DNA from: an uncultured Lachnospiraceae bacterium
Lineage (GTDB): Bacteria; Bacillota; Clostridia; Lachnospirales; Lachnospiraceae
Reading direction: 5' to 3'
DNA: 64,000 bases
Assembly: GCA_964369775.1 (NCBI GenBank)
Contig: CAYJHQ010000004.1
Location: forward strand, 15,030-79,029
A program made the position numbers and the translations under genes. Under the pieces are notes generated by a model that was not told the origin of the DNA, searched no databases, and saw only the letters and a program-made list of their open reading frames with translations. Of the stretch, positions 1 through 64,000 are shown one piece after another. Positions within the stretch are counted from its first letter, which is position 1. Each line of letters begins with the position of its first letter.

Positions 1-3000
1 GAAGGATCGTTTGTTTGACCAGTCACTGTTTTCGGTATCGGTTCACCTGTTTCAGGATCTACTTCTTCTGGTTCTACTGACATTGTATATTCCCAGTAGG
101 CAAATTCCATTATGTCTTTCCAAACTCCTTCATCTACAGCTGTAACACCAGGAACATCGCTACCATTTAATTTTCCACTGTATAAAACATTTTTTTCACT
201 ATTATGGCTTATTTCATTACCAACACTATCCTCGAGAGGATTCTCGCCACTTTCATCATAGATTTCAAAGTTAACATTATACTCTATAGGGCTAAACTTT
301 GCTCTGAATATGTAATCTTCTAATATTTCAAGAGCTTCAAGTTCTTCTTGTGTAAACCTATCAATAACCTCTCCTGTTTCAGGATCTATTCGCTCCCATT
401 CTACAAACTCATACCCATATGCTGGTTCTGAACGACTCACGCCTAAGCTGTTTGTAAAATCCGCATCTGTAAGATTTGTCCCCTCATCTACTACTAGTGT
501 AGCAGTTTCTATGCTACCTTGTCCTTCTATTGCTGGAATAAACGTCACATTCTCTTTATTTCGTGTAAATGTAGCTGTTAGTGTAACTTCATTTGGTGCA
601 AATCCATTCGGATGGTTTACAATGTCATCTGTTGTCATCCACGTTCCTACTGGATTATTCGATTTCCATCCTATATAAGTATAATGCTCATATACTTCGT
701 AAGTTGGTACATCTTCTGGTTCTAACGTTATTCTATATGATGTGGAACTCGTCCAGTTAGATGGATGATAAAGCGGATCTGGATACAAATGGGATGCTGT
801 ATCTCCTTTGTATCTTGTCTTATATACAACAAAAGCATCTGTTGTATTTGTAATATCAACATCATTCTTAGTTATAAATCCACCTTCTGTAGTCTTAAAC
901 TGAATCTTAACTTGATATATATCTGGAATTCCATCTCCTGTATCTTTACCTGTCTCTTCATCTATACCTCCCACAATATCGGTCAAGAATATCGGATAGA
1001 AATCTGCATATCTTTCTGTTGAAGTATACGTTGATGGGTCTACTCGTGTTGAACCTGGTAGAAGACTTCCCTCCGTGCAATATTCCCAGCCTGCGAAGGC
1101 ATATCCTGTAGGCGCTTCAATTCTTGGGACATCTTCTGATAAAAGTGTTCCATAGCGTGCTGTAACAGACGCTGTCTGCAAGTCAACATCTATCGCATCT
1201 TCATTAATTGTTGTATCTCTCCAAGTTCCTTCGTTACTATCTGTGCTCGTAACATGAAATGTTACATATGGATTTAAGTACACTGTGTAGTCAGTTGTTT
1301 TTTCAAGCACTTCTCCAAAGTAGTTTGTTGCATTTGTTGTAGCCAGTTTTGCAACAAGTTCTGTTTGACTTCCGTCTTTAAGGGTCTGTAAATCCCCTTT
1401 CACTTTCACCGTATAGTTTTTATCGTCTGTTTTTGTAGGCGTTGTAGTTATATATGGATCATCTTGTTCAATATACACTTCATCATCTGTCAGACTACCT
1501 TGTCCTACTAATGTTACTGCTATATCAATCTCTTCAGTTTCTTCTATTATCAAATTCGGTTGTGATACAACTATTTGTGGATTTTGGTATAGTGCTACAT
1601 CCACCCATCCTTTATCCAACTCCTCTTGGCTCACATAGCTAGTATTAGCAGTCGTAAAACCATGTATATCTGCATAGAACTGAACCCCTTCGGTTTGTCC
1701 ATTATTTTGTCTCGGGAAATTGCTATTTGTTTCTAAGTACTCTCCATCATTGTTCAAATAAGACATACGGTACTCATCCCACAAACCATTTTTATTCAGA
1801 TCAAATATAAGATCATATTTTACACGTCCCGCAGTTGTCGCACTTAATGGATTCCCCTTTGGTTGAATCAAGAGATAGTACTCACCTGTGCTCGGCTCAT
1901 AAATAGCTTCTATTTCTTTATCTGTCTCTGGTTGCAAATCTTTAAACCATGCCTGCTCTGTTGTAATTGTCGCAAAGGAATCTCCTTTTCCAAACTCAAA
2001 TAACCCATTTGGTATCACCGTCAAAGCTTCTTCATAAATCATTCCTTCTAATTTATACCAGTTAAATATAAACTTACCGATACCGTTTGCAGTAGTACCT
2101 GTAATTGCTTCTGAATATATAGGCTCCCCACCTGCTTCACCTGTCTGCTCATGGTATTTAGCCTCAGCATATGCATATCCTACAGACTTATGATCATCTG
2201 TGTACATATCATTTGTATTTGCATCCACTTTAAGTTGAATATGTGAATTCAAAGTTTTTTCAACTACAGGAACCTCAATTAATATATATTTTACATCTTC
2301 TGGATTTCCAGATGTCTTATTAACTTCCGTTGCACCTTCTTCAATTCCAAGATATGATGTCTTTGCTATATCAAAATCTGCTTCACTGTAATATGTTACT
2401 TTAGCTTCTACACCTGATCCAAAATCAGGTAAAGCAACAGAGTCTTCTAAATTTCTTAGGCGTATAGTTGTATCACTTTCATACGACTTCCCATCTAAAT
2501 CTGTAATAGTTTCACCTTCAGTAGGCAACGTTATGAACAAGTTGTAAGATTTTAAATTTTTTGTAGGAGATGCGATATCCATGCCAAGTACAAGTTCGTC
2601 ATACTCATCTGCGTAGTAATTAACTCCTGAATATACTGCAGAAACACCACCACCATCTAGCTCTTTTCCTGGGAACAGATTAATACTGTCCGTTGATTTA
2701 ATAACTGTCAAAATGGTTTTATTTGTGTGAATATTTGCAAGCCTCGGCATCTTGCTTCCTTCATCATCTACATACTCTATTCCTACACTATCTGTAATTC
2801 CTATATTATCAACAATCGCATTCGATTCTCTCTGTGTAGTCGTTCCCGGTACATAGTTTACGAAGAAGTTCTTCTCACCAGTTAGTACATCAATTGGCGC
2901 AAAATCTACATACCCATCTGTAAACACATGGTATATTCCCTGATCTTTTACCTTCGCATCTGTAAGTATCGTGTTTGCAGGTATTGTAAGTGTATTCGTT

Positions 3001-6000
3001 ATTTCTGTAGAGCTGGTTGAATACACAATGCCCTCAAGATCATATTTTAGCCACTTGTCTTTATTTCCGTCTTCATCTGTCACCTCAATAATCGAGATGC
3101 GTTCATCGTCTCCTGCATATGTAAAATACTCTTCATTAATGTTTAAATATGCCGCTGTACCTTCTGGATACCTGATATAGCTATTACTCACATTTGACAC
3201 CGAGCTTCTGTAAAGTGGTAAACTAAATGTAATTTCCTCGTCAATCGCTTCGCCCCTTGTACTAGTTTCAGGCATAGTCATATCTTTACCAATTGACAGT
3301 GTTTCAATCCTTGCTACATGTTCATAGATAAAGTGATGGTTTACTGTATCAATTTGTTTTGCATTATCTGGATCTTTAAATACACCTGTTTTCGCACCTT
3401 CCTCGCCTTCACCATTTGCCGTAATAGTTGCAGTTAAAGTTTGTGTATCTGCAGGTATTTGCCCTGATGGAGTATTTCTATCATTTGCATAAAACATTGT
3501 AAACAATGTTCCATAACGGCCTTTATTTTCATCAGAAAGTATTCTTAAACCTTCCATTCTAAATTTAAAACTCGTAATATATTCACCTTCAACAAGAGGA
3601 AGGGTGTAACTATTGGTGGTAGATGTAAGTTCCATTGTTCTTACAGCAGAACTCGCACTTGTTGTATACTCTACCCATGCATCACCATAAATTTGATATC
3701 TTCTATTACTATCGATATAATAAAACCTAAAAGATTTATAAAGTTGTTCGATATGTGCTTTATTTTCAGCAGTAAAATCTATGGTTACATCTCTATAAAT
3801 AAGGGATGATGATATCTGCTCCTCAGCTGTCAACCCACCGTCTCTATCTACACTGATAACACCATGAAAAGCCAATGAAAGTGGTGTCGTATAGCCTGAT
3901 TTAAACCCTGTCTCTGGTATTGACTTGTCATTTGAGACAAAATACGGAGCCCCTTCGCTATAACCTTCAGTTGTAGAAGCTCTAGTGTAGTCGATGTCAA
4001 ATTCTAAGTTATCAACTCCAGGCTTGTATTTCCACTCTAATGCTTCTGGTGTAGCTGTGCCTTCTGGATGCTCACTATTAGTAACAGTAATCGGCATCAC
4101 TATTTCTTCACTACCATCTGTAGGCTCTGTGAACGCACCTGTAAAGTACCAATCTGTCTCATACCCCACTGAATAATCAGACTTAACAATTCCACGTTCA
4201 TCAAAAGTTATACTCAAAGACTCAACTGTTGCACCTGTGTAGCTTTCAGGTATTGTAATGGTCGTTGTTGATGTACTAGAAATAGCTTGAGTTACTTCAG
4301 TCCCGTCTGAATATGTAATTGTATAGCTTTTAATTACAGCCCCTGAATTTGGTTTCACTAATGATGTTGGTGTAAACTCTTCTGGCATTTCAAATGTCAT
4401 AGTTTCATTTTGATAATAATAGTGCGTTATTTCATCTTGTACATCTGTAGACTTCAATTTATTATCAACCGAAAAGTAATATCTAGTCTCTTCGTTATCC
4501 TCTTCATTTACATAAATTGGACTTTCTGTTATCATTTCTAGCCTATTTTCATATTTATAGTCTGGAACATTCACTGTAATCTTACCATGATTCACTTCAC
4601 GATTTTCTACACTATAAGTTCCATCACCATCACTTACTACTTGATCATAAGTAACTTTCGAATCTTTATTAGCTGTATAAACATCTTGGTCATCAAAGTT
4701 AAACAAAGTATCTGTTCCTCTTAAAACCCAAGTCCCCGTTCCTGTAAGCCTAATTTGATGCCATTGCTTATACGCATCACTAAGTGGTAGTGAACCTCCT
4801 AGCATTGCTGCCTCAGCATCTGTTATACTTGTACTCTGTACATATCCACTACTTACTGACGTTGAATAAGTCTCAGTCAAGTCCCCTCCGCTTACAGATA
4901 TTTTGTCCATAACGAACTGTGAATATTTATTTCCCTCTGAATCTGTTCCTCCTGAAGGGAAGTAAAATCCTGGAGGTGCATAAAATGTACCTGCTACACT
5001 TCCTACCGGTGTGTGAATTTCATCTGTAAATTCTGTTCTAAGACCTGCACTATCTGATCTCACATATTCTCCTGTACCATCTTTTCTAAAATACAGGTAT
5101 CCATCTGAACCAAGCCATAAGTCAGTAGACAAATTGTAGTCAAGCGGTTTCAAAGTGCTACTCGCTATCCCTTTACCCTCAAGTGCTGGCTCGTCGCTTT
5201 GTCCGCTTCTGTTCAATACATGCTCATATACTATAGGATCAGCAATGCTTGTGCTTGTATCATCTATGGAAATCCCTAGCCTAGCATTCGGGCTATGCAA
5301 AAGCATATTACCGATTGCTGCTGCTGGAGTACCGTTGTTTTGCGAGTCTTTATACGCATAAGTAGTATCAAAATTTGGTGTTATTGTTATACTAAAAACT
5401 ACAGCAGATTCTGGTGTAATCGAACTGTTTTTAACCGTATAAGTAAGTTCTGTTTTATCTGCCGACAAAGCTCCACCTGACATCTGAGCTGTTGCACTAC
5501 TTGGATATTCTTGAATGTAAAACGGAAATACTTCTTCACTACTTGTGGAATCTACTACACCATACGGATTAATATCAATCTTAAGTGTTCTATCAGTTCC
5601 CTCTGGTAAAGTTGGATCATGAGACACTCTAAACGAGTAAATCAATGCTCCCGTATCTTCCAGATAATTCCACTGTCCAACTCCTGCTTCACCTGCAGCT
5701 TTATCTAATGGAATCCGGCTGTTTGTAATTTCAAAAGTAGGTCCAGTTAAACTAAGCGTAGTCGCTACTGGTTCCTCTTCTTCGCCTTCCTCTTCTTCTG
5801 CATCTTCTTCTGCTGGTATTTCATCTGTAGAAGTCTCTTCAGCAGTTACTCCATCTGATGCCTCTGTAGATGCTTTTACTTCCACAGTGAAATCTGGAAT
5901 TTCTACTCCTTCTCCTAATGTATACTTCGTCTCATCTAAGGTAGCTTTGTAGATATATGTACCTTCGACATTGATATCGAATTCTTTTTCCGAAATCCAT

Positions 6001-6287
6001 GTCACCTCGATATCTTCTTCTGTATTATCAGAATAAGTAACCGCCACTTTAGGTAAACTCACACCTGTCGCACTCCCTGCGGTTATAGTCTGTTCTTCTT
6101 CGCCTTGGTTCAAACTAGCACCAGTTATTACCAACACTTGATTTTCTGCACTTGCACTGATCGCTTCAACTTCTGTTGTAGTAACTTCACTTGTAGTCGC
6201 AAAAACCGTAGAAATCGGTTGCATAACGTTACTTGCTATCATTACCAATGCCAGAATACCTGCAATTTGTCTTTTCATCCTTTTCAT
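1..6287 (-). CDS. giant cell-surface/adhesin-like protein, N-terminal >2090 aa (gene 3' end lies beyond window start)
   Basis: Uninterrupted minus-strand frame from ATG at 6287 (MKRMKRQIAGILALVMIASNVMQP... signal peptide) to position 1. Only short spurious ORFs on the + strand. Acidic EEDAEEEEGEEEEP linker. Not in the ORF track because it runs off the edge. Confidence 0.7.
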   Translation of the reverse strand, partial: MKRMKRQIAGILALVMIASNVMQPISTVFATTSEVTTTEVEAISASAENQVLVITGASLNQGEEEQTITAGSATGVSLPKVAVTYSDNTEEDIEVTWISEKEFDINVEGTYIYKATLDETKYTLGEGVEIPDFTVEVKASTEASDGVTAEETSTDEIPAEEDAEEEEGEEEEPVATTLSLTGPTFEITNSRIPLDKAAGEAGVGQWNYLEDTGALIYSFRVSHDPTLPEGTDRTLKIDINPYGVVDSTSSEEVFPFYIQEYPSSATAQMSGGALSADKTELTYTVKNSSITPESAVVFSITITPNFDTTYAYKDSQNNGTPAAAIGNMLLHSPNARLGISIDDTSTSIADPIVYEHVLNRSGQSDEPALEGKGIASSTLKPLDYNLSTDLWLGSDGYLYFRKDGTGEYVRSDSAGLRTEFTDEIHTPVGSVAGTFYAPPGFYFPSGGTDSEGNKYSQFVMDKISVSGGDLTETYSTSVSSGYVQSTSITDAEAAMLGGSLPLSDAYKQWHQIRLTGTGTWVLRGTDTLFNFDDQDVYTANKDSKVTYDQVVSDGDGTYSVENREVNHGKITVNVPDYKYENRLEMITESPIYVNEEDNEETRYYFSVDNKLKSTDVQDEITHYYYQNETMTFEMPEEFTPTSLVKPNSGAVIKSYTITYSDGTEVTQAISSTSTTTITIPESYTGATVESLSITFDERGIVKSDYSVGYETDWYFTGAFTEPTDGSEEIVMPITVTNSEHPEGTATPEALEWKYKPGVDNLEFDIDYTRASTTEGYSEGAPYFVSNDKSIPETGFKSGYTTPLSLAFHGVISVDRDGGLTAEEQISSSLIYRDVTIDFTAENKAHIEQLYKSFRFYYIDSNRRYQIYGDAWVEYTTSASSAVRTMELTSTTNSYTLPLVEGEYITSFKFRMEGLRILSDENKGRYGTLFTMFYANDRNTPSGQIPADTQTLTATITANGEGEEGAKTGVFKDPDNAKQIDTVNHHFIYEHVARIETLSIGKDMTMPETSTRGEAIDEEITFSLPLYRSSVSNVSNSYIRYPEGTAAYLNINEEYFTYAGDDERISIIEVTDEDGNKDKWLKYDLEGIVYSTSSTEITNTLTIPANTILTDAKVKDQGIYHVFTDGYVDFAPIDVLTGEKNFFVNYVPGTTTQRESNAIVDNIGITDSVGIEYVDDEGSKMPRLANIHTNKTILTVIKSTDSINLFPGKELDGGGVSAVYSGVNYYADEYDELVLGMDIASPTKNLKSYNLFITLPTEGETITDLDGKSYESDTTIRLRNLEDSVALPDFGSGVEAKVTYYSEADFDIAKTSYLGIEEGATEVNKTSGNPEDVKYILIEVPVVEKTLNSHIQLKVDANTNDMYTDDHKSVGYAYAEAKYHEQTGEAGGEPIYSEAITGTTANGIGKFIFNWYKLEGMIYEEALTVIPNGLFEFGKGDSFATITTEQAWFKDLQPETDKEIEAIYEPSTGEYYLLIQPKGNPLSATTAGRVKYDLIFDLNKNGLWDEYRMSYLNNDGEYLETNSNFPRQNNGQTEGVQFYADIHGFTTANTSYVSQEELDKGWVDVALYQNPQIVVSQPNLIIEETEEIDIAVTLVGQGSLTDDEVYIEQDDPYITTTPTKTDDKNYTVKVKGDLQTLKDGSQTELVAKLATTNATNYFGEVLEKTTDYTVYLNPYVTFHVTSTDSNEGTWRDTTINEDAIDVDLQTASVTARYGTLLSEDVPRIEAPTGYAFAGWEYCTEGSLLPGSTRVDPSTYTSTERYADFYPIFLTDIVGGIDEETGKDTGDGIPDIYQVKIQFKTTEGGFITKNDVDITNTTDAFVVYKTRYKGDTASHLYPDPLYHPSNWTSSTSYRITLEPEDVPTYEVYEHYTYIGWKSNNPVGTWMTTDDIVNHPNGFAPNEVTLTATFTRNKENVTFIPAIEGQGSIETATLVVDEGTNLTDADFTNSLGVSRSEPAYGYEFVEWERIDPETGEVIDRFTQEELEALEILEDYIFRAKFSPIEYNVNFEIYDESGENPLEDSVGNEISHNSEKNVLYSGKLNGSDVPGVTAVDEGVWKDIMEFAYWEYTMSVEPEEVDPETGEPIPKTVTGQTNDP

Positions 6288-6554
6288 CTTACTTCTCGTG
6301 ATGCTTACTGCTGATAAACATCACATTCCTTTCTCAATTCTAACCTATACTTATTTTAGACACATTTCTATATTTTTACATATTACTGTGCAAAATGCAA
6401 TACATTTTTTATTAAAATTACATTACTTTATTTTTTTCACTCATCATCATGTAACCTTTCCTGTTTCTCTTAAATCAGGGCACAAAAAAAGCCCTTAAAA
6501 TAAGGACTTTCACAAGTTTTGTAAAAAAATACAAGTTTTCGTTTTTTCTTATAG

Positions 6555-6627
6555 AGCTACTGACGGGATTTGAACCCGCGGCCTCCGCCTTACCAAGGCG
6601 ACGCGCTACCGACTGTGCCACAGCAGC
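6555..6627 (-). tRNA. tRNA-Thr (anticodon GGT)
   Basis: 73-nt cloverleaf on minus strand: acceptor GCTGCTG/CAGTAGC, anticodon stem TCGCC/GGCGG with loop TTGGTAA, T-loop TTCAAAT. Confidence 0.75.
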
Positions 6628-6751
6628 TTATTTTGTTGCTCACTTCTATACGAGCAATAAGAGTAATATACAATACTCCTTCTTAAATGTCAAGATGTTT
6701 CTATTGACATTTCCACTTTGATATGATACTCTTTTCGAGGAAATTAATATA

Positions 6752-6877
6752 GTATTCGGGGAGCTTGTTGACAGGCTGAGAGTAAGTTGAAAACTTAGAC
6801 CCTTGAACCTGATTTGGATAATGCCAACGTAGGAATCGTAAGCAATCTGGCTGTGTCTTAATCGACACAGCTTTTTA
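6752..6877 (+). promoter_or_regulatory. TPP (THI-box) riboswitch with intrinsic terminator, controlling thiW-thiM-thiE
   Basis: GGGGAGC...CTGAGA...ACCTGATTTGGATAATGCCAACG THI-box consensus. Followed by hairpin GCTGTGTC-TTAAT-CGACACAGC + TTTTT. Upstream TTGACA around 6704. Confidence 0.8.
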
Positions 6878-7034
6878 TATTGAAAATTATAACTTTATCA
6901 GCACAAAGGAGGAGGGGGAGCTCCCTAGTTCTTTGATAATGTTTTTATATAGCGATGGGAGTCTGTGTTTCAGATTGAGAGGGAGTAAGCGTAAACTCCG
7001 ACCGAAAAATTTTATCATCTTAAGGAGTTTTATT

Positions 7035-7562
7035 ATGTATAGTCAAAAAAATTCGGTGTTCAAAATGGTGCTATTATCTATGATGGTAGCAATCGGTGTG
7101 GTTATTTCACCACTTCTTCGCATTGAGGGAATGTGCCCAACAGCTCATTTGGTTAATATTGTTTGCTCTGTCCTTCTTGGACCTTGGTATTCTCTTCTTT
7201 GTGCTACTCTTATCGGTATTATTCGTATGATTCTTATGGGAATCCCTCCACTCGCTTTAACTGGTGCTGTATTTGGAGCATTCCTCTCTGGCGTACTTTA
7301 TCGCGCTTCTAATGGAAAGATTATATTCGCTGTAATCGGCGAGGTAATTGGAACTGGTATTATCGGGGCACTTGTCTCCTATCCTGTTATGACTTACCTT
7401 GTAGGTTATGAAGGTCTTACCGTATTTTTCTATGTGCCAATGTTCTTAGGAGCAACCTTAATGGGTGGATTTGTTGCTTATATCTTCCTAGGTACACTCA
7501 AACGCTCTGGAACACTTCAAAAATTTCAACAAAGTTTAGGAACCGCAACCTATGATAAATAA
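7035..7562 (+). CDS. thiW: ThiW-like thiazole/HMP precursor transporter (membrane protein)
   Basis: AAGGAG RBS 7 nt before ATG at 7035. Polytopic membrane protein in riboswitch-thiM-thiE operon context typical of Firmicutes. The track start at 6933 has no RBS. Confidence 0.55.
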   Translation: MYSQKNSVFKMVLLSMMVAIGVVISPLLRIEGMCPTAHLVNIVCSVLLGPWYSLLCATLIGIIRMILMGIPPLALTGAVFGAFLSGVLYRASNGKIIFAVIGEVIGTGIIGALVSYPVMTYLVGYEGLTVFFYVPMFLGATLMGGFVAYIFLGTLKRSGTLQKFQQSLGTATYDK

Positions 7563-8355
7563 AGTAATCGATTTAAAAAAGGATTTTACAGGATCTCCCC
7601 TGATTCACTGTATTACAAATCCAATCTCTATTAATGATTGCGCAAATGTTGTATTGGCACTTGGCGGAAAACCAATTATGGCCGAACATCCAGCTGAAGT
7701 TGATGAAATAACCGCCACTGCTGATGCACTTTCCATTAATCTCGGAAATATAACAGATGCAAGGATGGAATCTATCCTTATTGCCGGCAAAACTGCCCTT
7801 TCAAACGATATTCCTTCTATAATAGATGTAGTCGGTGTAAGTTGCAGTTCTCTTAGGCGAAACCTTGCTACTGAGTATATAGTAAAATGTCGGCCTAAAG
7901 TCATCAAAGGGAATTTATCTGAATTAAAAGCATTAATCGGTTTAGATACCAATTCAAAGGGAGTAGATGCTTCAGATGATGATATAGTAGACAAAACCAT
8001 TTTAAAAGAATTCACTTCATTTTCCATAAAGCATAATTGTGTTTTAGTATCATCTGGCGTTGAGGATCTTATCCTAGATGCTAACAATGCCTATCTCCTC
8101 TCGAACGGAGTCCCTATGCTTAGTCGTATTACAGGTACTGGCTGTATGCTCACAGTAATGATTGGAACTTATCTATCATCAGGAACTCCTTTGGTGGCAA
8201 GTATACTTGCTACTGCTACAATGGGAATCGCCGGTGAACTTTCAAACACTAGTCGAGGAACTGGCACCTTTCGCATAGAACTTCTTGATAATATCTTTAC
8301 GTTAAACGAAGAATCTTTAAAAAATAAAATAAAAATAAAGGAAATAACACTATGA
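7552..8355 (+). CDS. thiM: hydroxyethylthiazole kinase
   Basis: 267-aa ORF, ThiM-family sequence. Overlaps thiW stop and thiE start (operon). Confidence 0.85.
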   Translation: MINKVIDLKKDFTGSPLIHCITNPISINDCANVVLALGGKPIMAEHPAEVDEITATADALSINLGNITDARMESILIAGKTALSNDIPSIIDVVGVSCSSLRRNLATEYIVKCRPKVIKGNLSELKALIGLDTNSKGVDASDDDIVDKTILKEFTSFSIKHNCVLVSSGVEDLILDANNAYLLSNGVPMLSRITGTGCMLTVMIGTYLSSGTPLVASILATATMGIAGELSNTSRGTGTFRIELLDNIFTLNEESLKNKIKIKEITL

Positions 8356-9002
8356 AATTTGACATCTCATTATATTTAGTATCAGATAGTACTTACCACA
8401 CAGAGGAAAGCTTTTTAGTGACAGTTGAAGAAGCTTGTAAATCAGGTATAACATTATTGCAACTAAGAGAAAAAACAGATAGCGGCAGAGAGTATCTCGA
8501 ACTAGCCATCAAAGTGAAACAGATAACAGACCAATATAACATCCCACTTATTATTGATGATAGAATTGATATTGCTCTAGCCATTGATGCAAGCGGTGTC
8601 CACGTTGGGGCAAATGATATCCCTGTTACTTATGCTCGCAAACTATTAGGTCCTGATAAAATTGTAGGTGCAACTGCAAAAACTGTAGAAAACGCAATCA
8701 AAGCCTATAACGACGGTGCTGATTACATCGGTACAGGTGCCATTTATCCAACAACTACTAAAGTTGTTACTGTGCTGACTGATGTAACTGTCCTAAATCA
8801 AATCTGTGAAGCTGTACCGATTCCAGTCGTTGCAATCGGGGGATTAAATAAAGATAATATCGATGTATTAAGCACAAGTCCAATCGATGGAATCGCGGTC
8901 GTTTCTGCTATAATGAAATCCGAGTCACCTTCACTTGCCACAAAAGAGTTAGTATCAGAAATCAAAAGCACAATCCCTAACATTAAGTTTACCAGCCTTT
9001 AA
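8352..9002 (+). CDS. thiE: thiamine-phosphate synthase
   Basis: 216-aa ORF, ThiE TIM-barrel family (LQLREK...IIDDR...GVHVG). ATGA overlap with thiM. Confidence 0.85.
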   Translation: MKFDISLYLVSDSTYHTEESFLVTVEEACKSGITLLQLREKTDSGREYLELAIKVKQITDQYNIPLIIDDRIDIALAIDASGVHVGANDIPVTYARKLLGPDKIVGATAKTVENAIKAYNDGADYIGTGAIYPTTTKVVTVLTDVTVLNQICEAVPIPVVAIGGLNKDNIDVLSTSPIDGIAVVSAIMKSESPSLATKELVSEIKSTIPNIKFTSL

Positions 9003-9094
9003 ATTGCGTGATTTCATTTACTTTTTAAGATAAATGTCGTACAATATTAAAGAATACTAAATTAATCTTATTTCATGAAAAGGAGGGTACTTTC

Positions 9095-9643
9095 ATGAAA
9101 AAACTTATTGCTTTACTTATCACTTTAACTCTATCATCATCTTTGTTGTTATCTTGCAATTCATCGCAAGAAGTTGTACTTGATAATAATGAAACGAAGG
9201 ACAGTCAACCATTTGGAACTTTCACAACCACTTCCGTATATGGCGATTCCATTAGCGATACCGTATTTAGTGATTATGATTTGACCATGGTGAATATTTG
9301 GGCAACTTGGTGTCCGCCTTGCATTGGAGAGATGGCAGAACTAGAAGAAGTATATCAATCTTTACCTGAAAATGTGAATATGATTACATTGTGTGAAGAT
9401 GGTGGACGAGAAACAGATTTAGCCATAGAAGTTCTTGAAGAGAACGGATGTACATTCGATGCCCTTATTGTAAATGAGGAATTGCTCCAAGGATTTATGA
9501 CAAATGTTCAAGCCTTTCCTACTACTGTCTTTGTAGATAGAGACGGGAATGTATTTGGAGAAAAGATTGAAGGAGCACCTACAGACCCTGTAACTTATTA
9601 CCTAGATGCTATCGATACTGCTATGGGAGAGCTCTCACTATGA
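9095..9643 (+). CDS. TlpA/ResA-like thiol-disulfide oxidoreductase lipoprotein (thioredoxin fold, WCPPC)
   Basis: Signal peptide + lipobox LLSC; WATWCPPC active site; GGAGGG RBS. Confidence 0.75.
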   Translation: MKKLIALLITLTLSSSLLLSCNSSQEVVLDNNETKDSQPFGTFTTTSVYGDSISDTVFSDYDLTMVNIWATWCPPCIGEMAELEEVYQSLPENVNMITLCEDGGRETDLAIEVLEENGCTFDALIVNEELLQGFMTNVQAFPTTVFVDRDGNVFGEKIEGAPTDPVTYYLDAIDTAMGELSL

Positions 9644-9786
9644 AGTTAAAAAGAATCGTTTTTATCCGAGTATTTCTATTGCTATTAGCTGTCGCTTTTC
9701 TAGGAATTGGAATTTATTTAGGTGAATTCAATTCAGTTTTTAATAAATCTATTCGAATTTGCTTAGAATGTATCGGAATCGGGTAA
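9640..9786 (+). CDS. small hydrophobic peptide (48 aa, CLEC motif), translationally coupled
   Basis: ATG overlaps stop of upstream gene (ATGA). Its stop overlaps the next start (TAATG). Single TM helix. Below the track size cutoff. Confidence 0.35.
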   Translation: MKLKRIVFIRVFLLLLAVAFLGIGIYLGEFNSVFNKSIRICLECIGIG

Positions 9787-10646
9787 TGCCTATGAAAAAA
9801 ACAAATAAGTTCTATAATAGACATTTCATTCAGATTGCTTTTACAGCTCTTACAAATGGATACTTAATCGGTTTCATCAACGGAAAGATTTTTCAAGGTA
9901 ACACAAAAAAACTATGTGTTCCAGGATTGAATTGCTATTCTTGTCCTGGTGCTTTAGGTTCTTGTCCCATCGGCTCTTTACAAGCAATATTGAGTCAACG
10001 AGGAACATTTATCAGTTATTATGTTATAGGATTTTTAATACTATTTGGAGCTGCTCTAGGTCGATTTGTATGTGGGTTTTTATGTCCATTTGGTTTAGTG
10101 CAAGATTTATTACATAAGATTAAGTCTCCCAAGTTAATGCTTCCAAAGAAAATGGATTCGATATTTAGGTACTTAAAATATGCTATATTAGTTCTATTTG
10201 TCATTTTATTTCCGATACTTCTTACAGACTCCTTTGGCCTTGGCTCACCATATTTTTGTAAATGGATTTGTCCATCTGGAACTCTATTTGCTGGTATGCC
10301 TCTGCTTACCTTAGATGAAGGACTTCGTGGATTCATAGGTGGCCTATTCGTTTTAAAAATAAGTATTTTGATTATTTTGTTACTACTCTCTGTTTTTATA
10401 TATCGTCCATTCTGCAAATACCTTTGTCCTCTTGGAGCCTTTTATGCTTGGTTTAACAAAATAAGTCTTTACAAACTACATGTCGATGCTAAAAAATGCG
10501 TAAATTGTGGTTCATGTATAAAAGCATGCAAAATGAATGTCCCTGTTACTGCCGACATTAATTCTGCCGAGTGCATTCGTTGCGGTGATTGCAAGAAGAG
10601 TTGTGAATTCGATGCGATTCACTCTAGTTGGTCAATTAGAAAATAA
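9786..10646 (+). CDS. 4Fe-4S ferredoxin-type membrane protein (NapH/MauN-like)
   Basis: Multiple CxxCxxCxxxC clusters (CVNCGSCIKAC, CIRCGDCKKSC), several TM segments. Start at 9786/9792 ATG preferred over upstream TTG at 9759. Confidence 0.65.
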   Translation: MPMKKTNKFYNRHFIQIAFTALTNGYLIGFINGKIFQGNTKKLCVPGLNCYSCPGALGSCPIGSLQAILSQRGTFISYYVIGFLILFGAALGRFVCGFLCPFGLVQDLLHKIKSPKLMLPKKMDSIFRYLKYAILVLFVILFPILLTDSFGLGSPYFCKWICPSGTLFAGMPLLTLDEGLRGFIGGLFVLKISILIILLLLSVFIYRPFCKYLCPLGAFYAWFNKISLYKLHVDAKKCVNCGSCIKACKMNVPVTADINSAECIRCGDCKKSCEFDAIHSSWSIRK

Positions 10647-10671
10647 AGACATCATAAAAGGGATATCTCAT

Positions 10672-11277
10672 TTACGATATCCCTTTTATGATGTCTTTTG
10701 CCTTTATCTTTATTCTTTGCAATGTATTATCAATCACTTTAGGGCTTTTCCCTAAAAGTTTTCCTATGGTCTGGTAATCAATCCCTCTCATATGCAGATA
10801 GTAAACTCTGCTTTCAAGATCACTTAATCTAGCTTGTAGTGCTTCTTCAAATTGTTCTTGATACTCTTTCGATAAAATTACAGCCTCAGGATCTGCCTTT
10901 TGATCTTGCATCCCCTCTATCAAATCTAAATTTATTTCTTCTGCTCCATTTGAAATAGATACATAAGAATTTAGTGGTTGGTGTTTTTTTCTCCGCGATG
11001 CTGTAACCGCTGAATAAAGTTGCCTCGATACACACAGGTCGGCAAAACTCGAGAAGGACGCACCTTCTTCCACTTTATAATCTTGAATCGCCTTAAAGAG
11101 ACCAATCATTCCTTCTTGAATCAAATCATCATTCTCTCCTCCAAGAATAAACATGGCCTTCGCTTTTTTTCGAACCATATGCTTATATTTTTCCATGAGA
11201 AAGTCCATAATCTCACTTTCTCCTTCACGCAGACTAGCAATCAAATGCTCATCTGTCATTGTTTCATATGTCTTCAT
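10672..11277 (-). CDS. sigH: RNA polymerase sporulation sigma factor SigH
   Basis: 201-aa sigma-70 family region 2/4 protein. Sits in the conserved Firmicute cysE-cysS-mrnC-rlmB-sigH locus. Confidence 0.8.
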   Translation of the reverse strand: MKTYETMTDEHLIASLREGESEIMDFLMEKYKHMVRKKAKAMFILGGENDDLIQEGMIGLFKAIQDYKVEEGASFSSFADLCVSRQLYSAVTASRRKKHQPLNSYVSISNGAEEINLDLIEGMQDQKADPEAVILSKEYQEQFEEALQARLSDLESRVYYLHMRGIDYQTIGKLLGKSPKVIDNTLQRIKIKAKDIIKGIS

Positions 11278-11280
11278 ATT

Positions 11281-12027
11281 CTATCCTAGTCTCTGTCTTA
11301 AAATTTCATAGGCCAACACTCCAGTTGCTACTGATGCATTCAAAGAGTCTATATCACCTTTCATCGGGATGGAAGCTGTGAAATCACAAGTCTCTTTCAC
11401 CAAACGTCCCACTCCTTTTCCTTCATTTCCAATCACTAATCCAATAGAACCTTTCATGTTCACCTTGTACATAGAATCACCTTCCATATCTGCACAGACA
11501 AACCACATACCTCGTTCCTTCAGCTCTTCCATTGTTTTTACAAGATTTGTAACTTTCGCGACTGGCGTATAATTGAGCGCACCAGCTGATGTTTTTGCTA
11601 CCGTTGCCGTCAACCCAACTGCTCTTCGCTTTGGAATAATTACTCCATGTGCTCCACTTAAATTTGCTGTACGAATAATCGCACCTAGGTTATGAGGATC
11701 TTCGATATCATCTAGCAAAATTAAAAATGGATCTTCTCCCTTTTCTTTTGCTAAAGTAAACATATCTTCAATATCCGAATACTCATATGCTGCCACATAT
11801 GCAATCACCCCTTGATGGTTTCCAGTCTCAGATATCTGCGACAATCTCTCTTTTGGTACGAAATTTATAATCGTATCCACTTTTTTCGCTTCTCTTACTA
11901 TCGTTCTAATCGGTCCATCTTGGCATCCATCTAATACAAACACCTTATCTATTGGTTTTCCTGCTCGAAACGCCTCTATTACTATATTTCTTCCTTCTAT
12001 TACTAATGACTTTATTTCTTCACTCAT
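11281..12027 (-). CDS. rlmB: 23S rRNA (guanosine-2'-O)-methyltransferase RlmB (TrmH/SpoU family)
   Basis: SpoU methylase motifs (GLVIGNEGKG). Conserved position between mrnC and sigH. Confidence 0.8.
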   Translation of the reverse strand: MSEEIKSLVIEGRNIVIEAFRAGKPIDKVFVLDGCQDGPIRTIVREAKKVDTIINFVPKERLSQISETGNHQGVIAYVAAYEYSDIEDMFTLAKEKGEDPFLILLDDIEDPHNLGAIIRTANLSGAHGVIIPKRRAVGLTATVAKTSAGALNYTPVAKVTNLVKTMEELKERGMWFVCADMEGDSMYKVNMKGSIGLVIGNEGKGVGRLVKETCDFTASIPMKGDIDSLNASVATGVLAYEILRQRLG

Positions 12028-12482
12028 ATTTTACTTATCTCCTTCTCTTCCAATCCTTCTACTCCTATTTTTATTAATTCTACCAATCTTTTCCATTCTT
12101 TATTCAAATGTAAATATCCAACTAAAGCTTCAAATCCTGTCGCTCTTCGATAGTCTGTGATAGATTGATTCTTCGCTGTCGAAATAGATTTTGCATTTCT
12201 ACCTCTTTTATATACCTTTAGTTCCTCTGGCGTTAATATAGGTTGGATTACACGCATAATTGATGACTGTGCTGAAGCTTGTACATAAGTACTTGTCTCT
12301 TTATGTAGCTTTTGTACCTGTTTATTCCCCTCGCTTATAACAATTGTTTTAATGATGTAATCATAAACACAGTCACCTATATATGCTAATGTAAGAGGCG
12401 AATACGTTTGAACATCCACCTCTTTTAACGAAAATGTCTCTTGTATCAATTGATCTAATCGAAATGTTACGCTCTCGTCCAT
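12024..12482 (-). CDS. mrnC: mini-ribonuclease III
   Basis: 152-aa RNase III-like domain (AYIGDCVYD). Overlaps cysS stop and rlmB start. Confidence 0.75.
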   Translation of the reverse strand: MDESVTFRLDQLIQETFSLKEVDVQTYSPLTLAYIGDCVYDYIIKTIVISEGNKQVQKLHKETSTYVQASAQSSIMRVIQPILTPEELKVYKRGRNAKSISTAKNQSITDYRRATGFEALVGYLHLNKEWKRLVELIKIGVEGLEEKEISKI

Positions 12483-13873
12483 TTTACTCCTTCTCTTGTA
12501 TCTTTCAATACAATTCCCATCGCTAATAATTCATCACGAATCTCATCCGCCCGCTTAAAATCTTTATTCTTTCTCGCCTCTTGACGCGCCTCTATAAGTG
12601 CTTCAATCTCTCCATCTATACTTTCTTCTTTTCTCTGAACATTCACGCCTAAGATGTCTGCTAATCCTAGTACCGTATCACAGATTTTTTGAAGAAACTC
12701 TTTACTAGATTCTGCCCTTACATTTGTGTTACTAAATTTAACAATCTCAAAGATGCTTGAAATCGCATCTGCAGTATTGAAATCGTCCTCCATTGCTGAC
12801 TCATACTCTTTTACAAACTTTTCTAGAGTTACAAGTAGTTCTTTTTCTTCTGCTGTAGCTGTTTCAGTCGTTGCACTTCCTAATAAATCTTTAACATGTT
12901 CAACTGCTGTTATAATTCTTTCTAATCCAGTCTTTGAAGACTCCATTAAATCTGCACTAAAGTTAAGTGGACTTCTATAATGCGCACTAAGCATAAAAAA
13001 TCTCAATACATTCAGGTCATATTTTTCTTCTACTTCTCTTACTGTAAAGAAATTACCGAGTGATTTTGACATCTTTCTATTGTCTATATTTAAAAAAGCA
13101 TTATGCATCCAATATTTTGCAAATTCCACACCATTTGCCGCTTCACTTTGTGCGATTTCATTCTCGTGATGAGGAAATACTAGATCTTCTCCACCTGCAT
13201 GAATATCGATTTTTTCTCCTAAATATTTCTTAGACATCACTGAACATTCAATGTGCCATCCTGGCCTTCCATCGCTCCATGGAGATTCCCACGCAGGCTC
13301 ACCCTCCTTCTTAGGTTTCCATAGTACAAAATCAAGTGGATCTTCTTTTTCAGCTTCACCTGAGACTAAAAGAGTTCTTCCACCTGATTGTAAGTCATCT
13401 AAATTTTTATGAGATAACTTTCCATAAGTTTCAAATTTTCTAGTACGGAAATAAACTGTTCCATTTTTTTCATAAGCAAAACCTTTTTGAATCAACTCTC
13501 CAATCATCTCTACCATACCGCAAATCTCTAGTGTTGCTAGCGGATGTGTTGTTGCTGGCTTTACATTCATTGATTCCATGTCTTTTTTGCACTCAGCTAT
13601 ATATCTAGTGGAAATCTCGTCTGCTGATACACCTTCTTCAATTGCTTTCTTAATAATTTTATCATCTACATCTGTAAAATTTGATACATAGTTTACTTCG
13701 TATCCTTTGTACTCAAAATATCTGCGCACTGTATCAAATACAATCATTGGTCTCGCATTTCCGATATGGATTAAATTGTATACGGTTGGTCCACACACAT
13801 ACATGCTCACCTTTCCTTCTTCTACTGGAATAAACTCTTCTTTTGACTTTGATAATGTATTATATAATTTCAT
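12467..13873 (-). CDS. cysS: cysteine--tRNA ligase
   Basis: Class I aaRS motifs HIGN and KMSKS. Start moved to the MKLYNT ATG at 13873 (AAAGGGA RBS); the track start at 13900 lacks an RBS. Confidence 0.9.
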   Translation of the reverse strand: MKLYNTLSKSKEEFIPVEEGKVSMYVCGPTVYNLIHIGNARPMIVFDTVRRYFEYKGYEVNYVSNFTDVDDKIIKKAIEEGVSADEISTRYIAECKKDMESMNVKPATTHPLATLEICGMVEMIGELIQKGFAYEKNGTVYFRTRKFETYGKLSHKNLDDLQSGGRTLLVSGEAEKEDPLDFVLWKPKKEGEPAWESPWSDGRPGWHIECSVMSKKYLGEKIDIHAGGEDLVFPHHENEIAQSEAANGVEFAKYWMHNAFLNIDNRKMSKSLGNFFTVREVEEKYDLNVLRFFMLSAHYRSPLNFSADLMESSKTGLERIITAVEHVKDLLGSATTETATAEEKELLVTLEKFVKEYESAMEDDFNTADAISSIFEIVKFSNTNVRAESSKEFLQKICDTVLGLADILGVNVQRKEESIDGEIEALIEARQEARKNKDFKRADEIRDELLAMGIVLKDTREGVKWTRA

Positions 13874-14579
13874 ATTTCCCTTTCTCTTCGCATTCTTCAT
13901 TAATGTACTTTCGATCTGTATCGTGTAGACATCTGATGCGTGTTTCTAATTTTTCTATTTGTTTTTTTAATTGTTCATTGTCTTTGTGAAGCTGCCTCAT
14001 ATCGTTTAATACAGGGTCTGGCAATTGAACTTGATCCATGTTTTCTCTCGGTATCATCTTATCATCTCGCTTAACAATTCGACCTGGTACTCCTACAACT
14101 GTACAGTTAGGCGGTACCTCTTTTACTACAACTGAACCTGCTCCAATCTTTGAATTTTCTCCAACTGTAAATGAGCCAATTACTTTCGCTCCCGCACTGA
14201 CCATAACATTATCTTCAAGTGTTGGATGACGCTTTCCTGTTTCTTTTCCCGTTCCTCCAAGTGTTACACCTTGATATAACGTAATATTATTCCCAAGTAT
14301 AGCTGTCTCTCCTATTATCACTCCACTTCCATGGTCGATAAACAAGCCCTTTCCTATTGTTGCCCCAGGATGAATTTCTATTCCTGTTTTCCGAACAGCC
14401 CTCTGTGATACCCATCTTGCCCAAAAATAATGTTTTTTCACAAACAAATGATGTGCAAATCGGTAATGTAATATCGCCTTAAAACTAGGATATAACAAAG
14501 CTTCCATATCTGATTTGATCGCTGGATCTCGTTCTCTTATAATTTTTATCTCACTATTAATATACTTGATAATTCCCAT
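13860..14579 (-). CDS. cysE: serine O-acetyltransferase
   Basis: Left-handed beta-helix hexapeptide repeats. GGAGGTGA RBS before ATG at 14579. Confidence 0.85.
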   Translation of the reverse strand: MGIIKYINSEIKIIRERDPAIKSDMEALLYPSFKAILHYRFAHHLFVKKHYFWARWVSQRAVRKTGIEIHPGATIGKGLFIDHGSGVIIGETAILGNNITLYQGVTLGGTGKETGKRHPTLEDNVMVSAGAKVIGSFTVGENSKIGAGSVVVKEVPPNCTVVGVPGRIVKRDDKMIPRENMDQVQLPDPVLNDMRQLHKDNEQLKKQIEKLETRIRCLHDTDRKYINEECEEKGKYEII

Positions 14580-14595
14580 GAACTCACCTCCATTA

Positions 14596-14878
14596 CAGAT
14601 ATTAAAAAAGGATAGCATCATTCTCTCCTAGAGACGAATACTATCCGTGGTTCCACTCCTATTAAGGGATTTATCCCTTCACTTGCCAGCCTATAACGTC
14701 GCTACCCGTACTCAAATACTATATCTTTCCTTGAGTCAGCTCCCGAATGCACTTCACCAACCATTATTTCAAGAATGCTTTCAGCCTTTGACATTCTCTC
14801 TCTGATAAACTTTGATTAATTACTCTCTTCGTTCTATGCCTTTTCTATATAGTCAGTTTATGCAATAAATCTGTTTTT
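14596..14878 (-). promoter_or_regulatory. T-box leader (likely Cys-specific) of cysE-cysS operon
   Basis: Minus strand carries AATAGGAGTGGAACCACGG (T-box consensus AANNAGGGTGGNACCGCGG-like) around 14645-14663. Followed by terminator GGATAGCATCATTCTCTCCTAGAGACGAATACTATCC + T-run. cysES is a classic T-box target. Confidence 0.6.
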
Positions 14879-14884
14879 GTCAAG

Positions 14885-15856
14885 CTAGACAATTTCATTT
14901 ATTAAAATTTTCTTCTTTTCTAAACACTGCTTTGTCAACTCTTTAATTGATAAAGCCTTTTCTCGATCTATTTCTTTTTCCACTTTTTTAAATCCGCCAC
15001 CTGAATTTTTCTCATTTATATACACGCCTGTATTCTCAGTGAGGATTTCATCTATCACATGCACTTCAGCCGCTTCCATAAATTCATCCAAAAACGCTTC
15101 CATGTAAATTGGTCGAACCATTATCTTTGGTTTCTCTTCCTCGTCTAATCTCAAGTTAACATTCTTTTCTAATACCAGTTCTCTAACTTGTGCGTATCCT
15201 TCTTCTGCAAATAAAAAATACCCTCTCAACACTTGATCTTGCAATAAGATATAAATTCCTCCATGTTGACATTCTTGCTCTTTTATCAGTTTCCCAAAAT
15301 ATTGTGCAGTTCGAGTCGTGTATACTTCAAATTTTCGAGCAATTTTTTCCTGTGCAAACTGAGCTAATTCTATACAATCTTCTTTTGTAGCTTTTCGAAT
15401 TTCATATCCAGAAAATTGTGATTCTAACTGCAAAAAGAACTCTTTCTTTCCGATTTTATAGTGTGTTTGGTCCGAAACTGTCACAAAATCGAAGGGTTCA
15501 TAAATAGCTTCTTTTGCCGGCATCAGATAGGTAAACAACTCTCTCCTATCATACATATCTTTAAAGCTATTTTTTAGGAGCTGACGCATATAGCCTCTCC
15601 CTCTACATCTCTCTTTAGTCGACACTGCAACTATATAGTGTAATAGATACTGCTTTTCGTTTATATTCATTTGATATGGATTAAGGTGTAGCATAGAACA
15701 GATTTCGCCTTCTTCCTCTATTCCATAAATATAGTTATGTTTTGCAACTGATTGATAATAATAATCCAAAAACGCTTTTGTATCCTCTGCAAAAACTTCT
15801 TCCCATAATTCCCTCGTACCAGCATTCTCGCTTCTTGCTAATAATCTGCTATTCAT
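14885..15856 (-). CDS. GNAT-family N-acetyltransferase (Eis-like, C-terminal SCP2-like domain)
   Basis: GNAT motif ...RCRGRGYMRQLL... GAGGT RBS before ATG at 15856. Confidence 0.55.
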   Translation of the reverse strand: MNSRLLARSENAGTRELWEEVFAEDTKAFLDYYYQSVAKHNYIYGIEEEGEICSMLHLNPYQMNINEKQYLLHYIVAVSTKERCRGRGYMRQLLKNSFKDMYDRRELFTYLMPAKEAIYEPFDFVTVSDQTHYKIGKKEFFLQLESQFSGYEIRKATKEDCIELAQFAQEKIARKFEVYTTRTAQYFGKLIKEQECQHGGIYILLQDQVLRGYFLFAEEGYAQVRELVLEKNVNLRLDEEEKPKIMVRPIYMEAFLDEFMEAAEVHVIDEILTENTGVYINEKNSGGGFKKVEKEIDREKALSIKELTKQCLEKKKILINEIV

Positions 15857-15866
15857 AAAGATACCT

Positions 15867-16406
15867 CTATTTCTTAGGGCAACCTTTACAACCACCACAA
15901 TTCCCTTGCCCTGAAACCTCTACACTATTTTCAAATAAGCCTGCTATACTACAGATAGCTTGAGCCGCTATCCCTTCTTTTGCTCCTGTAAATCCAAGCC
16001 CTTCTTCTGTCGTAGCTTTAATATTTATTAACTCTACATCTATCTCCAACGCTTCTGCAATATTACTTCTCATCGCTTCTATATGAGGAGCCATCTTTGG
16101 ACTTTGTGCTACAATTGTCGCATCAATATTTTGCACAAGATACATCTTTTCTTCCAACTTTTTTCCGACTTCTTTTAGAAGTTCGATACTTGAAGCACCT
16201 CTGTATTTCTCATCTGTATCTGGGAAATGTCTTCCGATATCTCCCAACGCTGCTGCACCAAGTAACGCATCCATAATCGCATGTAATAATACATCTGCAT
16301 CTGAATGCCCCAACAAACCGTAATCATGAGGTATTTCTATGCCTCCTATGATTAATTTTCTATCTTTAACTAACTTGTGAACATCATAACCTAATCCTAC
16401 TCGCAT
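15867..16406 (-). CDS. ispF: 2-C-methyl-D-erythritol 2,4-cyclodiphosphate synthase
   Basis: [12 protein letters not shown]...[19 protein letters not shown] IspF signature. Unusual Cys/Gly-rich C-terminal tail [14 protein letters not shown]. Confidence 0.85.
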
Positions 16407-16431
16407 ATACTCACCTAGACTTTCTAAATCC

Positions 16432-16743
16432 TTATTTCTCTTCTATTTCACTCTCGTTCGCTTTCGCTTCTAATTCTTTAGCTTCTGACACCTCTTCTGT
16501 TCCAGTCACTTCTTCAACTTCTTCTTGCGTATTATCATCAACTGTTGGAATCTGTAATAATTTCTTTGCTCTAAAAAAAAGAACTGTTCCTCCAAACACA
16601 ATAAAGATTGCACCAATAACTATAAAAAGAATGTAATTATCTTGTTTTTGTTCCAAAGCCCCTAATACTAGTTGAACTCCTGTGTACGCAAGATACCCAC
16701 CTGCTATCGCCATAATAACATCTCTTGACCTATTGTTCTCCAT
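16432..16743 (-). CDS. small membrane protein, acidic C-terminus
   Basis: 103-aa ORF with two TM helices and E-rich tail. Confidence 0.45.
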
Positions 16744-16817
16744 TTTAACCTCCTCTGTTTGTCTTAAACTTTCTCTTGTATAGCAAAAAGAACCAACCTT
16801 TCGGTTAGTTCTTATAG

Positions 16818-16891
16818 TAGCGGAAACTGGATTTGAACCAGCGACACCACGGGTATGAACCGTGTGCTCTAGCCAACTGAGCTATTCCGCC
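16818..16891 (-). tRNA. tRNA-Met (anticodon CAT; elongator/initiator/Ile2 not resolved)
   Basis: 74-nt cloverleaf: D-arm GCTC-AGTTGGCTA-GAGC, anticodon loop TTCATAC, T-loop TTCAAAT. Confidence 0.75.
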
Positions 16892-16914
16892 AGAATACAC
16901 ATTTTTCAGTGTAA

Positions 16915-16987
16915 TGGGACCAACAGGGCTCGAACCTGTGACCCCCTGCTTGTAAGGCAGGTGCTCTCCCAGCTGAGCTATGATCCC
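16915..16987 (-). tRNA. tRNA-Val (anticodon TAC)
   Basis: 73-nt cloverleaf GGGATCATAGCTCAGCTGGGAGAGCACCTGCCTTACAAGCAGG...GGTTCGAGCCC. Confidence 0.8.
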
Positions 16988-17089
16988 ATGTTTGCGAGCT
17001 GCGTTTCCGTAACTCGCTTTGCTATTATACTACTGATTTTCAACAAATGTCAACACTTTTTTCACATTTTTTTAAACTTTTTAATTTTT

Positions 17090-19267
17090 TTATAATTTTA
17101 AGTTCTTTAACGCATCTGCAAACGCTGAATTTATAGGCTCTTCTACCTTGTTTTGTTTATTCAAATATTTTGCAACTTCTTTCTTTGAAACCCCTTTCCC
17201 TTCCTTTTTCCTTCTTTCTGTAAAGGAATCTAATTTTTCTTTATGACCACAAGTGTTGCAAACAAATTGTTGCCCATCTCCCTTGCCCCACAATTCTAAC
17301 TTCTTATGGCACTTTGGACACCTTGCATTAGAAGTTCTTGATATGGTTTCTTTATATCCGCAGGTGCGGTCTTGACAAGTTTTCATCGTACTATTCTTAC
17401 CTTTTACTAGTAACAGATATTTTCCACATTCAGGGCATTTCGTTCTTGTAATATTATCATGTTTGAATGTTCCTGCCGCTGATTTCACTTCTCCTGTCAA
17501 TAACTTCGCATATTCACTGATTTCTTTATTAAACTCCCTCTCATCAAGTTTCCCTTTTGCTATCATTGACAACTTCTTTTCCCATGATGCTGTCAACTCT
17601 GGCTTTTTCAAATCCACCGGCACTAACTCTAATAGTTGCTTTCCCTTTACCGTTATCGAAATTTCTTTTCCTTTTGCTTCTATTAAAAATGAATGGAATA
17701 GTTTTTCAATAATATCAGCTCTTGTAGCAACAGTTCCTAGCCCACCTGTTTCTCCTAATATTTTCACATCTTCTTTGTTACCATTTTCCATAAATTTCAT
17801 TGGATTTTCCATCGCAGTAAGAAGTGTTGCCTCTGTAAATCTAGACGGTGCGCTCGTTTTCCCCTCTGTTAGCTTCACATCATCTATCTTGATTTCTTCT
17901 CCCTCTTTTAGTTCTAAAAGCGAACTGTTTCCATCCCTTTTTTCTTCGTTATTTTCATACACAGCTTTCCAACCTAGATTCTTTGTCACATTTTTACTCG
18001 CTACAAATTGCTCACCCTTTGCCTCTAATACAACAGAAGTCTGGGCATATTCATAGGATGGATAAAGGACTGCAAAAAATCTCCGAATTACCAAGTCATA
18101 AATTTTCCGTTCTTCCACTGTCATCTTTTCTAGTTCTACATATCCTTCTGTAGGTATAATCGCATGATGATCACTTACTTTTGCATCATTTACAAAGCTT
18201 AATTCCCCTTTTAAACTGTTTTTCTTCGCAGTTTGTGCAAGCATTCTATATGGACCCACACTACAAGCTTCTAAGCGCTCTTTTATCGTTCCTATAATGT
18301 CAGAAGTTAAATATCTAGAATCCGTCCTTGGGTAAGTCAAAACCTTATGACTCTCATATAATCTCTGCATAATATTTAGTGTATGCTTTGCTGATAAATC
18401 ATATTTTTGATTTGCTTCTCTTTGTAGCTCTGTCAAATCATATAACTGTGGTGCTTGTGTCGTCTTATTCTTTTTGTTCACTGATTTTACAACAACTTGC
18501 CCTCCACTTATTTCAGCCACGATATTTTCCAACTTACTCTTTTGAAAACTTCTCATGCTTCCACTTTTTTTATCTTGCCACAGAAAATCACTTCCCTTGG
18601 CTGTAAGCGTGCAACCATAATAAGATTCAGGACTGAAATTACGTATTTCTCCCTCTCTTATGGCTATCATTTGAAGTGTAGGCGTCTGTACTCGTCCACA
18701 AGATAACTGTGCATTATATTTGCACGTTAATGCTCTTGTTGCATTCATACCTACTGCCCAATCCGCCTTCGCTCTACTTCTTGCTGCGCTGTATAAGTTA
18801 TTATATTCTTTCCCATTTTTCAATTTCAAAAAACCTTCTCTAATTGCTTTATCTGTTACCGATGAAACCCAGAGACGCTTCACATCTTTTTTGCAACCTG
18901 CTTTTTCAAGAATCCACCTAGCGACTAACTCGCCTTCACGCCCTGCGTCTGTCGCAATCACTATCGACGTCACATCTTTCCTCATCAACTGTGACTTTAC
19001 CATCTGAAATTGTTTCCCTGTTTTGGCAATCACCTGTAGCTTCCATTCTTTTGGAAGCATGGGTAGAACCTCCATCTTCCACTCTTTCCATGATTCGTCA
19101 TATTTTTCTGGAGGAGCTAATTCAACCAAGTGACCTAACGCCCATGTCACAATATATTGGCTACCTTCTAGTGCTCCATTCCCTATTTTTTTGTTACACT
19201 TTAAAACTCTTGCAATATCTCTTCCAACTGATGGTTTTTCCGCTAATACAACTATTTTATTTCCCAT
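17090..19267 (-). CDS. topB: DNA topoisomerase III
   Basis: 725-aa type IA topoisomerase (TOPRIM at N-terminus, active-site Tyr region, C-terminal zinc ribbons CPECGK/CPKC). AAGGA RBS before ATG at 19267. Confidence 0.85.
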   Translation of the reverse strand: MGNKIVVLAEKPSVGRDIARVLKCNKKIGNGALEGSQYIVTWALGHLVELAPPEKYDESWKEWKMEVLPMLPKEWKLQVIAKTGKQFQMVKSQLMRKDVTSIVIATDAGREGELVARWILEKAGCKKDVKRLWVSSVTDKAIREGFLKLKNGKEYNNLYSAARSRAKADWAVGMNATRALTCKYNAQLSCGRVQTPTLQMIAIREGEIRNFSPESYYGCTLTAKGSDFLWQDKKSGSMRSFQKSKLENIVAEISGGQVVVKSVNKKNKTTQAPQLYDLTELQREANQKYDLSAKHTLNIMQRLYESHKVLTYPRTDSRYLTSDIIGTIKERLEACSVGPYRMLAQTAKKNSLKGELSFVNDAKVSDHHAIIPTEGYVELEKMTVEERKIYDLVIRRFFAVLYPSYEYAQTSVVLEAKGEQFVASKNVTKNLGWKAVYENNEEKRDGNSSLLELKEGEEIKIDDVKLTEGKTSAPSRFTEATLLTAMENPMKFMENGNKEDVKILGETGGLGTVATRADIIEKLFHSFLIEAKGKEISITVKGKQLLELVPVDLKKPELTASWEKKLSMIAKGKLDEREFNKEISEYAKLLTGEVKSAAGTFKHDNITRTKCPECGKYLLLVKGKNSTMKTCQDRTCGYKETISRTSNARCPKCHKKLELWGKGDGQQFVCNTCGHKEKLDSFTERRKKEGKGVSKKEVAKYLNKQNKVEEPINSAFADALKNLKL

Positions 19268-19467
19268 AATCTTATCCTTATATTTTATATTTTTACAATC
19301 TAGCAAACTCCTAATTTCGACTTTCTTTTAGTCTCCTCTCCTAGTATATCAAAAAAAGAAGCTAATATGGGTCTTTTTGAATAAATTATTACATTGCATA
19401 ACCAAAATAATTATGTTATTTTGATTATATAAGGAAGTTAATTCCAAATAAGTTAGGAGGTAGTTCT

Positions 19468-20040
19468 ATGAATAGAACTGAATTAAAAGAAACCGCAAAG
19501 CAACAGATGAAAGGGAATATGTCTACTTTGATTATTTGCACGGTAATTGTTTCGCTACTACTATCGGCTGTATCGTCAACCGTGATTGGAACTTTGTTAT
19601 ATGGTATAGGTATGCTTGCCCTCGCTAATATTTTTCTAGGCATGACGTATGGAAAAACACCTAATGTAGAGGATTTATTCAATAATTCTAGTTTGTTCCC
19701 TAAAGCAATACTACTAGGAATCGTTATCGGGATTTTTGTTTTTTTATGGAGTTTACTATTTATAATTCCAGGCATAATAAAAGGAATCTCTTATAGCCAA
19801 GCATTTTATATACTATTAGAAAATCCAGATATGTCAACATTTGAATGTATCTCTGCTAGCAAGGAATTGATGAGTGGCCATAAAGCAGAATATTTTGTAT
19901 TGATGCTATCATTTATCGGATGGTATTTATTAGGCTTTGCTACATGTGCAATTGCTTTTATATACGTACAGCCTTATTTAGAAACTGTTAAAGCAAATTA
20001 TTACAGATACTTAATCTCTGCTCCACAAGTAAGCTATTAG
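19468..20040 (+). CDS. DUF975-like polytopic membrane protein
   Basis: 190-aa ORF with GGAGG RBS and 4-5 TM segments. Confidence 0.55.
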   Translation: MNRTELKETAKQQMKGNMSTLIICTVIVSLLLSAVSSTVIGTLLYGIGMLALANIFLGMTYGKTPNVEDLFNNSSLFPKAILLGIVIGIFVFLWSLLFIIPGIIKGISYSQAFYILLENPDMSTFECISASKELMSGHKAEYFVLMLSFIGWYLLGFATCAIAFIYVQPYLETVKANYYRYLISAPQVSY

Positions 20041-20101
20041 TATTGTCAAAAAGCAGTTATCGTAAGTTCTTGGAATCACTTATATTTCTCAGTATTAAAA
20101 A

Positions 20102-20131
20102 AAGCCTTGAAATTCAAGGCTTTTCGTAGGT
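20102..20131 (+). terminator. rho-independent terminator of DUF975 gene
   Basis: AAGCCTTGAA-ATT-CAAGGCTT hairpin followed by TTTCG. Confidence 0.55.
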
Positions 20132-20167
20132 TTTCGTAAGAAAACGTAATATTTCGTATTTTATACT

Positions 20168-20215
20168 TGATGCAGGAGATGGGACTTGAACCCACACAAG
20201 CAAAACCCTTATTTT
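20168..20215 (-). other. tRNA 3'-fragment (T-arm + 3' acceptor half); candidate att site of the integrated element
   Basis: Minus strand reads ...GTGTGGGTTCAAGTCCCATCTCCTGCATCA (T-loop and acceptor 3' strand), but no complementary 5' acceptor stem upstream. Sits directly beside the integrase. Confidence 0.5.
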
Positions 20216-20253
20216 AAAGGGTTTTCGCGTCCTTTCACACCTCCCAATTACAG

Positions 20254-20276
20254 ATGTGGGGCAAATGTGGGGCAAA
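20254..20276 (+). repeat. direct repeat TGTGGGGCAA x2 next to integrase (candidate arm-type site)
   Basis: atgtggggcaaatgtggggcaaag between the tRNA fragment and int. TTTCGTA x3-4 repeats at about 20123-20165. Confidence 0.3.
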
Positions 20277-20350
20277 GTTTCAAAAAAAAATCAAAAATGA
20301 ATTATTTTTTACACATATTATCAATGAATTATTTTAGGAGGATTTGATAA

Positions 20351-21520
20351 ATGTGGGTAGAAGATTACAGGGGCAAGTATCGCGCTTTTGAGCGCTATGT
20401 TGATCCAATGACACTGAGGCAAAAGAAGGTATCCGTCATCATGGAAAAGGATACAAAAAAGGAGAGAAAGATTGCGAGTGAAATTTTGCGCGAAAAGATC
20501 AATCAAGCGATTAAAAATGGAAACGCCTCTGATGACATTCGATTAGGTGAGCTAGTTGAAAAATATCTTGCCATTAACAAAATGAATTGGAAAGATACTA
20601 CGTATCGAAGAAATGGATTTGAATGTAAACTAATGATACAACTGCTGGGCGCCGATACAGTTGTTAGCAACTTAAAAGCAGGGTGGATCAATGAACAGCT
20701 TGTAAAAAGCGGACGAAACGCAACAAGTTTGAATGAGTGGATTAAGCGTTTTAAAATTATGATAAGGTGGGCGTACTCAAATGACTACATTGACAATACT
20801 CGCTGCGTTGATAAATTATCTAAGTTTAGGGAGAGGTCTCAGCGTGAAAAGCTGCTTCATAAATATTTAGAACCAGACGAGCTAAAGCTTGTTCTCGACT
20901 CTATGGAAGTTGAGAAATGGAGACTGATTACGGAATTGATGGTTCATTCGGGAATGCGAATAGGGGAAGTGATAGCCTTGAATGACAAGGATGTTGATAT
21001 TGAGAATGGCTATATCTCTATTGATAAAACATACGATATGGTCAACAAAATTACAACTGATGCTAAAACGGATACGTCTAAGAGACTAATAGTGATTCAG
21101 CCAAGGCTTCAAGTTATCTGTCAAAATATTCGAGTATTTATGAAAAATCATGGAAAAGTGATGCCTATTAAGAACAGATTATTTGTTCACAATGCGCAAG
21201 GTGGCTATATTGAATATTATTCATACAATAAATACTTGAAAGAGGTTTCTGAAAGGGTAGTCCCTCACAAAACAGTTACAACTCATGTGCTAAGGCACAC
21301 CCACACCAGTCTTTATATGGCGGAAGGGTTTACACTTGGTGCGATGTCTGCAAGGCTTGGTCATGCAAGCACGAAAATAACTGATGAGGTATATACACAC
21401 AAGACAAATTTATCTCATCAGCGAGACAGAGAATTATTGTATGAGGTGGATCGACGAATGCAGGCTCGTGAAGCTGGATTGCTAAATGATGGTGAAGAAG
21501 ACCAAGAGCAAGTTATATAA
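20351..21520 (+). CDS. tyrosine-type site-specific recombinase/integrase
   Basis: 389 aa. C-terminal catalytic box VLRHTHTSLYMAEG...LGHASTKITDEVYTH (R, HxxR, Y). Confidence 0.85.
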   Translation: MWVEDYRGKYRAFERYVDPMTLRQKKVSVIMEKDTKKERKIASEILREKINQAIKNGNASDDIRLGELVEKYLAINKMNWKDTTYRRNGFECKLMIQLLGADTVVSNLKAGWINEQLVKSGRNATSLNEWIKRFKIMIRWAYSNDYIDNTRCVDKLSKFRERSQREKLLHKYLEPDELKLVLDSMEVEKWRLITELMVHSGMRIGEVIALNDKDVDIENGYISIDKTYDMVNKITTDAKTDTSKRLIVIQPRLQVICQNIRVFMKNHGKVMPIKNRLFVHNAQGGYIEYYSYNKYLKEVSERVVPHKTVTTHVLRHTHTSLYMAEGFTLGAMSARLGHASTKITDEVYTHKTNLSHQRDRELLYEVDRRMQAREAGLLNDGEEDQEQVI

Positions 21521-21603
21521 TCAAAGGTGGAACTCGGTTCCGCCTTTTTTCATCTCCTTTTTTACATATTATACCTGAAAATAAATTTCAGGAGGACAGG
21601 AAA

Positions 21604-22212
21604 ATGAAACAACAAATTACAATCAATCTAACCGAAGAAGAGGCTATGTTTTTAAAACAGTATTCAGATGTATTTAGCAGCGAAGAAAAGATCCATGGAA
21701 CCAGAGACCCTCTCCACATTGTGCAAACCATGCGTAGAAAATCTATAAATGGGGAGTGTTGTGATTCGAGCGATATCGACTCCATCGAGTTTGTTATTTA
21801 TGCTCGCGCTAAAAGAACTCATCAAGAGTGTTCGAAAATCACTGAACTGCGATTTGATAATCACGACGATATGAGGGTTGCGGCTATTGATTGGATCAAG
21901 TCGAATCACGTATATAGCGACCGCGCCGAAGACTACTTCAATGAGACAGACGATGACTATTGTAGCGAGATTGTCTTTGAGTCAAAAAATGGATTAGCAT
22001 CACTTACAATAGAAAGATTATACTTCTCTGAATTCTATACGAATGTGGCATACTTTCTAACTAAAAAAGAGGCTCTACAGTATATTAGTGATCAGCGCCA
22101 CAATTTATCAAAGCCAAGGGTGTATACAGCTTGCATGTCAGGGCATCGCTCCAAAGACGGCGATCTAGCGTCATTATCAAAGCTATTACTTCGAATGGGT
22201 AAAAATTTGTAA
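21604..22212 (+). CDS. hypothetical protein
   Basis: 202-aa ORF with AGGAGGA RBS, followed by terminator GAGGGGCATATGCCTCTTTTTTTT. Confidence 0.55.
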   Translation: MKQQITINLTEEEAMFLKQYSDVFSSEEKIHGTRDPLHIVQTMRRKSINGECCDSSDIDSIEFVIYARAKRTHQECSKITELRFDNHDDMRVAAIDWIKSNHVYSDRAEDYFNETDDDYCSEIVFESKNGLASLTIERLYFSEFYTNVAYFLTKKEALQYISDQRHNLSKPRVYTACMSGHRSKDGDLASLSKLLLRMGKNL

Positions 22213-22270
22213 GAAAAGAGGGGCATATGCCTCTTTTTTTTGAGCATATTAAAAATAAAAGGAGTTATTT

Positions 22271-22582
22271 ATGGAACTAACAAATACTATCCCTAAAAAG
22301 ACTGTGCTTGCAGGCTATGTTAGCCTTCAAGATTTGTCGGAGCAGATAGGAGCCTCTCCTCGATCTATGAAGGAAAAGCTTGCTGGGTTTAAAAAAGAAA
22401 TTGAATTGGGCAGATATAACGATTACTCTTACATACAGTCTGGCCATCTCATACTAATTAACATTTATGCCTTTTTAGACTATTTAAAGTATAAGGATCG
22501 GCTAGACCGCCCCAGTGTTCGAGGGTCAGTCCCCTCATTTAATGCAAAGCTAGTAGCATCAATGTGCCATCCACTCAACTAA
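22271..22582 (+). CDS. small HTH-like protein (candidate excisionase/regulator)
   Basis: 103 aa. Segment VSLQDLSEQIGASPRSMKEKL resembles helix-turn-helix. AAAGGAG RBS; terminator follows. Confidence 0.45.
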   Translation: MELTNTIPKKTVLAGYVSLQDLSEQIGASPRSMKEKLAGFKKEIELGRYNDYSYIQSGHLILINIYAFLDYLKYKDRLDRPSVRGSVPSFNAKLVASMCHPLN

Positions 22583-22610
22583 AAAAGAGCCTTTCGGCTC
22601 TCTTTTTTTT

Positions 22611-22623
22611 GGAACTCAGTTCC
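22611..22623. promoter_or_regulatory. element palindrome GGAACTSAGTTCC copy 1
   Basis: Perfect 13-bp palindrome adjacent to a terminator T-run. Confidence 0.6.
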
Positions 22624-22629
22624 AAAATT

Positions 22630-22818
22630 CTATTTCGAGGTTAATACAACCTGCTCTTTCTTGCTCATCAGCACCACCGTCACCCATGATGATTGAAATA
22701 ATTTTGACTTTTGGGCCGCGACCTCTCTAGCTCTCTCTTCATTCTCAGCTAATACAACCATCGCTCTATCCTCTCCTATCCCAATCTCTCCTGATCTCTT
22801 CAGTAAAAATACGCTCAT
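22630..22818 (-). CDS. hypothetical protein (62 aa)
   Basis: AAAGGAGAAAAAA RBS. First of the minus-strand cassette series. Confidence 0.45.
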   Translation of the reverse strand: MSVFLLKRSGEIGIGEDRAMVVLAENEERAREVAAQKSKLFQSSWVTVVLMSKKEQVVLTSK

Positions 22819-22931
22819 TTTTTTCTCCTTTGTGTGTTTTATATTATTATAGAAGAAACTCGAAATCCGTGTGTTTTTGCACGGAAGTCAAAAATTCAAA
22901 ACAAAAGCTTTTTAGGGGATGTGGTTTCAAA

Positions 22932-23180
22932 CTACGAGCTCTTTACCTTTTGCAAATAATGCACGCTCGACGTGCTCCTAATTAGTAAAATATCTACAAA
23001 TTTCTGGTCATTCATATAGCACTGTTCAAGCTTTTTCACTTCTTTTGCTGACAAGTGAATTACCCCAGCTACTCGATTGCTTAACTCTACCTTGTTGTTT
23101 CTCAATCTTACTTTCACAACAGATCCAACCATAGGTTTTAATTTTTCTCCCGAAGTGTATAACACCTTATATCTTTCCAT
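22932..23180 (-). CDS. hypothetical protein (82 aa)
   Basis: Preceded by leader CATATTAAAAATAAAAGGA and terminator of upstream cassette. Confidence 0.45.
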   Translation of the reverse strand: MERYKVLYTSGEKLKPMVGSVVKVRLRNNKVELSNRVAGVIHLSAKEVKKLEQCYMNDQKFVDILLIRSTSSVHYLQKVKSS

Positions 23181-23234
23181 CCAATTTACCGTCCTTTTAT
23201 TTTTAATATGTAAAAAAAGAGAGCTTTCGCCCTC

Positions 23235-23690
23235 CTACTTTTTTGAATTATTGATGAAGTTAAATTGGAATACTGCGATTTCGGCAGCTATTTCACCCCT
23301 CCCAGACCTTGTAACTCTGTGGTTTGCTACATAATCTCTAGCTGTTTCATCTGAGTCAGACGTCTTCACCTCCATGCTATCAATTCCGTAACTAGATGCT
23401 TTCTCCAGAATAAATGATTGCATCTCGTCTGGTGCTTCAGACAGCATCAATAGAGACTCCTCGTCATTTAGTATCTCTGGAAATAATTCTAGTTCATCAA
23501 GCAACAATGCAAGCGCCTCTTCATTATCTGCCTTAAAGATTGGAATGAAGCAATGAAATGAATCATTATTTGTAATAGAAAACACAACCTCTGACATTTT
23601 ATTTACAACCCTTTCGCCCACAGCTTTTATTTCTAGATCCCATCCATATAATCCCTTATACAGATCTTTAACTTTCTCTAACTTTTCCAT
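23235..23690 (-). CDS. hypothetical protein (151 aa)
   Basis: Conserved leader TGAAAATAAATTTTAGGAGGA 6 nt before ATG. Confidence 0.55.
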   Translation of the reverse strand: MEKLEKVKDLYKGLYGWDLEIKAVGERVVNKMSEVVFSITNNDSFHCFIPIFKADNEEALALLLDELELFPEILNDEESLLMLSEAPDEMQSFILEKASSYGIDSMEVKTSDSDETARDYVANHRVTRSGRGEIAAEIAVFQFNFINNSKK

Positions 23691-23772
23691 ATTCTCGTCC
23701 TCCTAAAATTTATTTTCAGAGGTAATATGACAAACTATGAAAAAAAAAGAGACGGATTACTCCGCCTCTTGA

Positions 23773-24207
23773 CTATGCGCTCTCCCAAGATGCCTCTGGC
23801 TCATACAGATAGAATCGTTGGTAGCCATTTCCACTTCTGGAAACTCCAAAAGCTGTAGCAGAGCTTACTCTTCCTCCCCGCTCGTCCTTAATAATGATTG
23901 CTGTTTCTTTGATTTCTGTAATTCGAACCATTGATTTATGGCACTCTTTCTCGTCAATAAACCACAAAAGACACCCTCTAACATTATCTAATTCATCCAA
24001 CGATAACGGTCCTGGATATTCCCTTTCAATCTTCTCCACAAGGGCTTCTTTTGCCAGCAGCATTCGGCGAAGCATTATTGTCCAAGAGCCACCGCCTATA
24101 TCTAGCAAATCTGTGATTCCATTGATTTTCATGCACTCAATAATACTTTGCTCAATCAGCATGACCGATTGAACTAATTCATCTCTTTTATTAATATTTT
24201 TTTCCAT
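23773..24207 (-). CDS. hypothetical protein (144 aa)
   Basis: AAAGGAG RBS. Confidence 0.5.
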   Translation of the reverse strand: MEKNINKRDELVQSVMLIEQSIIECMKINGITDLLDIGGGSWTIMLRRMLLAKEALVEKIEREYPGPLSLDELDNVRGCLLWFIDEKECHKSMVRITEIKETAIIIKDERGGRVSSATAFGVSRSGNGYQRFYLYEPEASWESA

Positions 24208-24235
24208 ACAAACACTCCTTTATGCTTATAATATA

Positions 24236-24535
24236 CTACTCGATTGGCTCCCAAGGTGCAATTGGCTCTTCTTCAAAGAATCTATGAACGCCTCTCTCTA
24301 CATTTGCTCGGCTAACTATAAACAAATTAGTCTCAACGCAATGCTGGTCTACATCTTTAATAGAAACAAGACCCTTTGACCGCTCTGCCTCATTTACATA
24401 CCACAGCTCTCTCTTTGTTGTTTTTGCTAATTTTTTGACAGAAATCGGATGAATCACGTCTTTTGTTGAAGAGCTTAGCACCTCTTTTCGTATCGAGTGA
24501 CTGCTACTTGTGTAGCAATATTTTGCTGTATTCAA
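24236..24535 (-). CDS. hypothetical protein (99 aa, TTG start)
   Basis: GGGGGA RBS before TTG. The 15-mer motif lies upstream. Confidence 0.4.
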   Translation of the reverse strand: MNTAKYCYTSSSHSIRKEVLSSSTKDVIHPISVKKLAKTTKRELWYVNEAERSKGLVSIKDVDQHCVETNLFIVSRANVERGVHRFFEEEPIAPWEPIE

Positions 24536-24648
24536 TAGGTATTCCCCCTTTCTTATAATAGATTAACATAAATAAAAAATCTATATTTTTTTGCACGGAG
24601 AGCGTTGTTTCAACAAAAAAAAGGAGCTATACGCCCCTTTTCCTATTT

Positions 24649-25161
24649 TTAGTTCTGAAAATAACCCCTTTTTTTATTATAAAACATGTCCATAAGATTT
24701 TCACAATTCATGCAAGTGAATTCGAACACGTCTGCCTGGATGTTTGTGCGATAGTGATATCTTCTACCGCATTCACAAGAAGGGTAGACCATGTACATAT
24801 CAGTAAGTCTTGTTACCTCTTGGCAATGCGAACATGTATAATTATATAGAGGGATTTTGGATGAGAATGCTTTTCGCTCTCCACAATGCTCGCATTCGAC
24901 AAGCAAAAACCCAGAATTCATACGCTCGCCTCCATCGACATCTATAGGACTGTTTGAGGGCTTATCATGGAGCACCTCTTTCCTCGTACCATATTGCTTT
25001 TTCTCATCAACCTCCTTTTTAGAGTGACATTTTCCTCCACACTTGCATTCGTGTGGAATCGGATGCGCAACGCTTAATGCATGATGAAGCAACTTTACCA
25101 CTTCTTCCTCTGGAAGCTCTGTGCTTATATTTCCAATTGGTGATTTAATTTTAACTAACAT
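24649..25161 (-). CDS. multi-CxxC zinc-ribbon protein
   Basis: Four CxxC pairs. GGAGAAAG RBS before ATG at 25161. Confidence 0.5.
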   Translation of the reverse strand: MLVKIKSPIGNISTELPEEEVVKLLHHALSVAHPIPHECKCGGKCHSKKEVDEKKQYGTRKEVLHDKPSNSPIDVDGGERMNSGFLLVECEHCGERKAFSSKIPLYNYTCSHCQEVTRLTDMYMVYPSCECGRRYHYRTNIQADVFEFTCMNCENLMDMFYNKKRGYFQN

Positions 25162-25961
25162 ACTTCTTTCTCCTCTCTTAGTTCCCAACTAGGATCCCAC
25201 TTTTCAGTCATTCGCTTTTGTCGTCTACGCCTTCTTAGTCGTAAGCGCTTTTCTTTTTGTTCTTCGCCATTTCTCTTTCGACAACTTGAGTATGGGTTTT
25301 TCAATACTCTTTTTAGTGACGAACTCCTCTTTGCTCTTGCATAGCTGATATCTCCAACTAGCAAGTCCGCGTTTTCTTCATCGAAATGTTCGCTATATGG
25401 AACAGCTTCAACGCTAAGCTCTTTCTTTGCGCCCCTAGCTTTTGCCTTTTGGATTCCCCATGTGAATTGAGCGATTCTCTTCCATCTATCTTCGCTAACA
25501 AGAGGCTTAGCTCCCGCAAAGGACTCTTTAACAAGCATCGAGTTTTTTCGGATTTTTGACCACTCCTCGAAAACCCAATCAAAAAGGATAGGGCGTGTTA
25601 AGTGATATTTCATGATTTCTCTGAATAACACCTTGTCATAGATCGAATTTCCATTTACGTCGCATAGATATAGGTGACGCTTCTGCTCTCTCCTAAATAG
25701 TTGCACGTAGGTATCTGAGTCGATACGCTTGATAAGCCTTAGCAAGTCGTCCCAAAAAACGAAAGCCTCGGATTGGTAAAGATAGCGGACAACTTGGTCG
25801 TAACTTTCAAACACCGTCAATTTTAGGCATCCGTAATTACTAAACAAATGGCCTTGCGATTTCAACTCTTCTAACGTGAGCGCGTCGTCTATAAGGAAAT
25901 ATATAGGCTTGAATGGAAGCTCCCTTTCTGTAATCTCTCTGATGATTTTTTTGTGTTCCAT
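25155..25961 (-). CDS. hypothetical protein (268 aa) with poly-basic C-terminus
   Basis: ORF with RRRRRQKR tail. Upstream CATATTAAAAATAAAAAGAG leader. Confidence 0.5.
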   Translation of the reverse strand: MEHKKIIREITERELPFKPIYFLIDDALTLEELKSQGHLFSNYGCLKLTVFESYDQVVRYLYQSEAFVFWDDLLRLIKRIDSDTYVQLFRREQKRHLYLCDVNGNSIYDKVLFREIMKYHLTRPILFDWVFEEWSKIRKNSMLVKESFAGAKPLVSEDRWKRIAQFTWGIQKAKARGAKKELSVEAVPYSEHFDEENADLLVGDISYARAKRSSSLKRVLKNPYSSCRKRNGEEQKEKRLRLRRRRRQKRMTEKWDPSWELREEKEVC

Positions 25962-26046
25962 GTGTAAACCTCTCTTTTTATTTTTAATATGCCAAAATCA
26001 ATGCATTGAAGCGTAACATTTAACCCTAAATTCAAAAAAAGAGAAC

Positions 26047-26059
26047 GGAACTGAGTTCC
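26047..26059. promoter_or_regulatory. element palindrome copy 2
   Basis: GGAACTGAGTTCC between terminator and CATATT box. Confidence 0.6.
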
Positions 26060-26392
26060 ATTCTCCATATCTATGATCAATTGCAATTGCTGCAGCCTAG
26101 TATAAACCGTAGCTGCTGTGAATAGCTAAAAAACTAACTCTAGGATTTTGTCAAAAGCTAAATCTTGAGTAGTGACTTTTATACATTTTAAGCATTAAAG
26201 GTTAATCGCTAAGTATTAAATACTGATTGTTAAGCGTTATCCTTCTTTATGGTGTGTTGACGCAATGATTGATCCTTGTTGATGCCTCATTCGATGGCAC
26301 ACCTCTTTATAATGTTTTATTTTACTTTGCATAACCTTGCAAAGAGAGGTCACAGCTTTACAGTTTTTCGCAACAATTACAAGGAATCTATA

Positions 26393-27022
26393 CTACCACT
26401 CCAATTCGATTGTAGTTACTGCGTTTGATACCGCTAAGGCTGTATCTACGTTACTTCTAAACTCATCAATTTCATCTTCTAGCTTTCGAATCACTTCCAA
26501 AATCCCTAGGGGATCCTCTAGTATATGTTGATTTGCTTTATTGTGCGCGGCCACGATGGAGTCGATTTGATTTGCTGAATCACCCTCTTTTCCACCACAT
26601 GCTAGTGTTTTAAGAATCTCGTTCAAGCTTTTGTCGCTCTTTTTATTTTCGCTTGCCACTACCTTTTCCGCAAGGCTGTATTGCTGCTTCAATTCATCTA
26701 AGAGGTCTTCTTTGTAAGAAATACTCTGCTTGTAATCGATGACTTCCGCTACTGACATTTTTTGATTCCCGATTGAAACCTCCGTGTTTGCATTTGAGGC
26801 AATAATTTTGGCCTTTAGATCCATTCGATTTTTAATTAACGCTGCAATTGAGTCGTAGGTAGAGGTCGCGTTTGCTTTAAACGCTTTAACAGTTTTCGCA
26901 TTGACAAGAGTATCTGTCGTCTTTCTTGCTGCCACAAATGTACCAGACTCCACTTTTTTTCTGATTTTTGAATCTTGCAACTTCAATTCGTTTAACGCTT
27001 CCGTTACTGTAATTTTTCTCAT
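26393..27022 (-). CDS. hypothetical coiled-coil protein
   Basis: GGAGAAAGG RBS before internal ATG (MRKITVTEAL...). The track start at 27079 lacks an RBS. Confidence 0.5.
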   Translation of the reverse strand: MRKITVTEALNELKLQDSKIRKKVESGTFVAARKTTDTLVNAKTVKAFKANATSTYDSIAALIKNRMDLKAKIIASNANTEVSIGNQKMSVAEVIDYKQSISYKEDLLDELKQQYSLAEKVVASENKKSDKSLNEILKTLACGGKEGDSANQIDSIVAAHNKANQHILEDPLGILEVIRKLEDEIDEFRSNVDTALAVSNAVTTIELEW

Positions 27023-27195
27023 AAAATAATTCCTTTCTCCGTTTTCTGTTCTTGCTAAAGATTCCTCTGGTAGAGGCAATCCCCGTCTTTAACACGCGGT
27101 TGGCTTAGAAAAACAATATTGTGTGAGTTCTAATATTTCTCACTTCTTTAATATGCGAAATTTTAGTCTGCTTGATCGCGAATCAACAAAATTTC

Positions 27196-27969
27196 TTAAC
27201 AATTTCTGGAACTGAGTTCCAATTTTTGATGATTGGATAGCCTTGCTCTTCCGATTTTGCAATATTTCTCTTCTTTTTCTATCCCAATCCATCTTCTGTT
27301 TAAATTTTCTGCTCCTAAGCAAGTCGTAAAGCTTCCTGCTGTGTTATCTAGCACCAAATCACCTTCATTGCTATAGGTCTTAATTAGATATTCTATTAAG
27401 GCAAGTGGTTTCTGGGTAGGGTGAAAGGAATATCTTTGTGTATCTGTGGAAAAAATTTGAATACTTTTGGGATATCGTTTAGTTGAACAATATTCGTGAT
27501 CTCGACTATTTTTTCCGTATACCTCCGTATTAGATTCCTTTTTCTTCTTTGATTTCTTTAATGCGTGACCACTTGTCATCTGAGGATTATAGGTTGGTTG
27601 CTTCCTATAAAAGACGCTGATCAACTCATGATTTCTCATAGGTTGGCGCTTTGCATTGAAATAACCTACACCTTTCACTTTGTCCCAAACCCAGTCGTAT
27701 TTATAGTTTTTAATATTACTTGCCCTCAATGTACTAGAAAATGGCTCCGTTCCAAACAAAACAATAGCCCCATTTTTTTTCACGACTCTATTGTACTGCT
27801 CCCACAAAGGCTCGAACGGTATCACTGTATCCCATTTACACTTCGTGATTCCGTAAGGCAAGTCACAAAGCACCATATCGACACTGTTATCTTCTATCCC
27901 ATTCATAACTTCCAGGCAGTCTCCTTGATAGATGCTGCCAAGCTCCGTGCTGTAATAACTATCTTGCAT
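27196..27969 (-). CDS. orphan DNA methyltransferase (beta-class N6-adenine/N4-cytosine; motif IV DLPY before motif I)
   Basis: Reverse complement of 28035..27196 translates to ...SVDMVLCDLPYG...DNTAGSFTTCLGAENLNRRWIGIE. The track labels this ORF + but only the minus strand gives this reading (CAT at 28033-28035, TTA at 27196-27198). AAGGA RBS before MQDSYY at 27969. Confidence 0.75.
   Translation of the reverse strand: MQDSYYSTELGSIYQGDCLEVMNGIEDNSVDMVLCDLPYGITKCKWDTVIPFEPLWEQYNRVVKKNGAIVLFGTEPFSSTLRASNIKNYKYDWVWDKVKGVGYFNAKRQPMRNHELISVFYRKQPTYNPQMTSGHALKKSKKKKESNTEVYGKNSRDHEYCSTKRYPKSIQIFSTDTQRYSFHPTQKPLALIEYLIKTYSNEGDLVLDNTAGSFTTCLGAENLNRRWIGIEKEEKYCKIGRARLSNHQKLELSSRNC
27208..27220. promoter_or_regulatory. 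element palindrome copy 3
   Basis: GGAACTGAGTTCC. Confidence 0.6.
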
Positions 27970-28000
27970 ATTTTTCATCCTTTTATTTTTAATATGCAAA
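27970..28000 (-). promoter_or_regulatory. representative cassette leader (class B): CATATTAAAAATAAAAGGA
   Basis: Shared by methyltransferase (27969), 22932..23180, 25155..25961. Similar TTAATATG boxes at 32820, 41660, 48513, 51008, 55927, 57938, 60058, 63348 (plus-strand coordinates). Confidence 0.45.
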
Positions 28001-28027
28001 AAGCAAGGCTTGAACCTCGCTTTGTAC

Positions 28028-28216
28028 CTACACATACCCCTTCAATCTCAAATATTGTTTTGTCTTTAGCTCTTCTTTTTCACGAATCGCTAGCTTTGCT
28101 TCTGCCGTTTTGTACGCAACAGCCAACACGCTCTCTGGTAGCGCTTTCACTACTTCTTCTGGTGATGCTGATCCAATCGCCACGCCTAGTCGCTCTTTCA
28201 AACCTTCTTTACTCAT
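28028..28216 (-). CDS. hypothetical small protein, paralogous to the N-terminus of 28311..28952
   Basis: KERLGVAIGSASPEEVVKALPESVLAVAYK aligns with RCRLESATAGSTVEEIARAMPQAMAAAVYK. AAGGGGG RBS. Confidence 0.45.
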   Translation of the reverse strand: MSKEGLKERLGVAIGSASPEEVVKALPESVLAVAYKTAEAKLAIREKEELKTKQYLRLKGYV

Positions 28217-28310
28217 ATACTTACACACCCCCTTCTTATTTACTATCGATGCTAATATGAGAAAAAGCGAGGATTGCCCTCGCTTTTATCTCTAATACTA
28301 AAACTTGATT

Positions 28311-28952
28311 TTAACCATAGATCAGATCTCCAAATGCTGCAACTTGGATGATATAGTCTAGTAATTCAGCGTCGTAATTATCAATTGCGCAATTATGACT
28401 CATTTCGACCTTTGCCTTCTCAAGGGCCTCATCTAATTCTTTCATAGAAAAACTTCCGTGTTCGTCATCATCAGAGATAACATTGATAGAATGACCCTTT
28501 TTCAATAGATCAACCAACTCATAGCTTGATCTTTTTTCCCATGAAAGTCCTCCCCAGTAACTAATAGCTGAATCGGCATCACAAATAAAATCCGCTAAGC
28601 CATCTGCATCCATGCCTAAAAATGAAACCACAGCTCTGCTTTCATCAGCTACCGCTATATAATTTTCTACATGCTTAATAAGGTCATTTTTGCCAAGAGA
28701 AAACACATCGCTATGAAACTGTATATAGCTAGCAAGCTTTACAGCATCCTCCCTTAAAAAGCAGTTTGACTTTTCCATATCTTCTGCAATATTCACTAGC
28801 CTCTGTACTAACTCTTCTGTTATCATTTTCTTATAGACTGCGGCAGCCATAGCCTGTGGCATCGCTCTTGCAATCTCTTCTACAGTACTTCCTGCTGTCG
28901 CACTTTCTAGCCTGCATCTTAAAATCTCTGCCTTAGTTTCTAACTTTGTCAT
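28311..28952 (-). CDS. hypothetical protein (213 aa)
   Basis: Conserved leader/RBS. Confidence 0.5.
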   Translation of the reverse strand: MTKLETKAEILRCRLESATAGSTVEEIARAMPQAMAAAVYKKMITEELVQRLVNIAEDMEKSNCFLREDAVKLASYIQFHSDVFSLGKNDLIKHVENYIAVADESRAVVSFLGMDADGLADFICDADSAISYWGGLSWEKRSSYELVDLLKKGHSINVISDDDEHGSFSMKELDEALEKAKVEMSHNCAIDNYDAELLDYIIQVAAFGDLIYG

Positions 28953-29000
28953 TATTTCTTCCTCCTAAAATTTATTTTCACTTATAATATGTGAGTATTT
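28953..29000 (-). promoter_or_regulatory. representative cassette promoter/leader (class A): CATATT box + TGAAAATAAATTTTAGGAGGA leader
   Basis: Minus strand reads CACATATTATAAGTGAAAATAAATTTTAGGAGGAAGAAATA-ATG. The same leader (1-3 mismatches) precedes at least 15 ORFs, e.g. at 23697, 30075, 33246, 35253, 38384, 38587, 40170, 42673, 43880, 58263, 59523. Confidence 0.55.
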
Positions 29001-29009
29001 CTAGAATTT

Positions 29010-29022
29010 GGAACTGAGTTCC
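29010..29022. promoter_or_regulatory. element palindrome copy 4 (17-bp TTGGAACTGAGTTCCAA)
   Basis: Extended palindrome, 18 nt from CATATT. Confidence 0.6.
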
Positions 29023-29034
29023 AAAAAAGAGAGC

Positions 29035-29361
29035 CTAAGCTCTCTTTCTATACTCTTCAAAATACACTATCTCGCTTCTTTTTTCGTTCCTTGATAGTTT
29101 GATTCGCATCTGAAGCAGCCTCTTTTTCGCAATTTCATATCCTATGCTTGCTCTGAATACACACGACACAAGCCATCCAGTTGTAGCAAGCGCTATAAGT
29201 GCTGGCAAGTCGCTTAAAGCCAGTCTTTGATCCGCCCACGCAGCCACACATATAAATCCAAAAAGTAGCACAGCAGCACTCACAAATTGGCAAAACAGCG
29301 CAAAGCATATCTTTCTCCTTAAGACAATCTCCGTCTCTCTCTCTGATAATTGTAATTGCAT
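29035..29361 (-). CDS. small membrane protein (108 aa)
   Basis: Two TM helices. Confidence 0.45.
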   Translation of the reverse strand: MQLQLSERETEIVLRRKICFALFCQFVSAAVLLFGFICVAAWADQRLALSDLPALIALATTGWLVSCVFRASIGYEIAKKRLLQMRIKLSRNEKRSEIVYFEEYRKRA

Positions 29362-29435
29362 ACATACACCCTCCTTAAATTAATTATTCGAGGTTAATAT
29401 GCTAATGTACTAAAAAAAGAAGCGGAGCAATTGCT

Positions 29436-29558
29436 CTACTTCTTGTCCGCTAATCTGTCTGGCTGGTGCTCTTCTTGATAATACGCATCTGCTTTTCTCT
29501 TTCGCATACCTCCAAAATCCACCACATCTTCTAAATACTCAGCCACTTCAAACTCCAT
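29436..29558 (-). CDS. small acidic protein (40 aa)
   Basis: GGAGGAAATTTT-ATG perfect SD. Followed by GAGCAATTGCTC hairpin terminator. Below the track cutoff. Confidence 0.4.
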   Translation of the reverse strand: MEFEVAEYLEDVVDFGGMRKRKADAYYQEEHQPDRLADKK

Positions 29559-29807
29559 AAAATTTCCTCCTATGCTTTCATTTTTAAAAAAATATGAAAA
29601 AAAGTATATTTTTTCGCAAAAATGAGCGCAAGTGAAGAGAAATTATTCATATTATAAGTGTAGCAGTTGAAATACTGTTACAGCATTTTTTTTCATACGT
29701 GCTAGGGCGAAAGCCTTGCACACTTCCTTTATTTAATATATATGAAGCAGATAGCGAGTTTGCTTCAACAAGAAAAGATGGGCTCTTCACCCATCTTTTT
29801 TTGTGTT

Positions 29808-30068
29808 TTAATTTAAGTAATGCTCCCAATCTTCTCTCTCTACCCCAAACAGTCCTCCGTGCTCTGCATGGTCTGAAATTTCAGAGATGTCATCTATCAT
29901 TCCCTCTCCTCCATCATTGTAGAGCTTATAGATGGCTAAACCCTCATCCCAAAGATCTTTCGCTCTTTGTTCTTTTAGTGGCAATACCTGCCCTTCTCCA
30001 TCGTATCCATAATCTAGCGCTTCTTCAATAGAAATATCATTGTCTGGCATTACTACCTCTTGCATCAT
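29808..30068 (-). CDS. hypothetical acidic protein (86 aa)
   Basis: Conserved leader AAACTTTAGGAGGATA. Confidence 0.45.
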   Translation of the reverse strand: MMQEVVMPDNDISIEEALDYGYDGEGQVLPLKEQRAKDLWDEGLAIYKLYNDGGEGMIDDISEISDHAEHGGLFGVEREDWEHYLN

Positions 30069-30126
30069 ATTTTATATCCTCCTAAAGTTATATTTTCAGA
30101 AGGAATATGTAGAAACAGCAAAATTT

Positions 30127-30139
30127 GGAACTGAGTTCC
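30127..30139. promoter_or_regulatory. element palindrome copy 5
   Basis: TTGGAACTGAGTTCCAA. Confidence 0.6.
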
Positions 30140-30193
30140 AATCTGCGAGCGCAAGAACGCTTTATGGGGATTAAAAAAGAGAGCCGAAGCTCT

Positions 30194-30985
30194 CTATGTT
30201 AAAGATATTGTCCCTGATTTATCAAGCGTTAAAATGTGATTACCCATAAACTCACTAGCAGAGCTCTGGCGAAGTAGGTTTTTAACTAGATCAAGTGCGT
30301 CTGACTCCGCAATGTCTTTAAATGCCACCCAGCTGTGTATGTCGTTCGCGATCAACTTACAACCATTTGGGTAGGCTTTTAGCAATGACTGAATCCCCTG
30401 CGCAGAAAGGATTGCGGCTGTGCCATATTGTCTTTGCTTGTTTGTCACAAAGTGAAGAATGTCTCCCGCCTCTGGATAAAGCGATGAGATTAAATCAAAG
30501 CTCTCTTCATCTTCTAAGCTGTCTTTCAAGCCTATAATCTCTGGCTCTCCGACGTTGTTCATCGCCGCATCGTGCAGCTCGTCAATGTCAACACCTAGAG
30601 AGTCTAAGCACTCTTGAGAAAGAAGCACTTCTTCTCCATTAACTGAAAGCCCATAGATAAAGCTGTATGGAAGATTTTCCATGTCCTTCTTTACCTTGTG
30701 ATGGTCATTGCTTTCTGATAAAACCATCTTAGGAAACACAGCCTTCATGGCAGCTTCCCATGTGTTTAGCTCGCTTAGTTTCTTCATAACTAAACGTTGT
30801 TTTTCAACTGATGCCTTAATGTGATCCAATAATCCCTGTCTTGAAAATATTCCAGCACAAGGAACTTCAAATCCCTCTTCATCATCAAATACAAATCGAT
30901 ACCCCAATGTTATTCCATTTACAGCGTCAATTTCAGCTAACTCTACCCATGCGTCTGGGTACATTTTTTTAATATCCTCTAACAT
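30194..30985 (-). CDS. hypothetical protein (263 aa)
   Basis: AAGGAGGAATGAAAG-ATG RBS. Confidence 0.5.
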   Translation of the reverse strand: MLEDIKKMYPDAWVELAEIDAVNGITLGYRFVFDDEEGFEVPCAGIFSRQGLLDHIKASVEKQRLVMKKLSELNTWEAAMKAVFPKMVLSESNDHHKVKKDMENLPYSFIYGLSVNGEEVLLSQECLDSLGVDIDELHDAAMNNVGEPEIIGLKDSLEDEESFDLISSLYPEAGDILHFVTNKQRQYGTAAILSAQGIQSLLKAYPNGCKLIANDIHSWVAFKDIAESDALDLVKNLLRQSSASEFMGNHILTLDKSGTISLT

Positions 30986-31211
30986 CTTTCATTCCTCCTT
31001 TATTTTGTCCTCATCAATAATATGAATATTTCAACTCAATAAAAAAATTAACTGTTTATTGAAGCATCATTATACATTTCTTAGTCATCTTTCTTGTGAA
31101 TTAGCGCAAATTCACAACAAAATTATAAAGGATTGCACTAGTTCCGTCAATCGAACAAACATTTGGTACTGCAAAAAAAACAGGCAGGGCATCGCGCCCC
31201 ACCTCTATTTC

Positions 31212-32789
31212 CTACTCCACTATCTCGCTAGGAGACACATTTGGACTTATTTTTTCTAAAATTGCGGATATATCGACTGGCGCCGCATCGCTCTCTACAA
31301 CAACTGGGCTATTACTTGCCCCCATCTTACCACCTATAAACCCTGCAATCACACTTGAGAGGTCAATTCCCATGCTATCCTTTAATCCGCTAGACACCTG
31401 ACTAATTGTTTTGGTGATGTTTTCGCCAAGTTGCGCACTATCTCCGCCATACATCATGATTGAGTCTACATTTCCATACCCTTCTCCAATCGCTGCTGCC
31501 ATCTTAGGAAGTTGCTCTGCAATCACTTTTATAGCCTCTAGCTCCATTTGTTTTGTAGCCGCCTCGCCGTACTCTTTCATCGCCTCTGCTTTTTTTAGAA
31601 CCGCCTGAGCCTCAGCTTCTCCTTTCGCTTGAATTGCCTCAGCTTCCGCAAGACCCATCGCTCGTATAGCTTTTGCCTCTTCTTCCCTTGCAAATCTTTC
31701 CGCCTCTGCATTTGCCTTTGTAGCTTCTGCCTCCTTAACTGCGGCATACGCCTCTGCCTCTGCTGCTTTTTGTTGCTCTAGCAATGTAGCTTCCGCCTCC
31801 ATCTCTCTCTTGTATCGGTCAGCCTCTGCTTTCTTCTCAATGGCGTGTTTTTCAGCTTCCGCTTTTGTTCGAATCTCTGCATCCAGCTCTTGCTTTTTGA
31901 TGGCAACATTTCGCTCCTTTAATTCAAGCTCTTTTTCTTGTCTTGCCAGATTCGCATTTGCGGTAGCAACCTCGATTACTTTTCTTTGCTCTTCTTCTTG
32001 AATTGCATAGGCCGCGTCTGCCTCTGCCTTTTTGGTGTCAGAATTCTTTTTCAACTCGGCTTGCTTAATTGAAAGATCATTGTTCTTCATTGCAATTTCT
32101 GTTTCAGCTGCCACTCTAGCATCGTTCGACTCTTTTTGAGCCTCAGCTTTAGCAATCTCTACCTCTTTCTCAGCTTGCGCTTTTGCAATCGCTGCGCCTT
32201 TTTGAATTTGAGAAATGTTGTCAATTCCCAGATTTTCAATAATACCTTTTTCGTCATGAAATCCTTGCACATTGAAGTTTACAAGTGATAGCCCCATGTT
32301 TTTAAGGTCTGGTACTACATTTTTAATTACCTCTTCAGAGAATTTCTGTTGACCTCCTATCAGCTCTCGCAAGCTCATGGCGCACACAATCTCTCGAATG
32401 TTCCCCATTAACACCTCTTGAACAATTTGACCAATCTCACTTAGATCCTTATTTAAAAAATTCTTTGCTGCAACCTTAATTAACTCTGGATCTGTATCCA
32501 CCTTTACATTTACGTTTGCATCTACGTAAATATCAATGCAATCCGATGTAGGCACTGCAGAACTAGTTTTTACGTCCAATGGAATTAATTTCAAGCTCAA
32601 ATAATCCAATCTCTCGAAAAATGGGACTTTAATTCCAGCTCTTCCAATTAATACCTTATTTTCTTTTCTTAATCCTGAGATGATATAAGCTGTGTCTGGT
32701 GGTGCTTTGACATACCCCGCAGCTATCAGTCCTCCTGTTGCTACCACTCCTGCCGCGATTGGCGCCATTCCTAATAATTGATCTACCAT
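31212..32789 (-). CDS. flotillin-like SPFH/band-7 protein with long Ala/Glu coiled coil
   Basis: N-terminal TM + SPFH domain, then AEAEA/KAEAE heptads. About 525 aa, like FloT/YuaG. Confidence 0.7.
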   Translation of the reverse strand: MVDQLLGMAPIAAGVVATGGLIAAGYVKAPPDTAYIISGLRKENKVLIGRAGIKVPFFERLDYLSLKLIPLDVKTSSAVPTSDCIDIYVDANVNVKVDTDPELIKVAAKNFLNKDLSEIGQIVQEVLMGNIREIVCAMSLRELIGGQQKFSEEVIKNVVPDLKNMGLSLVNFNVQGFHDEKGIIENLGIDNISQIQKGAAIAKAQAEKEVEIAKAEAQKESNDARVAAETEIAMKNNDLSIKQAELKKNSDTKKAEADAAYAIQEEEQRKVIEVATANANLARQEKELELKERNVAIKKQELDAEIRTKAEAEKHAIEKKAEADRYKREMEAEATLLEQQKAAEAEAYAAVKEAEATKANAEAERFAREEEAKAIRAMGLAEAEAIQAKGEAEAQAVLKKAEAMKEYGEAATKQMELEAIKVIAEQLPKMAAAIGEGYGNVDSIMMYGGDSAQLGENITKTISQVSSGLKDSMGIDLSSVIAGFIGGKMGASNSPVVVESDAAPVDISAILEKISPNVSPSEIVE

Positions 32790-32855
32790 AATTCTTTTCC
32801 TCTTTTCTTGTTTTGGTTTTAATATGTAGAAAAATTAAGAGTTGGAAGAAAAAAC

Positions 32856-32868
32856 GGAACTGAGTTCC
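32856..32868. promoter_or_regulatory. element palindrome copy 6
   Basis: CGGAACTGAGTTCC. Confidence 0.6.
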
Positions 32869-32901
32869 CAAAAAAAACTGCAGTGCAAACTGCAGTTTCT
32901 T

Positions 32902-33243
32902 TTAAAGGTTTCGATTAAGGCTTAGTTGTGTACGAGTGATTGTCCAAACCTCATCCCAGTACGAGGTAAACTTGGCACCACTATACGTCCCCGTGTGTGG
33001 CTGTTCTTTCATCCACTCAATGATATTTATCCACGCGCCCATTGTTATATCGGACTGATTCATTGGCGCAAGGTCTGGATAATTTAGATTTGTCACCATG
33101 ATTAAAAAATTATCATCCATCTGAATCTTCAGTGGTACATTCATAATGTTTTTTATGGTTATTGAGTTATCTTCGTCCATATACAGGTACTGCATGAGTG
33201 TTGCAACATCCTCCATCGAGATTAACTTATCTTTTGTTCGCAT
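32902..33243 (-). CDS. hypothetical protein (113 aa)
   Basis: Conserved leader TTGAAAATAAAATTTAGGAGGAGAAAG before ATG at 33243. Confidence 0.5.
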   Translation of the reverse strand: MRTKDKLISMEDVATLMQYLYMDEDNSITIKNIMNVPLKIQMDDNFLIMVTNLNYPDLAPMNQSDITMGAWINIIEWMKEQPHTGTYSGAKFTSYWDEVWTITRTQLSLNRNL

Positions 33244-33301
33244 CTTTCTCCTCCTAAATTTTATTTTCAAAAAGAATATGTTGAATAGCAAGTGCAAAAA
33301 C

Positions 33302-33314
33302 GGAACTGAGTTCC
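33302..33314. promoter_or_regulatory. element palindrome copy 7
   Basis: CGGAACTGAGTTCC. Confidence 0.6.
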
Positions 33315-33362
33315 AAAATAAAGAGCCCGCAACGGATGTCGCAAGGCTCTTCTTGTGATTTT

Positions 33363-34172
33363 TTATATTAGATAATCCTTTGCTCCTCCCGAATTGGCGA
33401 TAATGGCAACCGTTAAGTTTACAATAGCCTCCCCAATATCAGACCTTACCTTAAATTCTCGCACAAACACCTCTTTTTCCATTATTGGTAGTGATTTTTC
33501 TATAGCATCCACCTCCACAATAAACTCCTCCGATGGAATCGTGCCATTTTTAACACCTCTCCATTTGTTTGCGATTTCATCCGGTAGTCGCATTGACCCC
33601 TCAATAGACTTCCCTGCTAGAACAGCCTGGACTAGATAATGAAGACGAAGCACTTTAACACTTGCCTTTCGCATCTTAATGTCATCAATCCCCTTGCTTT
33701 GCATGGATCTTACCTGCCTTAAATTAGCCTCACAGTCTTTAATCATCCCTTTTAGAAGTCTCTCCTGGTCGATTTTTTCGAACTGAAGACCTTGAGTGCT
33801 TCCTAGCTCCCGCATAGCGTTGCCATACATATTGATTATGAGCGGATTTTTTAGTGCAAATACCACCTCTAGCGCGTTGTGCGAAGACTTTAACAGTTGT
33901 TTCGAAAATGATACAATATCCTTCACCATTATTGATCCGTGCTTGTATTTAACCTCTTTCGATATATGCCCCTGGTAAATTGCCTCTGAGAGCGTAAGTC
34001 CCACCACTGCATAGACATCGTAATCCGAATCTTCGGTGTCTAGGTTGTAGTTTTGAGAGCCGTACAGTACAGCAAAGTATATTGGTCTGTCGCGACCCAC
34101 AGCTCCTTTTACATCCTCTATTATTTCAGTTCTGATTGAATCTTTCAATTTTCTCACCTCTCTTTTGCTCAT
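33363..34172 (-). CDS. nucleotidyltransferase-fold protein (GS...DxD)
   Basis: YGSQNYNLDTEDSDYDVYAV minimal NTase motif. No RBS at the ATG; TTG at 34148 has GAGAGGTGA. 15-mer motif in its promoter. Confidence 0.5.
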   Translation of the reverse strand: MSKREVRKLKDSIRTEIIEDVKGAVGRDRPIYFAVLYGSQNYNLDTEDSDYDVYAVVGLTLSEAIYQGHISKEVKYKHGSIMVKDIVSFSKQLLKSSHNALEVVFALKNPLIINMYGNAMRELGSTQGLQFEKIDQERLLKGMIKDCEANLRQVRSMQSKGIDDIKMRKASVKVLRLHYLVQAVLAGKSIEGSMRLPDEIANKWRGVKNGTIPSEEFIVEVDAIEKSLPIMEKEVFVREFKVRSDIGEAIVNLTVAIIANSGGAKDYLI

Positions 34173-34213
34173 TTTTAGTTTTATCTATTGTAATACGCAA
34201 GAGAAGAAGTCGT

Positions 34214-34228
34214 ATTTTTGCACGGAAG
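34214..34228. promoter_or_regulatory. second conserved motif CTTCCGTGCAAAAAT (minus-strand sense), copy at nucleotidyltransferase promoter
   Basis: Identical or near-identical 15-mers also at 22875-22887, 24585-24600 (variant), 51361-51375, 54882-54896, 60992-61006, 63409-63423. At 51361 it abuts an extended -10 TGATATAAT. Confidence 0.5.
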
Positions 34229-34305
34229 TTTTGACAACCAGGTACCAATCCCTTAGTTTTTAATGTACAAAAAAAAGAGAGCCTAAGCTCTCTTGTAATG
34301 AAAAA

Positions 34306-35241
34306 TTAATAAGTCAACTTGAAGTCATTTGCCTCTATAACATCAAGTAAAAGCTCTTGGTATCTCCAAAGCTCGTTATAAGCATATGTTTCTACATATG
34401 AAACGCCTTGCTCTAAATCAAGATCCCCAATTCTAACTCCGTGGAACTTAATGATGTTTAGCAATGTAGTGTAAGCTCCTCGACCCTTAAAAGCATCTCT
34501 CCATTCCTGACTCTTTGTTGTCGCGTCTGGCAAAATCACCATAACTTTGGTAAAGTTTTTGATTGACAGAATCAACTCTAAATAATCAGTGCTTTCGCAA
34601 CATCTTGTTGCGCGCAACACATTTTTCATAGGCGCTAGTACTTCTGCCTCAAATGCAGTGAAGTTGTCATAGTATGTTGTCCAGCTTGTTTTTGTTGTTA
34701 CGGCCACTCCCTTAAAAGGCTTTACCGCTTTTCTTCTCTTGCTTGTCTTTGCCTTTTCAACCGCATCAGAATGCTCAGAAGTAGCCTTTCTCATTTCATG
34801 CTTGAACCATCTCTCCGCTCTATAAATTGTGTCAGCCATTGTGTTGACTAGCACGTCACTAGTGAAGAATCTTGAAAGTGACTTGAATGAGTTATCTCTC
34901 TCTAGCTTCATGCGGTATAGACGCTCAAACTCATCCTTCATCATGCTAAACTGATAAGAATGGCTGTAATTTTTACGCACACTTTCACTCCATCCATTTT
35001 CTAACATCTGGAATGTCTTAGCAGTAATAAATCTACCATCCGTTTTGCGATTAAACACATATCCTCTGTCAATAATCGCTTTTTGAACTCTTGCATCGCT
35101 CTCTGATAAAGTGTAGTCAACTCCATTCATTTGAACTGTCACGCTTGATCCACTTGGTACGTTTGATAGGTCAACACAAAAATGCTTCGATGTGTCCACT
35201 CCTGCCTTTGATAATTCCTTTGCTCTCATTTCTTTTCTCAT
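34306..35241 (-). CDS. hypothetical protein (311 aa)
   Basis: Conserved leader with AGGAGGAA. Confidence 0.5.
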   Translation of the reverse strand: MRKEMRAKELSKAGVDTSKHFCVDLSNVPSGSSVTVQMNGVDYTLSESDARVQKAIIDRGYVFNRKTDGRFITAKTFQMLENGWSESVRKNYSHSYQFSMMKDEFERLYRMKLERDNSFKSLSRFFTSDVLVNTMADTIYRAERWFKHEMRKATSEHSDAVEKAKTSKRRKAVKPFKGVAVTTKTSWTTYYDNFTAFEAEVLAPMKNVLRATRCCESTDYLELILSIKNFTKVMVILPDATTKSQEWRDAFKGRGAYTTLLNIIKFHGVRIGDLDLEQGVSYVETYAYNELWRYQELLLDVIEANDFKLTY

Positions 35242-35309
35242 TATTAATTCCTCCTAAAATTTGATTTATTTTCAAAAGTAATATGAGGAATTCAGCTTAA
35301 AAGAATTCT

Positions 35310-35322
35310 GGAACTCAGTTCC
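35310..35322. promoter_or_regulatory. element palindrome copy 8
   Basis: TGGAACTCAGTTCCA. Confidence 0.6.
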
Positions 35323-35358
35323 AAAAAAAAGAGAGCCTAAGCTCCCTTAAAAAAATAA

Positions 35359-35793
35359 CTAAACTGTTACCCACTCTTTCAACACCACTAGATCTTCATC
35401 TGGTCCTTTCCAGAACCAATGCTTTTCATTCTTCCACTTCAGGAATCCAGCTAAGGCAGCGCATAATATATATGCCTCTAGCCTCACTCTGGCAACTCCT
35501 CTTTTTTCTCCATGTACCATTTCTTCAAGCGACAGCTCATCGACTGATACTGCAGTAAAGTAAGAATTAATCTCTTTTGCAGATGGCATTGATCGTTTGT
35601 AGTTCGCGTATAGAATCTCCACGTCTTCCCAAGGTGAGGTAGCTATATCCAAATCAATCAACAAGGAATCTTTTTTTGCGACTCCTTTCTCAATCAAGAC
35701 AACCTTTCCCACCTTTAAAGTTTTTTCTTTTAGATCAACAGTAACTTTTTTTCCTTCTTTTGCGGCATTTAATGCCATTTCATATATATTCAT
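35359..35793 (-). CDS. hypothetical protein (144 aa)
   Basis: AAAGGAGA RBS 8 nt before ATG at 35793. Its promoter is unit 1 of the repeat array. Confidence 0.5.
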   Translation of the reverse strand: MNIYEMALNAAKEGKKVTVDLKEKTLKVGKVVLIEKGVAKKDSLLIDLDIATSPWEDVEILYANYKRSMPSAKEINSYFTAVSVDELSLEEMVHGEKRGVARVRLEAYILCAALAGFLKWKNEKHWFWKGPDEDLVVLKEWVTV

Positions 35794-35831
35794 AGTTTTT
35801 GTCTCCTTTCTTTTATCTAAGCTGGCAATAT

Positions 35832-37066
35832 GGCACATTTCTATATTTTAGTCATCGGAGCAGCCCGTGCGATACGGGGTACAGGAGGGTAGTCCTGTAC
35901 CCCGTCCAAACGGGCTGCACAAGTAAAGTAATTGCCCACTTAAATTGTCGCTGTACAACGATTGAGATTGACTTTTGTAAATGACACATTTCTCTAATTT
36001 TCTCATATAGAGGGATGAGGACGAGGCAGGTCCCAGACTGGGAATCTGTGGACCTAGAACATCCTCATCCATCTCTTAAATAATTACCTCTGCCTAATCT
36101 CACACTGTGTAGTGTTTATTGTTTGATAGTGGCGGAAAATACGGCACATTTCTATATTTTAGTCATGCATACCGTCGAAGAGCTGAGGCGTATCCAGATG
36201 GTTCTGGATAATCCTTCGTGAGACGACGGTAATCTAAACACTTTCCCTCCACCCATCTCACTGTGCGGTGAATTTGAAGCAAAATAGTAATTTGGCACAT
36301 TTCTATATTTTGATCATATCGACATCTCTGATGGATTTAATCCAGTAGTGCATACTGGACTAAATCTAGAAAGAGATGTTTAGTAAATAATTACTCATCT
36401 AGCTTCACACTGTGCTGTGTAATGGTAAGCACTCTGCTCTTGCAGTGTCTTTCTTTATCCTCTAGGTTATTTCCGATATAGGCATCTATGATGCTGTTAT
36501 CGGAAATGAGCGCGAAAGGATCCCGGGGGTCAGTATGAGCTCCTGGATCCTTGAGCATTAAGAGTTAAGTGCTCAAATGGGACACACCGTATAATTTCGT
36601 GAAGGTCTGATATTTCAATGCATTTCTATAGTACATTCATATAGATGACGCATGAGCCGTGGCTCCCTGGATGGATCCAGGGCTCCACGATGCAGGCGTC
36701 ATATTGTTAAAGCGAATATTTAACACTTCACTGCTCGCATAAGCAAAAATAATTCAAGGCGATTCATCTAAACGGCACATCTCTATAGTATGTTCATATA
36801 ACGCCCCTTCCTGCCTGCAGGAGCTGGAGAGGTCTCCAGCTAAAGCAGGGAAGAAGGGACGGCATTAAAGATATTTAGCCTTGTCGCCTTTGTCCGTGCT
36901 GACTTTTTTGATTACTCAGTGTTTTTTTTGGGATTTCTATAGTCTGATCATTGGAAGATCAGGGCAGCTTCTGTCCGCCTCCTAGGAGGGAGGGTGATGG
37001 AAGCAGCCCTGATCTGAAATAAATTAAAACACATTGCCAATCATTTGCTTCCCATAGCATAGGCTC
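35832..37066 (-). repeat. tandem array of 7-8 units (about 150-160 bp each): conserved 24-nt box + unique GC-rich perfect hairpin, between the RT gene and the next gene
   Basis: Boxes GGCACATTTCTATATTTTAGTCAT (or variants) at 35832, 35983, 36143, 36294, a degenerate copy near 36456, 36620, 36774, 36930. On the minus strand the boxes read ATGACT-N17-CATATT (promoter-like). CACWGTG heptamers in units 2-4. Unique 8-15-bp-stem hairpins in every unit. Confidence 0.7.
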
Positions 37067-38377
37067 TTAAATTCCTCTCACACAAGCCTCAAATACCGCC
37101 TTGTTAATTGTGATGGCATTATGCAAACAACCAACTGTTAAGTAATTTTTGATCACTTTTTCAGTCAGCTTGCGATTTCTCGCAACATTTGAGCCTTTTC
37201 CTCTAAGGATTGTCGCAGACTCCATATTGTCTACCGTTCCCAACCCTCCTATTTTTGAGATAGAGATTTTCCCTTTCTTACCTTTCATCTCTCGCACCTT
37301 CACCGCGCGAAGACAGTCCATTACAAATAAATTCATTTGCTCAATGTCTTTCTTGCAGTTAATTGTGCTAAGACAACTAGAGCCCCAATTATATTCCCCT
37401 TCGTAGAGAAATTTAATTAGATTTCTTTTTGCTTGCGCCTCTGTTATTCTTGGATTGTTGATTGTGCGATCCACTACAGCTTTTTGGAATTTTTTCACCC
37501 TTCCAGCAGATAGCGTAATCATATCATTCTTAATGCTAAACCCTAAAAATTTAAACCACTTGTCTTTTGTAAGCGCTTCAACCTTTTTAGGATTTAGTGA
37601 CAATCCATACTCAGCTAGTCTCGCTTCTAGAATCTCTTTTGCCTCATCAGCACTCTCCCCTAAAATAAGTAGGTCGTCTGAATAACGGCAATATTCAATT
37701 CCATCCATGTTGCTTAGCTCTTCATCCACATCGTATAAAACAGCGTTAGAAAGGAAACTTGCAACAGCACAACCTTGTTTAAGGCTGCCGTAATGCGTTA
37801 CTAGATTGCCATCTAGGTCAAATAGTAGGTCTGTGTTGTAATACGTTCTTAATATAGCGATTGCTGGATCCGAACCACGCTCTATGCCTAATTCGTCCTC
37901 CATGCGATCAAAAATGCCAAAAATCACGTCTCTGTTTACACTGTCAAAATACTTTGTCAAGTCTGCTTTGTAGCCTAAATTATTGGAACTCAGTTCCGCA
38001 ATCTTTTTCGCCATTGCTTGTACTGTCTTTTGACAGCTTAACCCTTTTTGATACGATGTACAATTTTTATGAACATAATGAGGAAAAAGCTCAAAAAGGC
38101 AATCATTGATTAGCGTTAAAACCAATCGATCCACATCTTCATTCACATGAACTTCTCTAAACTCTCCTGGCTTATCTTTTGGAATTTGGGCTAGGTGAGC
38201 TGGCGCAACCTCGTAATTCTTAGTTACAATCCTTTCGTACAAGTAAGCTCTTGTGCTTGGCTTGCAAAGTTCTTTTAGAACAGCTTGAGGGATCTTTTTT
38301 TCGTCCGCCTTTTCAATCAGTTCTTCCCATCTTTGATGTTCAAACATCATCTGTAACAAGTTTCTCTCGTTATTCAT
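37067..38377 (-). CDS. reverse transcriptase (bacterial non-LTR; retron/UG/DRT-like, unclassified)
   Basis: RT motifs IPKDKPGEFREV (1), ADLTKYFDSV (A), LKQGCAVASFLSN (B'), RYSDDLLILG (C), LSLNPKK...FLGF (D/E). 436 aa. Conserved cassette leader upstream. Confidence 0.8.
   Translation of the reverse strand: MNNERNLLQMMFEHQRWEELIEKADEKKIPQAVLKELCKPSTRAYLYERIVTKNYEVAPAHLAQIPKDKPGEFREVHVNEDVDRLVLTLINDCLFELFPHYVHKNCTSYQKGLSCQKTVQAMAKKIAELSSNNLGYKADLTKYFDSVNRDVIFGIFDRMEDELGIERGSDPAIAILRTYYNTDLLFDLDGNLVTHYGSLKQGCAVASFLSNAVLYDVDEELSNMDGIEYCRYSDDLLILGESADEAKEILEARLAEYGLSLNPKKVEALTKDKWFKFLGFSIKNDMITLSAGRVKKFQKAVVDRTINNPRITEAQAKRNLIKFLYEGEYNWGSSCLSTINCKKDIEQMNLFVMDCLRAVKVREMKGKKGKISISKIGGLGTVDNMESATILRGKGSNVARNRKLTEKVIKNYLTVGCLHNAITINKAVFEACVRGI
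37985..37997. promoter_or_regulatory. element palindrome copy 9 (inside RT coding sequence)
   Basis: TTGGAACTCAGTTCCG within 37067..38377. Confidence 0.5.
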
Positions 38378-38470
38378 TTTTCAATCCTCCTAAAGATTTA
38401 TTTTCAAGAATAATATGGAAAATTGTAAAAAAAAAGAGCAAAGCCTCAGCCTCGCTCAAAATGAATCAAT

Positions 38471-38581
38471 TTAAACACCTAGTATCTTGCTCCAGTGGAC
38501 AAACTCCCCTCTGTAAAGAACCAACCCCTTTGCAGCCTCCGTAGTAGCGTTAAACACCATCGCGTCCATTAATTTTCTCAT
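38471..38581 (-). CDS. small protein (36 aa) upstream of RT with its own duplicated leader
   Basis: ATG with AAAGATTTAGGAGGATTG leader nearly identical to the RT leader. Terminator GAGCGAGGCTGAGGCTTTGCTC + T-run. Confidence 0.35.
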   Translation of the reverse strand: MRKLMDAMVFNATTEAAKGLVLYRGEFVHWSKILGV

Positions 38582-38638
38582 CATTCAATCCTCCTAAAGA
38601 TTTATTTTCAAGAACAATATGGAGGATTTTCAGGAAAA

Positions 38639-38651
38639 GGAACTGAGTTCC
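38639..38651. promoter_or_regulatory. element palindrome copy 10
   Basis: GGAACTGAGTTCC upstream of small ORF/RT. Confidence 0.6.
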
Positions 38652-38701
38652 CGAGATCAAAGGCCTTTATAGGGACAAAAAAAAGAGAGCGTGAGCTCTC
38701 T

Positions 38702-39745
38702 CTAGTTAAAACATTCTAGTGCGTCAAAGTGAATTTCTTTTAGTGAGTCCTTTCCATTTTGATAAATCTCGATTATGCCAATGTCCGATTTGTCGTAGCT
38801 CATACAAGCGCCTTCAACTCTATCTTTTATCTGCTTTTCAAAGTAATCAATTACTGCATTAATTTTTTCCGTTGTATCGCAATGAATAGCAACGTTCATG
38901 ATGGATGCCTCTGTGAGTGCTGACCCATACATGTGCTCATCCAATATTTGAATTGTAATGAATGCAGACTCTCCATCCTTTTCAACTGCATATGCTCGAG
39001 AGATGCTATCAAGAATCACTCCCTGATTATTCGCAAACCCGTCAAGAAAGATGGGGGCCGTATTCCCTTTTGGTCTGTTGTATCCCAAGGCGCCTATCGC
39101 AGAAACCACATCTAATGCCAACATGGAACTCAGTTCCAAAAGTCGCAAATTTGTGATTGCGCATACTTTCATCCCATGCTCATCTCCTATTTGTATATAA
39201 GCCTTAACATGGTAGTCTTTTCTTAACACTCGCTCAACTTTACCTACCCTTAGAACAGCTGTTGGTGATGTATCGCGAAGCAATTTGTTATACTTTGTCT
39301 GCAAGTCCACGAAGGCTGACTGCATTTGCACAATTTGTTTTGGTGTATAGCCTGTTGCTTGATACTCCTTGAGCAAATCAAGGGATTCCCCTCTCGATAG
39401 AGCTAATTTAAGCTCCGTTTTTTGAGACTGCGTAAGCTCAACCTCTATATCATAATCATCTCCATACACATCTCCATTATGATATGTGATGAACATTACA
39501 GCATCCTCTCCCTCATAAGAGGCAAATAAACTAATATGATCACCAGACTCATTCGTGCTCAATCCAAATACCTCATCTGGATTAAAATTTACTGATATTT
39601 GCCATACAGTTGCAAGGTCAAGCTCTTCTGGGTCATGTATAAGTAATGACGTAACACTAAGTGAATCAATCATTCTTACAGATCTCACCTTTCTTTCAAA
39701 AATACTTTCTCGACTACACTTTTTTAAATGTTCTTTTGTTTTCAT
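38702..39745 (-). CDS. hypothetical protein (347 aa)
   Basis: Conserved leader AGGAGGAAGAAAGA. Contains an internal copy of the palindrome. Confidence 0.5.
   Translation of the reverse strand: MKTKEHLKKCSRESIFERKVRSVRMIDSLSVTSLLIHDPEELDLATVWQISVNFNPDEVFGLSTNESGDHISLFASYEGEDAVMFITYHNGDVYGDDYDIEVELTQSQKTELKLALSRGESLDLLKEYQATGYTPKQIVQMQSAFVDLQTKYNKLLRDTSPTAVLRVGKVERVLRKDYHVKAYIQIGDEHGMKVCAITNLRLLELSSMLALDVVSAIGALGYNRPKGNTAPIFLDGFANNQGVILDSISRAYAVEKDGESAFITIQILDEHMYGSALTEASIMNVAIHCDTTEKINAVIDYFEKQIKDRVEGACMSYDKSDIGIIEIYQNGKDSLKEIHFDALECFN
39125..39137. promoter_or_regulatory. element palindrome copy 11 (inside CDS 38702..39745)
   Basis: TGGAACTCAGTTCCA within coding sequence. Confidence 0.5.
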
Positions 39746-39823
39746 TCTTTCTTCCTCCTAAGATTTTTTATTCACTAAAAATATGACAAATAGCCCCCAA
39801 AAAAAAGAAGAGGTTTCCCTCTT

Positions 39824-40162
39824 CTATGCGTATCTTATGAGCGCCACCTTTAGCACCCCAACTGCCAATAGGCAAGCGCTAAAAATCGCAATTGTTTGTA
39901 TAAAGAGAACCGCAACGTCATCAACCTTGTGCGCCGCTGGATCAACAAAGAACGCTAATTGAATCATCACCATTGCAACAATGATCACCGCAATTGCAAA
40001 TACAATTCCAAGCAACCCCATTGCAATTTTTGCATCCTCTTTCTTTTGCTCTAGTAACACCCACCATAAAGCAAACATCACAGCCACAAGCAATGCAATA
40101 GCCACTCCTATATTATCCACGACCTCTGTTAGCGCCGCTCCATTATCTACAAATATTCTCAT
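39824..40162 (-). CDS. small membrane protein (112 aa)
   Basis: Three TM helices. Confidence 0.45.
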   Translation of the reverse strand: MRIFVDNGAALTEVVDNIGVAIALLVAVMFALWWVLLEQKKEDAKIAMGLLGIVFAIAVIIVAMVMIQLAFFVDPAAHKVDDVAVLFIQTIAIFSACLLAVGVLKVALIRYA

Positions 40163-40227
40163 ATCTTGTTCCTCCTAAAATTTATTTTATCGAAAACAAT
40201 ATGTAGGTTTTCTCAAAGAAAAAAAAC

Positions 40228-40240
40228 GGAACTCAGTTCC
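40228..40240. promoter_or_regulatory. element palindrome copy 12
   Basis: CGGAACTCAGTTCCG. Confidence 0.6.
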
Positions 40241-40248
40241 GCTTTCTA

Positions 40249-41643
40249 CTATTCTTTGCAGCACGATATTTCAGAGTTTCTCAAAAGCTCTTTCATATCT
40301 CCAGCATTTACAGGTTTTGAAAAACAATAACCCTGTGCAGTGTCGCATCCTAATTGCTGTAGCAGCGAGACGTGATCATAAGTCTCGACGCCCTCACAAA
40401 CAACCTTAAAACCTAATCCTTTCGCCATGCGAACTACATTATCAATGATAATAACCCCATCACGCACCTCTTTTTCTGTTGATCCGCTTAAAAACTTCTT
40501 ATCTAGTTTCAAGGTATCAACGTCAAATTGCGTTAGCCGATTCAGCGAAGAATACTCTGCGCCAAAATCATCAATTGCGATTCCAAACCCCATCTCTTTT
40601 AAAACACGGATTTTTTCATTGACGCCCACGCCTTCTTGCAAAGCCCCCTCGGTTAGCTCTAGCTCAATACGCGATGGTGAGACAAAGTAGCGATATGTTA
40701 TATCTCTAACCCTTGTCACGAAATCATCATCTAGTAGTGTTGCTGATGATATATTAGTAGATATCACTGGTATATGAAAAGTTTTGAAGTTTTTGCTGAT
40801 AAACTTGCATACTTCTTCAAAGACGTACAAATCTAAATCGACAATATAATTCGTTTTCTCAAAAACAGGAATAAACATGTCTGGATAAAGCATTTGGCTT
40901 CCATCCTTGGGAATCCAACGAACCAAGGCTTCAATTCCGCACATTTTCAATGTAATCAAATCTATTTTAGGTTGATACCACGCCTCAAACTCATTATCCT
41001 CAAATCCTTTTTTGGCTCGAAATATCACCTCTTCGGCTAAATCTGTCGCTGCTCTCATCGCCTCGTCAAATTCATACAGCGTGATTTTGCAAACCTCGGC
41101 ACCTTTTTCTTTGGCGAGATCTGCATTTTCCATAGCATCTGCAACATCTACTCCCTTTTCTATCTCACAAGCACCGACTGAAAAGCTAAAATCAAAAGAC
41201 TCATCTAGCACCTTTCGCAGGCGAGGAATTATTTTCTCCAACTCCACCTTCATATCTACTTTTCGCTTTTTGCTATTTAAAACATAAAATCGCTCACCAG
41301 TAGCCTTTGCAATAAGAGCCTTTGTTGATCCAAAAATCTCCGAAAGACCATTAGCCGTCTCAATAACTACTACATCGCCCTTCTCCTCTCCATATCTCTT
41401 TACAATCGCCCTCATGCGATCAATATCAATAGAGAGCAGTTCGTACTCCCCCTCGCCCGCTGAATTGATTTTTCTTTCCACAAGCTCCTTAAAGTACCCT
41501 GTCGAGATTAGCCCTGTAATCGCATCCCTCTGCATAATACTCAACTCATCCTCTTTTAATCGACCTTTTCGTTTTCGATATGCATACCATGCACACAGCA
41601 CCAATATAAGCGCCACAACCAATAAATAATACATCCAACACAC
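40249..41643 (-). CDS. membrane-anchored GGDEF(degenerate)-EAL protein (c-di-GMP phosphodiesterase-like)
   Basis: N-terminal TM, then EAL signature ...GIEALVRW..., DDFG..., EGVE. GTG or ATG start. Confidence 0.65.
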   Translation of the reverse strand: MCWMYYLLVVALILVLCAWYAYRKRKGRLKEDELSIMQRDAITGLISTGYFKELVERKINSAGEGEYELLSIDIDRMRAIVKRYGEEKGDVVVIETANGLSEIFGSTKALIAKATGERFYVLNSKKRKVDMKVELEKIIPRLRKVLDESFDFSFSVGACEIEKGVDVADAMENADLAKEKGAEVCKITLYEFDEAMRAATDLAEEVIFRAKKGFEDNEFEAWYQPKIDLITLKMCGIEALVRWIPKDGSQMLYPDMFIPVFEKTNYIVDLDLYVFEEVCKFISKNFKTFHIPVISTNISSATLLDDDFVTRVRDITYRYFVSPSRIELELTEGALQEGVGVNEKIRVLKEMGFGIAIDDFGAEYSSLNRLTQFDVDTLKLDKKFLSGSTEKEVRDGVIIIDNVVRMAKGLGFKVVCEGVETYDHVSLLQQLGCDTAQGYCFSKPVNAGDMKELLRNSEISCCKE

Positions 41644-41724
41644 TCTCTTTCCTCTTTTTCACTATTAATATGCAAAACTAGAGATGGTCAAAAAAAAGAG
41701 ACGAAGCTTTCGCCTCGTCTAGTT

Positions 41725-42675
41725 CTATGAAACCTTTTGCTCTTCCTCGTCAAAGTCAAATAACCTCTGAATCGGAACGTATTGTTCGATTACTGGCAAC
41801 ACTTCCTTCACCGCTTTATACGCAGCTGTAAACACTGATGGAGTCTTTAAATCCTTATTCATCCCCTTCCACGCACTATAATGATCTTTGAAGTGTATTT
41901 TTCTTGTCTCAATCACGTCAACGCCAAGTGCGTAAGTTAGAATAATTCCAAAGATGTCCGCCTCCGACTCTTTTTTGTACAGATTTTGCTCCATCCTATG
42001 ATTCATCACAGCATGACCAATCTCATGAGTAAGAGTAGAGACGCAAGACGCTCCTTTGTACAGCTTATTTACTGACAACTCCTTTGTGTAGTTATTGCAA
42101 GTGCCCCGAAGCCCAAATCCGTGATCCGACTCGGTATCTGTGTCATAACCTAATTCCTCCGACACATACTCAATCAATCCCTCGATAATAGGTGTAATGC
42201 GATCATCATCCTCTCCTAAAAAGAATGCTTGTGGGTAGCTCTCTCTCGGATAGTTGGTTTGACTGATATCAAATACATTGCCCGTTTTGAAAGCCATCAC
42301 AGATGTTGTATTCAGTTCTCCATCCTTAGCTCTTTGGCGCTCTTCCTTTGTAGCCGTGCTATATGGTTTCTTCTCTCCATCTACATCAATAACCATAAAT
42401 GGAGCTGGAACAAGGATCTTAATACCTTTCTCTCCCTTGTTTACTGAATAGCCCTTTTCTTTCCAAAAATTAAATGAGCCCACACATCGCGCACCTCTAC
42501 ACTGCGATTCAATAAGTTCGAAGTTTCTATCGCTATAGCTATCACAAAACATACTGATAAACTTCAAGCGCTCTATGCTGTTTTCCAAATCTTCTTCAAA
42601 CACCTCGCATTGCTTCACAAGCTGCTTCACAGCATCTTTTCTCGCCTCGTAATCCACTTTCTTTTTTGATTTCAT
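41725..42675 (-). CDS. ArdC-like antirestriction/zincin metallopeptidase-domain protein (HExxH)
   Basis: C-terminal LTHEIGHAVMNH HExxH motif, N-terminal basic ssDNA-binding-like region. Length about 316 aa, like ArdC. Confidence 0.5.
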   Translation of the reverse strand: MKSKKKVDYEARKDAVKQLVKQCEVFEEDLENSIERLKFISMFCDSYSDRNFELIESQCRGARCVGSFNFWKEKGYSVNKGEKGIKILVPAPFMVIDVDGEKKPYSTATKEERQRAKDGELNTTSVMAFKTGNVFDISQTNYPRESYPQAFFLGEDDDRITPIIEGLIEYVSEELGYDTDTESDHGFGLRGTCNNYTKELSVNKLYKGASCVSTLTHEIGHAVMNHRMEQNLYKKESEADIFGIILTYALGVDVIETRKIHFKDHYSAWKGMNKDLKTPSVFTAAYKAVKEVLPVIEQYVPIQRLFDFDEEEQKVS

Positions 42676-42754
42676 CTTTCTTCCTCCTAAAATTTATTTT
42701 CAGTGGTAATATGAAAAATTGGTAAAAAAAGAGAGCTTACGCGCTCTCTCTTCA

Positions 42755-43033
42755 TCATGCTAGCTTAGGGCAAGCTCCAAGACCACCAACTGTTTTTGGC
42801 AATCTCCTAAAAGCATCTTTGTGAACACAAAGAATCGCGTACTCACATTTCCAGCATTCGCAAGCCTGGTCCTCATTCTTGTATTCGTGCTCATGATAAC
42901 CCAGAAGTGCACCTGTACGTCTATACAGCTCACTTCTTAAAGCTTCTGAGTCTACGCCCACCATCCTTCCTTCGGATAAATGCCACAATTTGTTTTTAAT
43001 TTCGTTTACACTCATTTCGCTAACATCTTTCAT
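42755..43033 (-). CDS. hypothetical protein (92 aa)
   Basis: Leader AGGAGGTG. Confidence 0.45.
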   Translation of the reverse strand: MKDVSEMSVNEIKNKLWHLSEGRMVGVDSEALRSELYRRTGALLGYHEHEYKNEDQACECWKCEYAILCVHKDAFRRLPKTVGGLGACPKLA

Positions 43034-43187
43034 CTTTTACACCTCCTGAAATTTCACCTTCAAAATCAATATGGCGGATATTACGAAACAAAGAAGCGGA
43101 GTTGAACTCCACCCCTAATCATATATCAAAAAAAAAGACAGAGCTTTTGCTCCATCTTTCAAAAATAAATTAACCATCTCGTGATAC

Positions 43188-43200
43188 GGAACTGAGTTCC
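43188..43200. promoter_or_regulatory. element palindrome copy 13
   Basis: CGGAACTGAGTTCCG. Confidence 0.6.
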
Positions 43201-43248
43201 GAACATCTCACAAACCAATGACTTTAGGTTATTTTCATCCACTAAGTA

Positions 43249-43875
43249 CTACATCGCCAACTTTCGACAAATAATGCCATCTTTTACGTAAAAGGTTGCA
43301 AGCTCCTCTTTTTGAGCTCGCAAGACAAAGCTTCCGTCTCCTTCACACTCAAAGCATTCCTCGCTCAAGAAATTTTCTGCATCACCCACCTCTACGCCTA
43401 CTAAAAAGTTCTGCAAAAGATAGTCTGGCATTGCTATAAGCGCATCTTCGTCTATAAGCAACTCTCCTCTTTCTAGCTCGGCAAACGTTCCAGTTGAGTG
43501 CATTGCCGCAGCCACACCCTCGTAGCATTCATGATGAGAGCAAGCATCTGCCTCAACATCGCCACAGACATTGCAGTTATACAGGCAATAACAGCAGCGG
43601 CATGATTGCAAGATCTGCGCCTTCTCTTCAAATGTCATTGCTCTAAATTCAGCCACTTTCTCTGTAGGCACCGCATCACTTGTAGTTAAATCCACAGGTG
43701 TTGGCATTTTATTAAGCTCTGACGCATCTTTATTCTTCCAATCTAAAATAGCCTTATAATCTGTTTCTTCATGTGTGTTATCAGATATAGAGTAAGCACC
43801 ATCCTCTTCTGGCATATCAATTAACCCTGCCAACGTCTCTAAATTGATTTCATTCATTTTTTCACTAATTTTCAT
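43249..43875 (-). CDS. Cys-rich hypothetical protein (208 aa)
   Basis: Conserved leader before ATG at 43875. CRCCYCLYNCNVCG cluster. Confidence 0.5.
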   Translation of the reverse strand: MKISEKMNEINLETLAGLIDMPEEDGAYSISDNTHEETDYKAILDWKNKDASELNKMPTPVDLTTSDAVPTEKVAEFRAMTFEEKAQILQSCRCCYCLYNCNVCGDVEADACSHHECYEGVAAAMHSTGTFAELERGELLIDEDALIAMPDYLLQNFLVGVEVGDAENFLSEECFECEGDGSFVLRAQKEELATFYVKDGIICRKLAM

Positions 43876-43932
43876 ATTTTTCTTCCTCCTAAAATTTATT
43901 TTCAAGGAGAATATGTCAGGTTTTAGAAGATT

Positions 43933-43945
43933 GGAACTCAGTTCC
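43933..43945. promoter_or_regulatory. element palindrome copy 14
   Basis: TTGGAACTCAGTTCCAA. Confidence 0.6.
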
Positions 43946-43962
43946 AAAAAAAGAGAGGTGGC

Positions 43963-44250
43963 TTATACACCAACTCTCTCTCTTTCTTCCACCTCAGCTA
44001 CGAAATCAACCATTTCTTTGACTGCATCGTTCATTTCCGCTATCTCATCAACGCTCAACTGAATATTAAAATCAAATTGTAGCGTGCCTTGACCTTGATA
44101 CACCACATCAGGCGTTATATGAGGTTTCTTTTTACTAGTGAATTTGTAATCAATAAAATCCTCTCCAGCAAATTTTTTGCAGATGTGACTCTCTGTTTCA
44201 AAAGTCGTTGTCGTAAACCCTAACGGATTCGTTCTTTTTGTGATATTCAT
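43963..44250 (-). CDS. hypothetical protein (95 aa)
   Basis: ORF; 3-nt gap to the upstream ORF (operonic). Confidence 0.45.
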   Translation of the reverse strand: MNITKRTNPLGFTTTTFETESHICKKFAGEDFIDYKFTSKKKPHITPDVVYQGQGTLQFDFNIQLSVDEIAEMNDAVKEMVDFVAEVEERERVGV

Positions 44251-44252
44251 TA

Positions 44253-44675
44253 CTACAGCCCTCCAGCCTTTTTAAAATTGATAGGTCTAGCACCTTCTCT
44301 GTTTTCAAACAAGTCTTCCACTACGAGAAAGCAAAAATCAGCAACTTCATAGCGATTCTCAACGTCTCCCTTGAATGGCGCACTCATTTCAAACATGGCC
44401 GCATAGCGATTAATTACCCTCGCTCCAACAATAGCCGCCTCGTGAGCACTTCTTCTCTTTGAGTCCAAATTCATAATCTTCTCTCTTAGATCTTCTCCCT
44501 CACAAGTTGCTCGTAAGAAGGGTATTCTTACCTCCATACGGTTCACTGCAACCACATAATTGATACAATTATTGAAGCTGCGCTCTAATAATTCTAGTAT
44601 ATCACTTTTATCCTCTTCTGTAAAATTCCCACCTTGCACATTCACAATTAATTCTTTGATTATTTCCTTCATCAT
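44253..44675 (-). CDS. hypothetical protein (140 aa)
   Basis: Leader AGGAGGAATGGAAAA. Confidence 0.5.
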   Translation of the reverse strand: MMKEIIKELIVNVQGGNFTEEDKSDILELLERSFNNCINYVVAVNRMEVRIPFLRATCEGEDLREKIMNLDSKRRSAHEAAIVGARVINRYAAMFEMSAPFKGDVENRYEVADFCFLVVEDLFENREGARPINFKKAGGL

Positions 44676-44739
44676 TTTTCCATTCCTCCTAATTTTTCTT
44701 TTCGGAGGTAATATGGGAAAACAGTGAAAAGAAAATCTC

Positions 44740-44752
44740 GGAACTCAGTTCC
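44740..44752. promoter_or_regulatory. element palindrome copy 15
   Basis: CGGAACTCAGTTCCA. Confidence 0.6.
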
Positions 44753-44807
44753 AAAACACAAAGTTCTTACAGGGACAGAAAAAGAGAGCTTTCGCTCTCC
44801 TTTTTGG

Positions 44808-47800
44808 TTAAACCCTCTTTATCTTCAAAATAAATCCTGCGACAAATAATAATAAGGTCATTATTGCAATGTATAAGTAAATAGGGCTTGAATCACTTGT
44901 TTGCAATGCTTCAATCATGCCTGCCTCTTCTACTGATTCATCTTTGACATCCTCTTCTGTTGAATCCTCTGTTGAGTTCTCGCCAGCATCCCCGTCAGGT
45001 ATTTCTCCCTCTGGTGCTGTTGGAACCTCATCTGTCTCTTCGCCTGTCTCTTCATCCGGTACCTCTCCCTCTGGACCTGTCGGCGCTTCTACCTCTGGAA
45101 TATCTCCTACCTGATGCTCATTATCTCCAAGCTCTGGTAGCGTTGGATCCCCCTCATTTGGCTCTTCTGGATCTGTCGGCTCTGTCGGAATCTCACCTAC
45201 TTGATGCTCGTTGTCTCCCATCTCTGGCAATGTTGCCTCATCATAGAATGAAACAACTGCAGTAGCTTCTGCTAAAAGATCTACGTCTGAATTGATTGGA
45301 TCTTTCGCTACAACAGCAGCAACACTTTCGTAAATGCCTGTTTCTAACTGTGTGTACTCGTAAGTAATTGTTACAACCTCACCCCCCAAAAGCCCTTTAG
45401 TTAAGACAAGGCTTTCATTCAATTCAAACTCCACTATCTCGCCTGTTGACGATGTAAGCTTTAAGTTCTTGGCTATTGCAAATGTCGCACCTGACACCAT
45501 TACAGAATTAAGAGCTCTCGGACTCTTGTTTTCAATTGCGATTGTGTATTTTACAACACCTCCAACCTTCATTTCTGCCACATCACTAGTCATTGTCATA
45601 TCAACCCTTGATGCCTCTAGTGAATGGAATACAACCGTTGTCTCTGCTGAATCTGTCAGCTCCTTACTTGGAATATATGGGTTTTTCGCTGTAACAGTCG
45701 CCGCTGTAGTTACTGCTTGAGGCGTCTTGCTTGTTGCGTCAAACGAAATTAACGCCTTAGCCCCCGCTTTAATCTCCTGCTCTATTACGACTGTGCTTCC
45801 GTTTAATGTGAACGCAACCTCTTCCCCATCTACTAAAACTTTTAGATTTGTTGCCGTTTTAAATAAATCATCTAAAACCTCTACACCTTCTAATGCTACA
45901 TCGTTTGGATTTTCAACTATCGTCTGATACTCCACAATTTCATTCACAGTGGCTTCTGTCTTATTTGAACTCTTCTTAATTTCAATAATTGGCTCATCAA
46001 CAAAGTTTATTGTTGCTTTTCCATTCGCTTTTGCGCTTACTGTTCCAAATTTGGCAGCAACATCCACTGTATTTTCGTAAGACCCTGCTGTATCTTGAGT
46101 ATAGTCATAAGTGATTGTAACCCTCTTTTCAATATCAGTTAGACTCATATTCTCTCCATCCAATGAATAATTTGCACCATTAACAACAATGTTTGTCGCT
46201 TTTATGAATGCTTGATCTGACACAGTCATGGAGTGAGCATTGAATAAATTTTCATCCAAAATCTCAATCTCAAATGTTGCATTTTCTCCCACTAACACTG
46301 TCTCTTGTTTTGCAATCTTTGATACAGCAATTACAGGATCCACAAATGCTACGCGAGTGCTCGCTTCATCAGAAAGCATAATCCCATCAACTGTAGGGTG
46401 TGGCGCCTCTACTTTAACAGCATTTACAAACTCTCCTGCTTCGGATTGTTCGTGGTCATAATTGATTGTAACAACCTCTCTCGCTAAAAGACTATCTAGC
46501 GTAAGATTACCCTCAGTATCTGTTGAAAATGGAACGATGCCTCGCTCTGTTGAGTTTAACGACACCCCATCTAATTTAAAAGGAATTGTGTCGTCTACAA
46601 AAACGCTAGAAATCTCAACATCGCTATGATTCTCAACTGTTACTGTATATCCAACAGGCGAACCACTCATTGCTTCCTTCACACTTGCCTCTTTATCCAC
46701 CGTGATTGCGATATCATCATGAAATATAGTTGTAACATCGCCCATTTCAATCAGTGTTAAGCTGTCATTATTTGGATCTAACACCTCTGCTTGTGTTGCA
46801 CTCACAAACTCTCCTGCCTTATCGTGTGCGTATTTGTAAGTGATCACTGCCGCTTCTCCCATCAAGATTGAAGGTATTGTAAAAGCATTCCCTTCTACTG
46901 TAACATCTATCTCTTCCCCATTCACTAACACGACCATATCAGCCGCATTTGGAAAAGCCTTGTCTGTAACTAAAACATCTGCTAAGTCAAACCCGCCATC
47001 ATTTGTTATCGTTACTGTATATGACGCCTCATCGCCAAGCATGTATGCATCTTTTTCTGCCGTCTTTTTCACTGTAAATGATGCTGGCTTTACAAATTCT
47101 ACATCTACCGAATCTGTTCCTGCCAATTCACTGCCTTTTACAAGTGGATTTGTAGCCGCTACGCTAGCAGTGTTGGTAAATACACCTAAATCTTTTTGCG
47201 TGTATTTGTAAGTAACTGTAGCGTACCCACTTGCCTCTATAGGTTCATGGAGTGTGATTGTATCGTGAATTACTGATGAATGCCATCCACCACACGCAAA
47301 AACGCCTGCCATTACTTGCTCTCTAATATGCTCCTCTGCAAAGCCAGTAATATCAGCTCCGCATCCATTACAAAGCTGCACATTTCTACCTCTTTTGTGA
47401 GTGATGTACTCGCCCTCTGCATCTTCAACAACTGCTGTAATATCAGCACTAGCTAAAACAGGATCAGAAATCACCACTTCGTCAATATCAGTAGCGCTCT
47501 CATTCGTTACTTTTATTGTATAAGTAACATCACTTCCCGCAGGCAAAGACTCTTTATTAGATGTCTTTTGAACTGTCATTATCGCATCTGGCAAAACAGT
47601 CACTCTAGCCTCAGAGTCTTCCATCAACGGCTCGTGCTTATCTAAGTATGTAGCGGAAACCTCAATCGTATTTGCTATAACGCTTGTCACTTCAGCATCG
47701 CTTGGGATTGTGTAATCATAATTGATTGTAATTACATCACCAGGATTGACAACCTCTGTAATTACAAGGTCGCGTCCGATTATTTCATATAATATGCCCT

Positions 47801-48359
47801 CAGTCCCGTTTGATACAACTAGATTTTCCACCGTATCAAAATCAATAAGAGTATCAGCAACAACTGTGTTTGAATACTCTGCCTTTCCAGCATTTGTTAT
47901 CACCACCTCATAAGTAACCACTTCACCTCTATAAGCTTCTGGCTTTACAATTTTTGCAACTTCAAGGCCTGGTGTTATTTCTTTCCAATGCCCAAATATT
48001 AATTCGTCTGAAGTTACCGCTTGCGTAAAATCAAAATGATCCTCCGGTTGTTCGATTGGCTGCTCTAACAAAGACCACCCTTCAAAATAGAAAGTCTTTT
48101 CATTGACTTCTACAATATCGCCAGTGCTATAATTTGGCGTTGTTGGAACTCCTGGCTCTGCCAACTCTTCCGCTGGCTGCTCTGTTATATTGTGACCCTC
48201 TGGAAGTCCTAAATGCTCATATTGTATTGTTATACTAGTCGTTGTACTTCTCATGCTCGCCTCTACCAACGAGCCTCCAATACCCGCTGACAAAACTGTG
48301 GCCACAGCTAAGGCACACGCAGTGCCCTTTTTAAAAATTGTCTTTATTCTATTTTTCAT
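44808..48359 (-). CDS. large surface adhesin with DUF11-type repeat domains, acidic LPE(L/M)GDNEHQVG(E/D)IP repeats and C-terminal sorting-signal-like tail
   Basis: Signal peptide, repeated TYT..V.N.G domains. C-terminus ...ALQTSDSSPIYLYIAIMTLLLFVAGFILKIKRV (motif + TM + basic tail). Confidence 0.75.
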   Translation of the reverse strand: MKNRIKTIFKKGTACALAVATVLSAGIGGSLVEASMRSTTTSITIQYEHLGLPEGHNITEQPAEELAEPGVPTTPNYSTGDIVEVNEKTFYFEGWSLLEQPIEQPEDHFDFTQAVTSDELIFGHWKEITPGLEVAKIVKPEAYRGEVVTYEVVITNAGKAEYSNTVVADTLIDFDTVENLVVSNGTEGILYEIIGRDLVITEVVNPGDVITINYDYTIPSDAEVTSVIANTIEVSATYLDKHEPLMEDSEARVTVLPDAIMTVQKTSNKESLPAGSDVTYTIKVTNESATDIDEVVISDPVLASADITAVVEDAEGEYITHKRGRNVQLCNGCGADITGFAEEHIREQVMAGVFACGGWHSSVIHDTITLHEPIEASGYATVTYKYTQKDLGVFTNTASVAATNPLVKGSELAGTDSVDVEFVKPASFTVKKTAEKDAYMLGDEASYTVTITNDGGFDLADVLVTDKAFPNAADMVVLVNGEEIDVTVEGNAFTIPSILMGEAAVITYKYAHDKAGEFVSATQAEVLDPNNDSLTLIEMGDVTTIFHDDIAITVDKEASVKEAMSGSPVGYTVTVENHSDVEISSVFVDDTIPFKLDGVSLNSTERGIVPFSTDTEGNLTLDSLLAREVVTINYDHEQSEAGEFVNAVKVEAPHPTVDGIMLSDEASTRVAFVDPVIAVSKIAKQETVLVGENATFEIEILDENLFNAHSMTVSDQAFIKATNIVVNGANYSLDGENMSLTDIEKRVTITYDYTQDTAGSYENTVDVAAKFGTVSAKANGKATINFVDEPIIEIKKSSNKTEATVNEIVEYQTIVENPNDVALEGVEVLDDLFKTATNLKVLVDGEEVAFTLNGSTVVIEQEIKAGAKALISFDATSKTPQAVTTAATVTAKNPYIPSKELTDSAETTVVFHSLEASRVDMTMTSDVAEMKVGGVVKYTIAIENKSPRALNSVMVSGATFAIAKNLKLTSSTGEIVEFELNESLVLTKGLLGGEVVTITYEYTQLETGIYESVAAVVAKDPINSDVDLLAEATAVVSFYDEATLPEMGDNEHQVGEIPTEPTDPEEPNEGDPTLPELGDNEHQVGDIPEVEAPTGPEGEVPDEETGEETDEVPTAPEGEIPDGDAGENSTEDSTEEDVKDESVEEAGMIEALQTSDSSPIYLYIAIMTLLLFVAGFILKIKRV

Positions 48360-48617
48360 TTTCTTTCCTTTTCTTGTAGCGAACTGTACACATCCGCTAC
48401 TTGATTAATCATTTTCAAGTGTCTGTTTGTGAACGTTCGAAAGCCTTACCCCGAATCCTTATATGATGTTTCCTTTTTCATCCATTTCCCTCTTTTCTGT
48501 ATTTGTCTTTAATATGTTGAAATTCACAGTGCAAAGGGAATATTTTCATAGTGTAGTTTTTTTAGAAGCTGTACAACCATTGAACGACAAAAAAGAGAGC
48601 TCTCGCCCTCTTTCTTA

Positions 48618-50975
48618 TTAGAGATTTTCTCTTTTTAATATAAAGCCTAGTGTAAACAATAATGCTATCATTGCCACTATATATAAGTAAATCATACTTG
48701 AGTCTCCAGTTTGCAAAGTCTCAATTTGCTCAGTATTCTTCGCATCTTCGGATCCCAGGTCCGACTCTTCCTCTAAGAATTCTTCTGCATCCGTATCAGG
48801 TCTTACCTCTTGCTGACCATCTGGAATATCTCCTACTTGAACTTCATCCCCATCCACCTCTGGAAGCGTTGGGATTGAGGGGATTTCTCCCACTCCGTGC
48901 TCTTCATCTTCTAGTTCTGGTAATATAGGCAAGCTAGGAATATCTCCTACCTCCCCTTCACCCTCCTCTAACTCTGGCAGTGTTGGCAAGCTAGGAATCT
49001 CGCCTACCTCTCCTTCACCCTCCTCAAGCTCTGGAAGTGTTGGAATTGAGGGGATTTCCCCAACCTCATACTCTTCATCTTCTAGTTCTGGAAGCGTTGG
49101 GATTGATGGGATTTCCCCAACTTCTCCCTCTCCTTCTTCAAGCTCTGGCAGTGTTGGAATTGAGGGTATCTCTCCAACCTCATACTCTTCTTCTTCTAGT
49201 TCTGGCAGTGTTGGCAAGCTTGGCTCCTCTTTGTTGTTTGTCGCTAAAAACACAAATAGACTGCTTACCAGCTCGCTATAATCAATAGTAAATTCATTGC
49301 TAGGATTTGTATAGTCTTTTACCGTCAAGGCTTCATCAAAGCCAATCGGTTGTTTGTAGAGCTTTAATGACTCTAAATCATATCCCTCGGCAGCCTTTGC
49401 TTCTACTAGTCTATATGTGCCCTCGTCTAGCTTAGTAAATACAATTTCTCCATTCGAATCCGTTGTGCCATTTACTAATTCACCCTTTCTCTCGTAAGGA
49501 ACCCAATCCTCACCTTCCTTTTTTTCGAGCGAAAACTCTGCACCACTAATCAATTCTTCGGTTTCAGCATCTGCCTTTACAAGCCTTACTTTTCCTTCAT
49601 TTGTTGCATCCACATACCCATCCGCATTTGCCACCTTTATAGATGCTGTCGATGTGTGATTTTTACTAGTGCCCTCAGCATAAACATTGTTTGTATATAT
49701 CTTCCCTGGCTCAACAACAGTCAGTAAATCAAGAGCGTATGAGATGACATGACCATTCCCCCATGAGTCAATGGCAAATGTTTGATCTCCAATTGTATAA
49801 CTTGGCGTATCATACCCAATTGCCTTCATCATAACAATAAGCTCCTCTTCTGAGTAGGCGTTTGAGGCTCTAAGCTTTGCTTCAATATCCTCGTTATTCT
49901 CACCATACACCAACCCATTGCTTCCAATATCGCCTAGGTTCACAATCGCCATTTGTTTGTCACTACTAAGTCCAAGCAAAGGCGTCTCGCTGCTTGAAAT
50001 GCGTTGTTTCCATTCATCTTTTGTTTCAGAATCTGCTTGATCTGATCGTTCAATTGTGAGTTTGTCGCCAGACCCATAAATCATACTCATGCCGCCTTCT
50101 TCCCCTAAAGGCCTGTATAGCACTGTACTTGCCGAAATACTCTCAAAATACTGTGTTCCTTCTACTTCGTCGTAGATAACTATGTTGTCTCGTGGCGCTA
50201 CAGAATCAATATTGTTATAGTCCATAATCTCAGCGTACAACTCAAGTCCGAAATTTATACTCCACATGATTTTGTTTGATTGCCATGTTAATCGCCCCCA
50301 TTTGTGAAGCTCTGGCTTTGTTCCCGTGTGACCAGCTCCTGGAAAAATTGGAGCTATCTCGTCAGGATCTTTAATGTCTGGATTTGTAATTGTAACATCT
50401 CCTGGGGTAATGTCTCCAAACTCCAAAGGAAATGTCACCTCTTTTACGTCTACATCGCTTACTCGACCATATGCGCCAAATCCTCCATTTCTTGATAAAA
50501 GATCGGTAATGTTACTATGGGCTACAAATTTCATTGACTCGTTATTCGTAATTGTCCAAAAGCCAAGCAATACACCGCTTTTATATAACTCCTTATACAC
50601 TGATGAATCTGGGTTATCTGGATGGGTGTCTTCACCTCCACTGACCTCAAAATCATAGCTAAAATATTCACTTGGCAACTGAATATCGAAATAATCACCC
50701 TCATTTACGATTACATCGTCTGGAATTGACCAATTTAGATTCATCTGAATCAAAAAGCCTTCCTCTAAAGGCTTATGCCCTTCTACCAATACATTGTCCT
50801 CAATTACTGGAAACCATGTACTCGAATTAGACGCCTCCATATTTACTACAATATCAACATGCTCTCCTATATCTCTCCCTGATACCTTTTCCTCTTTTGC
50901 CACCCCTATCATACTAACAGACGTAACCATCGCCATGATCAGTAAGCGGCTAATAATTTTTGTTATTTTCTTCAT
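48618..50975 (-). CDS. surface adhesin/pilin-like protein with Cna-B (SpaA isopeptide-type) domain, seven LPTLPELEEGEGEVGEIPS repeats and C-terminal sorting-signal-like tail
   Basis: Signal peptide. GAEFSLEKKEGED...TTDSNGEIVFTKLDEGTYRLVEAKAAEGY Cna-B signature. C-terminus ...TLQTGDSSMIYLYIVAMIALLFTLGFILKRENL. Confidence 0.75.
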   Translation of the reverse strand: MKKITKIISRLLIMAMVTSVSMIGVAKEEKVSGRDIGEHVDIVVNMEASNSSTWFPVIEDNVLVEGHKPLEEGFLIQMNLNWSIPDDVIVNEGDYFDIQLPSEYFSYDFEVSGGEDTHPDNPDSSVYKELYKSGVLLGFWTITNNESMKFVAHSNITDLLSRNGGFGAYGRVSDVDVKEVTFPLEFGDITPGDVTITNPDIKDPDEIAPIFPGAGHTGTKPELHKWGRLTWQSNKIMWSINFGLELYAEIMDYNNIDSVAPRDNIVIYDEVEGTQYFESISASTVLYRPLGEEGGMSMIYGSGDKLTIERSDQADSETKDEWKQRISSSETPLLGLSSDKQMAIVNLGDIGSNGLVYGENNEDIEAKLRASNAYSEEELIVMMKAIGYDTPSYTIGDQTFAIDSWGNGHVISYALDLLTVVEPGKIYTNNVYAEGTSKNHTSTASIKVANADGYVDATNEGKVRLVKADAETEELISGAEFSLEKKEGEDWVPYERKGELVNGTTDSNGEIVFTKLDEGTYRLVEAKAAEGYDLESLKLYKQPIGFDEALTVKDYTNPSNEFTIDYSELVSSLFVFLATNNKEEPSLPTLPELEEEEYEVGEIPSIPTLPELEEGEGEVGEIPSIPTLPELEDEEYEVGEIPSIPTLPELEEGEGEVGEIPSLPTLPELEEGEGEVGDIPSLPILPELEDEEHGVGEIPSIPTLPEVDGDEVQVGDIPDGQQEVRPDTDAEEFLEEESDLGSEDAKNTEQIETLQTGDSSMIYLYIVAMIALLFTLGFILKRENL

Positions 50976-51130
50976 TTGAAATTTCCTTTCTATTATCTAT
51001 CTTTATTAATATGTAAAATTTCACATGCTTTGTTGCATTAGAAAAAAGAATACATACTCTCGCTATCATCCAAGCATCCGCACCTATCAAATCTTATCCC
51101 TGTAAGGCTACTGGTTAGTGACCCTCTTTT

Positions 51131-51143
51131 GGAACTCAGTTCC
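51131..51143. promoter_or_regulatory. element palindrome copy 16
   Basis: TTGGAACTCAGTTCCAA. Confidence 0.6.
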
Positions 51144-51603
51144 AAACACGTAAAAAAGCGAAGCTTATTAGCCTCGCTCTTCTCTATGGTCGTTTTTGAC
51201 CGCTGGCAGCAGTATTTCGATCCTACTACCTATATATTGAAAAATTTAGGAGTACAGATTTGCAAGTGATTTCAACGACTGAATCTTAGGAGGATTTTGT
51301 CGTTCCGAAAGTCCCTCGCTCAACTGTTAAATGTATTATATCATAAGCAAATTATATCAGATTTTTGCACGGAAGCTATTTTGTAGAAATACAGAGTCGA
51401 ATTGGTGGGTTTTTAATTCTTTGTGTTTGAATTATCTGTCTATTCCACGTGTTCAGAGTTGTGGCTTTTGAATAGTCTCACAATTGCGCCGTTTTTAATG
51501 ATTGCGAAAGCAATACAGAGGCTTGTATTTACACGTTTGCTATTGTTTTAGAGCCAAACTTAAGTATATTCGATACTCCAATCCCATCTTAGTCAGTGAA
51601 TTA

Positions 51604-51616
51604 GGAACTGAGTTCC
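51604..51616. promoter_or_regulatory. element palindrome copy 17
   Basis: AGGAACTGAGTTCCAA. Confidence 0.6.
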
Positions 51617-51674
51617 AAAATCCGTCTTTCAACGAACAAAAAAAAGAAAGAGCTTTTAGCTCTTCCTCTTGTTT

Positions 51675-51995
51675 CTAAGATTTAGAAAAGTAACGAATTA
51701 TAGAAGACTTCTCATCTTCGCCTGTAAAGCCAAGGCGCTTGCACACCTCATTTGCGGCAAACTCCTCTGGATTCTCTGACATAGCAGCCATCACATCTTC
51801 ATCTACTCCACTCTTTATCGCGTGGTATAGAGCGTTCATTTTGATAACATCACTTGTTTTGCATGGACGAAAGCAGGCATTTGCTACAATCTCCATCTGC
51901 TCAGGCGAAAATCCATCTTCTAAAGCATTTTGTATTACCCCTAGTGCATCTTTCGAAAAACCTAATCCTTTGCAACTCTCTAACTCTTTTTTCAT
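51675..51995 (-). CDS. hypothetical protein (106 aa)
   Basis: AAAGGAGAGAC RBS. Confidence 0.45.
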   Translation of the reverse strand: MKKELESCKGLGFSKDALGVIQNALEDGFSPEQMEIVANACFRPCKTSDVIKMNALYHAIKSGVDEDVMAAMSENPEEFAANEVCKRLGFTGEDEKSSIIRYFSKS

Positions 51996-52074
51996 TTTGT
52001 CTCTCCTTTATATTTGAATTTCAAAAATAATATGTGAGATTTTAGGGAAAATGAACAGAAGTTCTTATCTCAGT

Positions 52075-52473
52075 CTATAGTTTGAGCAATCGCCCGTCCT
52101 TGTAATTGAAAATCACTGTTTGAATATTTCTTTTCTTTAGATCTGCAAAATTTTCACTAGTGCCTCGAGACTCTCCGTCCCAAAATGCGACACAAGCACA
52201 GTTTTCTGTACCAATGTAATCTCGCATTTGCTGATTTCGAACAGCACCTGCCATTTTCCCGAAAAAATCCCAATTTGCTTGAAAAACCTTTAACTTGTAA
52301 CCCCGATCCATTGCGTAGCGCTCGGCAAGAGAGTCTGCACCCATTGCCCCGCCAGACACGATCTCAATCTCACGATCCTGCTTGTGTTTTAGTAAGAAAT
52401 CTAAGATCAGTTGAAGTTTGTTATAGTTCTCAAAAGTTCGTGTACCAACAACAAGGATCTTAAACGTTTCCAT
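52075..52473 (-). CDS. SLOG-superfamily protein (DUF2493/YspA-like, Rossmann GGAxGxD)
   Basis: ILVVGTR...VSGGAMGADSLAERYA motif. Overlaps upstream ORF by 14 nt. Confidence 0.55.
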   Translation of the reverse strand: METFKILVVGTRTFENYNKLQLILDFLLKHKQDREIEIVSGGAMGADSLAERYAMDRGYKLKVFQANWDFFGKMAGAVRNQQMRDYIGTENCACVAFWDGESRGTSENFADLKKRNIQTVIFNYKDGRLLKL

Positions 52474-52795
52474 ACGGCTCCATATAGCAAGCTATTGCAG
52501 TCTTCCATTGAGAGGCAAACAAGAATCGGATCGTTCTGTTAATGTCCTCGTCTGAGGCGTTAGAATCAAAGCTCTCATCATGCATGTTATAGTAATCGTC
52601 ATACAGTTCCTGCAAATTGGACTCTAAATAGACCTTGTCATCATACACAATGTATCGATCTAGCGATACTTTTGTTAGCTTGCCCACGAGCCCAACGAAT
52701 GCCTCCACCTCAAAGCTCTGCTCTGCAACTGGAATAAGCGGCGCGCCTCTATTCTCGTTTAGTAGTTTAGTTAATTCATTTGTAATTTCTATCAT
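52460..52795 (-). CDS. hypothetical protein (111 aa), operonic with the SLOG gene
   Basis: AAGGAGAAAAAG RBS. Confidence 0.45.
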   Translation of the reverse strand: MIEITNELTKLLNENRGAPLIPVAEQSFEVEAFVGLVGKLTKVSLDRYIVYDDKVYLESNLQELYDDYYNMHDESFDSNASDEDINRTIRFLFASQWKTAIACYMEPYGNV

Positions 52796-52865
52796 TCTCT
52801 TTTTCTCCTTAAATTATATTTACTTTAATATGCAAGAATCTTGACAGTCACGAACAACAGTGAGC

Positions 52866-53717
52866 TTATTTATAACTTTTTAGTTCCACCTGTTCTATAT
52901 TGACCACCATATACGCATTTGGCTTGATGTTCCGCTCTTTGATCCATAGTTTTACCGTTTCAGTAATTCGCCTTGCTAAGTCTCGCTCATCTTCGATATC
53001 CACCTCAAAATCATCTGCTCTCTCTCCTACCTCATCTGCCAATCCATCTATGATGCTTTCTATAATGGCTTCTTCATTGCTACAAAAACTCATGTTTGGG
53101 CGCTCGATAGTACCTACAAATCCAAATTGCTTACACTCAAATTCATTTGCTTCCTCTAACGCCTCAATCGCCTTTTCTCTCGATTCGTACTCTCCATCGA
53201 AGTTTTCTCCATCAAAGCAGCAACACCATTCAGTATTTGCATCAATTTTTTGTGCCGCTAAATCAGAAAAATCAATGGACTCTCTTTTCATAATTAATCT
53301 GTAGATATGCTCTACGTCAAAATTATACACCCCTTTCACAGCACAAGCCTTCAGCCAATAATCGCGCCAGCCCTCATACGTCATATGTATCAGAGGCGAA
53401 AGCGGAATATTTTTCTTTGAATAACAAGCTCCTATCTTGCTATAATAATTCAACGCATAATTTATCCTTATCTGCTCCCACTCGGAAAGATTATTAATTA
53501 GCAGCCTGCCTCTGCGTGAATAATAGCCCTTTTGCGAAATCTTCGCCATTAGCTTATGGTGCGCTTCACACGCGTTAAATCTACGATGCCTATAACAATC
53601 TTCATATGATCCTCCTATCAAGGCAGATAACACATGCCCTACATCTTTCCACTCCAGCCTCTCAAGTCTGAAATATACACGTTCTATTCTTTCTATCCTT
53701 GCATCTGTTACACTCAT
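52866..53717 (-). CDS. hypothetical protein (283 aa)
   Basis: AAGGAGAGAG RBS before ATG at 53717. Confidence 0.5.
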   Translation of the reverse strand: MSVTDARIERIERVYFRLERLEWKDVGHVLSALIGGSYEDCYRHRRFNACEAHHKLMAKISQKGYYSRRGRLLINNLSEWEQIRINYALNYYSKIGACYSKKNIPLSPLIHMTYEGWRDYWLKACAVKGVYNFDVEHIYRLIMKRESIDFSDLAAQKIDANTEWCCCFDGENFDGEYESREKAIEALEEANEFECKQFGFVGTIERPNMSFCSNEEAIIESIIDGLADEVGERADDFEVDIEDERDLARRITETVKLWIKERNIKPNAYMVVNIEQVELKSYK

Positions 53718-53883
53718 TTGCTCTCTCCTTATCACTTTAACCTACCTTGCTGTAGGCGATCATTATATTTTCTACTGTTGCCGTAAACCGCCTCTTGCAA
53801 TTATGGCAATCCACTCTCGCCCCTAATAACTTCACAAGCTCATCTCCATCATATACACCATACCATTTTCCTTCCTCCTTCAC

Positions 53884-54159
53884 TTATCTTCTATATAATT
53901 CATCAGCCCAAAAGCCTTTAGAGCACAAGTTGACAACACCTGGGCTACTTTTTGCAATATAAGCCGCGATTGCATCTAATTGGCGAACACACTGATTTTC
54001 ATCATCACTAGTGTATAGGCGGATGGGATCCTCATTCCCTTGAACCCAAAGTAAAACGTCGTGTTTTTCTTCCTGCGCCTCTTTGTCCTTTTCAACGTTA
54101 ATGCCAATTACCGCAGCTTCGTTAATGTATACATAATTATTTACTTTTAATAATGTCAT
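53884..54159 (-). CDS. hypothetical protein (91 aa)
   Basis: GAGGGTGGAG RBS; 1-nt gap to the RNase H gene. Confidence 0.45.
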   Translation of the reverse strand: MTLLKVNNYVYINEAAVIGINVEKDKEAQEEKHDVLLWVQGNEDPIRLYTSDDENQCVRQLDAIAAYIAKSSPGVVNLCSKGFWADELYRR

Positions 54160-54160
54160 T

Positions 54161-54799
54161 CTACTCCACCCTCGCTCCGATTTTAGCTAATCGATCTGCC
54201 AAATCATTAAATTCATCCCCAGAGTGCGCCTTTACCTTTACAAATCGCACATCAATTTTTTTCATCATATCTTTACAAGTTGCCGCATAAGCCTTTGTTC
54301 CATCCTTGTTTGCTTTCCAATCGCCAAGCGCCCACTCTCTAACACCTTTGTAATCGTAGTAAACAATAATACCCTTCTTTTTCTCTTCTAAAGCGTACTG
54401 CATTGCTTTGAGAGCTCCATGAATCTCCCCAGTAACATTTCTCATGCCCTCTGAATCAACTCCTCCACCGACAAATTCTTGAACCGACTTTCCATCTTGC
54501 ACAATTGCCACTCCATAGCCATAACACTTGGAGCTGCCATTATAACTACCATCCACATAAGCCTCAAGATAACCTGTAGGCACCTCCGCCTTAACAGCTT
54601 TCTTTTTAGGGACTGGCCTTGAAGTCTTCGAAATCTTCCCTGGTACTCCATTCATAAATTTTTGAGCATCCTCTAGCGATAGAAACCCTTTGAATTCCGC
54701 CCCTGCCACTCCTGTGACTTGACTAGAGCATTCGTCCCACGTATTATAAATCCCTGGATTTACCCCTTTTCTTACTGCGTAATATTTTTTACCTGCCAT
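54161..54799 (-). CDS. rnhA: ribonuclease HI with N-terminal Cauli_VI-type dsRNA/hybrid-binding domain
   Basis: YYAVRKGVNPGIYNTWDECSSQV N-terminal domain. Catalytic AYVDGSYN...E...VKAHSGDEFNDLADRLA. GGGAGGAAG RBS before ATG at 54799. Confidence 0.75.
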   Translation of the reverse strand: MAGKKYYAVRKGVNPGIYNTWDECSSQVTGVAGAEFKGFLSLEDAQKFMNGVPGKISKTSRPVPKKKAVKAEVPTGYLEAYVDGSYNGSSKCYGYGVAIVQDGKSVQEFVGGGVDSEGMRNVTGEIHGALKAMQYALEEKKKGIIVYYDYKGVREWALGDWKANKDGTKAYAATCKDMMKKIDVRFVKVKAHSGDEFNDLADRLAKIGARVE

Positions 54800-54941
54800 A
54801 ACTTCCTCCCATTGTTTTTCTTTAATATGTAAAACTTTTCTTCTTGCTTGCACATAGTTTAACACTTTTGAAAAAAACTATATTTTTGCACGGAAGTTTA
54901 TTTCGACATGCAAAAAAAAAGAGGCAAAAACCGCCCCTTTA

Positions 54942-55523
54942 TTACTTTACTAACTCATAGTTTTCTTCGACAAAAGTCTTAAATATTACAGCTCGACAAC
55001 CATTTTTACAAGCACGAATCCATGCTTCATGAACCACTTGCAATGGATATTCCGCACCAAAAGGACCTTTCTCCTTTAGAAAAATATCAAACTCCTCATG
55101 CAGCCATTCGCTCATTTCCCTTCCAATATCATTGTTGTCGCTCGTCTCAAACAAATAACCGCCCAAATCATCAATGTTAGAAAATGTAAGCGACTTCAAG
55201 CCATCGGAAAATGTAAATTTGCCATACCTATCCCGCCGAATACAAATCCCTCGCTTTTGCTTTCTCTTTGCTTTACAAATGATTGCTCTTGACCATTCAG
55301 ACATTGCGGTCCAAAACAACATTTTTGCAAAACTAGCACTACATAATATACAATCCGTTACCGCGAATGCAATATTTGCATCTCCAAGCGTGAACACTAC
55401 AGTTTCATCACTCTTCCGTTTGTATGTGACTGGAAAGTAATACATCCGCTCAAACGCTGCGCAGTGCTTATCCAAATACTCGACCTCAAACTTACTTTTT
55501 TCGCCCGAAACCCATAAATCCAT
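54942..55523 (-). CDS. hypothetical protein (193 aa)
   Basis: AGGAGGACAATAAA RBS. Confidence 0.5.
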   Translation of the reverse strand: MDLWVSGEKSKFEVEYLDKHCAAFERMYYFPVTYKRKSDETVVFTLGDANIAFAVTDCILCSASFAKMLFWTAMSEWSRAIICKAKRKQKRGICIRRDRYGKFTFSDGLKSLTFSNIDDLGGYLFETSDNNDIGREMSEWLHEEFDIFLKEKGPFGAEYPLQVVHEAWIRACKNGCRAVIFKTFVEENYELVK

Positions 55524-55607
55524 TTTATTGTCCTCCTAATATTATTTTATCAACAACAATATGTGGTTTTTTATAAGGAAAAGTCTGTCCGTATGCATTG
55601 CTCAATC

Positions 55608-55620
55608 GGAACTGAGTTCC
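55608..55620. promoter_or_regulatory. element palindrome copy 18
   Basis: CGGAACTGAGTTCCA. Confidence 0.6.
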
Positions 55621-55625
55621 ACTCC

Positions 55626-55916
55626 TTACACAACCATCTGAATGACCATTAATGCAACCATCGGGAGCAGCCATGCCACAACAAGACTCAATCCGCTTCT
55701 AATCAGTAGCATTCGTTCCCTAAACATTCCTATACCTGCTACTAATGCCCCAACAAGAGACACACCGCCTCCGAATATCAGAATTAGATCTCGCGAATCG
55801 ACAATTATCTCTATAATGTTCACATCTGGTGCCTTCTCGAATAGGGTCGCCCACACACTTCCTAGCGCAATAAATAATATAACCAATGTTAATGTATTTG
55901 TGTTTTTATCCTCCAT
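55626..55916 (-). CDS. small membrane protein (96 aa)
   Basis: Three TM helices; AAGGAGATTGCAAAA RBS. Confidence 0.45.
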   Translation of the reverse strand: MEDKNTNTLTLVILFIALGSVWATLFEKAPDVNIIEIIVDSRDLILIFGGGVSLVGALVAGIGMFRERMLLIRSGLSLVVAWLLPMVALMVIQMVV

Positions 55917-56068
55917 TTTTGCAATCTCCTTTTTTATTTAATATGCAAAAAAAAGAGAGCAATCGCCCTCTTCTACAACATACAATAAAGATCTTTTTTC
56001 TTCCTAGCCAAAGTCATTTCTTTTTTTTTGACTGTTTCGAATTTATTTATCATTTTTATTACACTTCG

Positions 56069-56347
56069 TTACACTATATTATCTTGTTCTTTCAGCTTTA
56101 TCATTAATGCACTTGCTGTCATAAATACAATACGCTCATCCTCTCCAATTTCACTCGCCTCGATTGGACTCGCCTCTACCATATGATCATAATTTGTAAC
56201 AACCTCTACCTCGTGTTCCTGGATTTTCCTTAACCACACCGCAAGCATATGCGTCTCTCCAAATTCCGCAATATCTTTCATTAACTCTTCAATTAGCTCA
56301 CTAGACTCAAAACTAATTGATGCTCCATTTTTCCCAATTAGCGCCAT
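56069..56347 (-). CDS. hypothetical protein (92 aa)
   Basis: GAGGGGGAG RBS. Confidence 0.45.
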   Translation of the reverse strand: MALIGKNGASISFESSELIEELMKDIAEFGETHMLAVWLRKIQEHEVEVVTNYDHMVEASPIEASEIGEDERIVFMTASALMIKLKEQDNIV

Positions 56348-56409
56348 AATAACTCCCCCTCATTAATCATTTATGCTATTTTACCACAGGGCTTGATTAG
56401 CGCTACAAG

Positions 56410-56733
56410 TTATTTCTTGAAAAATGGATTGTCTTTTAGGCGCAAATTACAGCCTTTCGCTAATAACCACTGCTGATACTTCCACTTGTTTTCTGCCGCT
56501 TTGTGATCATATACTTCATTGCATGTCAGTTCATCGTAATCCATCACATAGTTATCTGCTATTTCCTCTAGCTCTTCGCCTTTTTCTCCCCATATATTAG
56601 AAATCACTAAAGTGATTGAGTCTCGCTCTTTATCACGACTAATATTCAAGATCTTTGCTTTTTCGCCTTCTATGATTCTAACAACTTCTTGTATTTCATC
56701 ATCTGCTAAATCTGTTATTGGCCTAAAATCCAT
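56410..56733 (-). CDS. hypothetical protein (107 aa)
   Basis: ORF; 19-nt overlap with upstream gene. Confidence 0.45.
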   Translation of the reverse strand: MDFRPITDLADDEIQEVVRIIEGEKAKILNISRDKERDSITLVISNIWGEKGEELEEIADNYVMDYDELTCNEVYDHKAAENKWKYQQWLLAKGCNLRLKDNPFFKK

Positions 56734-57902
56734 GTTTTCACCTTCCAGTTCAGGAACTTAGCAATCTCATAGTTCCTATATTTTTTGTCGTCTGTTACAT
56801 CTACCACCTCATTAGTTAAAAGCTCTTCTGGGATGACAATAGTATCCTCTGCAGATGATAGCTCAACCTCCAAGATAGCCTTTTCATTCCAAAAAGAGTT
56901 TTCACTGTCATAGATATCCAACTCGAAATATTTCCCCTTATATGCAAAGCAATATCGATCCTTCTTGATTTGCTTGGTCGCTGGATCCGCCTCAATCATA
57001 AGGGCTACATACTTGGAAACAGCTATTTTTTCTTCTCTCTCTACTCTTATAGCAGGATCTTCTGTTGGAGATTTTTCTGTATAGTAGTAGCTAAACCCTT
57101 CTTTAACGCTTCCACGCTGCCTAATACGTCTTTCCATGTCTGGGTCGCTAGATTTGAGATACGTTTGTACAATGCTTGTCTTCACAGCCTTTAATCCATC
57201 TAACACTTTCTGCGGAGGTCTATCGATTAGGTATTTTCTTTCTATCTCCAATGGTTCAGGCTCTCCTAACAGTGAAAAAATCTCCCTTAAAAGATGGTCT
57301 ATCTTCTGTTCAAATGTGATTGGCACTCCATCTTCCATATTCTCCACAATTCGCAAATGCGGGTGCCCCATCCATGCCTCTAAAATAGCATCGTCATTAA
57401 GAATGGCCTCTTCTATTGTCTCTGTGCGAGCGGAATTGTTTTCCAATGTATAAAACTCTTCAGCCCCCTTAGCAGCAGTCGTTAGATGAATGACAGCATC
57501 ATACTCATCTCTAACCTCTACAATGCTTTCACTAAGCTTCCCCCAGACACGTTCGAACATCTCGTCATCCATAAAAGCCTTCCCATCTAAAATCCCTCGA
57601 TCAAGCAAAATTACAACTGGCTTCCCATACTCTTTGGTATAATTTTCTGCAATCTCCTTATACGCCTTCTCCCTTTCTGAACCTAATGAGATAAGTAGCT
57701 CTTGAAAAGCTTCGTTCCCTATTACCGAAGGGGCTGCCCCCGAATTAATTAATATAGTTGCCAACTCCTCTAATACAAAAACTTTAAATCCTCTCTCCGT
57801 TAATTCTTGCTCTATGGTTGCCAGACCAGTGCTCTTTCCAGCGCATGGGCCACCGGTAATAACTACTTTATGACAACCTGTCTTACGATTTAATTCCTTC
57901 AT
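56715..57902 (-). CDS. P-loop NTPase/kinase (NadR/AAA_28-like) fused to a CYTH (triphosphate tunnel) domain
   Basis: Walker A VVITGGPCAGKSTGL. C-terminal EIERKYL...RIRQRG...FELDIY CYTH signature. Confidence 0.6.
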   Translation of the reverse strand: MKELNRKTGCHKVVITGGPCAGKSTGLATIEQELTERGFKVFVLEELATILINSGAAPSVIGNEAFQELLISLGSEREKAYKEIAENYTKEYGKPVVILLDRGILDGKAFMDDEMFERVWGKLSESIVEVRDEYDAVIHLTTAAKGAEEFYTLENNSARTETIEEAILNDDAILEAWMGHPHLRIVENMEDGVPITFEQKIDHLLREIFSLLGEPEPLEIERKYLIDRPPQKVLDGLKAVKTSIVQTYLKSSDPDMERRIRQRGSVKEGFSYYYTEKSPTEDPAIRVEREEKIAVSKYVALMIEADPATKQIKKDRYCFAYKGKYFELDIYDSENSFWNEKAILEVELSSAEDTIVIPEELLTNEVVDVTDDKKYRNYEIAKFLNWKVKTWILGQ

Positions 57903-58022
57903 AACTCACCAATTCTTTCTTTAACGTTTATTTTTAATATGCTTATTTTAAACGAAGATGCAAGACCAAGTATTTTTGCAGGGAAAGCATACAAAAAGAA
58001 GCAGCTATTGCTAGCATGCTCC

Positions 58023-58259
58023 TTAATTTTCCATTTTGACAAACTCTTTAAACGCTGTTATTTGCGCGTCAGTTAAAGCTATACGTTTGCGATCTCCTTT
58101 GACCGCAGACCCCACAGATACGTAATGGGCGCTATTTTGTCTGACCACAGCACTTACGTGTTGCTGACTTTCAAATGCAAAATAGGCTTTATATACACCT
58201 GACACCACGTAAAACTCTAAAATCTCCACTTGCGACACTTCATTTTGAACTTGACTCAT
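58023..58259 (-). CDS. hypothetical protein (78 aa)
   Basis: Conserved leader AGGAGGATTTATCG. Confidence 0.45.
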   Translation of the reverse strand: MSQVQNEVSQVEILEFYVVSGVYKAYFAFESQQHVSAVVRQNSAHYVSVGSAVKGDRKRIALTDAQITAFKEFVKMEN

Positions 58260-58318
58260 GCGATAAATCCTCCTAAAATTTATTTTAAACCAATATGAAA
58301 AATTTCATAAAAAAGAAC

Positions 58319-58331
58319 GGAACTCAGTTCC
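58319..58331. promoter_or_regulatory. element palindrome copy 19
   Basis: CGGAACTCAGTTCCG. Confidence 0.6.
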
Positions 58332-58350
58332 GCCTTTCGCTTTAGTAAAA

Positions 58351-59514
58351 TTATTTCTTTGCATACACATTCCATGAAAACCTATCACAGATCACCCCTA
58401 AATCTACCTCACGCCCACAGCAGGAGCATACTTCCTTTGTGTTGCTGTCTGGAAAGCAAGAAATACGAGTGATTCCAATATAACTGCCACAATCAGCACA
58501 ATTATACTGATTTTCGCATCTCAATAAACCATCAAGATAAAGTGCATTCAGTATATGTGCCACATCAACCACCTTTATTGATAAATTGTAGGCTATGTCA
58601 CTAGCCGAATACCACCTCTTTTGAAGCTCATCATGCTCAAAAATATTCCAAACTGTTTGCGCTAATTCTTTGTTACGGTATTTTTGGAGTACAATGTCAG
58701 CAACCTTTCTAAAATCACTAACAATGTGATCCGGTCTGATTGCTCGTCGTTCTATACGACGCTTTAGCACCATATCGTGATTGAAATCTGCGCGGCTCCA
58801 AGATGAAATTTTCAGCAAATTTTGATAAGTTTCATCGCATACATACTCTGCATTCACCCTAATAGAAGTAATTTCCGCCTCTGACGCCATAAGAATATCC
58901 TTTGTCATGCTATCGCCAATATATATTGTCTCGGATGGCAATACATCTTCATTGGCGCAAATGTAAAGCAGAGCCTTATAATCAGGCTTTTTTGTTTGCA
59001 ATTGTCTCATTATAGAACATTTCGGACCAAAACTCCCTCGCACACCTACAGCATGATAGATTTCAGTGAAATAGTTATAGATGCCAAGATGGTGCAGTTT
59101 TCGCATAGCAGCTCCACTAGAAGATTCTGTGAATGCTACAACTCTCACACCTTGCTCTGTAAGTTCTTGCAATGTTTCTTTTACACCTGGATAAAGTTTC
59201 AATTTTTCCTTTTGCACTGCCTGAAATGCCTTTATAGCATTCTCTACAGCATCTTTGAAATCCTCCATATCTGTAAATCTTTGATGTAGCAATGGCAATT
59301 GTTTAATTGCATTTCTGATTTCTTCCATTTCTCCTGATCCCACATGAAGCTGACGAAACTCCTCTTTTACCTCATCTTTGCTGACAGTGCAAACAAAAGA
59401 CAAGTAATCAACCAGGCTGTCAACTAATGCCTCAAATGCTGGAACAAAATAATTCTCCCATGAGTATAGTGTACCGTCTAAATCTGTGATTACTAATTTT
59501 ACTTTTTTGTTCAT
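58351..59514 (-). CDS. HAD-superfamily hydrolase with C-terminal Cys4 zinc-finger domain
   Basis: Motif I ITDLDGTL, later IGDSMTKD. C-terminal CADCG...CSCCG. Confidence 0.6.
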   Translation of the reverse strand: MNKKVKLVITDLDGTLYSWENYFVPAFEALVDSLVDYLSFVCTVSKDEVKEEFRQLHVGSGEMEEIRNAIKQLPLLHQRFTDMEDFKDAVENAIKAFQAVQKEKLKLYPGVKETLQELTEQGVRVVAFTESSSGAAMRKLHHLGIYNYFTEIYHAVGVRGSFGPKCSIMRQLQTKKPDYKALLYICANEDVLPSETIYIGDSMTKDILMASEAEITSIRVNAEYVCDETYQNLLKISSWSRADFNHDMVLKRRIERRAIRPDHIVSDFRKVADIVLQKYRNKELAQTVWNIFEHDELQKRWYSASDIAYNLSIKVVDVAHILNALYLDGLLRCENQYNCADCGSYIGITRISCFPDSNTKEVCSCCGREVDLGVICDRFSWNVYAKK

Positions 59515-59585
59515 TTTATCTTCCTCCTAAAATTGTTTTTCAAAAGGAATATGTGGAATTAAGGTAAAAAAGTATGCAAAAAGGC

Positions 59586-59598
59586 GGAACTCAGTTCC
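59586..59598. promoter_or_regulatory. element palindrome copy 20
   Basis: GGCGGAACTCAGTTCCGCC (19-bp palindrome). Confidence 0.6.
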
Positions 59599-59612
59599 GC
59601 CTTCTACCTCTC

Positions 59613-60035
59613 TTATTCAACCGCGTTCAAGTCAGCTAATCGAAACACAATACCTCTGCAATACTTCTCGCCATCTTCTAGTACAGAGAAATACTCAGCT
59701 TCAATGTCCTCTGCAAATTCGAACATCCAAGGATATTCCCCATTCCCATACTCGCACTTTAGTGGCACTCCAGCCTTTTTAAGTTCGCGATAATATTTGC
59801 AGTGACCGCATTCCTCATCTCGGTCTTCCATAACGCCACATTTTGTCAACAATATAGTACTTGGATTATAGCAATCCACTTCATCTTCGATCGCCCCTCG
59901 AAGCTCTACTAAGTCATCCGAAGCCCCAAAGACAACCACTAATCCATTTGATTTGGCTTCTCTTTCTAAATCCTCTGTCATTTCTTGTCTGTACTCGCAG
60001 CCATCTAGTTGTCTTGCTAATTCTTTAATGTCCAT
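59613..60035 (-). CDS. hypothetical Cys-containing protein (140 aa)
   Basis: ORF with 15-mer/leader upstream. Confidence 0.45.
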   Translation of the reverse strand: MDIKELARQLDGCEYRQEMTEDLEREAKSNGLVVVFGASDDLVELRGAIEDEVDCYNPSTILLTKCGVMEDRDEECGHCKYYRELKKAGVPLKCEYGNGEYPWMFEFAEDIEAEYFSVLEDGEKYCRGIVFRLADLNAVE

Positions 60036-60380
60036 TTACGTACCATCCTTTTTTTCTTTAATATGGCAAATCACAAGCCTTTATCGTATCCCCAAAAAGA
60101 CTTTTATATCCCAGACTCATCGGGGTTTCACGCTCTTCATTGTTTAATCTAGTATCTTTCTTAGAAAAACAAAACCACTACTTTCTCAAGTAGTGGCCTG
60201 TTCAAAAAAATGGATGCGTGCTCTGCGCACCCGTAAAAGAAATCTGGCGATATCGCCATTCAAGATAATATTATGAAATTATTCATAAAAATTATTTCCA
60301 ACACTAATATGCAGAATTTCCTAAATATAAAAATTGTTTTTTTGATTTGTATATTTATTTTTTTAAATTCGTAGAAAAAC

Positions 60381-60393
60381 GGAACTGAGTTCC
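60381..60393. promoter_or_regulatory. element palindrome copy 21
   Basis: CGGAACTGAGTTCCA. Confidence 0.6.
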
Positions 60394-60403
60394 ACTTCTC
60401 TTG

Positions 60404-60919
60404 CTACCTCTCCCCATTTGTGAAAGCCTGTACTGATGTTTTTACCTCGTTTCCAGCCATATCTATAAGCACTTGTCGCACATTCGAGTCTATAAACCCT
60501 TGCTCATGATGCTCGTACTCTCCATCTGCTATAACAACCTCATAGCTAGTCACTCCGCTTTCTGCCTCTGCTACAAACTCATGAGTCGCCCCAAAGGAAG
60601 AACCATGATAATTTAGCTCTACACCAGATTTATCTATCAAATCAATATCCATAGTGTATGTTTCGCCTGGAACTAACCCTGAATACGTATATTCATACAC
60701 AACGGCGACATCTTTCGCCTCCTCTGATTCATGCTCATGTTCATGCGAATGCTCTTCTTCGTGACTATGCTCAGCTTCTGTTGCTACCGACCCTGAATCA
60801 CTTCCACCACACGCTGTTAGGCCAACCGCCATCCCAGCAATTATAATAGCCATAGCAGCGACCTTTCCTTTTATTATCATTTCTTTCTCAATAATTTGGA
60901 TTAATGTTTTCACTTTCAT
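60404..60919 (-). CDS. lipoprotein with His/Glu-rich metal-binding stretch
   Basis: Lipobox GLTACGG. EAEHSHEEEHSHEHEHESEE. AGGAG RBS. Confidence 0.55.
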   Translation of the reverse strand: MKVKTLIQIIEKEMIIKGKVAAMAIIIAGMAVGLTACGGSDSGSVATEAEHSHEEEHSHEHEHESEEAKDVAVVYEYTYSGLVPGETYTMDIDLIDKSGVELNYHGSSFGATHEFVAEAESGVTSYEVVIADGEYEHHEQGFIDSNVRQVLIDMAGNEVKTSVQAFTNGER

Positions 60920-61107
60920 TTTTAAACTCCTACTCTCTTTCTAATTTTCGTCCTTGACTATTGTATTATACCTCATGGTGAAAGACTACTTATTTTTGCA
61001 CGGAAGTTGTTTTTGGCAATTTACATATGAACAAAATCGCTACCTATTTCTCACAATATATAATATCGCATCTATGTCCTCTGCGGTGACTTCCAACTCT
61101 CATGAGC

Positions 61108-61120
61108 GGAACTGAGTTCC
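61108..61120. promoter_or_regulatory. element palindrome copy 22
   Basis: CGGAACTGAGTTCCA. Confidence 0.6.
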
Positions 61121-61143
61121 ACCTCTCCTCATTGATTTCTTCT

Positions 61144-61539
61144 TTACAAAACTTTGTATACTGATATTGTTGTATCAGCTGACACATTCTCAAATCCACA
61201 ACATTCGCATTCGAAAGAGTGTGGCATCTCGCCTGCCGCGTCGTAACACTCTGATGTTGAACGATGACACTTGCAACATATTGGTTTGTAATAACGCTTT
61301 AGCACTCCATATTCTTCTAGAGTCTTAAGCAGCTTATATGCCTGATCTGCGTCAATTTTCACCAACCTTTGGATAACGGATAGATACAACCACATGCCCT
61401 TCTTGTAGTGAGCCGATAGAGCTTCGAATCGTTTATAGCTCTTGCTCTTACTCGATCCCAATACCTCTTTGATTTTTTCTTGTAATACATTGTTTGTTAA
61501 TGCTGCATCACGCACCTCTATCCTCCTTATCTGCCTCAA
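61144..61539 (-). CDS. winged-helix + zinc-ribbon small protein (TTG start)
   Basis: CCKCHR...CECCGF cysteines; basic helix region. Confidence 0.4.
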   Translation of the reverse strand: MRQIRRIEVRDAALTNNVLQEKIKEVLGSSKSKSYKRFEALSAHYKKGMWLYLSVIQRLVKIDADQAYKLLKTLEEYGVLKRYYKPICCKCHRSTSECYDAAGEMPHSFECECCGFENVSADTTISVYKVL

Positions 61540-61987
61540 CCTCTGTAAACACTATATTCTCACCTTCCACATCAGCCACCAATACACCCTCTGCCTCTAT
61601 TGCTCCATCTAAGCTAATTGAATCACCAACCTCAATAGATTCAATTGAAGTGGCGGTGTATTTGACTCCATTTTCGCTAACAAACTCTGAGCCCTCTTCG
61701 CCCACGCCTATGCAAATCAATTGCTCCTGAAATCCTTCTTTTTCTTCTTTAACATTTTCTACCACAACTTCTTGCTCCGTCATCGGATTTGGCTTTGGAA
61801 TAAAGCACAAAGCTAGAAACACAATCGCAAATCCAACTGCTAATCTGAGAGTGCCTAAGCTAAAACGCCCATCTTGATAACCTGGTATCACCATACACAC
61901 AGTTGCAACGAAAAGAATTGTCATCAAAGCATAAAATGGCTTGAGTTCCCAAGCGGCCTGATGTATTATCGCTATAATATCAGTCAT
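61508..61987 (-). CDS. membrane protein (159 aa)
   Basis: Three N-terminal TM helices. ATGA overlap with DUF2130-like gene. Confidence 0.5.
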   Translation of the reverse strand: MTDIIAIIHQAAWELKPFYALMTILFVATVCMVIPGYQDGRFSLGTLRLAVGFAIVFLALCFIPKPNPMTEQEVVVENVKEEKEGFQEQLICIGVGEEGSEFVSENGVKYTATSIESIEVGDSISLDGAIEAEGVLVADVEGENIVFTEVEADKEDRGA

Positions 61988-63315
61988 TATTCTACCTCCT
62001 TTAGTTCTTCAAATTTAGCAATCATAGTTGGATTGCCTTTTGTTAATTTCTTAATTGTTAAATCCTCAGCCTTCTTATTCGCCAATCTTAGATTATCCTC
62101 TGATGATAACAATGCTTTCTTTGTTTTTTCTAAGTGGTCAATTGTTTTATCAATCTCATTGATGGCTGCTTGGAATTTCTCACTAGCCAATCTATAATTA
62201 CGCCCAAACTTACTCTTGAAGTCATTCATTTGATCCTCAAAGTTAGAGATATCAATGTTTTGATTTTGTATTTCTGCTAATTGCTCCTTGCATTCCGCTG
62301 AATTCTTTGCTGCGTTTCGAAGCAAGGTAATCATTGGAATAAAGAACTGAGGACGAATAACATACATCTTAGGATATTTATGAGACACATCTACGATTCC
62401 ATTGTTATAATAATCATTATCCTTTTCTAACATAGAAACTAAGATTGCGTACTCGCATCCCTTTTCTCGCCTATCCTTATCAAGCTCTTTAAAGAAATCC
62501 TCGTTTTTCTTTTTTGTAGCCGTCTCGTCTGCTTCATTCTTCATCTCAAACATGATTGAAATAAGCTCGGATCCATTTTCTGTAAAGTCTTTAAATATAA
62601 AATCTCCCTTGCTTCCGGTGCGTGCGTCATTATCTTTTTCGAAATAGGCAGTAGGGAATCCTACATGGCGAACTTGATTGAATGACAGCTCGCAGTGCTG
62701 CTCTAATGTCTCTCCTATCATCTTTGTAGATTGTTTCGCCTTTAAGTCTCTATAAAAGCTGATTTGTTCATCTTTCTCTGCCAGCTTGTCTTTGTAGCCA
62801 TCCTCAAGCATCTTTACTTTTAGTTCATTCGCTGATGCAAGGCTTTTGCTTTCATATTGCAAGGAAGTAATCTCCTTTTCCTTTTCAGAAATAGCCGCTT
62901 GCCCCTTCAATTGCTCTGCATTAATCGCTAATTCCTTTTGATACTCCGCCTGCTCTAGTTTGCTTTTTAGTTTTTCAATCTCTGAACGAAGATCCGCGGT
63001 GCTCTTGTCTAGGTTTGCCTTAGCCGTCGCTTTTTCTAGCTCAATCTTGCTGACACTTTCCTTTTGCGCACCCTCTATTTGCGATTTTAGGCGCTCTATT
63101 TCTGCATTTGACTCTGCTAAGCTCTTTTCTAAGTAGGCTTTTGCATTGGCTTTCACCACCTCTACCTCTTTGCCAGCAGCAGCCTTTAACAATTCCTCTC
63201 TTTCTTTTAATTCCTTTTGAAATTCCACATTTTTAATTTGCTCCACAATGGCGATATAACCTGATTCATCTACTGTAAATGCTTCGCCACATTTAGGGCA
63301 TTTAATTTCACTCAT
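61987..63315 (-). CDS. DUF2130-like coiled-coil protein with N-terminal CxxC and C-terminal nuclease-like domain
   Basis: [13 protein letters not shown] zinc ribbon, long coiled coil, conserved C-terminal block ...GDFIFKDF...[12 protein letters not shown]... Confidence 0.6.
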
Positions 63316-63453
63316 TAATTTTTCCTCCTAGTATTATTTTTCTATTTTTAATATGCTTGAAATTTTCTATCTCGCAAAAATAATTTTATCAACTTTTAGG
63401 AATTTCCTATTTTTGCACGGAAGTCAAAAAAAAGAAGGCTCTCGCCCTCTCTT

Positions 63454-63804
63454 CTAACAACTCCAGCCCTCATCAGTGCAGATTGTTTTTCCTTCTAAAA
63501 ATTGTTTGTGTATAGCTTGATATCTCGCTTTCAGCTCACCATTGCTCTTCTCGATTCCGTTCTCTAGGAAAGCTTGCGCATTTTCTTTGCGACTCCATGT
63601 TTCTGTTACGCCACAGAGTGTCATGGTGACGCTATCTGAAACTTGCTTCCCGATAAAATCTACCTCTGCAAAATCCTCATCGGTAAGAATTGTTTCACAA
63701 TTGCTATATTGATCTTCCACGATCTCTTCGGCGGCCTCCACAGACTCTGCCTCAACAATTACGCATTTCACCAATTTTTCTACAATTTTTACTTCCACTT
63801 TCAT
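63454..63804 (-). CDS. hypothetical protein (116 aa)
   Basis: Leader AGGAGGAAGAGCA. Confidence 0.45.
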   Translation of the reverse strand: MKVEVKIVEKLVKCVIVEAESVEAAEEIVEDQYSNCETILTDEDFAEVDFIGKQVSDSVTMTLCGVTETWSRKENAQAFLENGIEKSNGELKARYQAIHKQFLEGKTICTDEGWSC

Positions 63805-64000
63805 TGCTCTTCCTCCTAATTGTTAATTTATTCAGTAGAAATATGACAAAAGGTGCAAAAAAAGACAGGCTAATGCCTGCCTAGTCCTCAAAAAAATCAT
63901 CTATGTCTCTAAGCAAGTACAAGCATCTCCCGAGATAGCCTGTCATTTGCCCCAGCCCTGCTATCTTATTTGATATGGATATGGAAAACACATCCTCGGT

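What the first reader, a model, noticed from the sequence alone, without database searches (positions are those of the whole stretch)
22609..64000. Cargo region built from about 50 co-oriented single-gene cassettes with near-identical terminator-operator-promoter-leader modules
Almost every ORF from 22.6 kb to the window end is on the minus strand.

Each is flanked by the same module:
- A GAGAGC-N4-6-GCTCTC hairpin plus T-run terminator.
- The GGAAC palindrome.
- A CATATT box.
- One of two leaders ending in a strong SD: class A TGAAAATAAATTTTAGGAGGA (at least 15 copies) or class B CATATTAAAAATAAAAGGA.

More than 100 bp of near-identical sequence between unrelated genes is a ready substrate for homologous cassette shuffling, gain and loss. 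It is reminiscent of phage morons or integron cassettes, but with a different architecture: each cassette carries its own promoter, and the integrase is convergent rather than divergent.

Cargo content:
- Orphan beta-class MTase.
- ArdC-like HExxH protein.
- RNase HI.
- RT.
- Many small ORFs.

All genes are transcribed in one direction, as described for plasmid/ICE leading regions, and the content is anti-restriction / anti-defence-like. No capsid, terminase, relaxase or T4SS genes occur in the 44 kb seen here.
Basis: partly seen in the sequence, partly recalled or inferred. Interest (0 to 1): 0.6.

Follow-up and report, generated by a model that had tools for sequence, protein, structure and literature searches.

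The report
Mobile element with its own promoter grammar
About 44 kb of an integrated mobile element is laid out as some 40 small self-contained expression units that all use the same unusual promoter, leader and terminator signals; other gut conjugative elements share these signals but the host flank does not, which suggests an element-borne transcription programme rather than a gene-shuffling platform.

Summary

**What is there**
- From about 20.2 kb to the window end lies an integrated element: a tRNA-3'-like att remnant, a tyrosine integrase, then about 48 co-oriented minus-strand genes.
- 36 start codons are preceded at -29 to -47 by an invariant CATATT box. The box has a T-rich 5' side, a T-G start signal 5 nt downstream, no -35 element, and a short A-rich leader with AGGAGG.
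- A 13-bp palindrome, GGAACTSAGTTCC, occurs 23 times in the element and never in the 20-kb host flank.
- Terminator-like hairpins are about threefold enriched. Sigma-70 consensus promoters are not enriched.

**What is overstated**
- The units share motifs, not long repeats. The longest exact shared run is 31 nt, and the best ungapped identity over 115 nt is 59%.
- Cassette shuffling by homologous recombination is therefore unsupported.

**Wider distribution**
- The same grammar occurs in 17 human-gut metagenome loci with unrelated genes and different GC content. These loci carry VirB4, VirD4, TopB and SSB.

**Interpretation**
- It is an element-lineage-specific regulon of insulated units.
- The closest described analogues are the establishment regulons of pLS20/p576 plasmids.
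- Whether the element is an ICE or a large prophage is unresolved, and the factor that reads CATATT is unknown.

The parts
20165..20255 (-). tRNA-3'-end-like fragment (T-arm GTGGG-TTCAAGT-CCCAT plus acceptor 3' strand) next to the integrase start. Probable att remnant and left boundary of the element.
   Evidence: Read directly from the sequence. ARAGORN calls no intact tRNA here. All element-specific motifs start to the right of this point.
20351..21520 (+). Tyrosine integrase, preceded by its own CATATT box at 20314 and followed by a GGAAC-type terminator at 21523-21547.
   Evidence: Pfam Phage_integrase, E 1.9e-18. Best solved relatives are phage and Tn1549-type integrases; the match to IntI4 is only partial. 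Nearest homologues are 45% identical or less and sit in prophages.
21604..22582 (+). Two plus-strand genes: a 202-aa protein matching phrog_3205, and a 103-aa protein with a helix-turn-helix-like N-terminus that is a possible excisionase. Each has its own module, class A at 21565 and class B at 22245.
22609..64000 (-). Co-oriented accessory arm of about 48 genes in about 40 transcription units. It runs off the right end of the window.
28953..29040 (-). Type example of a full module: GAGAGC-TTAG-GCTCTC hairpin plus T-run, GGAACTCAGTTCC, 18 nt, CATATT, 5 nt, TGAAAATAAATTTTAGGAGGA, 7 nt, ATG.
   Evidence: (family D18). Only the two short hairpins fold; the CATATT box and the leader are unstructured.
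23210..63845 (-). 33 minus-strand CATATT boxes. The first base of each (the C), in plus-strand coordinates, is at: 23210, 23729, 25991, 27996, 28991, 29401, 29596, 30109, 31024, 32826, 33280, 35285, 38417, 38621, 39785, 40203, 41672, 42713, 43073, 43915, 44715, 51013, 52034, 52832, 54829, 55563, 55945, 57941, 58297, 59553, 60065, 63355, 63845. Three more lie on the plus strand at 20314, 21565 and 22245.
   Evidence: The position matrix shows T at -5 to -3, invariant CATATT, A at +6, and T-G-A-A-A-A at +11 to +16. Nothing is conserved where a -35 element would lie.
21529..61120 (.). 23 copies of the 13-bp palindrome GGAACTSAGTTCC. Start positions: 21529, 22611, 26047, 27208, 29010, 30127, 32856, 33302, 35310, 37985, 38639, 39125, 40228, 43188, 43933, 44740, 51131, 51604, 55608, 58319, 59586, 60381, 61108. 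About 9-10 have an extended stem and a T-run and look like terminators. Three are intragenic: 27208, 37985, 39125.
   Evidence: (0.04 expected by chance).
22874..63423 (-). Second promoter-like class: the box CTTCCGTGCAAAAA(TA), with 8 copies at 22874, 24588, 34215, 51362, 54883, 57973, 60993 and 63410. A TATAAT-like hexamer follows 22-30 nt later. In three cases the box sits upstream of a CATATT unit.
   Evidence: family D12; 0.76 expected by chance. The variant TTGTGCAAAAA is seen in the metagenome loci L174, L179 and L182.
27196..28035 (-). Orphan N6/N4 DNA methyltransferase.
   Evidence: Pfam N6_N4_Mtase, E 4e-32. It is 47% identical to a gene in the module-bearing locus L185.
34306..38377 (-). 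UG27 reverse-transcriptase system: RT_UG27 (37067-38377), RTas346 (35359-35838) and RTas337 (34306-35241). Between the RT and RTas346 lies a stretch of about 1.2 kb (35840-37060) with no convincing ORF, made of GC-rich hairpins each followed by a TATAGAAATGTGCC box.
   Evidence: PADLOC E-values 5e-159, 6e-38 and 5e-40. Sequence and fold. No Rfam match. The system is described as a gut-phage-borne RT with an ncRNA in PMC9226505.
40249..42675 (-). GGDEF-EAL protein (40249-41643) and ArdC-N plus HExxH protein (41725-42675).
   Evidence: ArdC homologues are 38% identical or less and sit in conjugative elements.
44808..50975 (-). Two secreted adhesin-like proteins of 1183 aa (DUF11, DUF7507) and 785 aa (SpaA, Big_8). 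They share 19-aa repeats and a C-terminal tail of LQT[SG]DSS, a hydrophobic stretch and basic residues.
   Evidence: (families D1, D4).
52075..63315 (-). Further cargo genes: YAcAr SLOG (52075-52473), RNase H with a Cauli_VI N-terminal domain (54161-54865), AAA_28 (56715-57902), HAD hydrolase (58351-59514), T-Q ester domain protein (60404-60919) and DUF2130 (61987-63315).
   Evidence: The closest DUF2130 homologues, 80-86% identical at protein level, sit in ordinary chromosomal or defence-island contexts without the module.

Best explanation
The region is the accessory arm of an integrated mobile element. Nearly every gene, or short operon, in it is an insulated, autonomous expression unit built from four consensus signals:
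1. An intrinsic terminator that closes the upstream unit. This is either a GAGAGC-type hairpin or the GGAACTSAGTTCC hairpin, followed by a T-run.
2. A promoter without a -35 element. It consists of a T-rich stretch, an invariant CATATT box at the -10 position, and a T-G pair 5 nt downstream that would fix the transcription start.
3. A 5' leader of about 27 nt that is A/U-rich and unstructured.
4. A perfect AGGAGG Shine-Dalgarno sequence 6-9 nt before the ATG.

These signals are a lineage-specific 'expression grammar'. They travel with the element and its relatives, which are conjugative elements of other gut Firmicutes with unrelated genes. Host genes do not use them. The units therefore form one large regulon.

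The regulon is most likely read by an element-borne or element-recruited transcription factor, either an alternative sigma or an activator for CATATT. The 13-bp palindrome probably serves both as a terminator stem and as the site of a global regulator. A minority of units use a second promoter class, the CTTCCGTGCAAAAA box followed by a TATAAT-like hexamer, which suggests at least two temporal or regulatory tiers.

The similarity between units comes from functional constraint, plus some local copying of the short leader. It does not come from long repeats.

**Shown:** the motifs, their positions, their statistics, their absence from the host flank, and their presence in other conjugative-element contigs.
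**Inferred:** that CATATT is a -10 box, that the TG pair marks the start, that a dedicated factor exists, and that the palindrome binds a protein.
For: **The units are real and uniform**
- 36 CATATT boxes lie at a fixed distance from start codons.
- The position matrix shows conserved T at -5 to -3, CATATT, and TGAAAA at +11 to +16, with no -35 information.
- The strict module count is 28 in the element, against 0.48 in shuffles, 0 in the host flank and 0.12 per 10 kb in controls.
- Sigma-70 consensus sites are not enriched in the element (41 against 49.9+-7.6; 46 against 51.9+-7.0). Terminator-like sites are enriched (37 against 12.8; 24 against 11.2).
- Host promoters in the flank are canonical TTGACA-17/18-TATAAT, and host genes lack the module.
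- The module folds only into the short hairpins. The CATATT box and leader are open.

**The palindrome is not chance**
- 23 copies against 0.04 expected. Both loop orientations are about equally frequent. Three exact copies lie inside ORFs.

**The grammar is shared beyond this element**
- The composite pattern GGAACTSAGTTCC-N10-40-CATATT-N10-30-AGGAGG hits 17 gut-metagenome loci. Their GC content is 27-43%. They show no nucleotide similarity to the window, and only a methyltransferase and DUF5688 are shared at protein level.
- In these loci the hairpin is always flanked by an A-run, a covarying outer pair (GC or TC on the left, GC or GA on the right) and a T-run.
- Further CATATT-N5-TG units follow other terminators. 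There are 33 modules in 105 kb against 0.86 in shuffles.
- These loci encode VirB4, VirD4 (CD1115 family), TopB, SSB, a DnaG-like zinc-finger protein and a TQ/SpaA adhesin.
- In L172 the module heads the operon that contains VirD4.

**Published analogue**
- In the pLS20/p576 plasmid family, repeated conserved regulatory sequences sit upstream of variable establishment operons that include ardC (PMC8708921).
Against: - No transcription data exist. CATATT as a -10 box and TG as the start are inferences from position only.
- No sigma factor, RNA polymerase or obvious regulator was found in the 44 kb. About 30 ORFs have no family assignment.
- The distance from the palindrome to CATATT varies: 17 to 55 nt or more in the window and 20-36 nt in the metagenome loci. 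This argues against a fixed activator or operator geometry, and fits a plain terminator reused by descent.
- The sites in the position matrix were selected by exact CATATT. The invariance of those six positions is therefore partly circular. Only the 36-of-about-42 proportion of units and the flanking conservation are independent evidence.
- The metagenome hits were found with a pattern that required the palindrome, CATATT and AGGAGG. Only the flanks, the extra modules and the gene content are independent evidence.
- The class of the element is unresolved. The integrase relatives and the UG27 system point to phages.
Confidence: 0.6

Rival explanations
1. The region is a recombination-driven cassette array, like morons or integron cassettes. 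The repeated intergenic modules serve as homology for the gain, loss and shuffling of single-gene cassettes.
For: - The genes are unrelated single units, each flanked by the same kind of signals.
- A few leaders are identical over 21-31 nt although they lie 5-20 kb apart, which suggests some copying or gene conversion.
- A duplicated module with a tiny ORF lies at 38578-38641, next to the module at 38374-38437.
- DUF2130 has close homologues in chromosomes, with homology confined to the ORF. This is as expected if a captured gene had been refitted with element signals.
Against: - The shared sequence is short. The median longest common run is 9 nt and the maximum is 31 nt. The best ungapped identity over 115 nt is 59%.
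- There are no attC-like sites, the integrase is phage-type, and the cassettes carry promoters.
- No sibling element was available, so no cassette-level polymorphism has been seen.
- The only insertion at a hairpin in related loci is a DDE insertion sequence with a duplicated target.
- The DUF2130 copies are only about 75% identical at nucleotide level, so diverged flanks tell us nothing.
Confidence: 0.12
2. The element is a large temperate phage. The arm is its early or host-takeover and accessory region. It would be transcribed from many phage-specific promoters recognised by a phage sigma factor or an RNA-polymerase modifier, as in the SPO1 host-takeover module (recalled from memory, not looked up here).
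For: - The nearest integrases, 45% identical or less, are in prophages with holin, endolysin and tail genes.
- The UG27 RT with clusters 337 and 346 and an ncRNA is reported mainly from predicted gut viruses, not from defence islands (PMC9226505).
- UG27 homologues are found in the phage collection, in Bacteroides phage BS-TP1 at 46% identity, and not in plasmids.
- BS-TP1 has a co-oriented arm of more than 40 kb of small genes that includes the RT, an adjacent non-coding gap, RNase H, a methyltransferase and an anti-restriction gene.
- Three ORFs hit PHROG families.
- One IMG/VR contig carries the hairpin and the modules.
Against: - No capsid, terminase, portal, tail or lysis gene is seen in 44 kb.
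- The composite module pattern has 0 hits in 2.9 million IMG/VR contigs but 17 in gut metagenomes, on contigs with VirB4 and VirD4.
- ArdC-N homologues, DUF5688 and wall-anchored SpaA/TQ adhesins are typical of Gram-positive conjugative elements.
- The ORFan set finds almost nothing in either phage or plasmid records.
Confidence: 0.3
3. There is no special factor. The units are simply strong host sigma-A promoters of a minimal type with only a -10 box and a T-tract, placed next to optimal ribosome-binding sites and efficient terminators. They look alike because selection for rapid, insulated expression converges on one optimum. The GGAAC hairpin is just a favoured terminator stem inherited by descent.
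For: - CATATT matches TATAAT at 4 of 6 positions, including A2 and T6.
- The start signal sits at the canonical distance.
- The distance from hairpin to box is variable.
- Many palindrome copies have an A-run, an extended stem and a T-run, which is the form of a bidirectional intrinsic terminator.
- The leaders are unstructured and A-rich, as expected for efficient translation. Adaptation of leading regions for translational efficiency has been described (PMC13478746).
Against: - A sigma-A -10 box normally shows a spread of variants. Here 36 of about 42 units have exactly CATATT, with C at the first position, and the same holds in unrelated elements of different GC content.
- Host promoters in the flank are canonical and have a -35 element.
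- Three exact 13-bp palindromes lie inside ORFs without T-runs. A pure terminator role does not explain them.
- A terminator stem has no need to keep 13 specific bases across elements that share no other nucleotide similarity.
Confidence: 0.25
4. The module is a host-wide intergenic repeat, like REP, BOX or Correia elements, that merely happens to be dense in this region.
For: - Short palindromic hairpins downstream of genes resemble REP elements.
- An insertion sequence targets the hairpin in a related locus, as some insertion sequences target REPs.
Against: - There are 0 palindromes, 0 modules and no intergenic repeat family in the 20-kb host flank.
- None were found in the chromosomal loci L164, L187 and L188 of related organisms.
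- The module-bearing metagenome loci carry mobile-element genes.
Confidence: 0.03

Closest known systems
Establishment regulons of pLS20-family conjugative plasmids (EGeRS1 on pLS20, EGeRS2 on p576; Val-Calvo et al. 2021, PMC8708921)
   Same: - A Gram-positive conjugative element in which a conserved regulatory sequence is repeated upstream of several variable, mostly unknown genes that include ardC.
- In p576 each copy carries a strong promoter plus operators for a plasmid-encoded repressor.
- In pLS20 the repeated sequence also blocks read-through from upstream.
- Gene content varies between related plasmids while the regulatory sequence is kept.
   Different: - There are 4-5 copies there, against about 36 plus 8 here.
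- EGeRS1 is 420-750 bp long, GC-rich and highly structured. EGeRS2 has a canonical sigma-A promoter flanked by TTATCCCnnTTATCCC operators.
- Neither is present here. The operator motif has 0 matches and the modules here are about 60-90 nt long and unstructured.
- No Reg-like ribbon-helix-helix gene was identified in the window.
- The units here are mostly monocistronic, and the promoter lacks a -35 element.
Leading-region anti-defence islands of conjugative elements (Samuel et al. 2024, PMC11541004)
   Same: - The genes are co-oriented.
- ArdC-type, orphan methyltransferase and many uncharacterised small genes are present.
- Dedicated promoters are repeated upstream of the genes.
   Different: - Those islands are defined relative to oriT and the relaxase, which are not in this window.
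- Their special promoters (Frpo/ssi) are long single-strand hairpins that mimic -35 and -10 elements. The modules here do not fold in that way.
- Much of the cargo here is not anti-defence: adhesins, GGDEF-EAL, SPFH, HAD and the UG27 RT.
Phage morons and the early 'host-takeover' arms of large phages (SPO1 module recalled from memory; Bacteroides phage BS-TP1 arm seen)
   Same: - Single genes are bracketed by their own promoter and terminator.
- The arms are long and co-oriented, made of small genes of unknown function.
- The UG27 RT with an adjacent non-coding stretch, RNase H and a methyltransferase are shared as a gene set with BS-TP1.
   Different: - Morons are scattered between conserved phage genes. 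Here the whole 44 kb is built this way.
- The BS-TP1 genes are tightly packed, without repeated modules.
- No phage structural or lysis genes are seen here.
IncP (RK2/RP4) global regulon with 13-bp palindromic KorB operators (recalled from memory, not looked up here)
   Same: - A 13-bp perfect palindrome with a central G:C pair is scattered in a dozen or more copies over a mobile element.
- The copies lie at variable distances from promoters, and some are inside genes.
   Different: - No ParB/KorB-like gene was found in the window.
- Many copies here double as terminator stems with T-runs.
- The sequences are unrelated.
Integron cassette arrays
   Same: - An integrase sits at one end of an array of co-oriented, unrelated single genes.
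- Each gene is followed by an imperfect palindrome.
   Different: - The cassettes here have their own promoters.
- The palindromes are 13-27 nt long, not 57-141-nt attC sites.
- The integrase is phage/ICE-type and converges on the array, next to a tRNA-like att site.

Membership tests
Integron | IntI-type integrase, transcribed divergently from the array, with attI and Pc next to it | tested here: not met
   The integrase converges on the array and abuts a tRNA-like att remnant. Its best solved relatives are phage and Tn1549-type integrases. The match to IntI4 is partial only, E 4e-7 over residues 161-239.
Integron | Promoterless cassettes, each ending in an attC site (an imperfect palindrome of 57-141 nt) | tested here: not met
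   36 units carry their own CATATT box. The hairpins downstream of genes have 13-27-nt stems followed by T-runs.
Leading-region anti-defence island of a conjugative element | Located next to oriT and the relaxase, on the first-transferred side | not testable with these tools
   No relaxase or oriT lies in the window. The source contig of 105,955 bp could not be retrieved.
Leading-region anti-defence island of a conjugative element | Genes co-oriented and enriched in anti-defence, methyltransferase and SSB families | tested here: inconclusive
   Co-orientation is met. ArdC-N, an orphan methyltransferase and a YAcAr SLOG protein are present. There is no SSB and no known anti-CRISPR or anti-restriction family besides ArdC-N. 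Many other genes are cargo of different kinds.
Leading-region anti-defence island of a conjugative element | Frpo/ssi-type single-strand promoters: long hairpins that carry -35 and -10 elements | tested here: not met
   DNA folds of six modules show only the short terminator hairpins. The CATATT box is unpaired. No sigma-70 consensus enrichment is seen.
EGeRS-type establishment regulon (pLS20/p576) | A conserved regulatory sequence repeated upstream of several operons, including ardC | tested here: met
   The CATATT and leader module precedes 36 genes, including the ArdC-N gene (box at 42713).
EGeRS-type establishment regulon (pLS20/p576) | Sequence homology to EGeRS1 (420-750 bp, GC-rich, structured) or EGeRS2 (sigma-A promoter with TTATCCCnnTTATCCC Reg operators and a reg gene) | tested here: not met
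   The operator motif has 0 matches with up to 2 mismatches. The modules are short, AT-rich and unstructured. No ribbon-helix-helix family hit was found among the proteins scanned.
Integrative and conjugative element (ICE) | Integrase plus att site at the boundary | tested here: met
   A tyrosine integrase lies next to a tRNA-3'-like fragment. Element-specific motifs start there.
Integrative and conjugative element (ICE) | Relaxase, coupling protein and type IV secretion genes | tested here: inconclusive
   None were found in the 44 kb seen. The element continues beyond the window. Contigs that share the module do encode VirB4 and VirD4.
Prophage | Terminase, portal, capsid, tail and lysis genes | tested here: inconclusive
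   None were found in the window by Pfam or PHROGs. The PHROGs scan covered only 10 ORFs. The remainder of the element is unseen. The integrase relatives and the UG27 system are phage-associated.
UG27 reverse-transcriptase system (Mestre et al. 2022) | RT_UG27 with cluster 337 and cluster 346 proteins, and a structured non-coding region next to the RT | tested here: met
   PADLOC gives RT_UG27 at E 5e-159, RTas337 at 5e-40 and RTas346 at 6e-38. A hairpin-rich stretch of about 1.2 kb lies between the RT and RTas346. The family is described.
Host-wide intergenic repeat (REP/BOX-like) | Dispersed over the host chromosome at ordinary genes | tested here: not met
   There are 0 copies of any module component in the 20-kb host flank, and none in related chromosomal loci. 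Only 20 kb of host sequence was available.

The most novel reading that the evidence does not exclude
A lineage of mobile elements in human-gut Firmicutes, comprising conjugative elements and perhaps large prophages, carries its own transcription grammar. The grammar is a -35-less CATATT-N5-TG promoter, a conserved 13-bp GGAACTSAGTTCC hairpin or operator, and a second CTTCCGTGCAAAAA promoter class. It would be read by an element-encoded sigma-like factor and a global regulator. Dozens of insulated single-gene units, as well as the transfer operons, would then be run as a phage-style temporal programme that is independent of host promoter rules and portable across hosts of 27-43% GC.

One variant also remains open. 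The box is the first six to seven bases of the CATATTAT -10 sequence of mother-cell sporulation sigmas (PMC3789822). This would tie element expression to sporulation.
Probability: 0.3. Interest if true: 0.75.

Novelty: new variant of a known kind. Interest (0 to 1): 0.55.

Why it matters
If the CATATT units are read by an element-borne factor, this would be a conjugative-element or prophage lineage that brings its own promoter specificity for its whole gene set. That is usual for lytic phages but not established for Gram-positive conjugative elements.

It would have three consequences:
- It would explain how such elements keep dozens of foreign cargo genes silent or co-induced in very different hosts.
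- It would give a simple sequence signature for finding these elements, and for delimiting their regulons, in gut metagenomes. The signature is a hairpin, then CATATT-N5-TG, then AGGAGG.
- It would offer compact, insulated expression parts for engineering gut Firmicutes: terminator, promoter and 27-nt leader in about 80 nt.

Even on the conservative reading, this is the largest and most uniform example seen here of an 'establishment-type' regulon architecture. It has about 40 units, against the 4-5 described for pLS20/p576.

Tried and rejected
**Searches for the element itself**
- Megablast of 24.7 kb of the element against the phage and plasmid collections gave no match.
- The exact class A module pattern gave 0 hits in GTDB representative genomes and in JGI/ENA metagenomes.
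- A 19-nt leader pattern returned only single chance hits. None of them had the palindrome or the CATATT box.
- The source contig could not be retrieved, so the element could not be extended past 64 kb.
- Close relatives of the ArdC, integrase and RT proteins were not found in IMG/VR.

**Searches for sibling elements**
- ArdC homologues are 38% identical or less and lie in ICEs or plasmids with tight operons and no module.
- Integrase homologues are 45% identical or less and lie in ordinary prophages without the module.
- DUF2130 homologues at 80-86% identity lie in chromosomal contexts without the module.

**Searches for the factor that reads the module**
- No sigma or regulator was found by Pfam, NCBIfam, PHROGs or PDB sequence search among the ORFs tested.
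- No protein is shared between the window and the module-bearing loci except a methyltransferase, DUF5688, a TQ domain and one small ORF.
- A concatenated set of 16 ORFans found almost nothing in phage or plasmid records.

**Motif comparisons considered and rejected**
- A CodY box in the leader: 9-10 of 15 positions match.
- An extended -10 element of TRTG type: the bases observed are TTTT.
- Sigma-E or sigma-K -35 elements (ATA or AC): not conserved.
- An ECF-type GGAAC -35 element: the spacing to CATATT varies from 17 to 55 nt or more.
- Frpo-like folds.
- The p576 Reg operator.

**Other**
- A literature search for the motif strings returned only irrelevant papers.

Full report
**Layout of the window**

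Positions 1 to about 20,160 are host DNA.
- A giant minus-strand ORF of more than 2,106 codons runs off the left end.
- The flank also holds tRNA-Thr, a TPP riboswitch, a T-box leader, and tRNA-Met and tRNA-Val.
- Its promoters are canonical, for example TTGACA-18-TATAAT in front of the tRNAs.

At about 20,165-20,255 the minus strand reads like the 3' part of a tRNA: a T-arm, GTGGG-TTCAAGT-CCCAT, followed by the acceptor 3' strand. ARAGORN finds no intact gene there.

Immediately to the right lie a tyrosine integrase (20351-21520, plus strand) and two more plus-strand genes. From 22.6 kb to the window end there are about 48 credible minus-strand genes that converge on them. I read this as the left end of an integrated element of at least 43.8 kb. 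GC content rises slightly, from 0.35-0.38 to 0.38-0.42.

**Is the repeated module real?**

Yes.
- A CATATT box lies 29-47 nt upstream of 36 start codons, 33 on the minus strand and 3 on the plus strand. The integrase gene is one of them.
- A strict pattern (CATATT, 10-32 nt, RGGAG, 4-11 nt, start codon) finds 28 sites in the element, against 0.48 in shuffles. It finds none in the 20-kb host flank. In 85 unrelated, mostly Firmicute, control loci totalling 678 kb it finds 0.12 per 10 kb, against 6.4 per 10 kb in the element.
- Aligning the 36 sites on the box shows T at -5 to -3, A at +6, and T-G-A-A-A-A at +11 to +16. There is no information at all where a -35 element would lie.
- The quoted class A 21-mer has 9 copies within 3 mismatches, with 0.01 expected, and 14 by a looser pattern.
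- Class B has 7 copies within 3 mismatches and about 13 by a looser pattern.
- The palindrome GGAACTSAGTTCC has 23 copies, with 0.04 expected. All are inside the element and 20 are intergenic.
- Terminator-like hairpins are enriched about threefold (37 against 12.8+-3.5; 24 against 11.2+-3.6). Sigma-70 consensus promoters are not enriched (41 against 49.9+-7.6; 46 against 51.9+-7.0).
- Host genes in the flank have none of these features.

The units share motifs, not long repeats.
- Over all 630 pairs of 115-nt modules, the longest exact common run is 31 nt, between two adjacent tandem copies at 38417 and 38621.
- Four pairs reach 25 nt or more. The best ungapped identity is 59% and the median is 37%.
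- '>100 bp of near-identical sequence' is therefore not there, and the argument for homologous recombination loses its basis.
- About ten genes sit in short operons. The count is about 40 units, not 50 single-gene cassettes.
- The GAGAGC-N4-GCTCTC hairpin is one of several terminator types, with 6 exact copies.
- In about 9-10 cases the GGAAC palindrome, extended by 3-8 further pairs and followed by a T-run, is itself the terminator.

**Anatomy and likely function of a unit**

Read on the coding strand, a full unit such as 29040-28953 has these parts in order:
1. A hairpin plus T-run.
2. Optionally, GGAACTSAGTTCC.
3. 17-33 nt that are T-rich.
4. CATATT.
5. 5 nt.
6. T-G-A.
7. An A-rich 20-25 nt stretch ending in AGGAGG.
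8. 6-9 nt.
9. ATG.

If CATATT occupies -12 to -7, the conserved T-G falls at -1/+1. This is the usual pyrimidine-purine start at the usual distance. The 'class A leader' is then simply the whole 5' UTR of about 27 nt.

DNA and RNA folding shows that only the short hairpins pair. The box and the leader are open. This suits efficient initiation of transcription and translation, and it excludes an Frpo-like single-strand promoter.

The box CTTCCGTGCAAAAA(TA) has 8 copies, all on the minus strand and all intergenic, with 0.76 expected. A TATAAT-like hexamer follows 22-30 nt later, and the box is sometimes in tandem upstream of a CATATT unit. The arm therefore has at least two promoter classes.

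**The same grammar elsewhere**

The exact class A module has no match in GTDB representative genomes or in metagenomes. The composite pattern GGAACTSAGTTCC-N10-40-CATATT-N10-30-AGGAGG finds 17 loci in human-gut metagenomes and none in IMG/VR.

These loci have 27-43% GC. They show no nucleotide similarity to the window. At protein level they share only a methyltransferase, DUF5688, a TQ domain and one small ORF.

Several features that the search pattern did not force are nevertheless constant:
- The hairpin is always embedded as A-run, outer pair (GC or TC), GGAACTSAGTTCC, matching outer pair (GC or GA), T-run. The outer pair covaries.
- CATATT is followed after 5 nt by TG.
- Many further CATATT units follow other terminators. 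There are 33 modules in 105 kb against 0.86 in shuffles.
- The second box recurs as TTGTGCAAAAA.

The genes on these contigs are those of conjugative elements:
- a VirB4-like ATPase;
- a VirD4 coupling protein of the CD1115 family;
- topoisomerase TopB;
- SSB;
- a DnaG-type zinc-finger protein;
- a RecD-like helicase;
- a type III restriction-modification system;
- an NT5C-kinase fusion;
- an 1,814-aa TQ/SpaA adhesin;
- IS605 and IS200 elements.

In L172 the module heads the operon that contains VirD4. The grammar is therefore not restricted to cargo.

One IMG/VR contig of 29-32% GC, lying next to a tRNA, also carries five such hairpins and CATATT units.

The module is thus neither private to this element nor host-wide. 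It marks a lineage of gut mobile elements.

**What reads it?**

This is not shown. The arguments for a dedicated factor are these:
- 36 of about 42 units have exactly CATATT, with C where sigma-A prefers T. The same is true in unrelated elements.
- There is no -35 element.
- Host promoters next door are canonical.

The architecture of a T-tract plus a -10-like box resembles promoters of minimal alternative sigmas. CATATTAT is described as the canonical -10 box of the mother-cell sigmas of C. difficile (PMC3789822). However, the ATA or AC -35 elements of those sigmas are not conserved here.

No sigma-like or regulator gene was identified in the 44 kb, where about 30 ORFs have no family. None was found among the proteins shared with the related loci.

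For the palindrome, two facts suggest recognition by a protein:
- The 13 bases are conserved across elements that share nothing else.
- Three exact copies lie inside ORFs, at 27208, 37985 and 39125.

This would resemble the many 13-bp KorB operators of IncP plasmids (recalled from memory). Against a fixed operator or activator role, the distance from the palindrome to CATATT is variable, 17 to 55 nt or more.

I therefore commit to 'regulon of insulated units read by an element-associated factor' at about 0.6. The plain sigma-A and terminator reading remains a live rival.

**What kind of element?**

This is unresolved.

Evidence pointing to an ICE:
- The ArdC-N plus HExxH protein has its nearest homologues, at 38% identity or less, in elements with ParAB, SSB, DUF3991-Toprim, VirB4 and MobL.
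- DUF5688, DUF3232 and a YAcAr SLOG protein are present.
- Two secreted adhesins have a sorting-like tail.
- The grammar is shared with contigs that encode a T4SS.

Evidence pointing to a phage:
- The nearest integrases, at 45% identity or less, are in prophages.
- Three ORFs hit PHROG families.
- The reverse transcriptase is RT_UG27 with its two partner proteins. Mestre et al. 2022 describe this system as typical of predicted gut viruses with an associated structured ncRNA, and as not enriched in defence islands (PMC9226505).
- UG27 homologues occur in Bacteroides phage BS-TP1 and not in PLSDB plasmids.
- BS-TP1 has a comparable co-oriented arm of small genes.

No structural genes of either kind lie in the window. 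The source contig of 105,955 bp could not be fetched.

My estimate is: ICE-like 0.55, large prophage 0.30, other island 0.15.

**Comparison with what is known**

The closest described system is the establishment regulon of pLS20-family plasmids. There, conserved sequences (EGeRS1 and EGeRS2) are repeated upstream of 4-5 variable operons that include ardC. They carry a strong repressible promoter (p576) or block read-through (pLS20), while gene content varies between plasmids (PMC8708921).

The present case works in a similar way but is not a member of that family:
- The Reg operator motif is absent.
- The modules are short, AT-rich and unstructured.
- The promoter is non-canonical.
- There are about ten times as many units.

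It also resembles leading-region anti-defence islands (PMC11541004). However, the position relative to oriT cannot be tested, and the Frpo-type promoters that mark those islands are absent.

Integron membership fails on every feature tested.

The label 'array of morons' is a fair description of the anatomy.

**Cassette shuffling**

I could not find any sibling element, so the decisive comparison is missing.
- Among the module-bearing metagenome loci, the only structural difference at a hairpin is a DDE-transposase insertion sequence in L186. It is inserted exactly at the GGAAC hairpin, and about 19 nt of the hairpin are duplicated on both sides. This is an insertion sequence targeting a palindrome, not cassette exchange.
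- The DUF2130 gene has chromosomal homologues at 80-86% protein identity, with homology confined to the ORF. This fits a captured gene refitted with element signals. At about 75% nucleotide identity, however, the flanks are uninformative.
- The identical leaders of 21-31 nt in a few distant units hint at some local copying or gene conversion.

**Verdict**

The feature is real, statistically overwhelming and specific to the element. The recombination interpretation is unsupported.

The better-supported reading is a very large, uniform regulon of insulated expression units. It uses a non-canonical promoter grammar that is shared by a lineage of gut mobile elements.

This is a new variant of a known kind, namely establishment-type or moron-type architecture. 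It carries a moderately interesting open question: what reads CATATT and GGAACTSAGTTCC?

Noticed in passing
window 34306-38377, minus strand; non-coding part 35840-37060: A UG27 reverse-transcriptase system: RT_UG27, RTas346 and RTas337. The stretch of about 1.2 kb between the RT and RTas346 holds about 7-8 units. Each unit is a different GC-rich imperfect hairpin of 50-70 nt followed by a conserved box, (A/C)TATAGA(A/G)ATGTGCC. The clearest copies are at 36317-36270, 36166-36119 and 35855-35808. It looks like an array of structured repeats attached to the RT and has no Rfam match. The small ORFs 35848-36072 and 36391-36558 inside it are probably not genes.
   Followed up: partly
window 22874, 24588, 34215, 51362, 54883, 57973, 60993, 63410 (minus strand): A second conserved intergenic box, CTTCCGTGCAAAAA(TA), with 8 copies against 0.76 expected. 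A TATAAT-like hexamer follows 22-30 nt later. It also occurs as TTGTGCAAAAA in the related metagenome loci L174, L179 and L182. It may be a second promoter class or a regulator site.
   Followed up: partly
L186 670-2640 compared with L185 3898-4314: An insertion sequence encoding a 498-aa DDE transposase (DDE_Tnp_1_6, DUF772) sits exactly at a GGAAC hairpin. The hairpin, about 19 nt, is duplicated on both sides. The insertion sequence appears to target the palindrome.
   Followed up: partly
window 1-6320, minus strand: An open reading frame of more than 2,106 codons runs off the left end of the window. It is probably a giant host surface protein. It is not listed by the ORF tool because it is cut by the window edge.
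   Followed up: no
window 44808-48359 and 48618-50975, minus strand; repeats at 48823-49221 and 45094-45236: The two adhesin-like proteins share 57-nt (19-aa) tandem repeats. They also share an unusual C-terminal tail: LQT[SG]DSS, then a hydrophobic stretch, then basic residues. There is no LPXTG motif. This may be a variant sortase signal.
   Followed up: no
window 50976-51674: A 699-nt gap without ORFs lies upstream of the 785-aa adhesin gene. It contains a CTTCCGTGCAAAAA box, two TATAAT-like hexamers, two GGAAC palindromes (51131, 51604) and a terminator. It could be a long leader or a small RNA gene.
   Followed up: no
window 38436-38641, minus strand: A second, 84%-identical copy of the promoter-leader module lies 204 nt upstream of the RT's own module. 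It is followed by a tiny ORF of about 35-40 codons and its own terminator (38457-38436).
   Followed up: no
L171 3787-3923 and L175 1271-1407: A non-coding stretch of 137 nt is 90% identical between two contigs of very different GC content (28% and 40%) that share nothing else. In both it lies upstream of a large ORF. It is a possible conserved leader, an oriT-like site or an RNA element.
   Followed up: no
window 61987-63315 compared with L164, L187 and L188: The DUF2130 gene of the element is 80-86% identical at protein level, and about 75% at nucleotide level, to chromosomal or defence-island copies in related genomes. The homology stops at the ORF ends. It looks like a host-type gene captured by the element and placed under element signals.
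   Followed up: partly
L199 and L201 (IMGVR_UViG_3300029478_000114): The only IMG/VR contig with the GGAAC hairpin (5 copies, with TC...GA outer pairs) and CATATT units. It lies next to a tRNA 3' end. It encodes an RtcB-like ligase very similar to that of Bacteroides phage BS-TP1, and a ParA-like protein.
   Followed up: partly
window 26393-27022, minus strand: A 209-aa protein matches phrog_1491 over its full length (E 5e-56). The family is labelled 'tail fiber protein', but its homologues are annotated as hypothetical proteins in T5-like and many other phages (733 records). The label is probably wrong. The gene sits next to the orphan methyltransferase.
   Followed up: partly

Follow-up and report, generated by a model that had tools for sequence, protein, structure and literature searches.

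A perfect 13-bp palindrome repeated along the cargo array of an integrated conjugative-type mobile element, a possible dispersed protein-binding site

The stretch of 64,000 nucleotides examined here (the window) contains 22 exact copies of the palindrome GGAACTSAGTTCC between 22.6 and 61.1 kb, and the question that this locus raises is what so short and so regularly repeated a sequence does. The copies lie in a mobile element of conjugative type that is integrated in the genome of a low-GC Gram-positive bacterium, and the genes from 22.6 to 64 kb all run in one direction. The reading that we tentatively prefer is that YGGAACT-S-AGTTCCR constitutes a dispersed operator or roadblock for a putative symmetric (dimeric) protein acting on double-stranded DNA; the gene for this protein may lie beyond the window or belong to the host. 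The site appears to be undescribed; no paper found to contain either form of the 13-mer concerns bacteria.

The number of copies reported in the initial annotation was reproduced by exact matching, with 0 copies expected by chance and none present in 100 dinucleotide-preserving shuffles. That annotation also described the motif as missing from 20 kb of core chromosome; positions 1–21,500 indeed have zero copies, but the chromosomal part is really about 17 kb long, the element already including a Topo III gene with a CATATT box (17090–19306) and the integrase gene int (20351–21520). A search allowing up to two mismatches added a single site with one mismatch, GGAACTCGGTTCC (21529..21541, directly past the int stop codon), and none with two, so that the distribution is perfect-or-absent. 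This one-mismatch copy forms a terminator-like hairpin after int (GGTGGAAC..GTTCCGCC followed by TTTTTT) and lies 23 nt before the CATATT module of a 202-aa gene on the + strand. In aligned junctions the 13-mer is an invariant island whose neighbours vary in sequence and length.

The central base on the + strand is C in 10 copies and G in 12, unrelated to gene direction, and the central pair is always G:C, never A:T, both in the window and in the metagenome loci described below. Relative to transcription, the window has 10 copies in one orientation and 12 in the other, and the distinct metagenome copies divide about 7 to 4. A single double-stranded site read from either strand would give exactly this pattern, while in an RNA loop one of UGA and UCA should be favoured; the balance of orientations together with the constant centre points to a symmetric double-stranded DNA site. 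The neighbouring position is a pyrimidine in 40 of the 44 half-sites, giving YGGAACTSAGTTCCR, yet the two flanking positions are often unpaired (C/A in 7 copies), and therefore each half-site looks constrained on its own. As for the frequent extension of the dyad to 15–19 bp proposed earlier, Watson-Crick pairing continues beyond the 13-mer in 12 of the 22 copies, by 1 to 5 bp.

Most copies (19 of 22) are intergenic, though intergenic DNA makes up only 18% of the region, and 16 of these 19 lie 5–58 nt past the stop codon of the upstream gene. The initial annotation had counted 20 intergenic and two coding copies; the recount gives 19 and three, the third coding copy being that at 27208 in a methylase ORF. 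It had also placed the palindrome always in the same slot, 17–24 nt before a CATATT box, which holds for nine copies; the distance is at most 32 nt in 11 and at most 55 nt in 14, with no helical phasing over the 17–55 nt range. CATATT is not near the copies at 22611, 43188, 51131, 51604 and 61108 or those in the RT gene and the 347-aa ORF, and at least eight palindromes have no nearby promoter. The CATATT box with its leader and Shine-Dalgarno site represents a separate, -35-less promoter module found at about 25 genes, about half of which lack the palindrome. The palindrome is tied more tightly to gene 3' ends than to promoters.

This distribution bears on the proposal that the palindrome serves an element-specific (ECF-like) sigma factor as its -35, or a LexA/ImmR-type repressor as an SOS operator, a proposal prompted by the resemblance of the GGAAC pentamer to the ECF -35 element and to the Cheo half-site. 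The variable spacing, the equal conservation of the two arms and the occurrence of promoterless copies beside copyless promoters all disagree with a -35 element; moreover, the GGAAC arm lies 25–32 nt from the -10-like box and CATATT is not an ECF -10, and the spacer of 3 nt differs from the 4 nt that define the Cheo box. Spacing and distribution largely refute both forms of this proposal, which we regard as scarcely credible.

The earlier statement that the copies come just after the T-run of a cassette terminator is correct for about 11 intergenic copies, which follow a separate terminator, while about eight are themselves a terminator-like hairpin. Within the first set, the copy at 22611..22623 lies between convergent genes, 6 nt past the stop of ORF 22630–22818, and abuts a bidirectional terminator with no downstream promoter. 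Those at 29010..29022, 32856..32868, 35310..35322 and 43933..43945 abut the T-run of a terminator, with CATATT 18, 29 (the box of an SPFH gene), 24 and 17 nt further on, respectively, and that at 33302..33314 lies past a terminator with CATATT 21 nt on. At three junctions another motif accompanies the terminator: TCCCCATAAAG sits between terminator and palindrome at 30127..30139 (54 nt past the stop of a DUF5688 gene, CATATT 17 nt on), TCCCTATAAAG and a terminator precede the copy at 38639..38651 (50 nt past the stop of the 347-aa ORF, CATATT 17 nt on), and TCCCTGTAAGA and a terminator precede that at 44740..44752 (55 nt past the stop of a DUF11 adhesin gene, CATATT 24 nt on). The copy at 51131..51143 occupies a non-coding stretch of about 700 nt, 10 nt past a terminator T-run and 155 nt upstream of the start of a SpaA-domain gene, and that at 51604..51616 lies 58 nt past a stop codon, after a terminator and with no promoter nearby. 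Copies directly past an independent canonical terminator are still perfect.

Other junctions look different. The copy at 26047..26059 is the tip of a terminator-like 12-pair hairpin with a T-run, 55 nt before CATATT, and that at 40228..40240, 8 nt past the stop of a GGDEF-EAL gene and 24 nt before CATATT, forms the only terminator-like hairpin of its junction, again with 12 pairs and a T-run. Terminator-like hairpins are also formed at 58319..58331 (GGCGGAAC..GTTCCGTT plus T-run; 19 nt past the stop of a HAD gene, CATATT 21 nt on) and at 59586..59598 (GGCGGAAC..GTTCCGCC, then TTTTT; 14 nt past a stop codon, CATATT 32 nt on). The copy at 60381..60393 (10 nt past a stop codon, next gene 345 nt on) gains eight more sense-strand pairs if G-U is allowed and is followed by a T-run. 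The copies at 55608..55620 and 61108..61120 lie 5 nt past a stop codon (CATATT 44 nt on) and 23 nt past the stop of a winged-helix ORF (61144–61539; next gene 188 nt on), and that at 43188..43200 is found 48 nt past a stop codon but precedes a canonical terminator, the next CATATT being 114 nt away.

These hairpins suggest that the palindrome might act in RNA, as a standard tip for the intrinsic terminators or intercistronic hairpins of the element; a specific RNA-binding protein (an antiterminator, processing nuclease or stabiliser) might in addition recognise it in the transcript. About eight window copies are the sole terminator-like hairpin at their own junction, and terminator-like hairpins are enriched 2–3 times in the gene array. 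The flanks in the window form 2.95 pairs with their own partner against 1.88 with shuffled ones (P = 0.009) and pair better on the sense than on the antisense strand (P = 0.003), which suggests that at least some copies have a role as RNA hairpins. In relatives the motif without exception tops a longer hairpin with a co-varying lower stem (AAAGC/GCTTT, AAATC/GATTT, ATGAGC/GCTCAT, ATGAAC/GTTCAT), and the sense strand of several copies shows G-U intermediates; all metagenome copies top AAAGC..GCTTTT-type terminator hairpins followed by T-runs, and in one type of element (L137) the hairpin stands between T4SS genes of a single operon.

As the general role of the motif, however, action in RNA is unlikely. 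Loops of UGA and of UCA are equally frequent, but A or U never stands at the centre; 11 perfect copies lie just beyond the T-run of an independent terminator, where little transcript is expected; and structure alone leaves the 12 invariant stem and loop positions unexplained across unrelated elements. The three intragenic copies have neither a T-run nor a stem extension. That at 27208..27220 falls in the last eight codons of an N6_N4 methylase ORF (27196–28035) and codes for LELSS in a non-conserved C-terminal tail; that at 37985..37997 codes for AELSS in a hypervariable loop of the RT gene, which has a one-codon insertion relative to most aligned homologues; and that at 39125..39137 codes for LELSS within the 347-aa ORF. 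At such tolerant spots termination is therefore not what maintains the sequence, and the copies that stand beside a separate terminator or inside genes indicate that it is the sequence as such that is maintained in the 13-mer.

Fifteen gut-metagenome loci of 27–43% GC carry the same 13-mer with CATATT and AGGAGG after it; their genes are like those that conjugative elements have in their leading or establishment regions (SSB, methylases, Topo III, DUF5688, RecD2-like), and their proteins are at most 44% identical to those of the window. An element found in Lacrimispora, Clostridium boliviensis and a Paenibacillaceae MAG also has it between T4SS genes. The 13-mer is common to unrelated gut mobile elements. 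Terminator-hairpin duty, the association with 3' ends and this recurrence are points absent from the initial annotation.

Part of this distribution would also suit a REP-like or concertedly evolving repeat without regulatory role, spread by a hairpin-specific (HUH/Y1-type) enzyme or by gene conversion of intergenic modules. The location at gene 3' ends, the two orientations and the perfect-or-absent distribution are in keeping with it, as are the tandem arrays of GTAGCGGAACTGAGTTCCGCTAC with REP-like GTAG in Alicyclobacillus ferrooxydans, the several hairpin copies beside ordinary metabolic genes in an uncultured Eubacteriales MAG, the IS200/IS605 genes of two related loci, and the 'standard' terminator that each related element possesses (AGACCTCTTCGGAGGTCT in L174; the window likewise has 11 copies of AGAGAGC-N4-GCTCTCT). 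Such spreading is nevertheless distinctly unlikely: the conserved unit measures just 13–15 nt with unrelated flanks, no Y1 transposase was found among the window ORFs scanned, the 17-kb chromosomal part has 0 copies, and the intragenic copies resemble in-frame local changes rather than 13-nt insertions. Intrinsic terminators and REP/BIME elements share with the palindrome 3'-end hairpins, both orientations and, sometimes, roles in termination or mRNA stability, but ordinary terminators are not conserved in sequence and REPs are at least 20 nt long, genome-wide and linked to RAYT genes, whereas here an invariant 13-nt core is confined to the element part of the window and also occurs without hairpin extension.

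Placement just 3' of genes could alternatively mark a recombination site at cassette boundaries (integron-like or another site-specific type), one per cargo unit for insertion and excision. The array ends at a tyrosine recombinase gene with the near-copy at its stop codon, the cargo is highly variable with other neighbours in related RT arrays, and DUF5688 genes of both the window and the L128 locus carry a 3' palindrome. We consider this very improbable, given that the sites lie in both orientations while the genes share one direction, that every unit has its own promoter, that the 6-1-6 layout of the 13 bp lacks the 6–8 bp overlap region used by tyrosine recombinases, and that no cassette was found to recur between such sites in a second context. 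The int product scores 49 bits against an integron-integrase cut-off of 265, and its nearest relatives are prophage integrases (43–45% identity). Integron attC sites are likewise palindromes 3' of each cargo gene in an array beside a tyrosine recombinase gene, but they are 57–141 bp long, imperfect and uniformly oriented, need IntI and bound promoterless cassettes, none of which is true here.

The gene context prompts one more possibility, that of a single-strand DNA signal, in which a hairpin of the transferred strand would serve as a priming or transcription start for genes expressed early in the recipient, following the logic of Frpo/ssi sites or of the phage N4 virion RNA polymerase with its hairpin promoters. 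The array has the character of a leading or establishment region (co-oriented ArdC-N, orphan methylase and RNase H genes, with SSB in relatives), sigma-70-type promoters are not enriched, and a 5-bp stem with a 3-nt loop can be read from the sequence. Against it, many CATATT genes lack the palindrome, some copies lie within genes and T4SS operons, the window showed neither a primase nor a dedicated polymerase, and with random orientation the transferred strand would present two different loops; the idea would be more doubtful even than a recombination site.

A dimeric protein thus stands as the best single explanation, and to this extent the earlier proposal of one dimeric regulator exerting common control is retained, though without its proposed regulators. 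The 131-aa winged-helix ORF is an unlikely candidate, being an orphan with no relative among 5.8 billion proteins, whereas the palindrome is common to many unrelated elements. The 103-aa HTH-like ORF is also unlikely, as it belongs to a small family that accompanies this integrase family in prophages lacking the palindrome and turned up in no palindrome-bearing locus. The ORFs scanned yielded no member of a ParB/KorB, RHH or classical HTH family. The failure to find a candidate among these was counted against a dimeric protein, as were the co-varying stems and sense-strand pairing bias, the unphased promoter spacing with many promoterless sites, and the hairpin beside ordinary metabolic genes in the Eubacteriales MAG.

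In the mechanism proposed, sites at the joints between the many small transcription units of the cargo or 'establishment' array, each just past the upstream terminator or forming its tip and often 17–55 nt before a -35-less CATATT promoter, would be occupied by the protein, which would block read-through from the upstream unit (a roadblock or insulator) and, at promoter-proximal sites, would also occlude RNA polymerase. The whole array would then share a single control, which would be lifted, for instance, upon transfer or induction. The statistics of the sites, their position at junctions, their independence from CATATT promoters, the terminator function of some copies and the presence of the 13-mer in unrelated elements are shown here, while protein binding, action on double-stranded DNA, repression or insulation and the identity of the factor are inferred.

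Known systems offer partial precedents. On RK2, KorB binds a dispersed palindrome, the OB core TTTAGCGGCTAAA, and exerts long-range silencing (PMC11790492). The likeness to this IncP-1 (RK2/RP4) system resides in identical copies of a 13-bp palindrome with a central G/C at many places on a conjugative element, and in the logic of a common silencer of many operons. OB sites may be promoter-proximal, distal or intragenic, and need no fixed promoter phase because KorB slides from them. The sequence is different, however, and the window comes from a Gram-positive host, has no detected ParB/KorB-family gene, and carries 22 sites in 38 kb that are tied to gene 3' ends and often form a terminator hairpin. 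On Gram-positive conjugative elements of the pLS20 family, Reg576 represses four establishment-gene promoters on p576 (PMC6294495) and shared upstream sequences define establishment regulons (PMC8708921); variable establishment genes (ardC and others) lie in several units, each behind the same regulatory sequence (Reg576/EGeRS2 on p576, EGeRS1 on pLS20; PMC6294495, PMC8708921). The four sites of Reg576 each hold a dual TTATCCC heptamer and lie inside strong sigma-A promoters, and EGeRS1 comprises structured regions of 420–750 bp, whereas the window has a 13-bp palindrome at about 22 junctions, -35-less CATATT promoters and no RHH repressor found.

A further parallel is matS of the enterobacterial Ter macrodomain, a 13-bp palindrome of 5-3-5 layout (GTGAC-RNY-GTCAC) bound by the dimeric protein MatP and present in about two dozen dispersed copies within one chromosomal domain. 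Geometry, copy number and confinement to one domain are all alike, while MatP-matS has an organisational rather than transcriptional role, belongs to Gram-negative chromosomes and is unrelated in sequence. Within the window itself, a single variant, GGAGTTCAACTCC (43098..43110), occupies the same slot before the CATATT box of a 92-aa gene, with both arms altered and their pairing kept.

The 13-bp palindrome GGAACTSAGTTCC occurs as 22 perfect copies in the window, spanning positions 22,611–61,120, and is absent from 100 dinucleotide-preserving shuffles of the same DNA; the repeat described in the initial annotation is therefore real, and it is a stronger observation than could be appreciated from this stretch since other elements conserve the motif as well. 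With as many as two mismatches permitted, only one site is gained (GGAACTCGGTTCC at 21,529; 0.77 expected by chance), so the motif is perfect wherever it occurs. On the + strand 10 copies are centred on C and 12 on G and, as the remainder is a perfect palindrome, C- and G-centred copies represent one double-stranded sequence in two orientations. The next position outward is a pyrimidine in 40 of the 44 half-sites, and the two sides are often non-complementary. The equal orientations, the constant G:C centre and the pyrimidine flanks are what a symmetric protein dimer that reads double-stranded DNA would predict, and they would be less natural for an RNA loop. A site at 43098–43110, GGAGTTCAACTCC, has the loop unchanged and both arms altered with pairing kept; it occupies the slot upstream of a CATATT box and may be either compensatory or coincidental.

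The DNA to the left of ~17 kb is chromosomal (tRNA-Thr, a TPP riboswitch, a T-box, tRNA-Met and tRNA-Val) and from 17 kb onward the window is occupied by an integrated mobile element. This includes a Topo III gene (17090–19306, − strand), a tyrosine recombinase gene, int (20351–21520, + strand), and ~50 co-oriented genes on the − strand which encode, among others, an orphan N6_N4 methylase, a reverse transcriptase (RT), an ArdC-N protein with a peptidase domain, GGDEF-EAL, SPFH, DUF5688 and DUF3232 proteins, two large surface proteins with DUF11, SpaA and TQ-ester domains, and RNase H1-like, SLOG/DprA-like, AAA_28, HAD, DUF2130 and DpnD/PcfM-like proteins. The predicted gene content is of the accessory, leading or "establishment" type of Gram-positive conjugative elements; T4SS genes were not found within the window.

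Nineteen of the 22 palindromes are intergenic in a region where intergenic DNA accounts for only 18%, and 16 of these 19 lie 5–58 nt past the upstream stop codon. The downstream CATATT box is 17–24 nt away in 9 copies, within 32 nt in 11 and within 55 nt in 14, while 5 intergenic copies have no nearby promoter and 3 are intragenic. In long intergenic regions five palindromes are stop-proximal (22611, 43188, 51604, 60381, and 61108) and two are close to the next start (26047 and 51131). All three intragenic copies are in the frame that encodes ELSS; the one in the RT gene falls in a hypervariable loop which is one codon longer than in most of the 39 homologues aligned, and the one in the methylase gene in a non-conserved C-terminal tail.

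The CATATT module, a CATATT box with its leader and Shine-Dalgarno (SD) site, precedes ~25 genes of both strands including int and the Topo III gene, and consists of CATATT, six mostly pyrimidine bases, (T)GAAAATAAATTTTAGGAGG, 5–9 nt and ATG. It ranges over 19338–63845 (for instance 23700–23729, 28962–28991, 42684–42713, and 43886–43915 on the − strand and 20314, 21566, and 22245 on the + strand), has no −35 element and usually lies just past a terminator T-run. Matches to sigma-70-type promoters show no enrichment (34 vs. 50; 44 vs. 50), and the module may represent a promoter class for a non-standard sigma factor or an activator. Unrelated mobile elements of the gut have it too (L121–L135 and L174, the latter with an RT homologue). 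An SD-sequestering hairpin in the leader was hinted at by single folds and is not claimed, since RNAalifold predicted no consensus pair in 17 leaders.

Roughly half of the CATATT modules lack a palindrome, being located ~1–13 nt past the terminator T-run, and thus the palindrome is not a component of the CATATT promoter. Its spacings to the box (17, 18, 21, 24, 29, 32, 44, 52, and 55 nt) are without helical phasing, and the −35 slot which the initial annotation had assigned to the motif is not borne out. The same annotation had likened the half-sites to those of a LexA-type operator and to the −35 of ECF sigma factors. The LexA/Cheo box is a GAAC-N4-GTTC dyad whereas the spacer here is 3 nt in all 22 palindromes. 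ECF promoters do carry GGAAC as the −35, placed in one orientation 16–17 nt upstream of a CGTC-type −10, whereas in the window at least 25 nt separate the end of the GGAAC arm from CATATT and the palindromic motif is found in either orientation, with some copies lacking a promoter. That it serves as the −35 of a sigma factor or as a LexA-type operator is accordingly extremely unlikely.

A G+C-containing hairpin with an immediate T-run on the sense strand is formed by ~8 copies (26047, 40228, 58319, 59586, 60381, 44740, 32856, and 33302); intragenic copies and those behind a separate terminator do not show this arrangement. At five of these positions (26047, 40228, 58319, 59586, and 60381) there is no separate terminator and the palindrome tops a longer stem followed by the T-run. 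With G-U pairs allowed, the flanks form a mean of 2.95 extra pairs in the sense compared with 1.18 in the antisense direction (Wilcoxon P = 0.003), and 2.95 with their own partner compared with 1.88 with shuffled partners (P = 0.009), and both tests suggest that a subset of copies act as RNA terminator hairpins. Terminator-like hairpins are in general enriched 2–3 fold (38 vs. 12.7; 25 vs. 11.3). Eleven other palindromes immediately follow a canonical terminator of their junction that is independent of them; their stems are extended little or not at all, and they are equally perfect. This separate terminator is often AGAGAGC-N4-GCTCTCT, a stem present at 11 sites within 23218–55971 where 0.12 are expected (e.g., 29028–29045, 30178–30195, 34276–34293, and 38684–38701). 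A further motif, TCCCYRTAARR, occurs four times (0.39 expected) at 30160–30170, 38665–38675 and 44765–44775 on the − strand and 51097–51107 on the + strand; three of the four have a terminator on one side and a palindrome on the other, and the copy at 51097, CTTATCCCTGTAAGG, includes TTATCCC, the Reg576-binding heptamer of plasmid p576.

The distribution of the motif was examined with a strict pattern (palindrome, 15–26 nt, CATATT, 16–30 nt, AGGAGG), which gave no matches in 185,579 species represented by one genome each, none in viral contigs, and matches in 15 metagenome stretches, several of them labelled human gut (GC 27–43%). In these stretches the 13-mer always caps a hairpin of the AAAGC...GCTTTT or AAATC...GATTT type, which adds 4.6 Watson-Crick pairs on average and is followed by a T-run and then a CATATT box 20–26 nt downstream. 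The genes of these loci include SSB, N6 and C5 methylases, Topo III, DUF5688, DUF4942, a RecD2-like helicase, LPD11, AAA_28, and HAD, together with IS200/IS605, a predicted content of leading or establishment-region type. Only Topo III (30% identity), a methylase (44%) and DUF5688 are held in common with the window, and an all-against-all BLAST of the window against the palindrome loci, aimed at a common regulator, detected only these and an integrase. A megablast search with 25 kb of the array gave no match in annotated plasmids and phages, a 31-nt hairpin query gave only chance matches in plasmids, a 15-nt pattern gave only single chance matches in viral contigs, and the three papers that contain the 13-mer in one or both of its written forms are not about bacteria.

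The extended hairpin AGCGGAACTSAGTTCCGCT matched 33 genome stretches. Many are single copies in unrelated phyla, which are expected by chance because the collection holds very many terminators, and are not evidence of a universal element. Lacrimispora amygdalina, Clostridium boliviensis and a Paenibacillaceae MAG share a conjugative element with the hairpin; in this Lacrimispora-type element three copies flank the genes for a T4SS coupling protein and a DUF6674 protein, and the lower stem varies between ATGAGC/GCTCAT and ATGAAC/GTTCAT with one G-U intermediate. Several copies also occur beside ordinary metabolic genes in an uncultured Eubacteriales MAG. The 13-mer is invariant between copies whose neighbors vary in both sequence and length, and between elements with hardly any genes in common, and this invariance argues for selection on the sequence and not merely on the ability to pair. 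An RNA-level role of the hairpin, with a specific RNA-binding factor, would agree with the terminator structures of the relatives and with the flank pairing in the window; the equally perfect copies with little or no stem extension and the orientation pattern point the other way, and we consider this possibility unlikely, though not negligible.

Tandem arrays with a 52-bp period that contain GTAGCGGAACTGAGTTCCGCTAC were found in Alicyclobacillus ferrooxydans (L138, L140, L143, L145, L150, L159, and L165); here the 13-mer lies within a REP-like hairpin starting with GTAG. The RT homologue element L174 shares the CATATT promoters, lacks the palindrome and has its own standard terminator, AGACCTCTTCGGAGGTCT, which together with the AGAGAGC-N4-GCTCTCT stems suggests concerted evolution of intergenic modules. 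That the palindrome is itself a REP-like or concertedly evolving repeat is nevertheless improbable: REP/RAYT systems are genome-wide and include a Y1 (RAYT) gene, whereas no copy occurs in the 17-kb chromosomal part of the window, and Y1_Tnp had no match among the window ORFs scanned.

A recombination site for gene cassettes would explain a palindrome at the junctions between units. Integron attC sites, however, are imperfect palindromes of 57–141 bp with uniform orientation and promoterless cassettes, in contrast to the 13-bp perfect core, the mixed orientation and the separate CATATT module of each unit found here, and a recombination site is very unlikely. Int was also considered as an integron integrase and rejected, as its score of 49 bits in the NCBIfam model is far below the cut-off of 265 and its nearest relatives are prophage integrases; homologues at 43–45% identity belong to prophages without the palindrome. 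Small serine recombinase genes adjoin the extended hairpin in three genome loci (L161, L142, and L156), and in L161 (Mediterraneibacter glycyrrhizinilyticus, 3171–5572) the hairpin lies between a resolvase gene and that of an integrase with 27% identity to Int; as the positions are inconsistent between loci, this adjacency is judged coincidental.

The initial annotation had proposed two regulators, neither of which holds up. The 131-aa ORF (61144–61539) fits a winged-helix model with weak matches to MarR/ArsR-type regulators and is an orphan, its only match in 5.8 billion proteins being the same gene with a later start in the source contig. The 103-aa ORF next to int fits a weak winged-helix/Xis-like model and belongs to a small family (79 clusters), the profile of which matches ORFs in prophage loci that have related integrases and no palindrome, and none in palindrome-bearing loci; this family travels with the integrase and not with the motif. 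ParB-type domains were not detected in the ~50 window ORFs scanned with Pfam, PHROGs or NCBIfam, and no ParB, RHH or Xre family was recognized in the array. The gene for the regulatory factor, if any, probably lies beyond the window or belongs to the host.

Many palindromes of the window, and all those of the relatives, double as terminator hairpins. Together with the invariance of the 13-mer and its symmetry, this is most simply read, as we tentatively favor, as a double-stranded protein-binding site preferentially embedded in, or just beyond, the terminator of each junction. A protein bound at the palindrome could block read-through from the upstream unit and, with CATATT 17–55 nt away, could also hinder RNA polymerase, which would result in element-wide silencing or insulation of the cargo units. 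The proposal of a single operator for more than 20 promoters remains reasonable and unproven in this form, stripped of the −35 slot, the LexA and ECF likenesses and the named regulators. The closest precedents are KorB-OB on RK2, a dispersed palindrome with the core TTTAGCGGCTAAA that mediates long-range silencing (PMC11790492), and the establishment regulons of p576 and pLS20 (PMC6294495, PMC8708921). KorB/OB likewise comprises many identical short perfect palindromes in promoter-proximal, distal and intragenic positions, and its DNA-binding protein is of the ParB family (CTPase) and encoded by the element. The operator sequences differ, being TTTAGCSGCTAAA in KorB/OB (PMC11790492) and GGAACTSAGTTCC here. 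Similarly to Reg576/EGeRS2, where a shared regulatory sequence precedes several units with establishment-type genes such as ardC, the ArdC-N, orphan methylase, RNase H, SLOG/DprA-like and Topo III units share the CATATT module and/or the palindrome; the Reg576/EGeRS2 operator differs, however, in being a dual TTATCCC heptamer within a strong sigma-A promoter, and its regulon includes an autoregulated RHH repressor gene, whereas no small RHH-like ORF was recognized in the window.

The feature is best placed with the operator or insulator sites that act across a whole conjugative element, which are a known kind; the coupling of such a site to terminators is unusual. It is rather doubtful that one conserved factor reads the 13-mer at every junction and couples termination of a unit to firing of the next −35-less CATATT promoter, which would constitute an undescribed control system widespread in gut Firmicutes conjugative elements. 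The most radical version has the 5-bp/3-nt hairpin extruding from the single strand that enters the recipient, where it would act as a sequence-specific start signal and give each cargo gene immediate-early expression of its own. The establishment-type genes would suit a signal in single-stranded DNA, the features expected of a double-stranded site would not, and there is only a slim chance that this is its function. Gut Firmicutes conjugative elements carry defense, anti-defense and resistance genes between cells, and an invariant 13-bp site common to unrelated elements would offer a practical handle on the identity of the regulator, could define its regulon in metagenomes from sequence alone and could serve to test KorB-like element-wide silencing logic in Gram-positive elements. 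The standard parts (terminator, palindrome, −35-less CATATT and strong leader) are of further interest because they make up insulated expression units of natural origin.

Other features of the window deserve mention. The 700 nt at 50976–51674 have no convincing ORF, contain a terminator, are accompanied by palindromes on either side (51131 and 51604) and may encode a small RNA or small protein; neither this region, nor the non-coding segment of ~1 kb that follows the RT gene (36073–37066), nor the other non-coding stretches searched matched an Rfam family. The RT (37067–38377) belongs to a very large family (>4,400 matches at E<1e-20), members of which occur in long arrays of tiny co-oriented ORFs on gut metagenome contigs (L172, L173, and L177); the arrays of homologues at ~60% identity lack the palindrome. 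The surface proteins (44808–50975 and 60404–60919), two of them very large (DUF11 repeats; SpaA and Big_8) and one with a TQ-ester domain, are probably adhesins serving mating-pair formation. At the chromosomal end no ORF longer than 77 aa ends within 1–6500, where the GC skew points to the − strand, and a very large gene probably extends past the left end of the window.

Follow-up and report, generated by a model that had tools for sequence, protein, structure and literature searches.

A divergent UG27 reverse transcriptase module with a conserved array of box-and-hairpin units on an integrative element of a Firmicute

The array of short boxes and long hairpins that follows a reverse transcriptase (RT) gene in the 64-kb stretch of DNA analyzed here (hereafter, the window) is a conserved, strand-specific and covarying part of the UG27 RT module, shown to recur in more than 100 loci. 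The RT encoded at this locus belongs to the known UG27 (Class 2 UG/Abi) family as a divergent member, and the module is carried by an integrative mobile element of a Firmicute. On balance, and with moderate confidence, we favor the explanation that the array is co-transcribed with its neighbors as a multi-unit template RNA serving the RT. The initial annotation gained support for its reading of the region as an array of several noncoding RNAs or templates serving the RT, given the conservation and covariation over these loci, and lost it for the promoter assigned to each box; its two other readings, that is, promoter-decoy or empty-cassette remnants and DNA-level hairpin sites for a recombinase, found no support.

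The UG27 gene module and its carrier

All features of the module lie on the minus strand, and coordinates are those of the window. The RT gene (37067-38377) encodes a UG27-class enzyme of 436 amino acids with an intact YSDD motif, as judged by PADLOC, Pfam, a homologue search and a family alignment. The length and motifs originally read from the sequence agree with the open reading frame, with a Pfam RVT_1 match (E=1.6e-22) and with the family alignment, in which the IPKD..G..R, FDSV, QG and YSDD positions are invariant. Profile classification, proposed at the outset as a check, assigned the protein to UG27 and not to the retron or group II intron RTs: the PADLOC profile RT_UG27 matched with E=5.4e-159 (RT residues 5-434 over profile positions 3-418 of 420), and the second-best profile was UG26 with E=1.2e-36. 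The locus has the UG27 profile match, the partners RTas346 and RTas337 on the same strand and a gap filled with stem-loops, three marks of a UG27 system. Homologues numbered 4,420 at E<=1e-30 in a set of 5.8 billion proteins, the nearest being 63% identical, and no DNA relative of the locus was found in the phage and plasmid collections.

Other systems were considered and rejected. The NCBIfam retron model St85 scored 69.9 bits (E=2e-19) against a cut-off of 235, the Ec107-like PADLOC profile reached only 3e-13 versus 5e-159 for UG27, and Rfam gave no match to a retron RNA family. The NCBIfam group II intron RT/maturase model gave 97 bits against a cut-off of 300, and no Rfam group II intron matched within 34000-40000, even at E<=1. 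A DGR would be expected, in the terms of the initial annotation, to come with VR-like near-copies; elsewhere in the window the best match to any array segment was a 16-nt piece of the box, and Pfam and PADLOC profile searches matched no Avd-like accessory. As for a CRISPR array, the repeats are degenerate 24-nt boxes with about 130 nt of structured sequence between them, and a PADLOC scan of the RT and four neighboring proteins identified no cas genes. The RT also matches CRISPR-associated RT profiles through its RT domain, far more weakly than UG27.

The published partners of UG27 RTs are RTas346 and RTas337, with an ncRNA of three stem-loops predicted in the RT-to-346 gap (Mestre 2022, NAR, PMC9226505). 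In the window, the genes keep the published order, here as RT, array of eight noncoding units, RTas346, terminator and RTas337. RTas346 (cluster 346; 35359-35793; PADLOC E=5.8e-38) is a protein of 144 amino acids without a known fold; the PADLOC match region spans 35359-35838, and the true start is the ATG at 35793, which gives a product equal to P0125. RTas337 (cluster 337; 34306-35241; PADLOC E=5.1e-40), of 311 amino acids, is likewise without a known fold, has no PDB relative and yielded an AF2 model of low confidence, and no usable structure or fold match was obtained for either partner. A natural RT-RTas346 fusion in locus L040 supports cooperation between these two proteins. Intrinsic terminators follow RTas346 (35329-35348) and RTas337 (34275-34294) and are near-identical, the former being the first site of this kind after the candidate RT promoter. 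A candidate sigma-70-like promoter for the RT operon (TTTACA-18-GAAAAT; 38400-38429), proposed from a consensus scan match, sits inside a leader of about 40 nt, a copy of which lies further upstream, before a 36-aa ORF; both this ORF and the duplicated leader had been described before and are present. No terminator was called by the consensus scan between RT and RTas346, and RT, array and RTas346 probably form one sense transcript.

The carrier encodes an integrase, PHROG matches, an anti-restriction-like gene, an orphan DNA methylase and adhesins, with a type IA topoisomerase gene nearby on the element. The 64-kb window yielded no terminase, portal or capsid gene, and the element looks more like an integrative island than a recognizable phage. 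UG27 is among the most abundant RT families of human-gut phages, with 1,447 dereplicated genomes counted by Mestre 2022, and is carried by phages and other mobile elements and not enriched in defense islands (PMC9226505).

Boxes and hairpins in the window

Between the RT stop (37067) and the RTas346 ATG (35793) lie 1,273 nt without a conserved gene, in keeping with the noncoding stretch of about 1.2 kb first noted. The pattern ATGANNNNANTATAGARATG, allowing one mismatch, has seven matches, all on the minus strand (35836-35855, 35987-36006, 36147-36166, 36298-36317, 36621-36640, 36778-36797 and 36932-36951); with up to two mismatches there are 11 in the 64-kb window, where shuffles predict about 1 and not one in 100 gave as many. 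The boxes start 151, 160, 151, 323, 157 and 154 nt apart, and the 323-nt interval contains a degenerate eighth unit with a short hairpin and a box remnant, so that the seven to eight head-to-tail units of the initial annotation resolve into seven clear boxes and one degenerate box at a spacing of 151-160 nt. Eight unit-specific hairpins each stop 4 nt before a box; against dinucleotide shuffles, seven have z between -5.3 and -7.7 and the degenerate unit has -2.3. Since the hairpins are mutually unrelated in sequence and Tandem Repeats Finder reported no repeat in the array, only the boxes repeat, as had been claimed. The description of the hairpins as strikingly GC-rich was overstated: the array kilobase has 43% GC versus about 38-40% around it, and individual units range from 33 to 53%. 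The first hairpin of the array has no box upstream and the last box no hairpin downstream, so that a unit could run from hairpin to box or from box to hairpin. Units 1 and 4 are degenerate, and both strands of the window hairpins fold about equally well.

In the window, a family covariance model, R2, built mostly from Bacteroidota-phage units, picks up six of the eight units, with E from 2e-6 to 5e-4 and every match on the minus strand. Nearest the RT, unit 1 combines a hairpin at 36956-37015 (inverted repeat I3; MFE -38.7 kcal/mol, z = -6.5) with the box variant ATGATCAGACTATAGAAATCCC at 36928-36951, which has one mismatch and lacks GTGCC; the family model recognizes its hairpin only. In the linker after this box, a small stem-loop read from the sequence (GTC-AGCACG-GAC; 36892-36903) has the loop type of the family-wide small stem-loop. 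Unit 2 has its hairpin at 36802-36861 (I1; MFE -43.1 kcal/mol, z = -7.1; R2 E=2.7e-5) and the matching box ATGAACATACTATAGAGATGTGCC at 36774-36797, and unit 3 follows with a hairpin at 36645-36702 (I2; z = -5.9; R2 E=4.9e-4) and the matching box ATGAATGTACTATAGAAATGC at 36617-36640. The short, degenerate hairpin of unit 4 (36516-36552; I7; z = -2.3) precedes a box remnant, GATAACAGCATCATAGATGCC, read from the sequence at 36481-36501; with filters off, R2 matches weakly at 36440-36505 (E=0.017). The hairpin of unit 5 (36322-36379; z = -7.7; R2 E=9e-6) is followed by the matching box ATGATCAAAATATAGAAATGTGCC (36294-36317), that of unit 6 (36170-36231; z = -5.3; R2 E=3.6e-5) by the matching box ATGACTAAAATATAGAAATGTGCC (36143-36166), and that of unit 7 (36009-36076; I4; z = -7.4; R2 E=4e-6) by ATGAGAAAATTAGAGAAATGTGTC (35983-36006), with one mismatch. 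Unit 8, with a hairpin at 35860-35918 (I8; MFE -46.8 kcal/mol, z = -7.6; R2 E=2e-6), ends in a box at 35832-35855, 38 nt upstream of the RTas346 start codon. The three CACWGTG motifs of the initial annotation were found at 36405-36419 (ACAC-AGCACA-GTGT), 36256-36270 (TCAC-CGCACA-GTGA) and 36100-36114 (CACT-ACAC-AGTG), all under D5, and are the stems of the small conserved stem-loop.

Conservation, covariation and evolutionary rates across the family

In 113 distinct loci with the order RT>346>337, the RT-to-346 gap contains 391 boxes, another 45 follow RTas337 directly and 5 occur elsewhere, which places 436 of the 441 in the first two positions. Loci carry 1 to about 13 units, with a median box period of 172 nt across loci and a gap of 29 to 2,247 nt; extra units stand behind RTas337 in 40 of the 113 loci, and the cultured Bacteroides phage BS-TP1 has an array of 8 boxes. 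The box is on the RT strand in 537 of 538 matches, and its orientation stays tied to the RT gene where gene order is rearranged (L059, L062 and L063). The family box consensus, ATCR-N6-TAAAG-N2-ATGTGCC, is strand-specific and single-stranded and is common to Bacteroidota and Firmicutes elements, the window box being a local variant, ATGA-N6-TATAGAAATGTGCC. The whole unit, of about 155 nt, is made up of the box, a small GCAC-type stem-loop (in several units), an A/T-rich motif and a long three-tier hairpin that is almost fully Watson-Crick, conserved at its base and different at its apex in every unit.

Standard pairs occupy 91.9% of 3,171 aligned pair cells, where shuffling gives 48% and sliding the partners 30-39%, and each of the 28 base pairs of the hairpin varies on both sides; in the small linker stem-loop, the loop sequence is conserved and the stem covaries. 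In IMG/VR, 61 exact matches to the box consensus occur; about 84 would be expected by chance, as estimated from the information content of the pattern with IMG/VR taken as ~9e10 bases. Thirty of the matches have a strong upstream hairpin, and 29 of these adjoin UG27 module genes, the 30th (L200) being a short fragment of L030, a contig with a known module; the remaining 31 have neither hairpin nor module. In this collection, an exact box with a hairpin was therefore found only inside UG27 modules.

The initial annotation took the last box for a sigma-70 promoter (ATGACT-N17-CATATT) and likened the ACTATAGA core to SP6/T7-type promoters. If boxes were promoters, used by a host sigma factor or an element polymerase, each would drive an independent small unit ending at the next hairpin, and the RNAs would not be RT templates. 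Such a reading, which we consider very unlikely, draws on the position of the last box close before the 346 gene (38 nt from the start codon here, about 60 nt in the relatives inspected), on some Firmicute relatives in which the box TAGAAA is followed 18 nt downstream by TATATT, resembling -35/-10 elements, and on the SP6-core-like ACTATAGA of units 1-3. On the other hand, the array boxes were not called as promoters by a sigma-70 consensus scan; ACTATAGA is a local variant of the family-wide TAAAG, which is not TATAG and is common to elements of Bacteroidota and Firmicutes, groups whose promoter consensus sequences differ; the boxes are essentially confined to the UG27 module (436/441) and not spread over the elements; a terminator scan revealed no T-run after the array hairpins; and there is no RNA polymerase among the annotated large ORFs of the window.

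The proximity of the last box to the RTas346 start codon, together with the constant location of the array between RT and RTas346 and the lack of a terminator between them, would also suit a long structured leader that tunes the translation or stability of RTas346/337 relative to RT by RNase processing or attenuation, with no template role. This reading leaves unexplained (i) a unit number of 1 to about 13, with apices that stay paired in spite of their hypervariability, (ii) the extra units behind RTas337 in 40/113 loci and (iii) the sequence-specific tripartite box conserved across phyla, and we regard it as the least probable of those weighed here.

Rates were compared in 20 related phages and prophages. 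Box and linker are 0.93 identical and RT four-fold sites 0.77, while hairpin apices are 0.58 identical, versus 0.42 for unrelated apices, and keep their pairing. Boxes and linkers are thus under purifying selection, and the hairpin apices are shown to turn over faster than silent sites while staying paired, which bears out the repeat-spacer logic first perceived in the array. Apex changes are compensatory in both arms and not adenine-specific, and residual wobble pairs slightly favor the antisense, that is, cDNA sense (174 vs 113, p=0.0014). Fast apices with kept pairing, alongside conserved boxes and linkers, point to an arms-race payload, and the apex rates, the nearly all-Watson-Crick stems and the wobble bias support a template or payload role of the apex.

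The wobble asymmetry could instead mean that the functional form is an antisense RNA or the DNA itself. In the latter case the hairpins, each with its conserved flanking box, would act as cruciform or single-strand sites in recombination, packaging or the priming of replication, much like integron attC sites or single-strand initiation sites, with the RT as no more than a neighbor. Stems with about 92% Watson-Crick pairs and little G-U pairing, the similar folding of both strands in the window, the slight preference of wobble pairs for the noncoding strand and a variable center on a conserved base, as in integron attC sites, are all compatible with this; against it, the conserved module contains no recombinase, primase or Rep and its partners are always RT, RTas346 and RTas337, orientation is fixed to the RT gene in 537/538 matches, including the rearranged L059, L062 and L063, and a linker stem-loop with conserved loop and covarying stem is typical of RNA. 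We therefore judge a DNA-level role to be quite unlikely.

A template array and its relation to known systems

In the favored explanation of a template array, which takes the retron msr/msd and the DRT ncRNAs as its model, the RT, probably with RTas346, would bind each unit by its constant handles, namely box, small stem-loop and hairpin base, and the variable hairpin would be the template, copied by the RT to a hairpin-forming single-stranded cDNA. The element would consequently carry a small library of different hairpin RNAs and cDNAs. Speculatively, these products may act in element-host conflict, for instance as anti-defense decoys or inhibitors, which would explain the diversification of the apices; this anti-defense role is suggested by gene context, by a proposal of Mestre 2022 and by the hypervariability. 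A further, tentative and rather unlikely reading is that of an RT-copied library of hairpin cassettes whose apices are specificity determinants, such as decoys or inhibitors directed at nucleic-acid-sensing or -cutting proteins of the host, and are diversified by a directed process, perhaps RT-mediated write-back, snap-back copying or cassette swapping. Directed diversification would account for joint change in the two arms at a rate above that of silent sites.

The earlier remark that tandem sets of different ncRNAs are not known from any RT system has been overtaken by the prediction in PMC9226505 and by a preprint of September 2026 (10.64898/2026.09.22.753630) that mentions UG27 ncRNA arrays and whose term counts are 74 for 'UG27', 10 for 'ncRNA array', 24 for 'cDNA', 2 for 'cDNA hairpin', 1 for 'diversif' and 0 for 'hypervariable'. 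In the literature we found no published UG27 function or mechanism and no sign of the contrast in rate between box/linker and apex, as far as the preprint can be judged by its term counts. The unit grammar of tripartite box, GCAC-loop stem-loop and three-tier hairpin is common to a deeply divergent Firmicute member and Bacteroidota phages, which pins down the essential parts. If the units are RT templates, the module would be an example of natural multiplexing, with many templates for a single RT, a design that engineered retron arrays imitate (PMC10370050). The array of phage BS-TP1 and the L040 fusion, the latter for the protein complex, offer experimental handles.

With the UG27 systems of gut phages, the locus shares the RT family, clusters 346 and 337, the gene order, the long stem-loops in a noncoding RT-346 gap and, apparently, a mobile element of a gut-type Firmicute as its carrier. 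It differs in an RT at most 63% identical to any protein in the 5.8-billion set, in the box variant ATGA...TATAGAAATGTGCC and in an island-like carrier rather than a recognizable phage. Where Mestre 2022 described one ncRNA with three stem-loops, the array observed here is periodic, its box conserved and its hairpin apices hypervariable. As in retron msr-msd, the RT gene adjoins its own structured ncRNA, with a conserved recognition part (here box and small stem-loop) and a long hairpin whose upper part can vary and serves as the cDNA template in retrons; unlike in retrons, the UG27 RT gene precedes its ncRNA, which can reach about 13 tandem copies, the effector genes are other ones, and no a1/a2 repeats or branching G were identified at the array. 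DRT2 (UG2) and DRT9 (UG28) are also Class 2 UG/Abi RTs without extra domains, relying on a neighboring structured ncRNA as template, but theirs is a single ncRNA upstream of the RT, in host defense systems of defense islands, whereas UG27 has many different units.

Two further likenesses are of logic only. DGRs share hypervariability physically linked to an RT, and differ in that here there is no TR/VR pair or hairpin near-copy elsewhere in the window and changes are not adenine-specific. CRISPR shares a constant short repeat alternating with variable segments and a unit number that varies among relatives, and differs in that the UG27 'spacers' are structured hairpins of ~130 nt, not protospacer copies, and that the RT and the four neighboring proteins scanned include no cas gene. 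Should the reading as a library of hairpin cassettes be true, UG27 would stand beside DGRs and CRISPR as a third RT- or repeat-linked variability system.

Reverse transcriptase and array in the window

The reverse transcriptase (RT) is encoded by a 436-aa ORF (37067-38377, minus strand) with a full RVT_1 domain. It contains the palm motifs quoted in the initial annotation, which do not vary across a family alignment of 21 sequences. The next real gene, also on the minus strand, begins at 35793 and encodes a 144-aa product identical to a database protein (P0125); the 1,273 nt between the two genes hold no conserved ORF. Profile classification, proposed earlier as a check, placed the RT over its full length in PADLOC RT_UG27 (E=5e-159), and the two downstream genes match RTas346 (E=6e-38) and RTas337 (E=5e-40), the protein profiles that define UG27. 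UG27 belongs to the Class 2 UG/Abi RTs and was reported from 1,447 dereplicated genomes of human-gut phages with hosts in Bacteroidota and Firmicutes; it is always accompanied by protein clusters 346 and 337, shows no enrichment in defence islands, and has in its RT-to-346 intergenic region a "putative conserved ncRNA with three long stem-loops" (PMC9226505, Mestre et al. 2022). The locus is an example of this already known RT system, and we identify it with high confidence as a UG27 ncRNA array.

The array itself, as first described from the RT, its boxes and its hairpins, proved real. The box pattern ATGANNNNANTATAGARATG has seven matches with at most one mismatch, all on the minus strand and inside the RT-to-346 gap, and at up to two mismatches it has 11 matches in the 64-kb window against about one expected, a number reached by none of 100 shuffles. 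The window box reads ATGA-N6-TATAGAAATGTGCC, and start-to-start spacings are 151, 160, 151, 323, 157 and 154 nt, with a decayed eighth unit inside the 323-nt interval. A different long imperfect hairpin lies 4 nt upstream of each box, and seven of the eight hairpins fold 5.3 to 7.7 SD better than dinucleotide shuffles; they are GC-rich as stated in the initial annotation, but more mildly so. Since Tandem Repeats Finder reported no repeats, only the boxes repeat. A lone box-like sequence, AAAAATATAGAAATGTGTC (6355-6379, minus strand), lies outside the mobile element with no hairpin, scores E=1.3 with the covariance model described below, and is probably due to chance.

Membership of the group II introns, retrons, DGRs or CRISPR systems was rejected, each failing a defining test; for a DGR-type TR/VR pair, copies of the hairpins are absent elsewhere in the window. 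An Rfam search gave no real match, a DNA similarity search against plasmids and phages gave no match, and a tRNA scan found nothing.

Distribution of the units among UG27 relatives

A single-sequence search of IMG/VR with the window RT returned nothing, and a profile search was needed to recover relatives. We collected 80 IMG/VR loci, five metagenome loci that are the closest relatives (60-63% identity), two GenBank phage records, including the cultured Bacteroides phage BS-TP1, and 80 genome loci, mostly prophages of Segatella, Alistipes, Bacteroides, Phocaeicola, Blautia and Ruminococcus. An iterated box HMM gave 538 matches, 537 of them on the RT strand, with the tripartite family consensus ATCR-N6-TAAAG-N2-ATGTGCC. 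In the 113 distinct loci with the order RT, RTas346, RTas337, the RT-to-346 gap holds 391 boxes, 45 more directly follow RTas337 and five are elsewhere; median box spacing is 172 nt (IQR 162-181) and the gap measures 29-2,247 nt, or roughly 0-13 units. BS-TP1 (PQ571274) has a 1,349-nt gap with eight boxes about 170 nt apart, its array spanning 80,614-81,962.

The covariance search suggested in the initial annotation succeeded in other UG27 loci: a model seeded with one orthologous hairpin family and rebuilt from 147 matches found 426 units in 88 sources. Among the best 300 of these, nearly all are on the RT strand, and the few on the opposite strand overlap palindromic hairpins. The model recovers six of the eight window units (E=2e-6 to 5e-4), units 1 and 4, numbered from the RT side, being degenerate. 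In the 147-unit alignment, which is fitted to the model, standard pairs occupy 91.9% of pair cells versus 48% with shuffled and 30-39% with slid partners, and all 28 pairs include double-sided changes.

Arrays without an RT, which had been named earlier as a sign that the association was not specific, did not appear: in a scan of IMG/VR with the exact box consensus, hairpin-bearing matches occur only at UG27 modules. The scan gave 61 matches, with about 84 expected by chance as estimated from the information content of the pattern and a database of about 9e10 bases. In 30 of them the upstream sequence forms a strong hairpin (MFE of the 90-nt segment at or below -33 kcal/mol), and UG27 module genes adjoin 29 of the 30; the last, L200, is a fragment of a contig that had already been found to contain the module. 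Hairpin and module are both absent from the remaining 31. A metagenome scan for the window-type box gave seven matches, all at chance level and with no module genes in the flanking sequence available; only one, on a 1.5-kb fragment, has a stable upstream fold.

The layout of the module varies. One to four further hairpin-box units follow RTas337 in 40 of the 113 loci (for example L006 8044-8324, L004 8050-8339, L035 8196-8782 and L086 8057-8340), and the module is therefore often RT-array-346-337-array; in the window, this position holds only a terminator. A few loci have 346 and 337 ahead of the RT; units there stand before 346 and also after the RT. Homing-endonuclease and methylase genes are inserted between RT and array in relatives: between RT and RTas346, the closest Firmicute relatives carry HNH endonuclease genes (L083 7018-7849) and a DNA methylase gene (L084 5824-6828), and L086 has a GIY-YIG (SegE-like) gene downstream of its module (9233-10189). 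The module tolerates insertions that part the RT from its array or partner genes.

Transcription and element context

The initial annotation had read the last box as a -35/-10 promoter, had taken this to suggest a promoter in every unit, and had seen a loose likeness to SP6/T7-type promoters in some units. Neither reading is supported: a sigma-70 consensus scan does not call the boxes, and ACTATAGA, the SP6-like sequence, is a local form of the family's TAAAG. The same box occurs in elements of two phyla and does not recur elsewhere on those elements. Promoter grammar differs between the two phyla. The hairpins were likewise rejected as intrinsic terminators, no T-run following any of them, and in a scan of the RT region terminator-like sites are confined to positions upstream of the RT leader, behind RTas346 and behind RTas337. 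The simplest reading is thus one sense transcript spanning RT, array and 346, suggested by (i) boxes not called as promoters, (ii) the lack of T-runs, (iii) the placement of the terminators and (iv) the fixed orientation of the units.

Near-identical intrinsic terminators (AAGRGAGCTTAGGCTCTCTT followed by a T-run) lie at 35329-35348, after RTas346, and at 34275-34294, after RTas337, and a similar one at 38682-38703 follows the gene upstream of the RT. A leader of about 40 nt (tccatattRttcttgaaaataaatctttaggaggattgaa) is duplicated at about 38596-38640 and 38379-38423; one copy precedes a 36/37-aa ORF (38471-38584) with a terminator of its own at its end (38436-38457), the other precedes the RT, and both are putative promoters.

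The surrounding element encodes an integrase, an orphan N6/N4 DNA methylase (27196-28035, minus strand), an anti-restriction-like protein (phrog_7245; 41725-42675, minus strand), a GGDEF-EAL protein (40249-41643, minus strand) and two large DUF11/SpaA-type surface proteins, or adhesins (44808-50975, minus strand); no phage structural genes were recognized in the window, and by its gene content the cargo looks more like that of an ICE or island than of a typical phage. A 13-nt palindrome, GGAACTSAGTTCC, has 23 copies against 0.04 expected, all between 21529 and 61120 and to the right of the integrase gene (for example 35310-35322, 37985-37997, 38639-38651 and 39125-39137). The copies inspected in the RT region are intergenic except for one within the RT gene, and the gene for a type IA topoisomerase is located just beyond the stretch that the palindromes span. 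The palindrome resembles an operator or terminator-like motif used across the element and may mark how far the mobile element extends.

Unit evolution, partner proteins and proposed mechanism

The 254 hairpins compared fall into 91 sequence families; hairpins within one array are unrelated, and orthologous hairpins are shared between related phages. In orthologous alignments, stem base and box are nearly invariant, and the apex, the variable upper part, is replaced yet paired, with exact compensatory transversions in both arms. Mean pairwise identity in a 10-genome alignment is 0.9-0.99 in the RT 3' end, boxes and linkers and falls to 0.35-0.6 at each apex. Among 20 related phages and prophages, it is 0.93 for box plus linker, 0.77 for four-fold degenerate sites of the RT and 0.58 for apices, whose automatically called boundaries are noisy; apices of non-orthologous units give 0.42, the random expectation, and apex identity does not follow RT divergence. 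From this ranking around the four-fold sites, we infer that boxes and linkers are under purifying selection and that apices turn over faster than silent sites, in the one suitable lineage, silent sites being saturated in two other phage groups (four-fold identity 0.38-0.43).

Stems are almost purely Watson-Crick. The few wobble-compatible positions favor the antisense strand (174 versus 113 with one representative per family, p=0.0014; 342 versus 198 over 199 non-identical hairpin segments), which would be consistent with a need for the cDNA strand to fold as well; in the window hairpins, both strands fold about equally well. A universal hairpin motif or restriction-site enrichment was rejected, k-mer enrichment being only modest (CCAG/CTGG and GAAGGC, in 15-20% of families). 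An apical module, CGTCGTAT...ATACGACG, recurs in two hairpin families that come from different phages and are not related in other respects (unit 3 of L061/L065/L067/L077/L080, and L002 6500-6610 / L082 6165-6278), which hints that apical modules may be swapped between units.

RTas346 and RTas337 have no relatives in Pfam, NCBIfam or PDB (PDB sequence searches being empty or insignificant) and only three to four homologues each by word index. AF2 models from shallow alignments are of low confidence (pLDDT 57 for RTas337 and 48 for RTas346), and one Foldseek search of PDB with such a model gave nothing below E=0.2. A natural fusion (L040 962-2578) joins a UG27 RT (residues 5-434) to the C-terminal two-thirds of RTas346 (450-537) and is followed by two hairpin-box units and then RTas337; the fused coding sequence argues that RT and RTas346 work together.

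We lean slightly towards a mechanism in which the array would be transcribed together as composite RNAs, constant unit parts would recruit the RT, probably together with RTas346, and the RT would copy the variable hairpins into hairpin cDNAs. An anti-defence or conflict function is a guess, and a doubtful one. A prediction of the intergenic RNA element dates from 2022, and a preprint of 24 September 2026 (bioRxiv 10.64898/2026.09.22.753630) apparently characterized it as an "ncRNA array". The full-text term counts of the preprint ("UG27" 74, "UG27 ncRNA" 11, "ncRNA array" 10, "hairpin" 33, "cDNA" 24, "cDNA hairpin" 2, "hypervariable" 0, "diversif" 1) indicate that the array idea is very probably already described there. 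The present analysis contributes the unit grammar shared by the family, accounts for the CACWGTG motifs, rejects the promoter reading, adds the RT-346 fusion, and contrasts the rates of conserved handles with those of hypervariable apices.

The linker of about 60 nt is more than a passive spacer. Several elements recur in it among non-orthologous units: a TGAG motif, a small stem-loop whose loop reads A[AG][CT][AG]C[AG] (mostly AGCACA or AGCACG), a CAAGG motif and, immediately 5' of the big hairpin, an A/T-rich motif. Stems of 4 bp or more close the loop in 118 of the 398 distinct units, versus five in shuffles, and they begin with 51 different four-base sequences; the structure was found by targeted search, RNAalifold on MAFFT-aligned linkers having returned none owing to misalignment. 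The three CACWGTG "heptamer palindromes" of the initial annotation are present, but they are stems of this small stem-loop (ACAC-AGCACA-GTGT, TCAC-CGCACA-GTGA and CACT-ACAC-AGTG); another, GTC-AGCACG-GAC, follows box 1 (36892-36903). By its linker and hairpin anatomy, each UG27 unit therefore resembles a retron ncRNA in layout, a conserved recognition part being followed by a long hairpin with a variable upper part.
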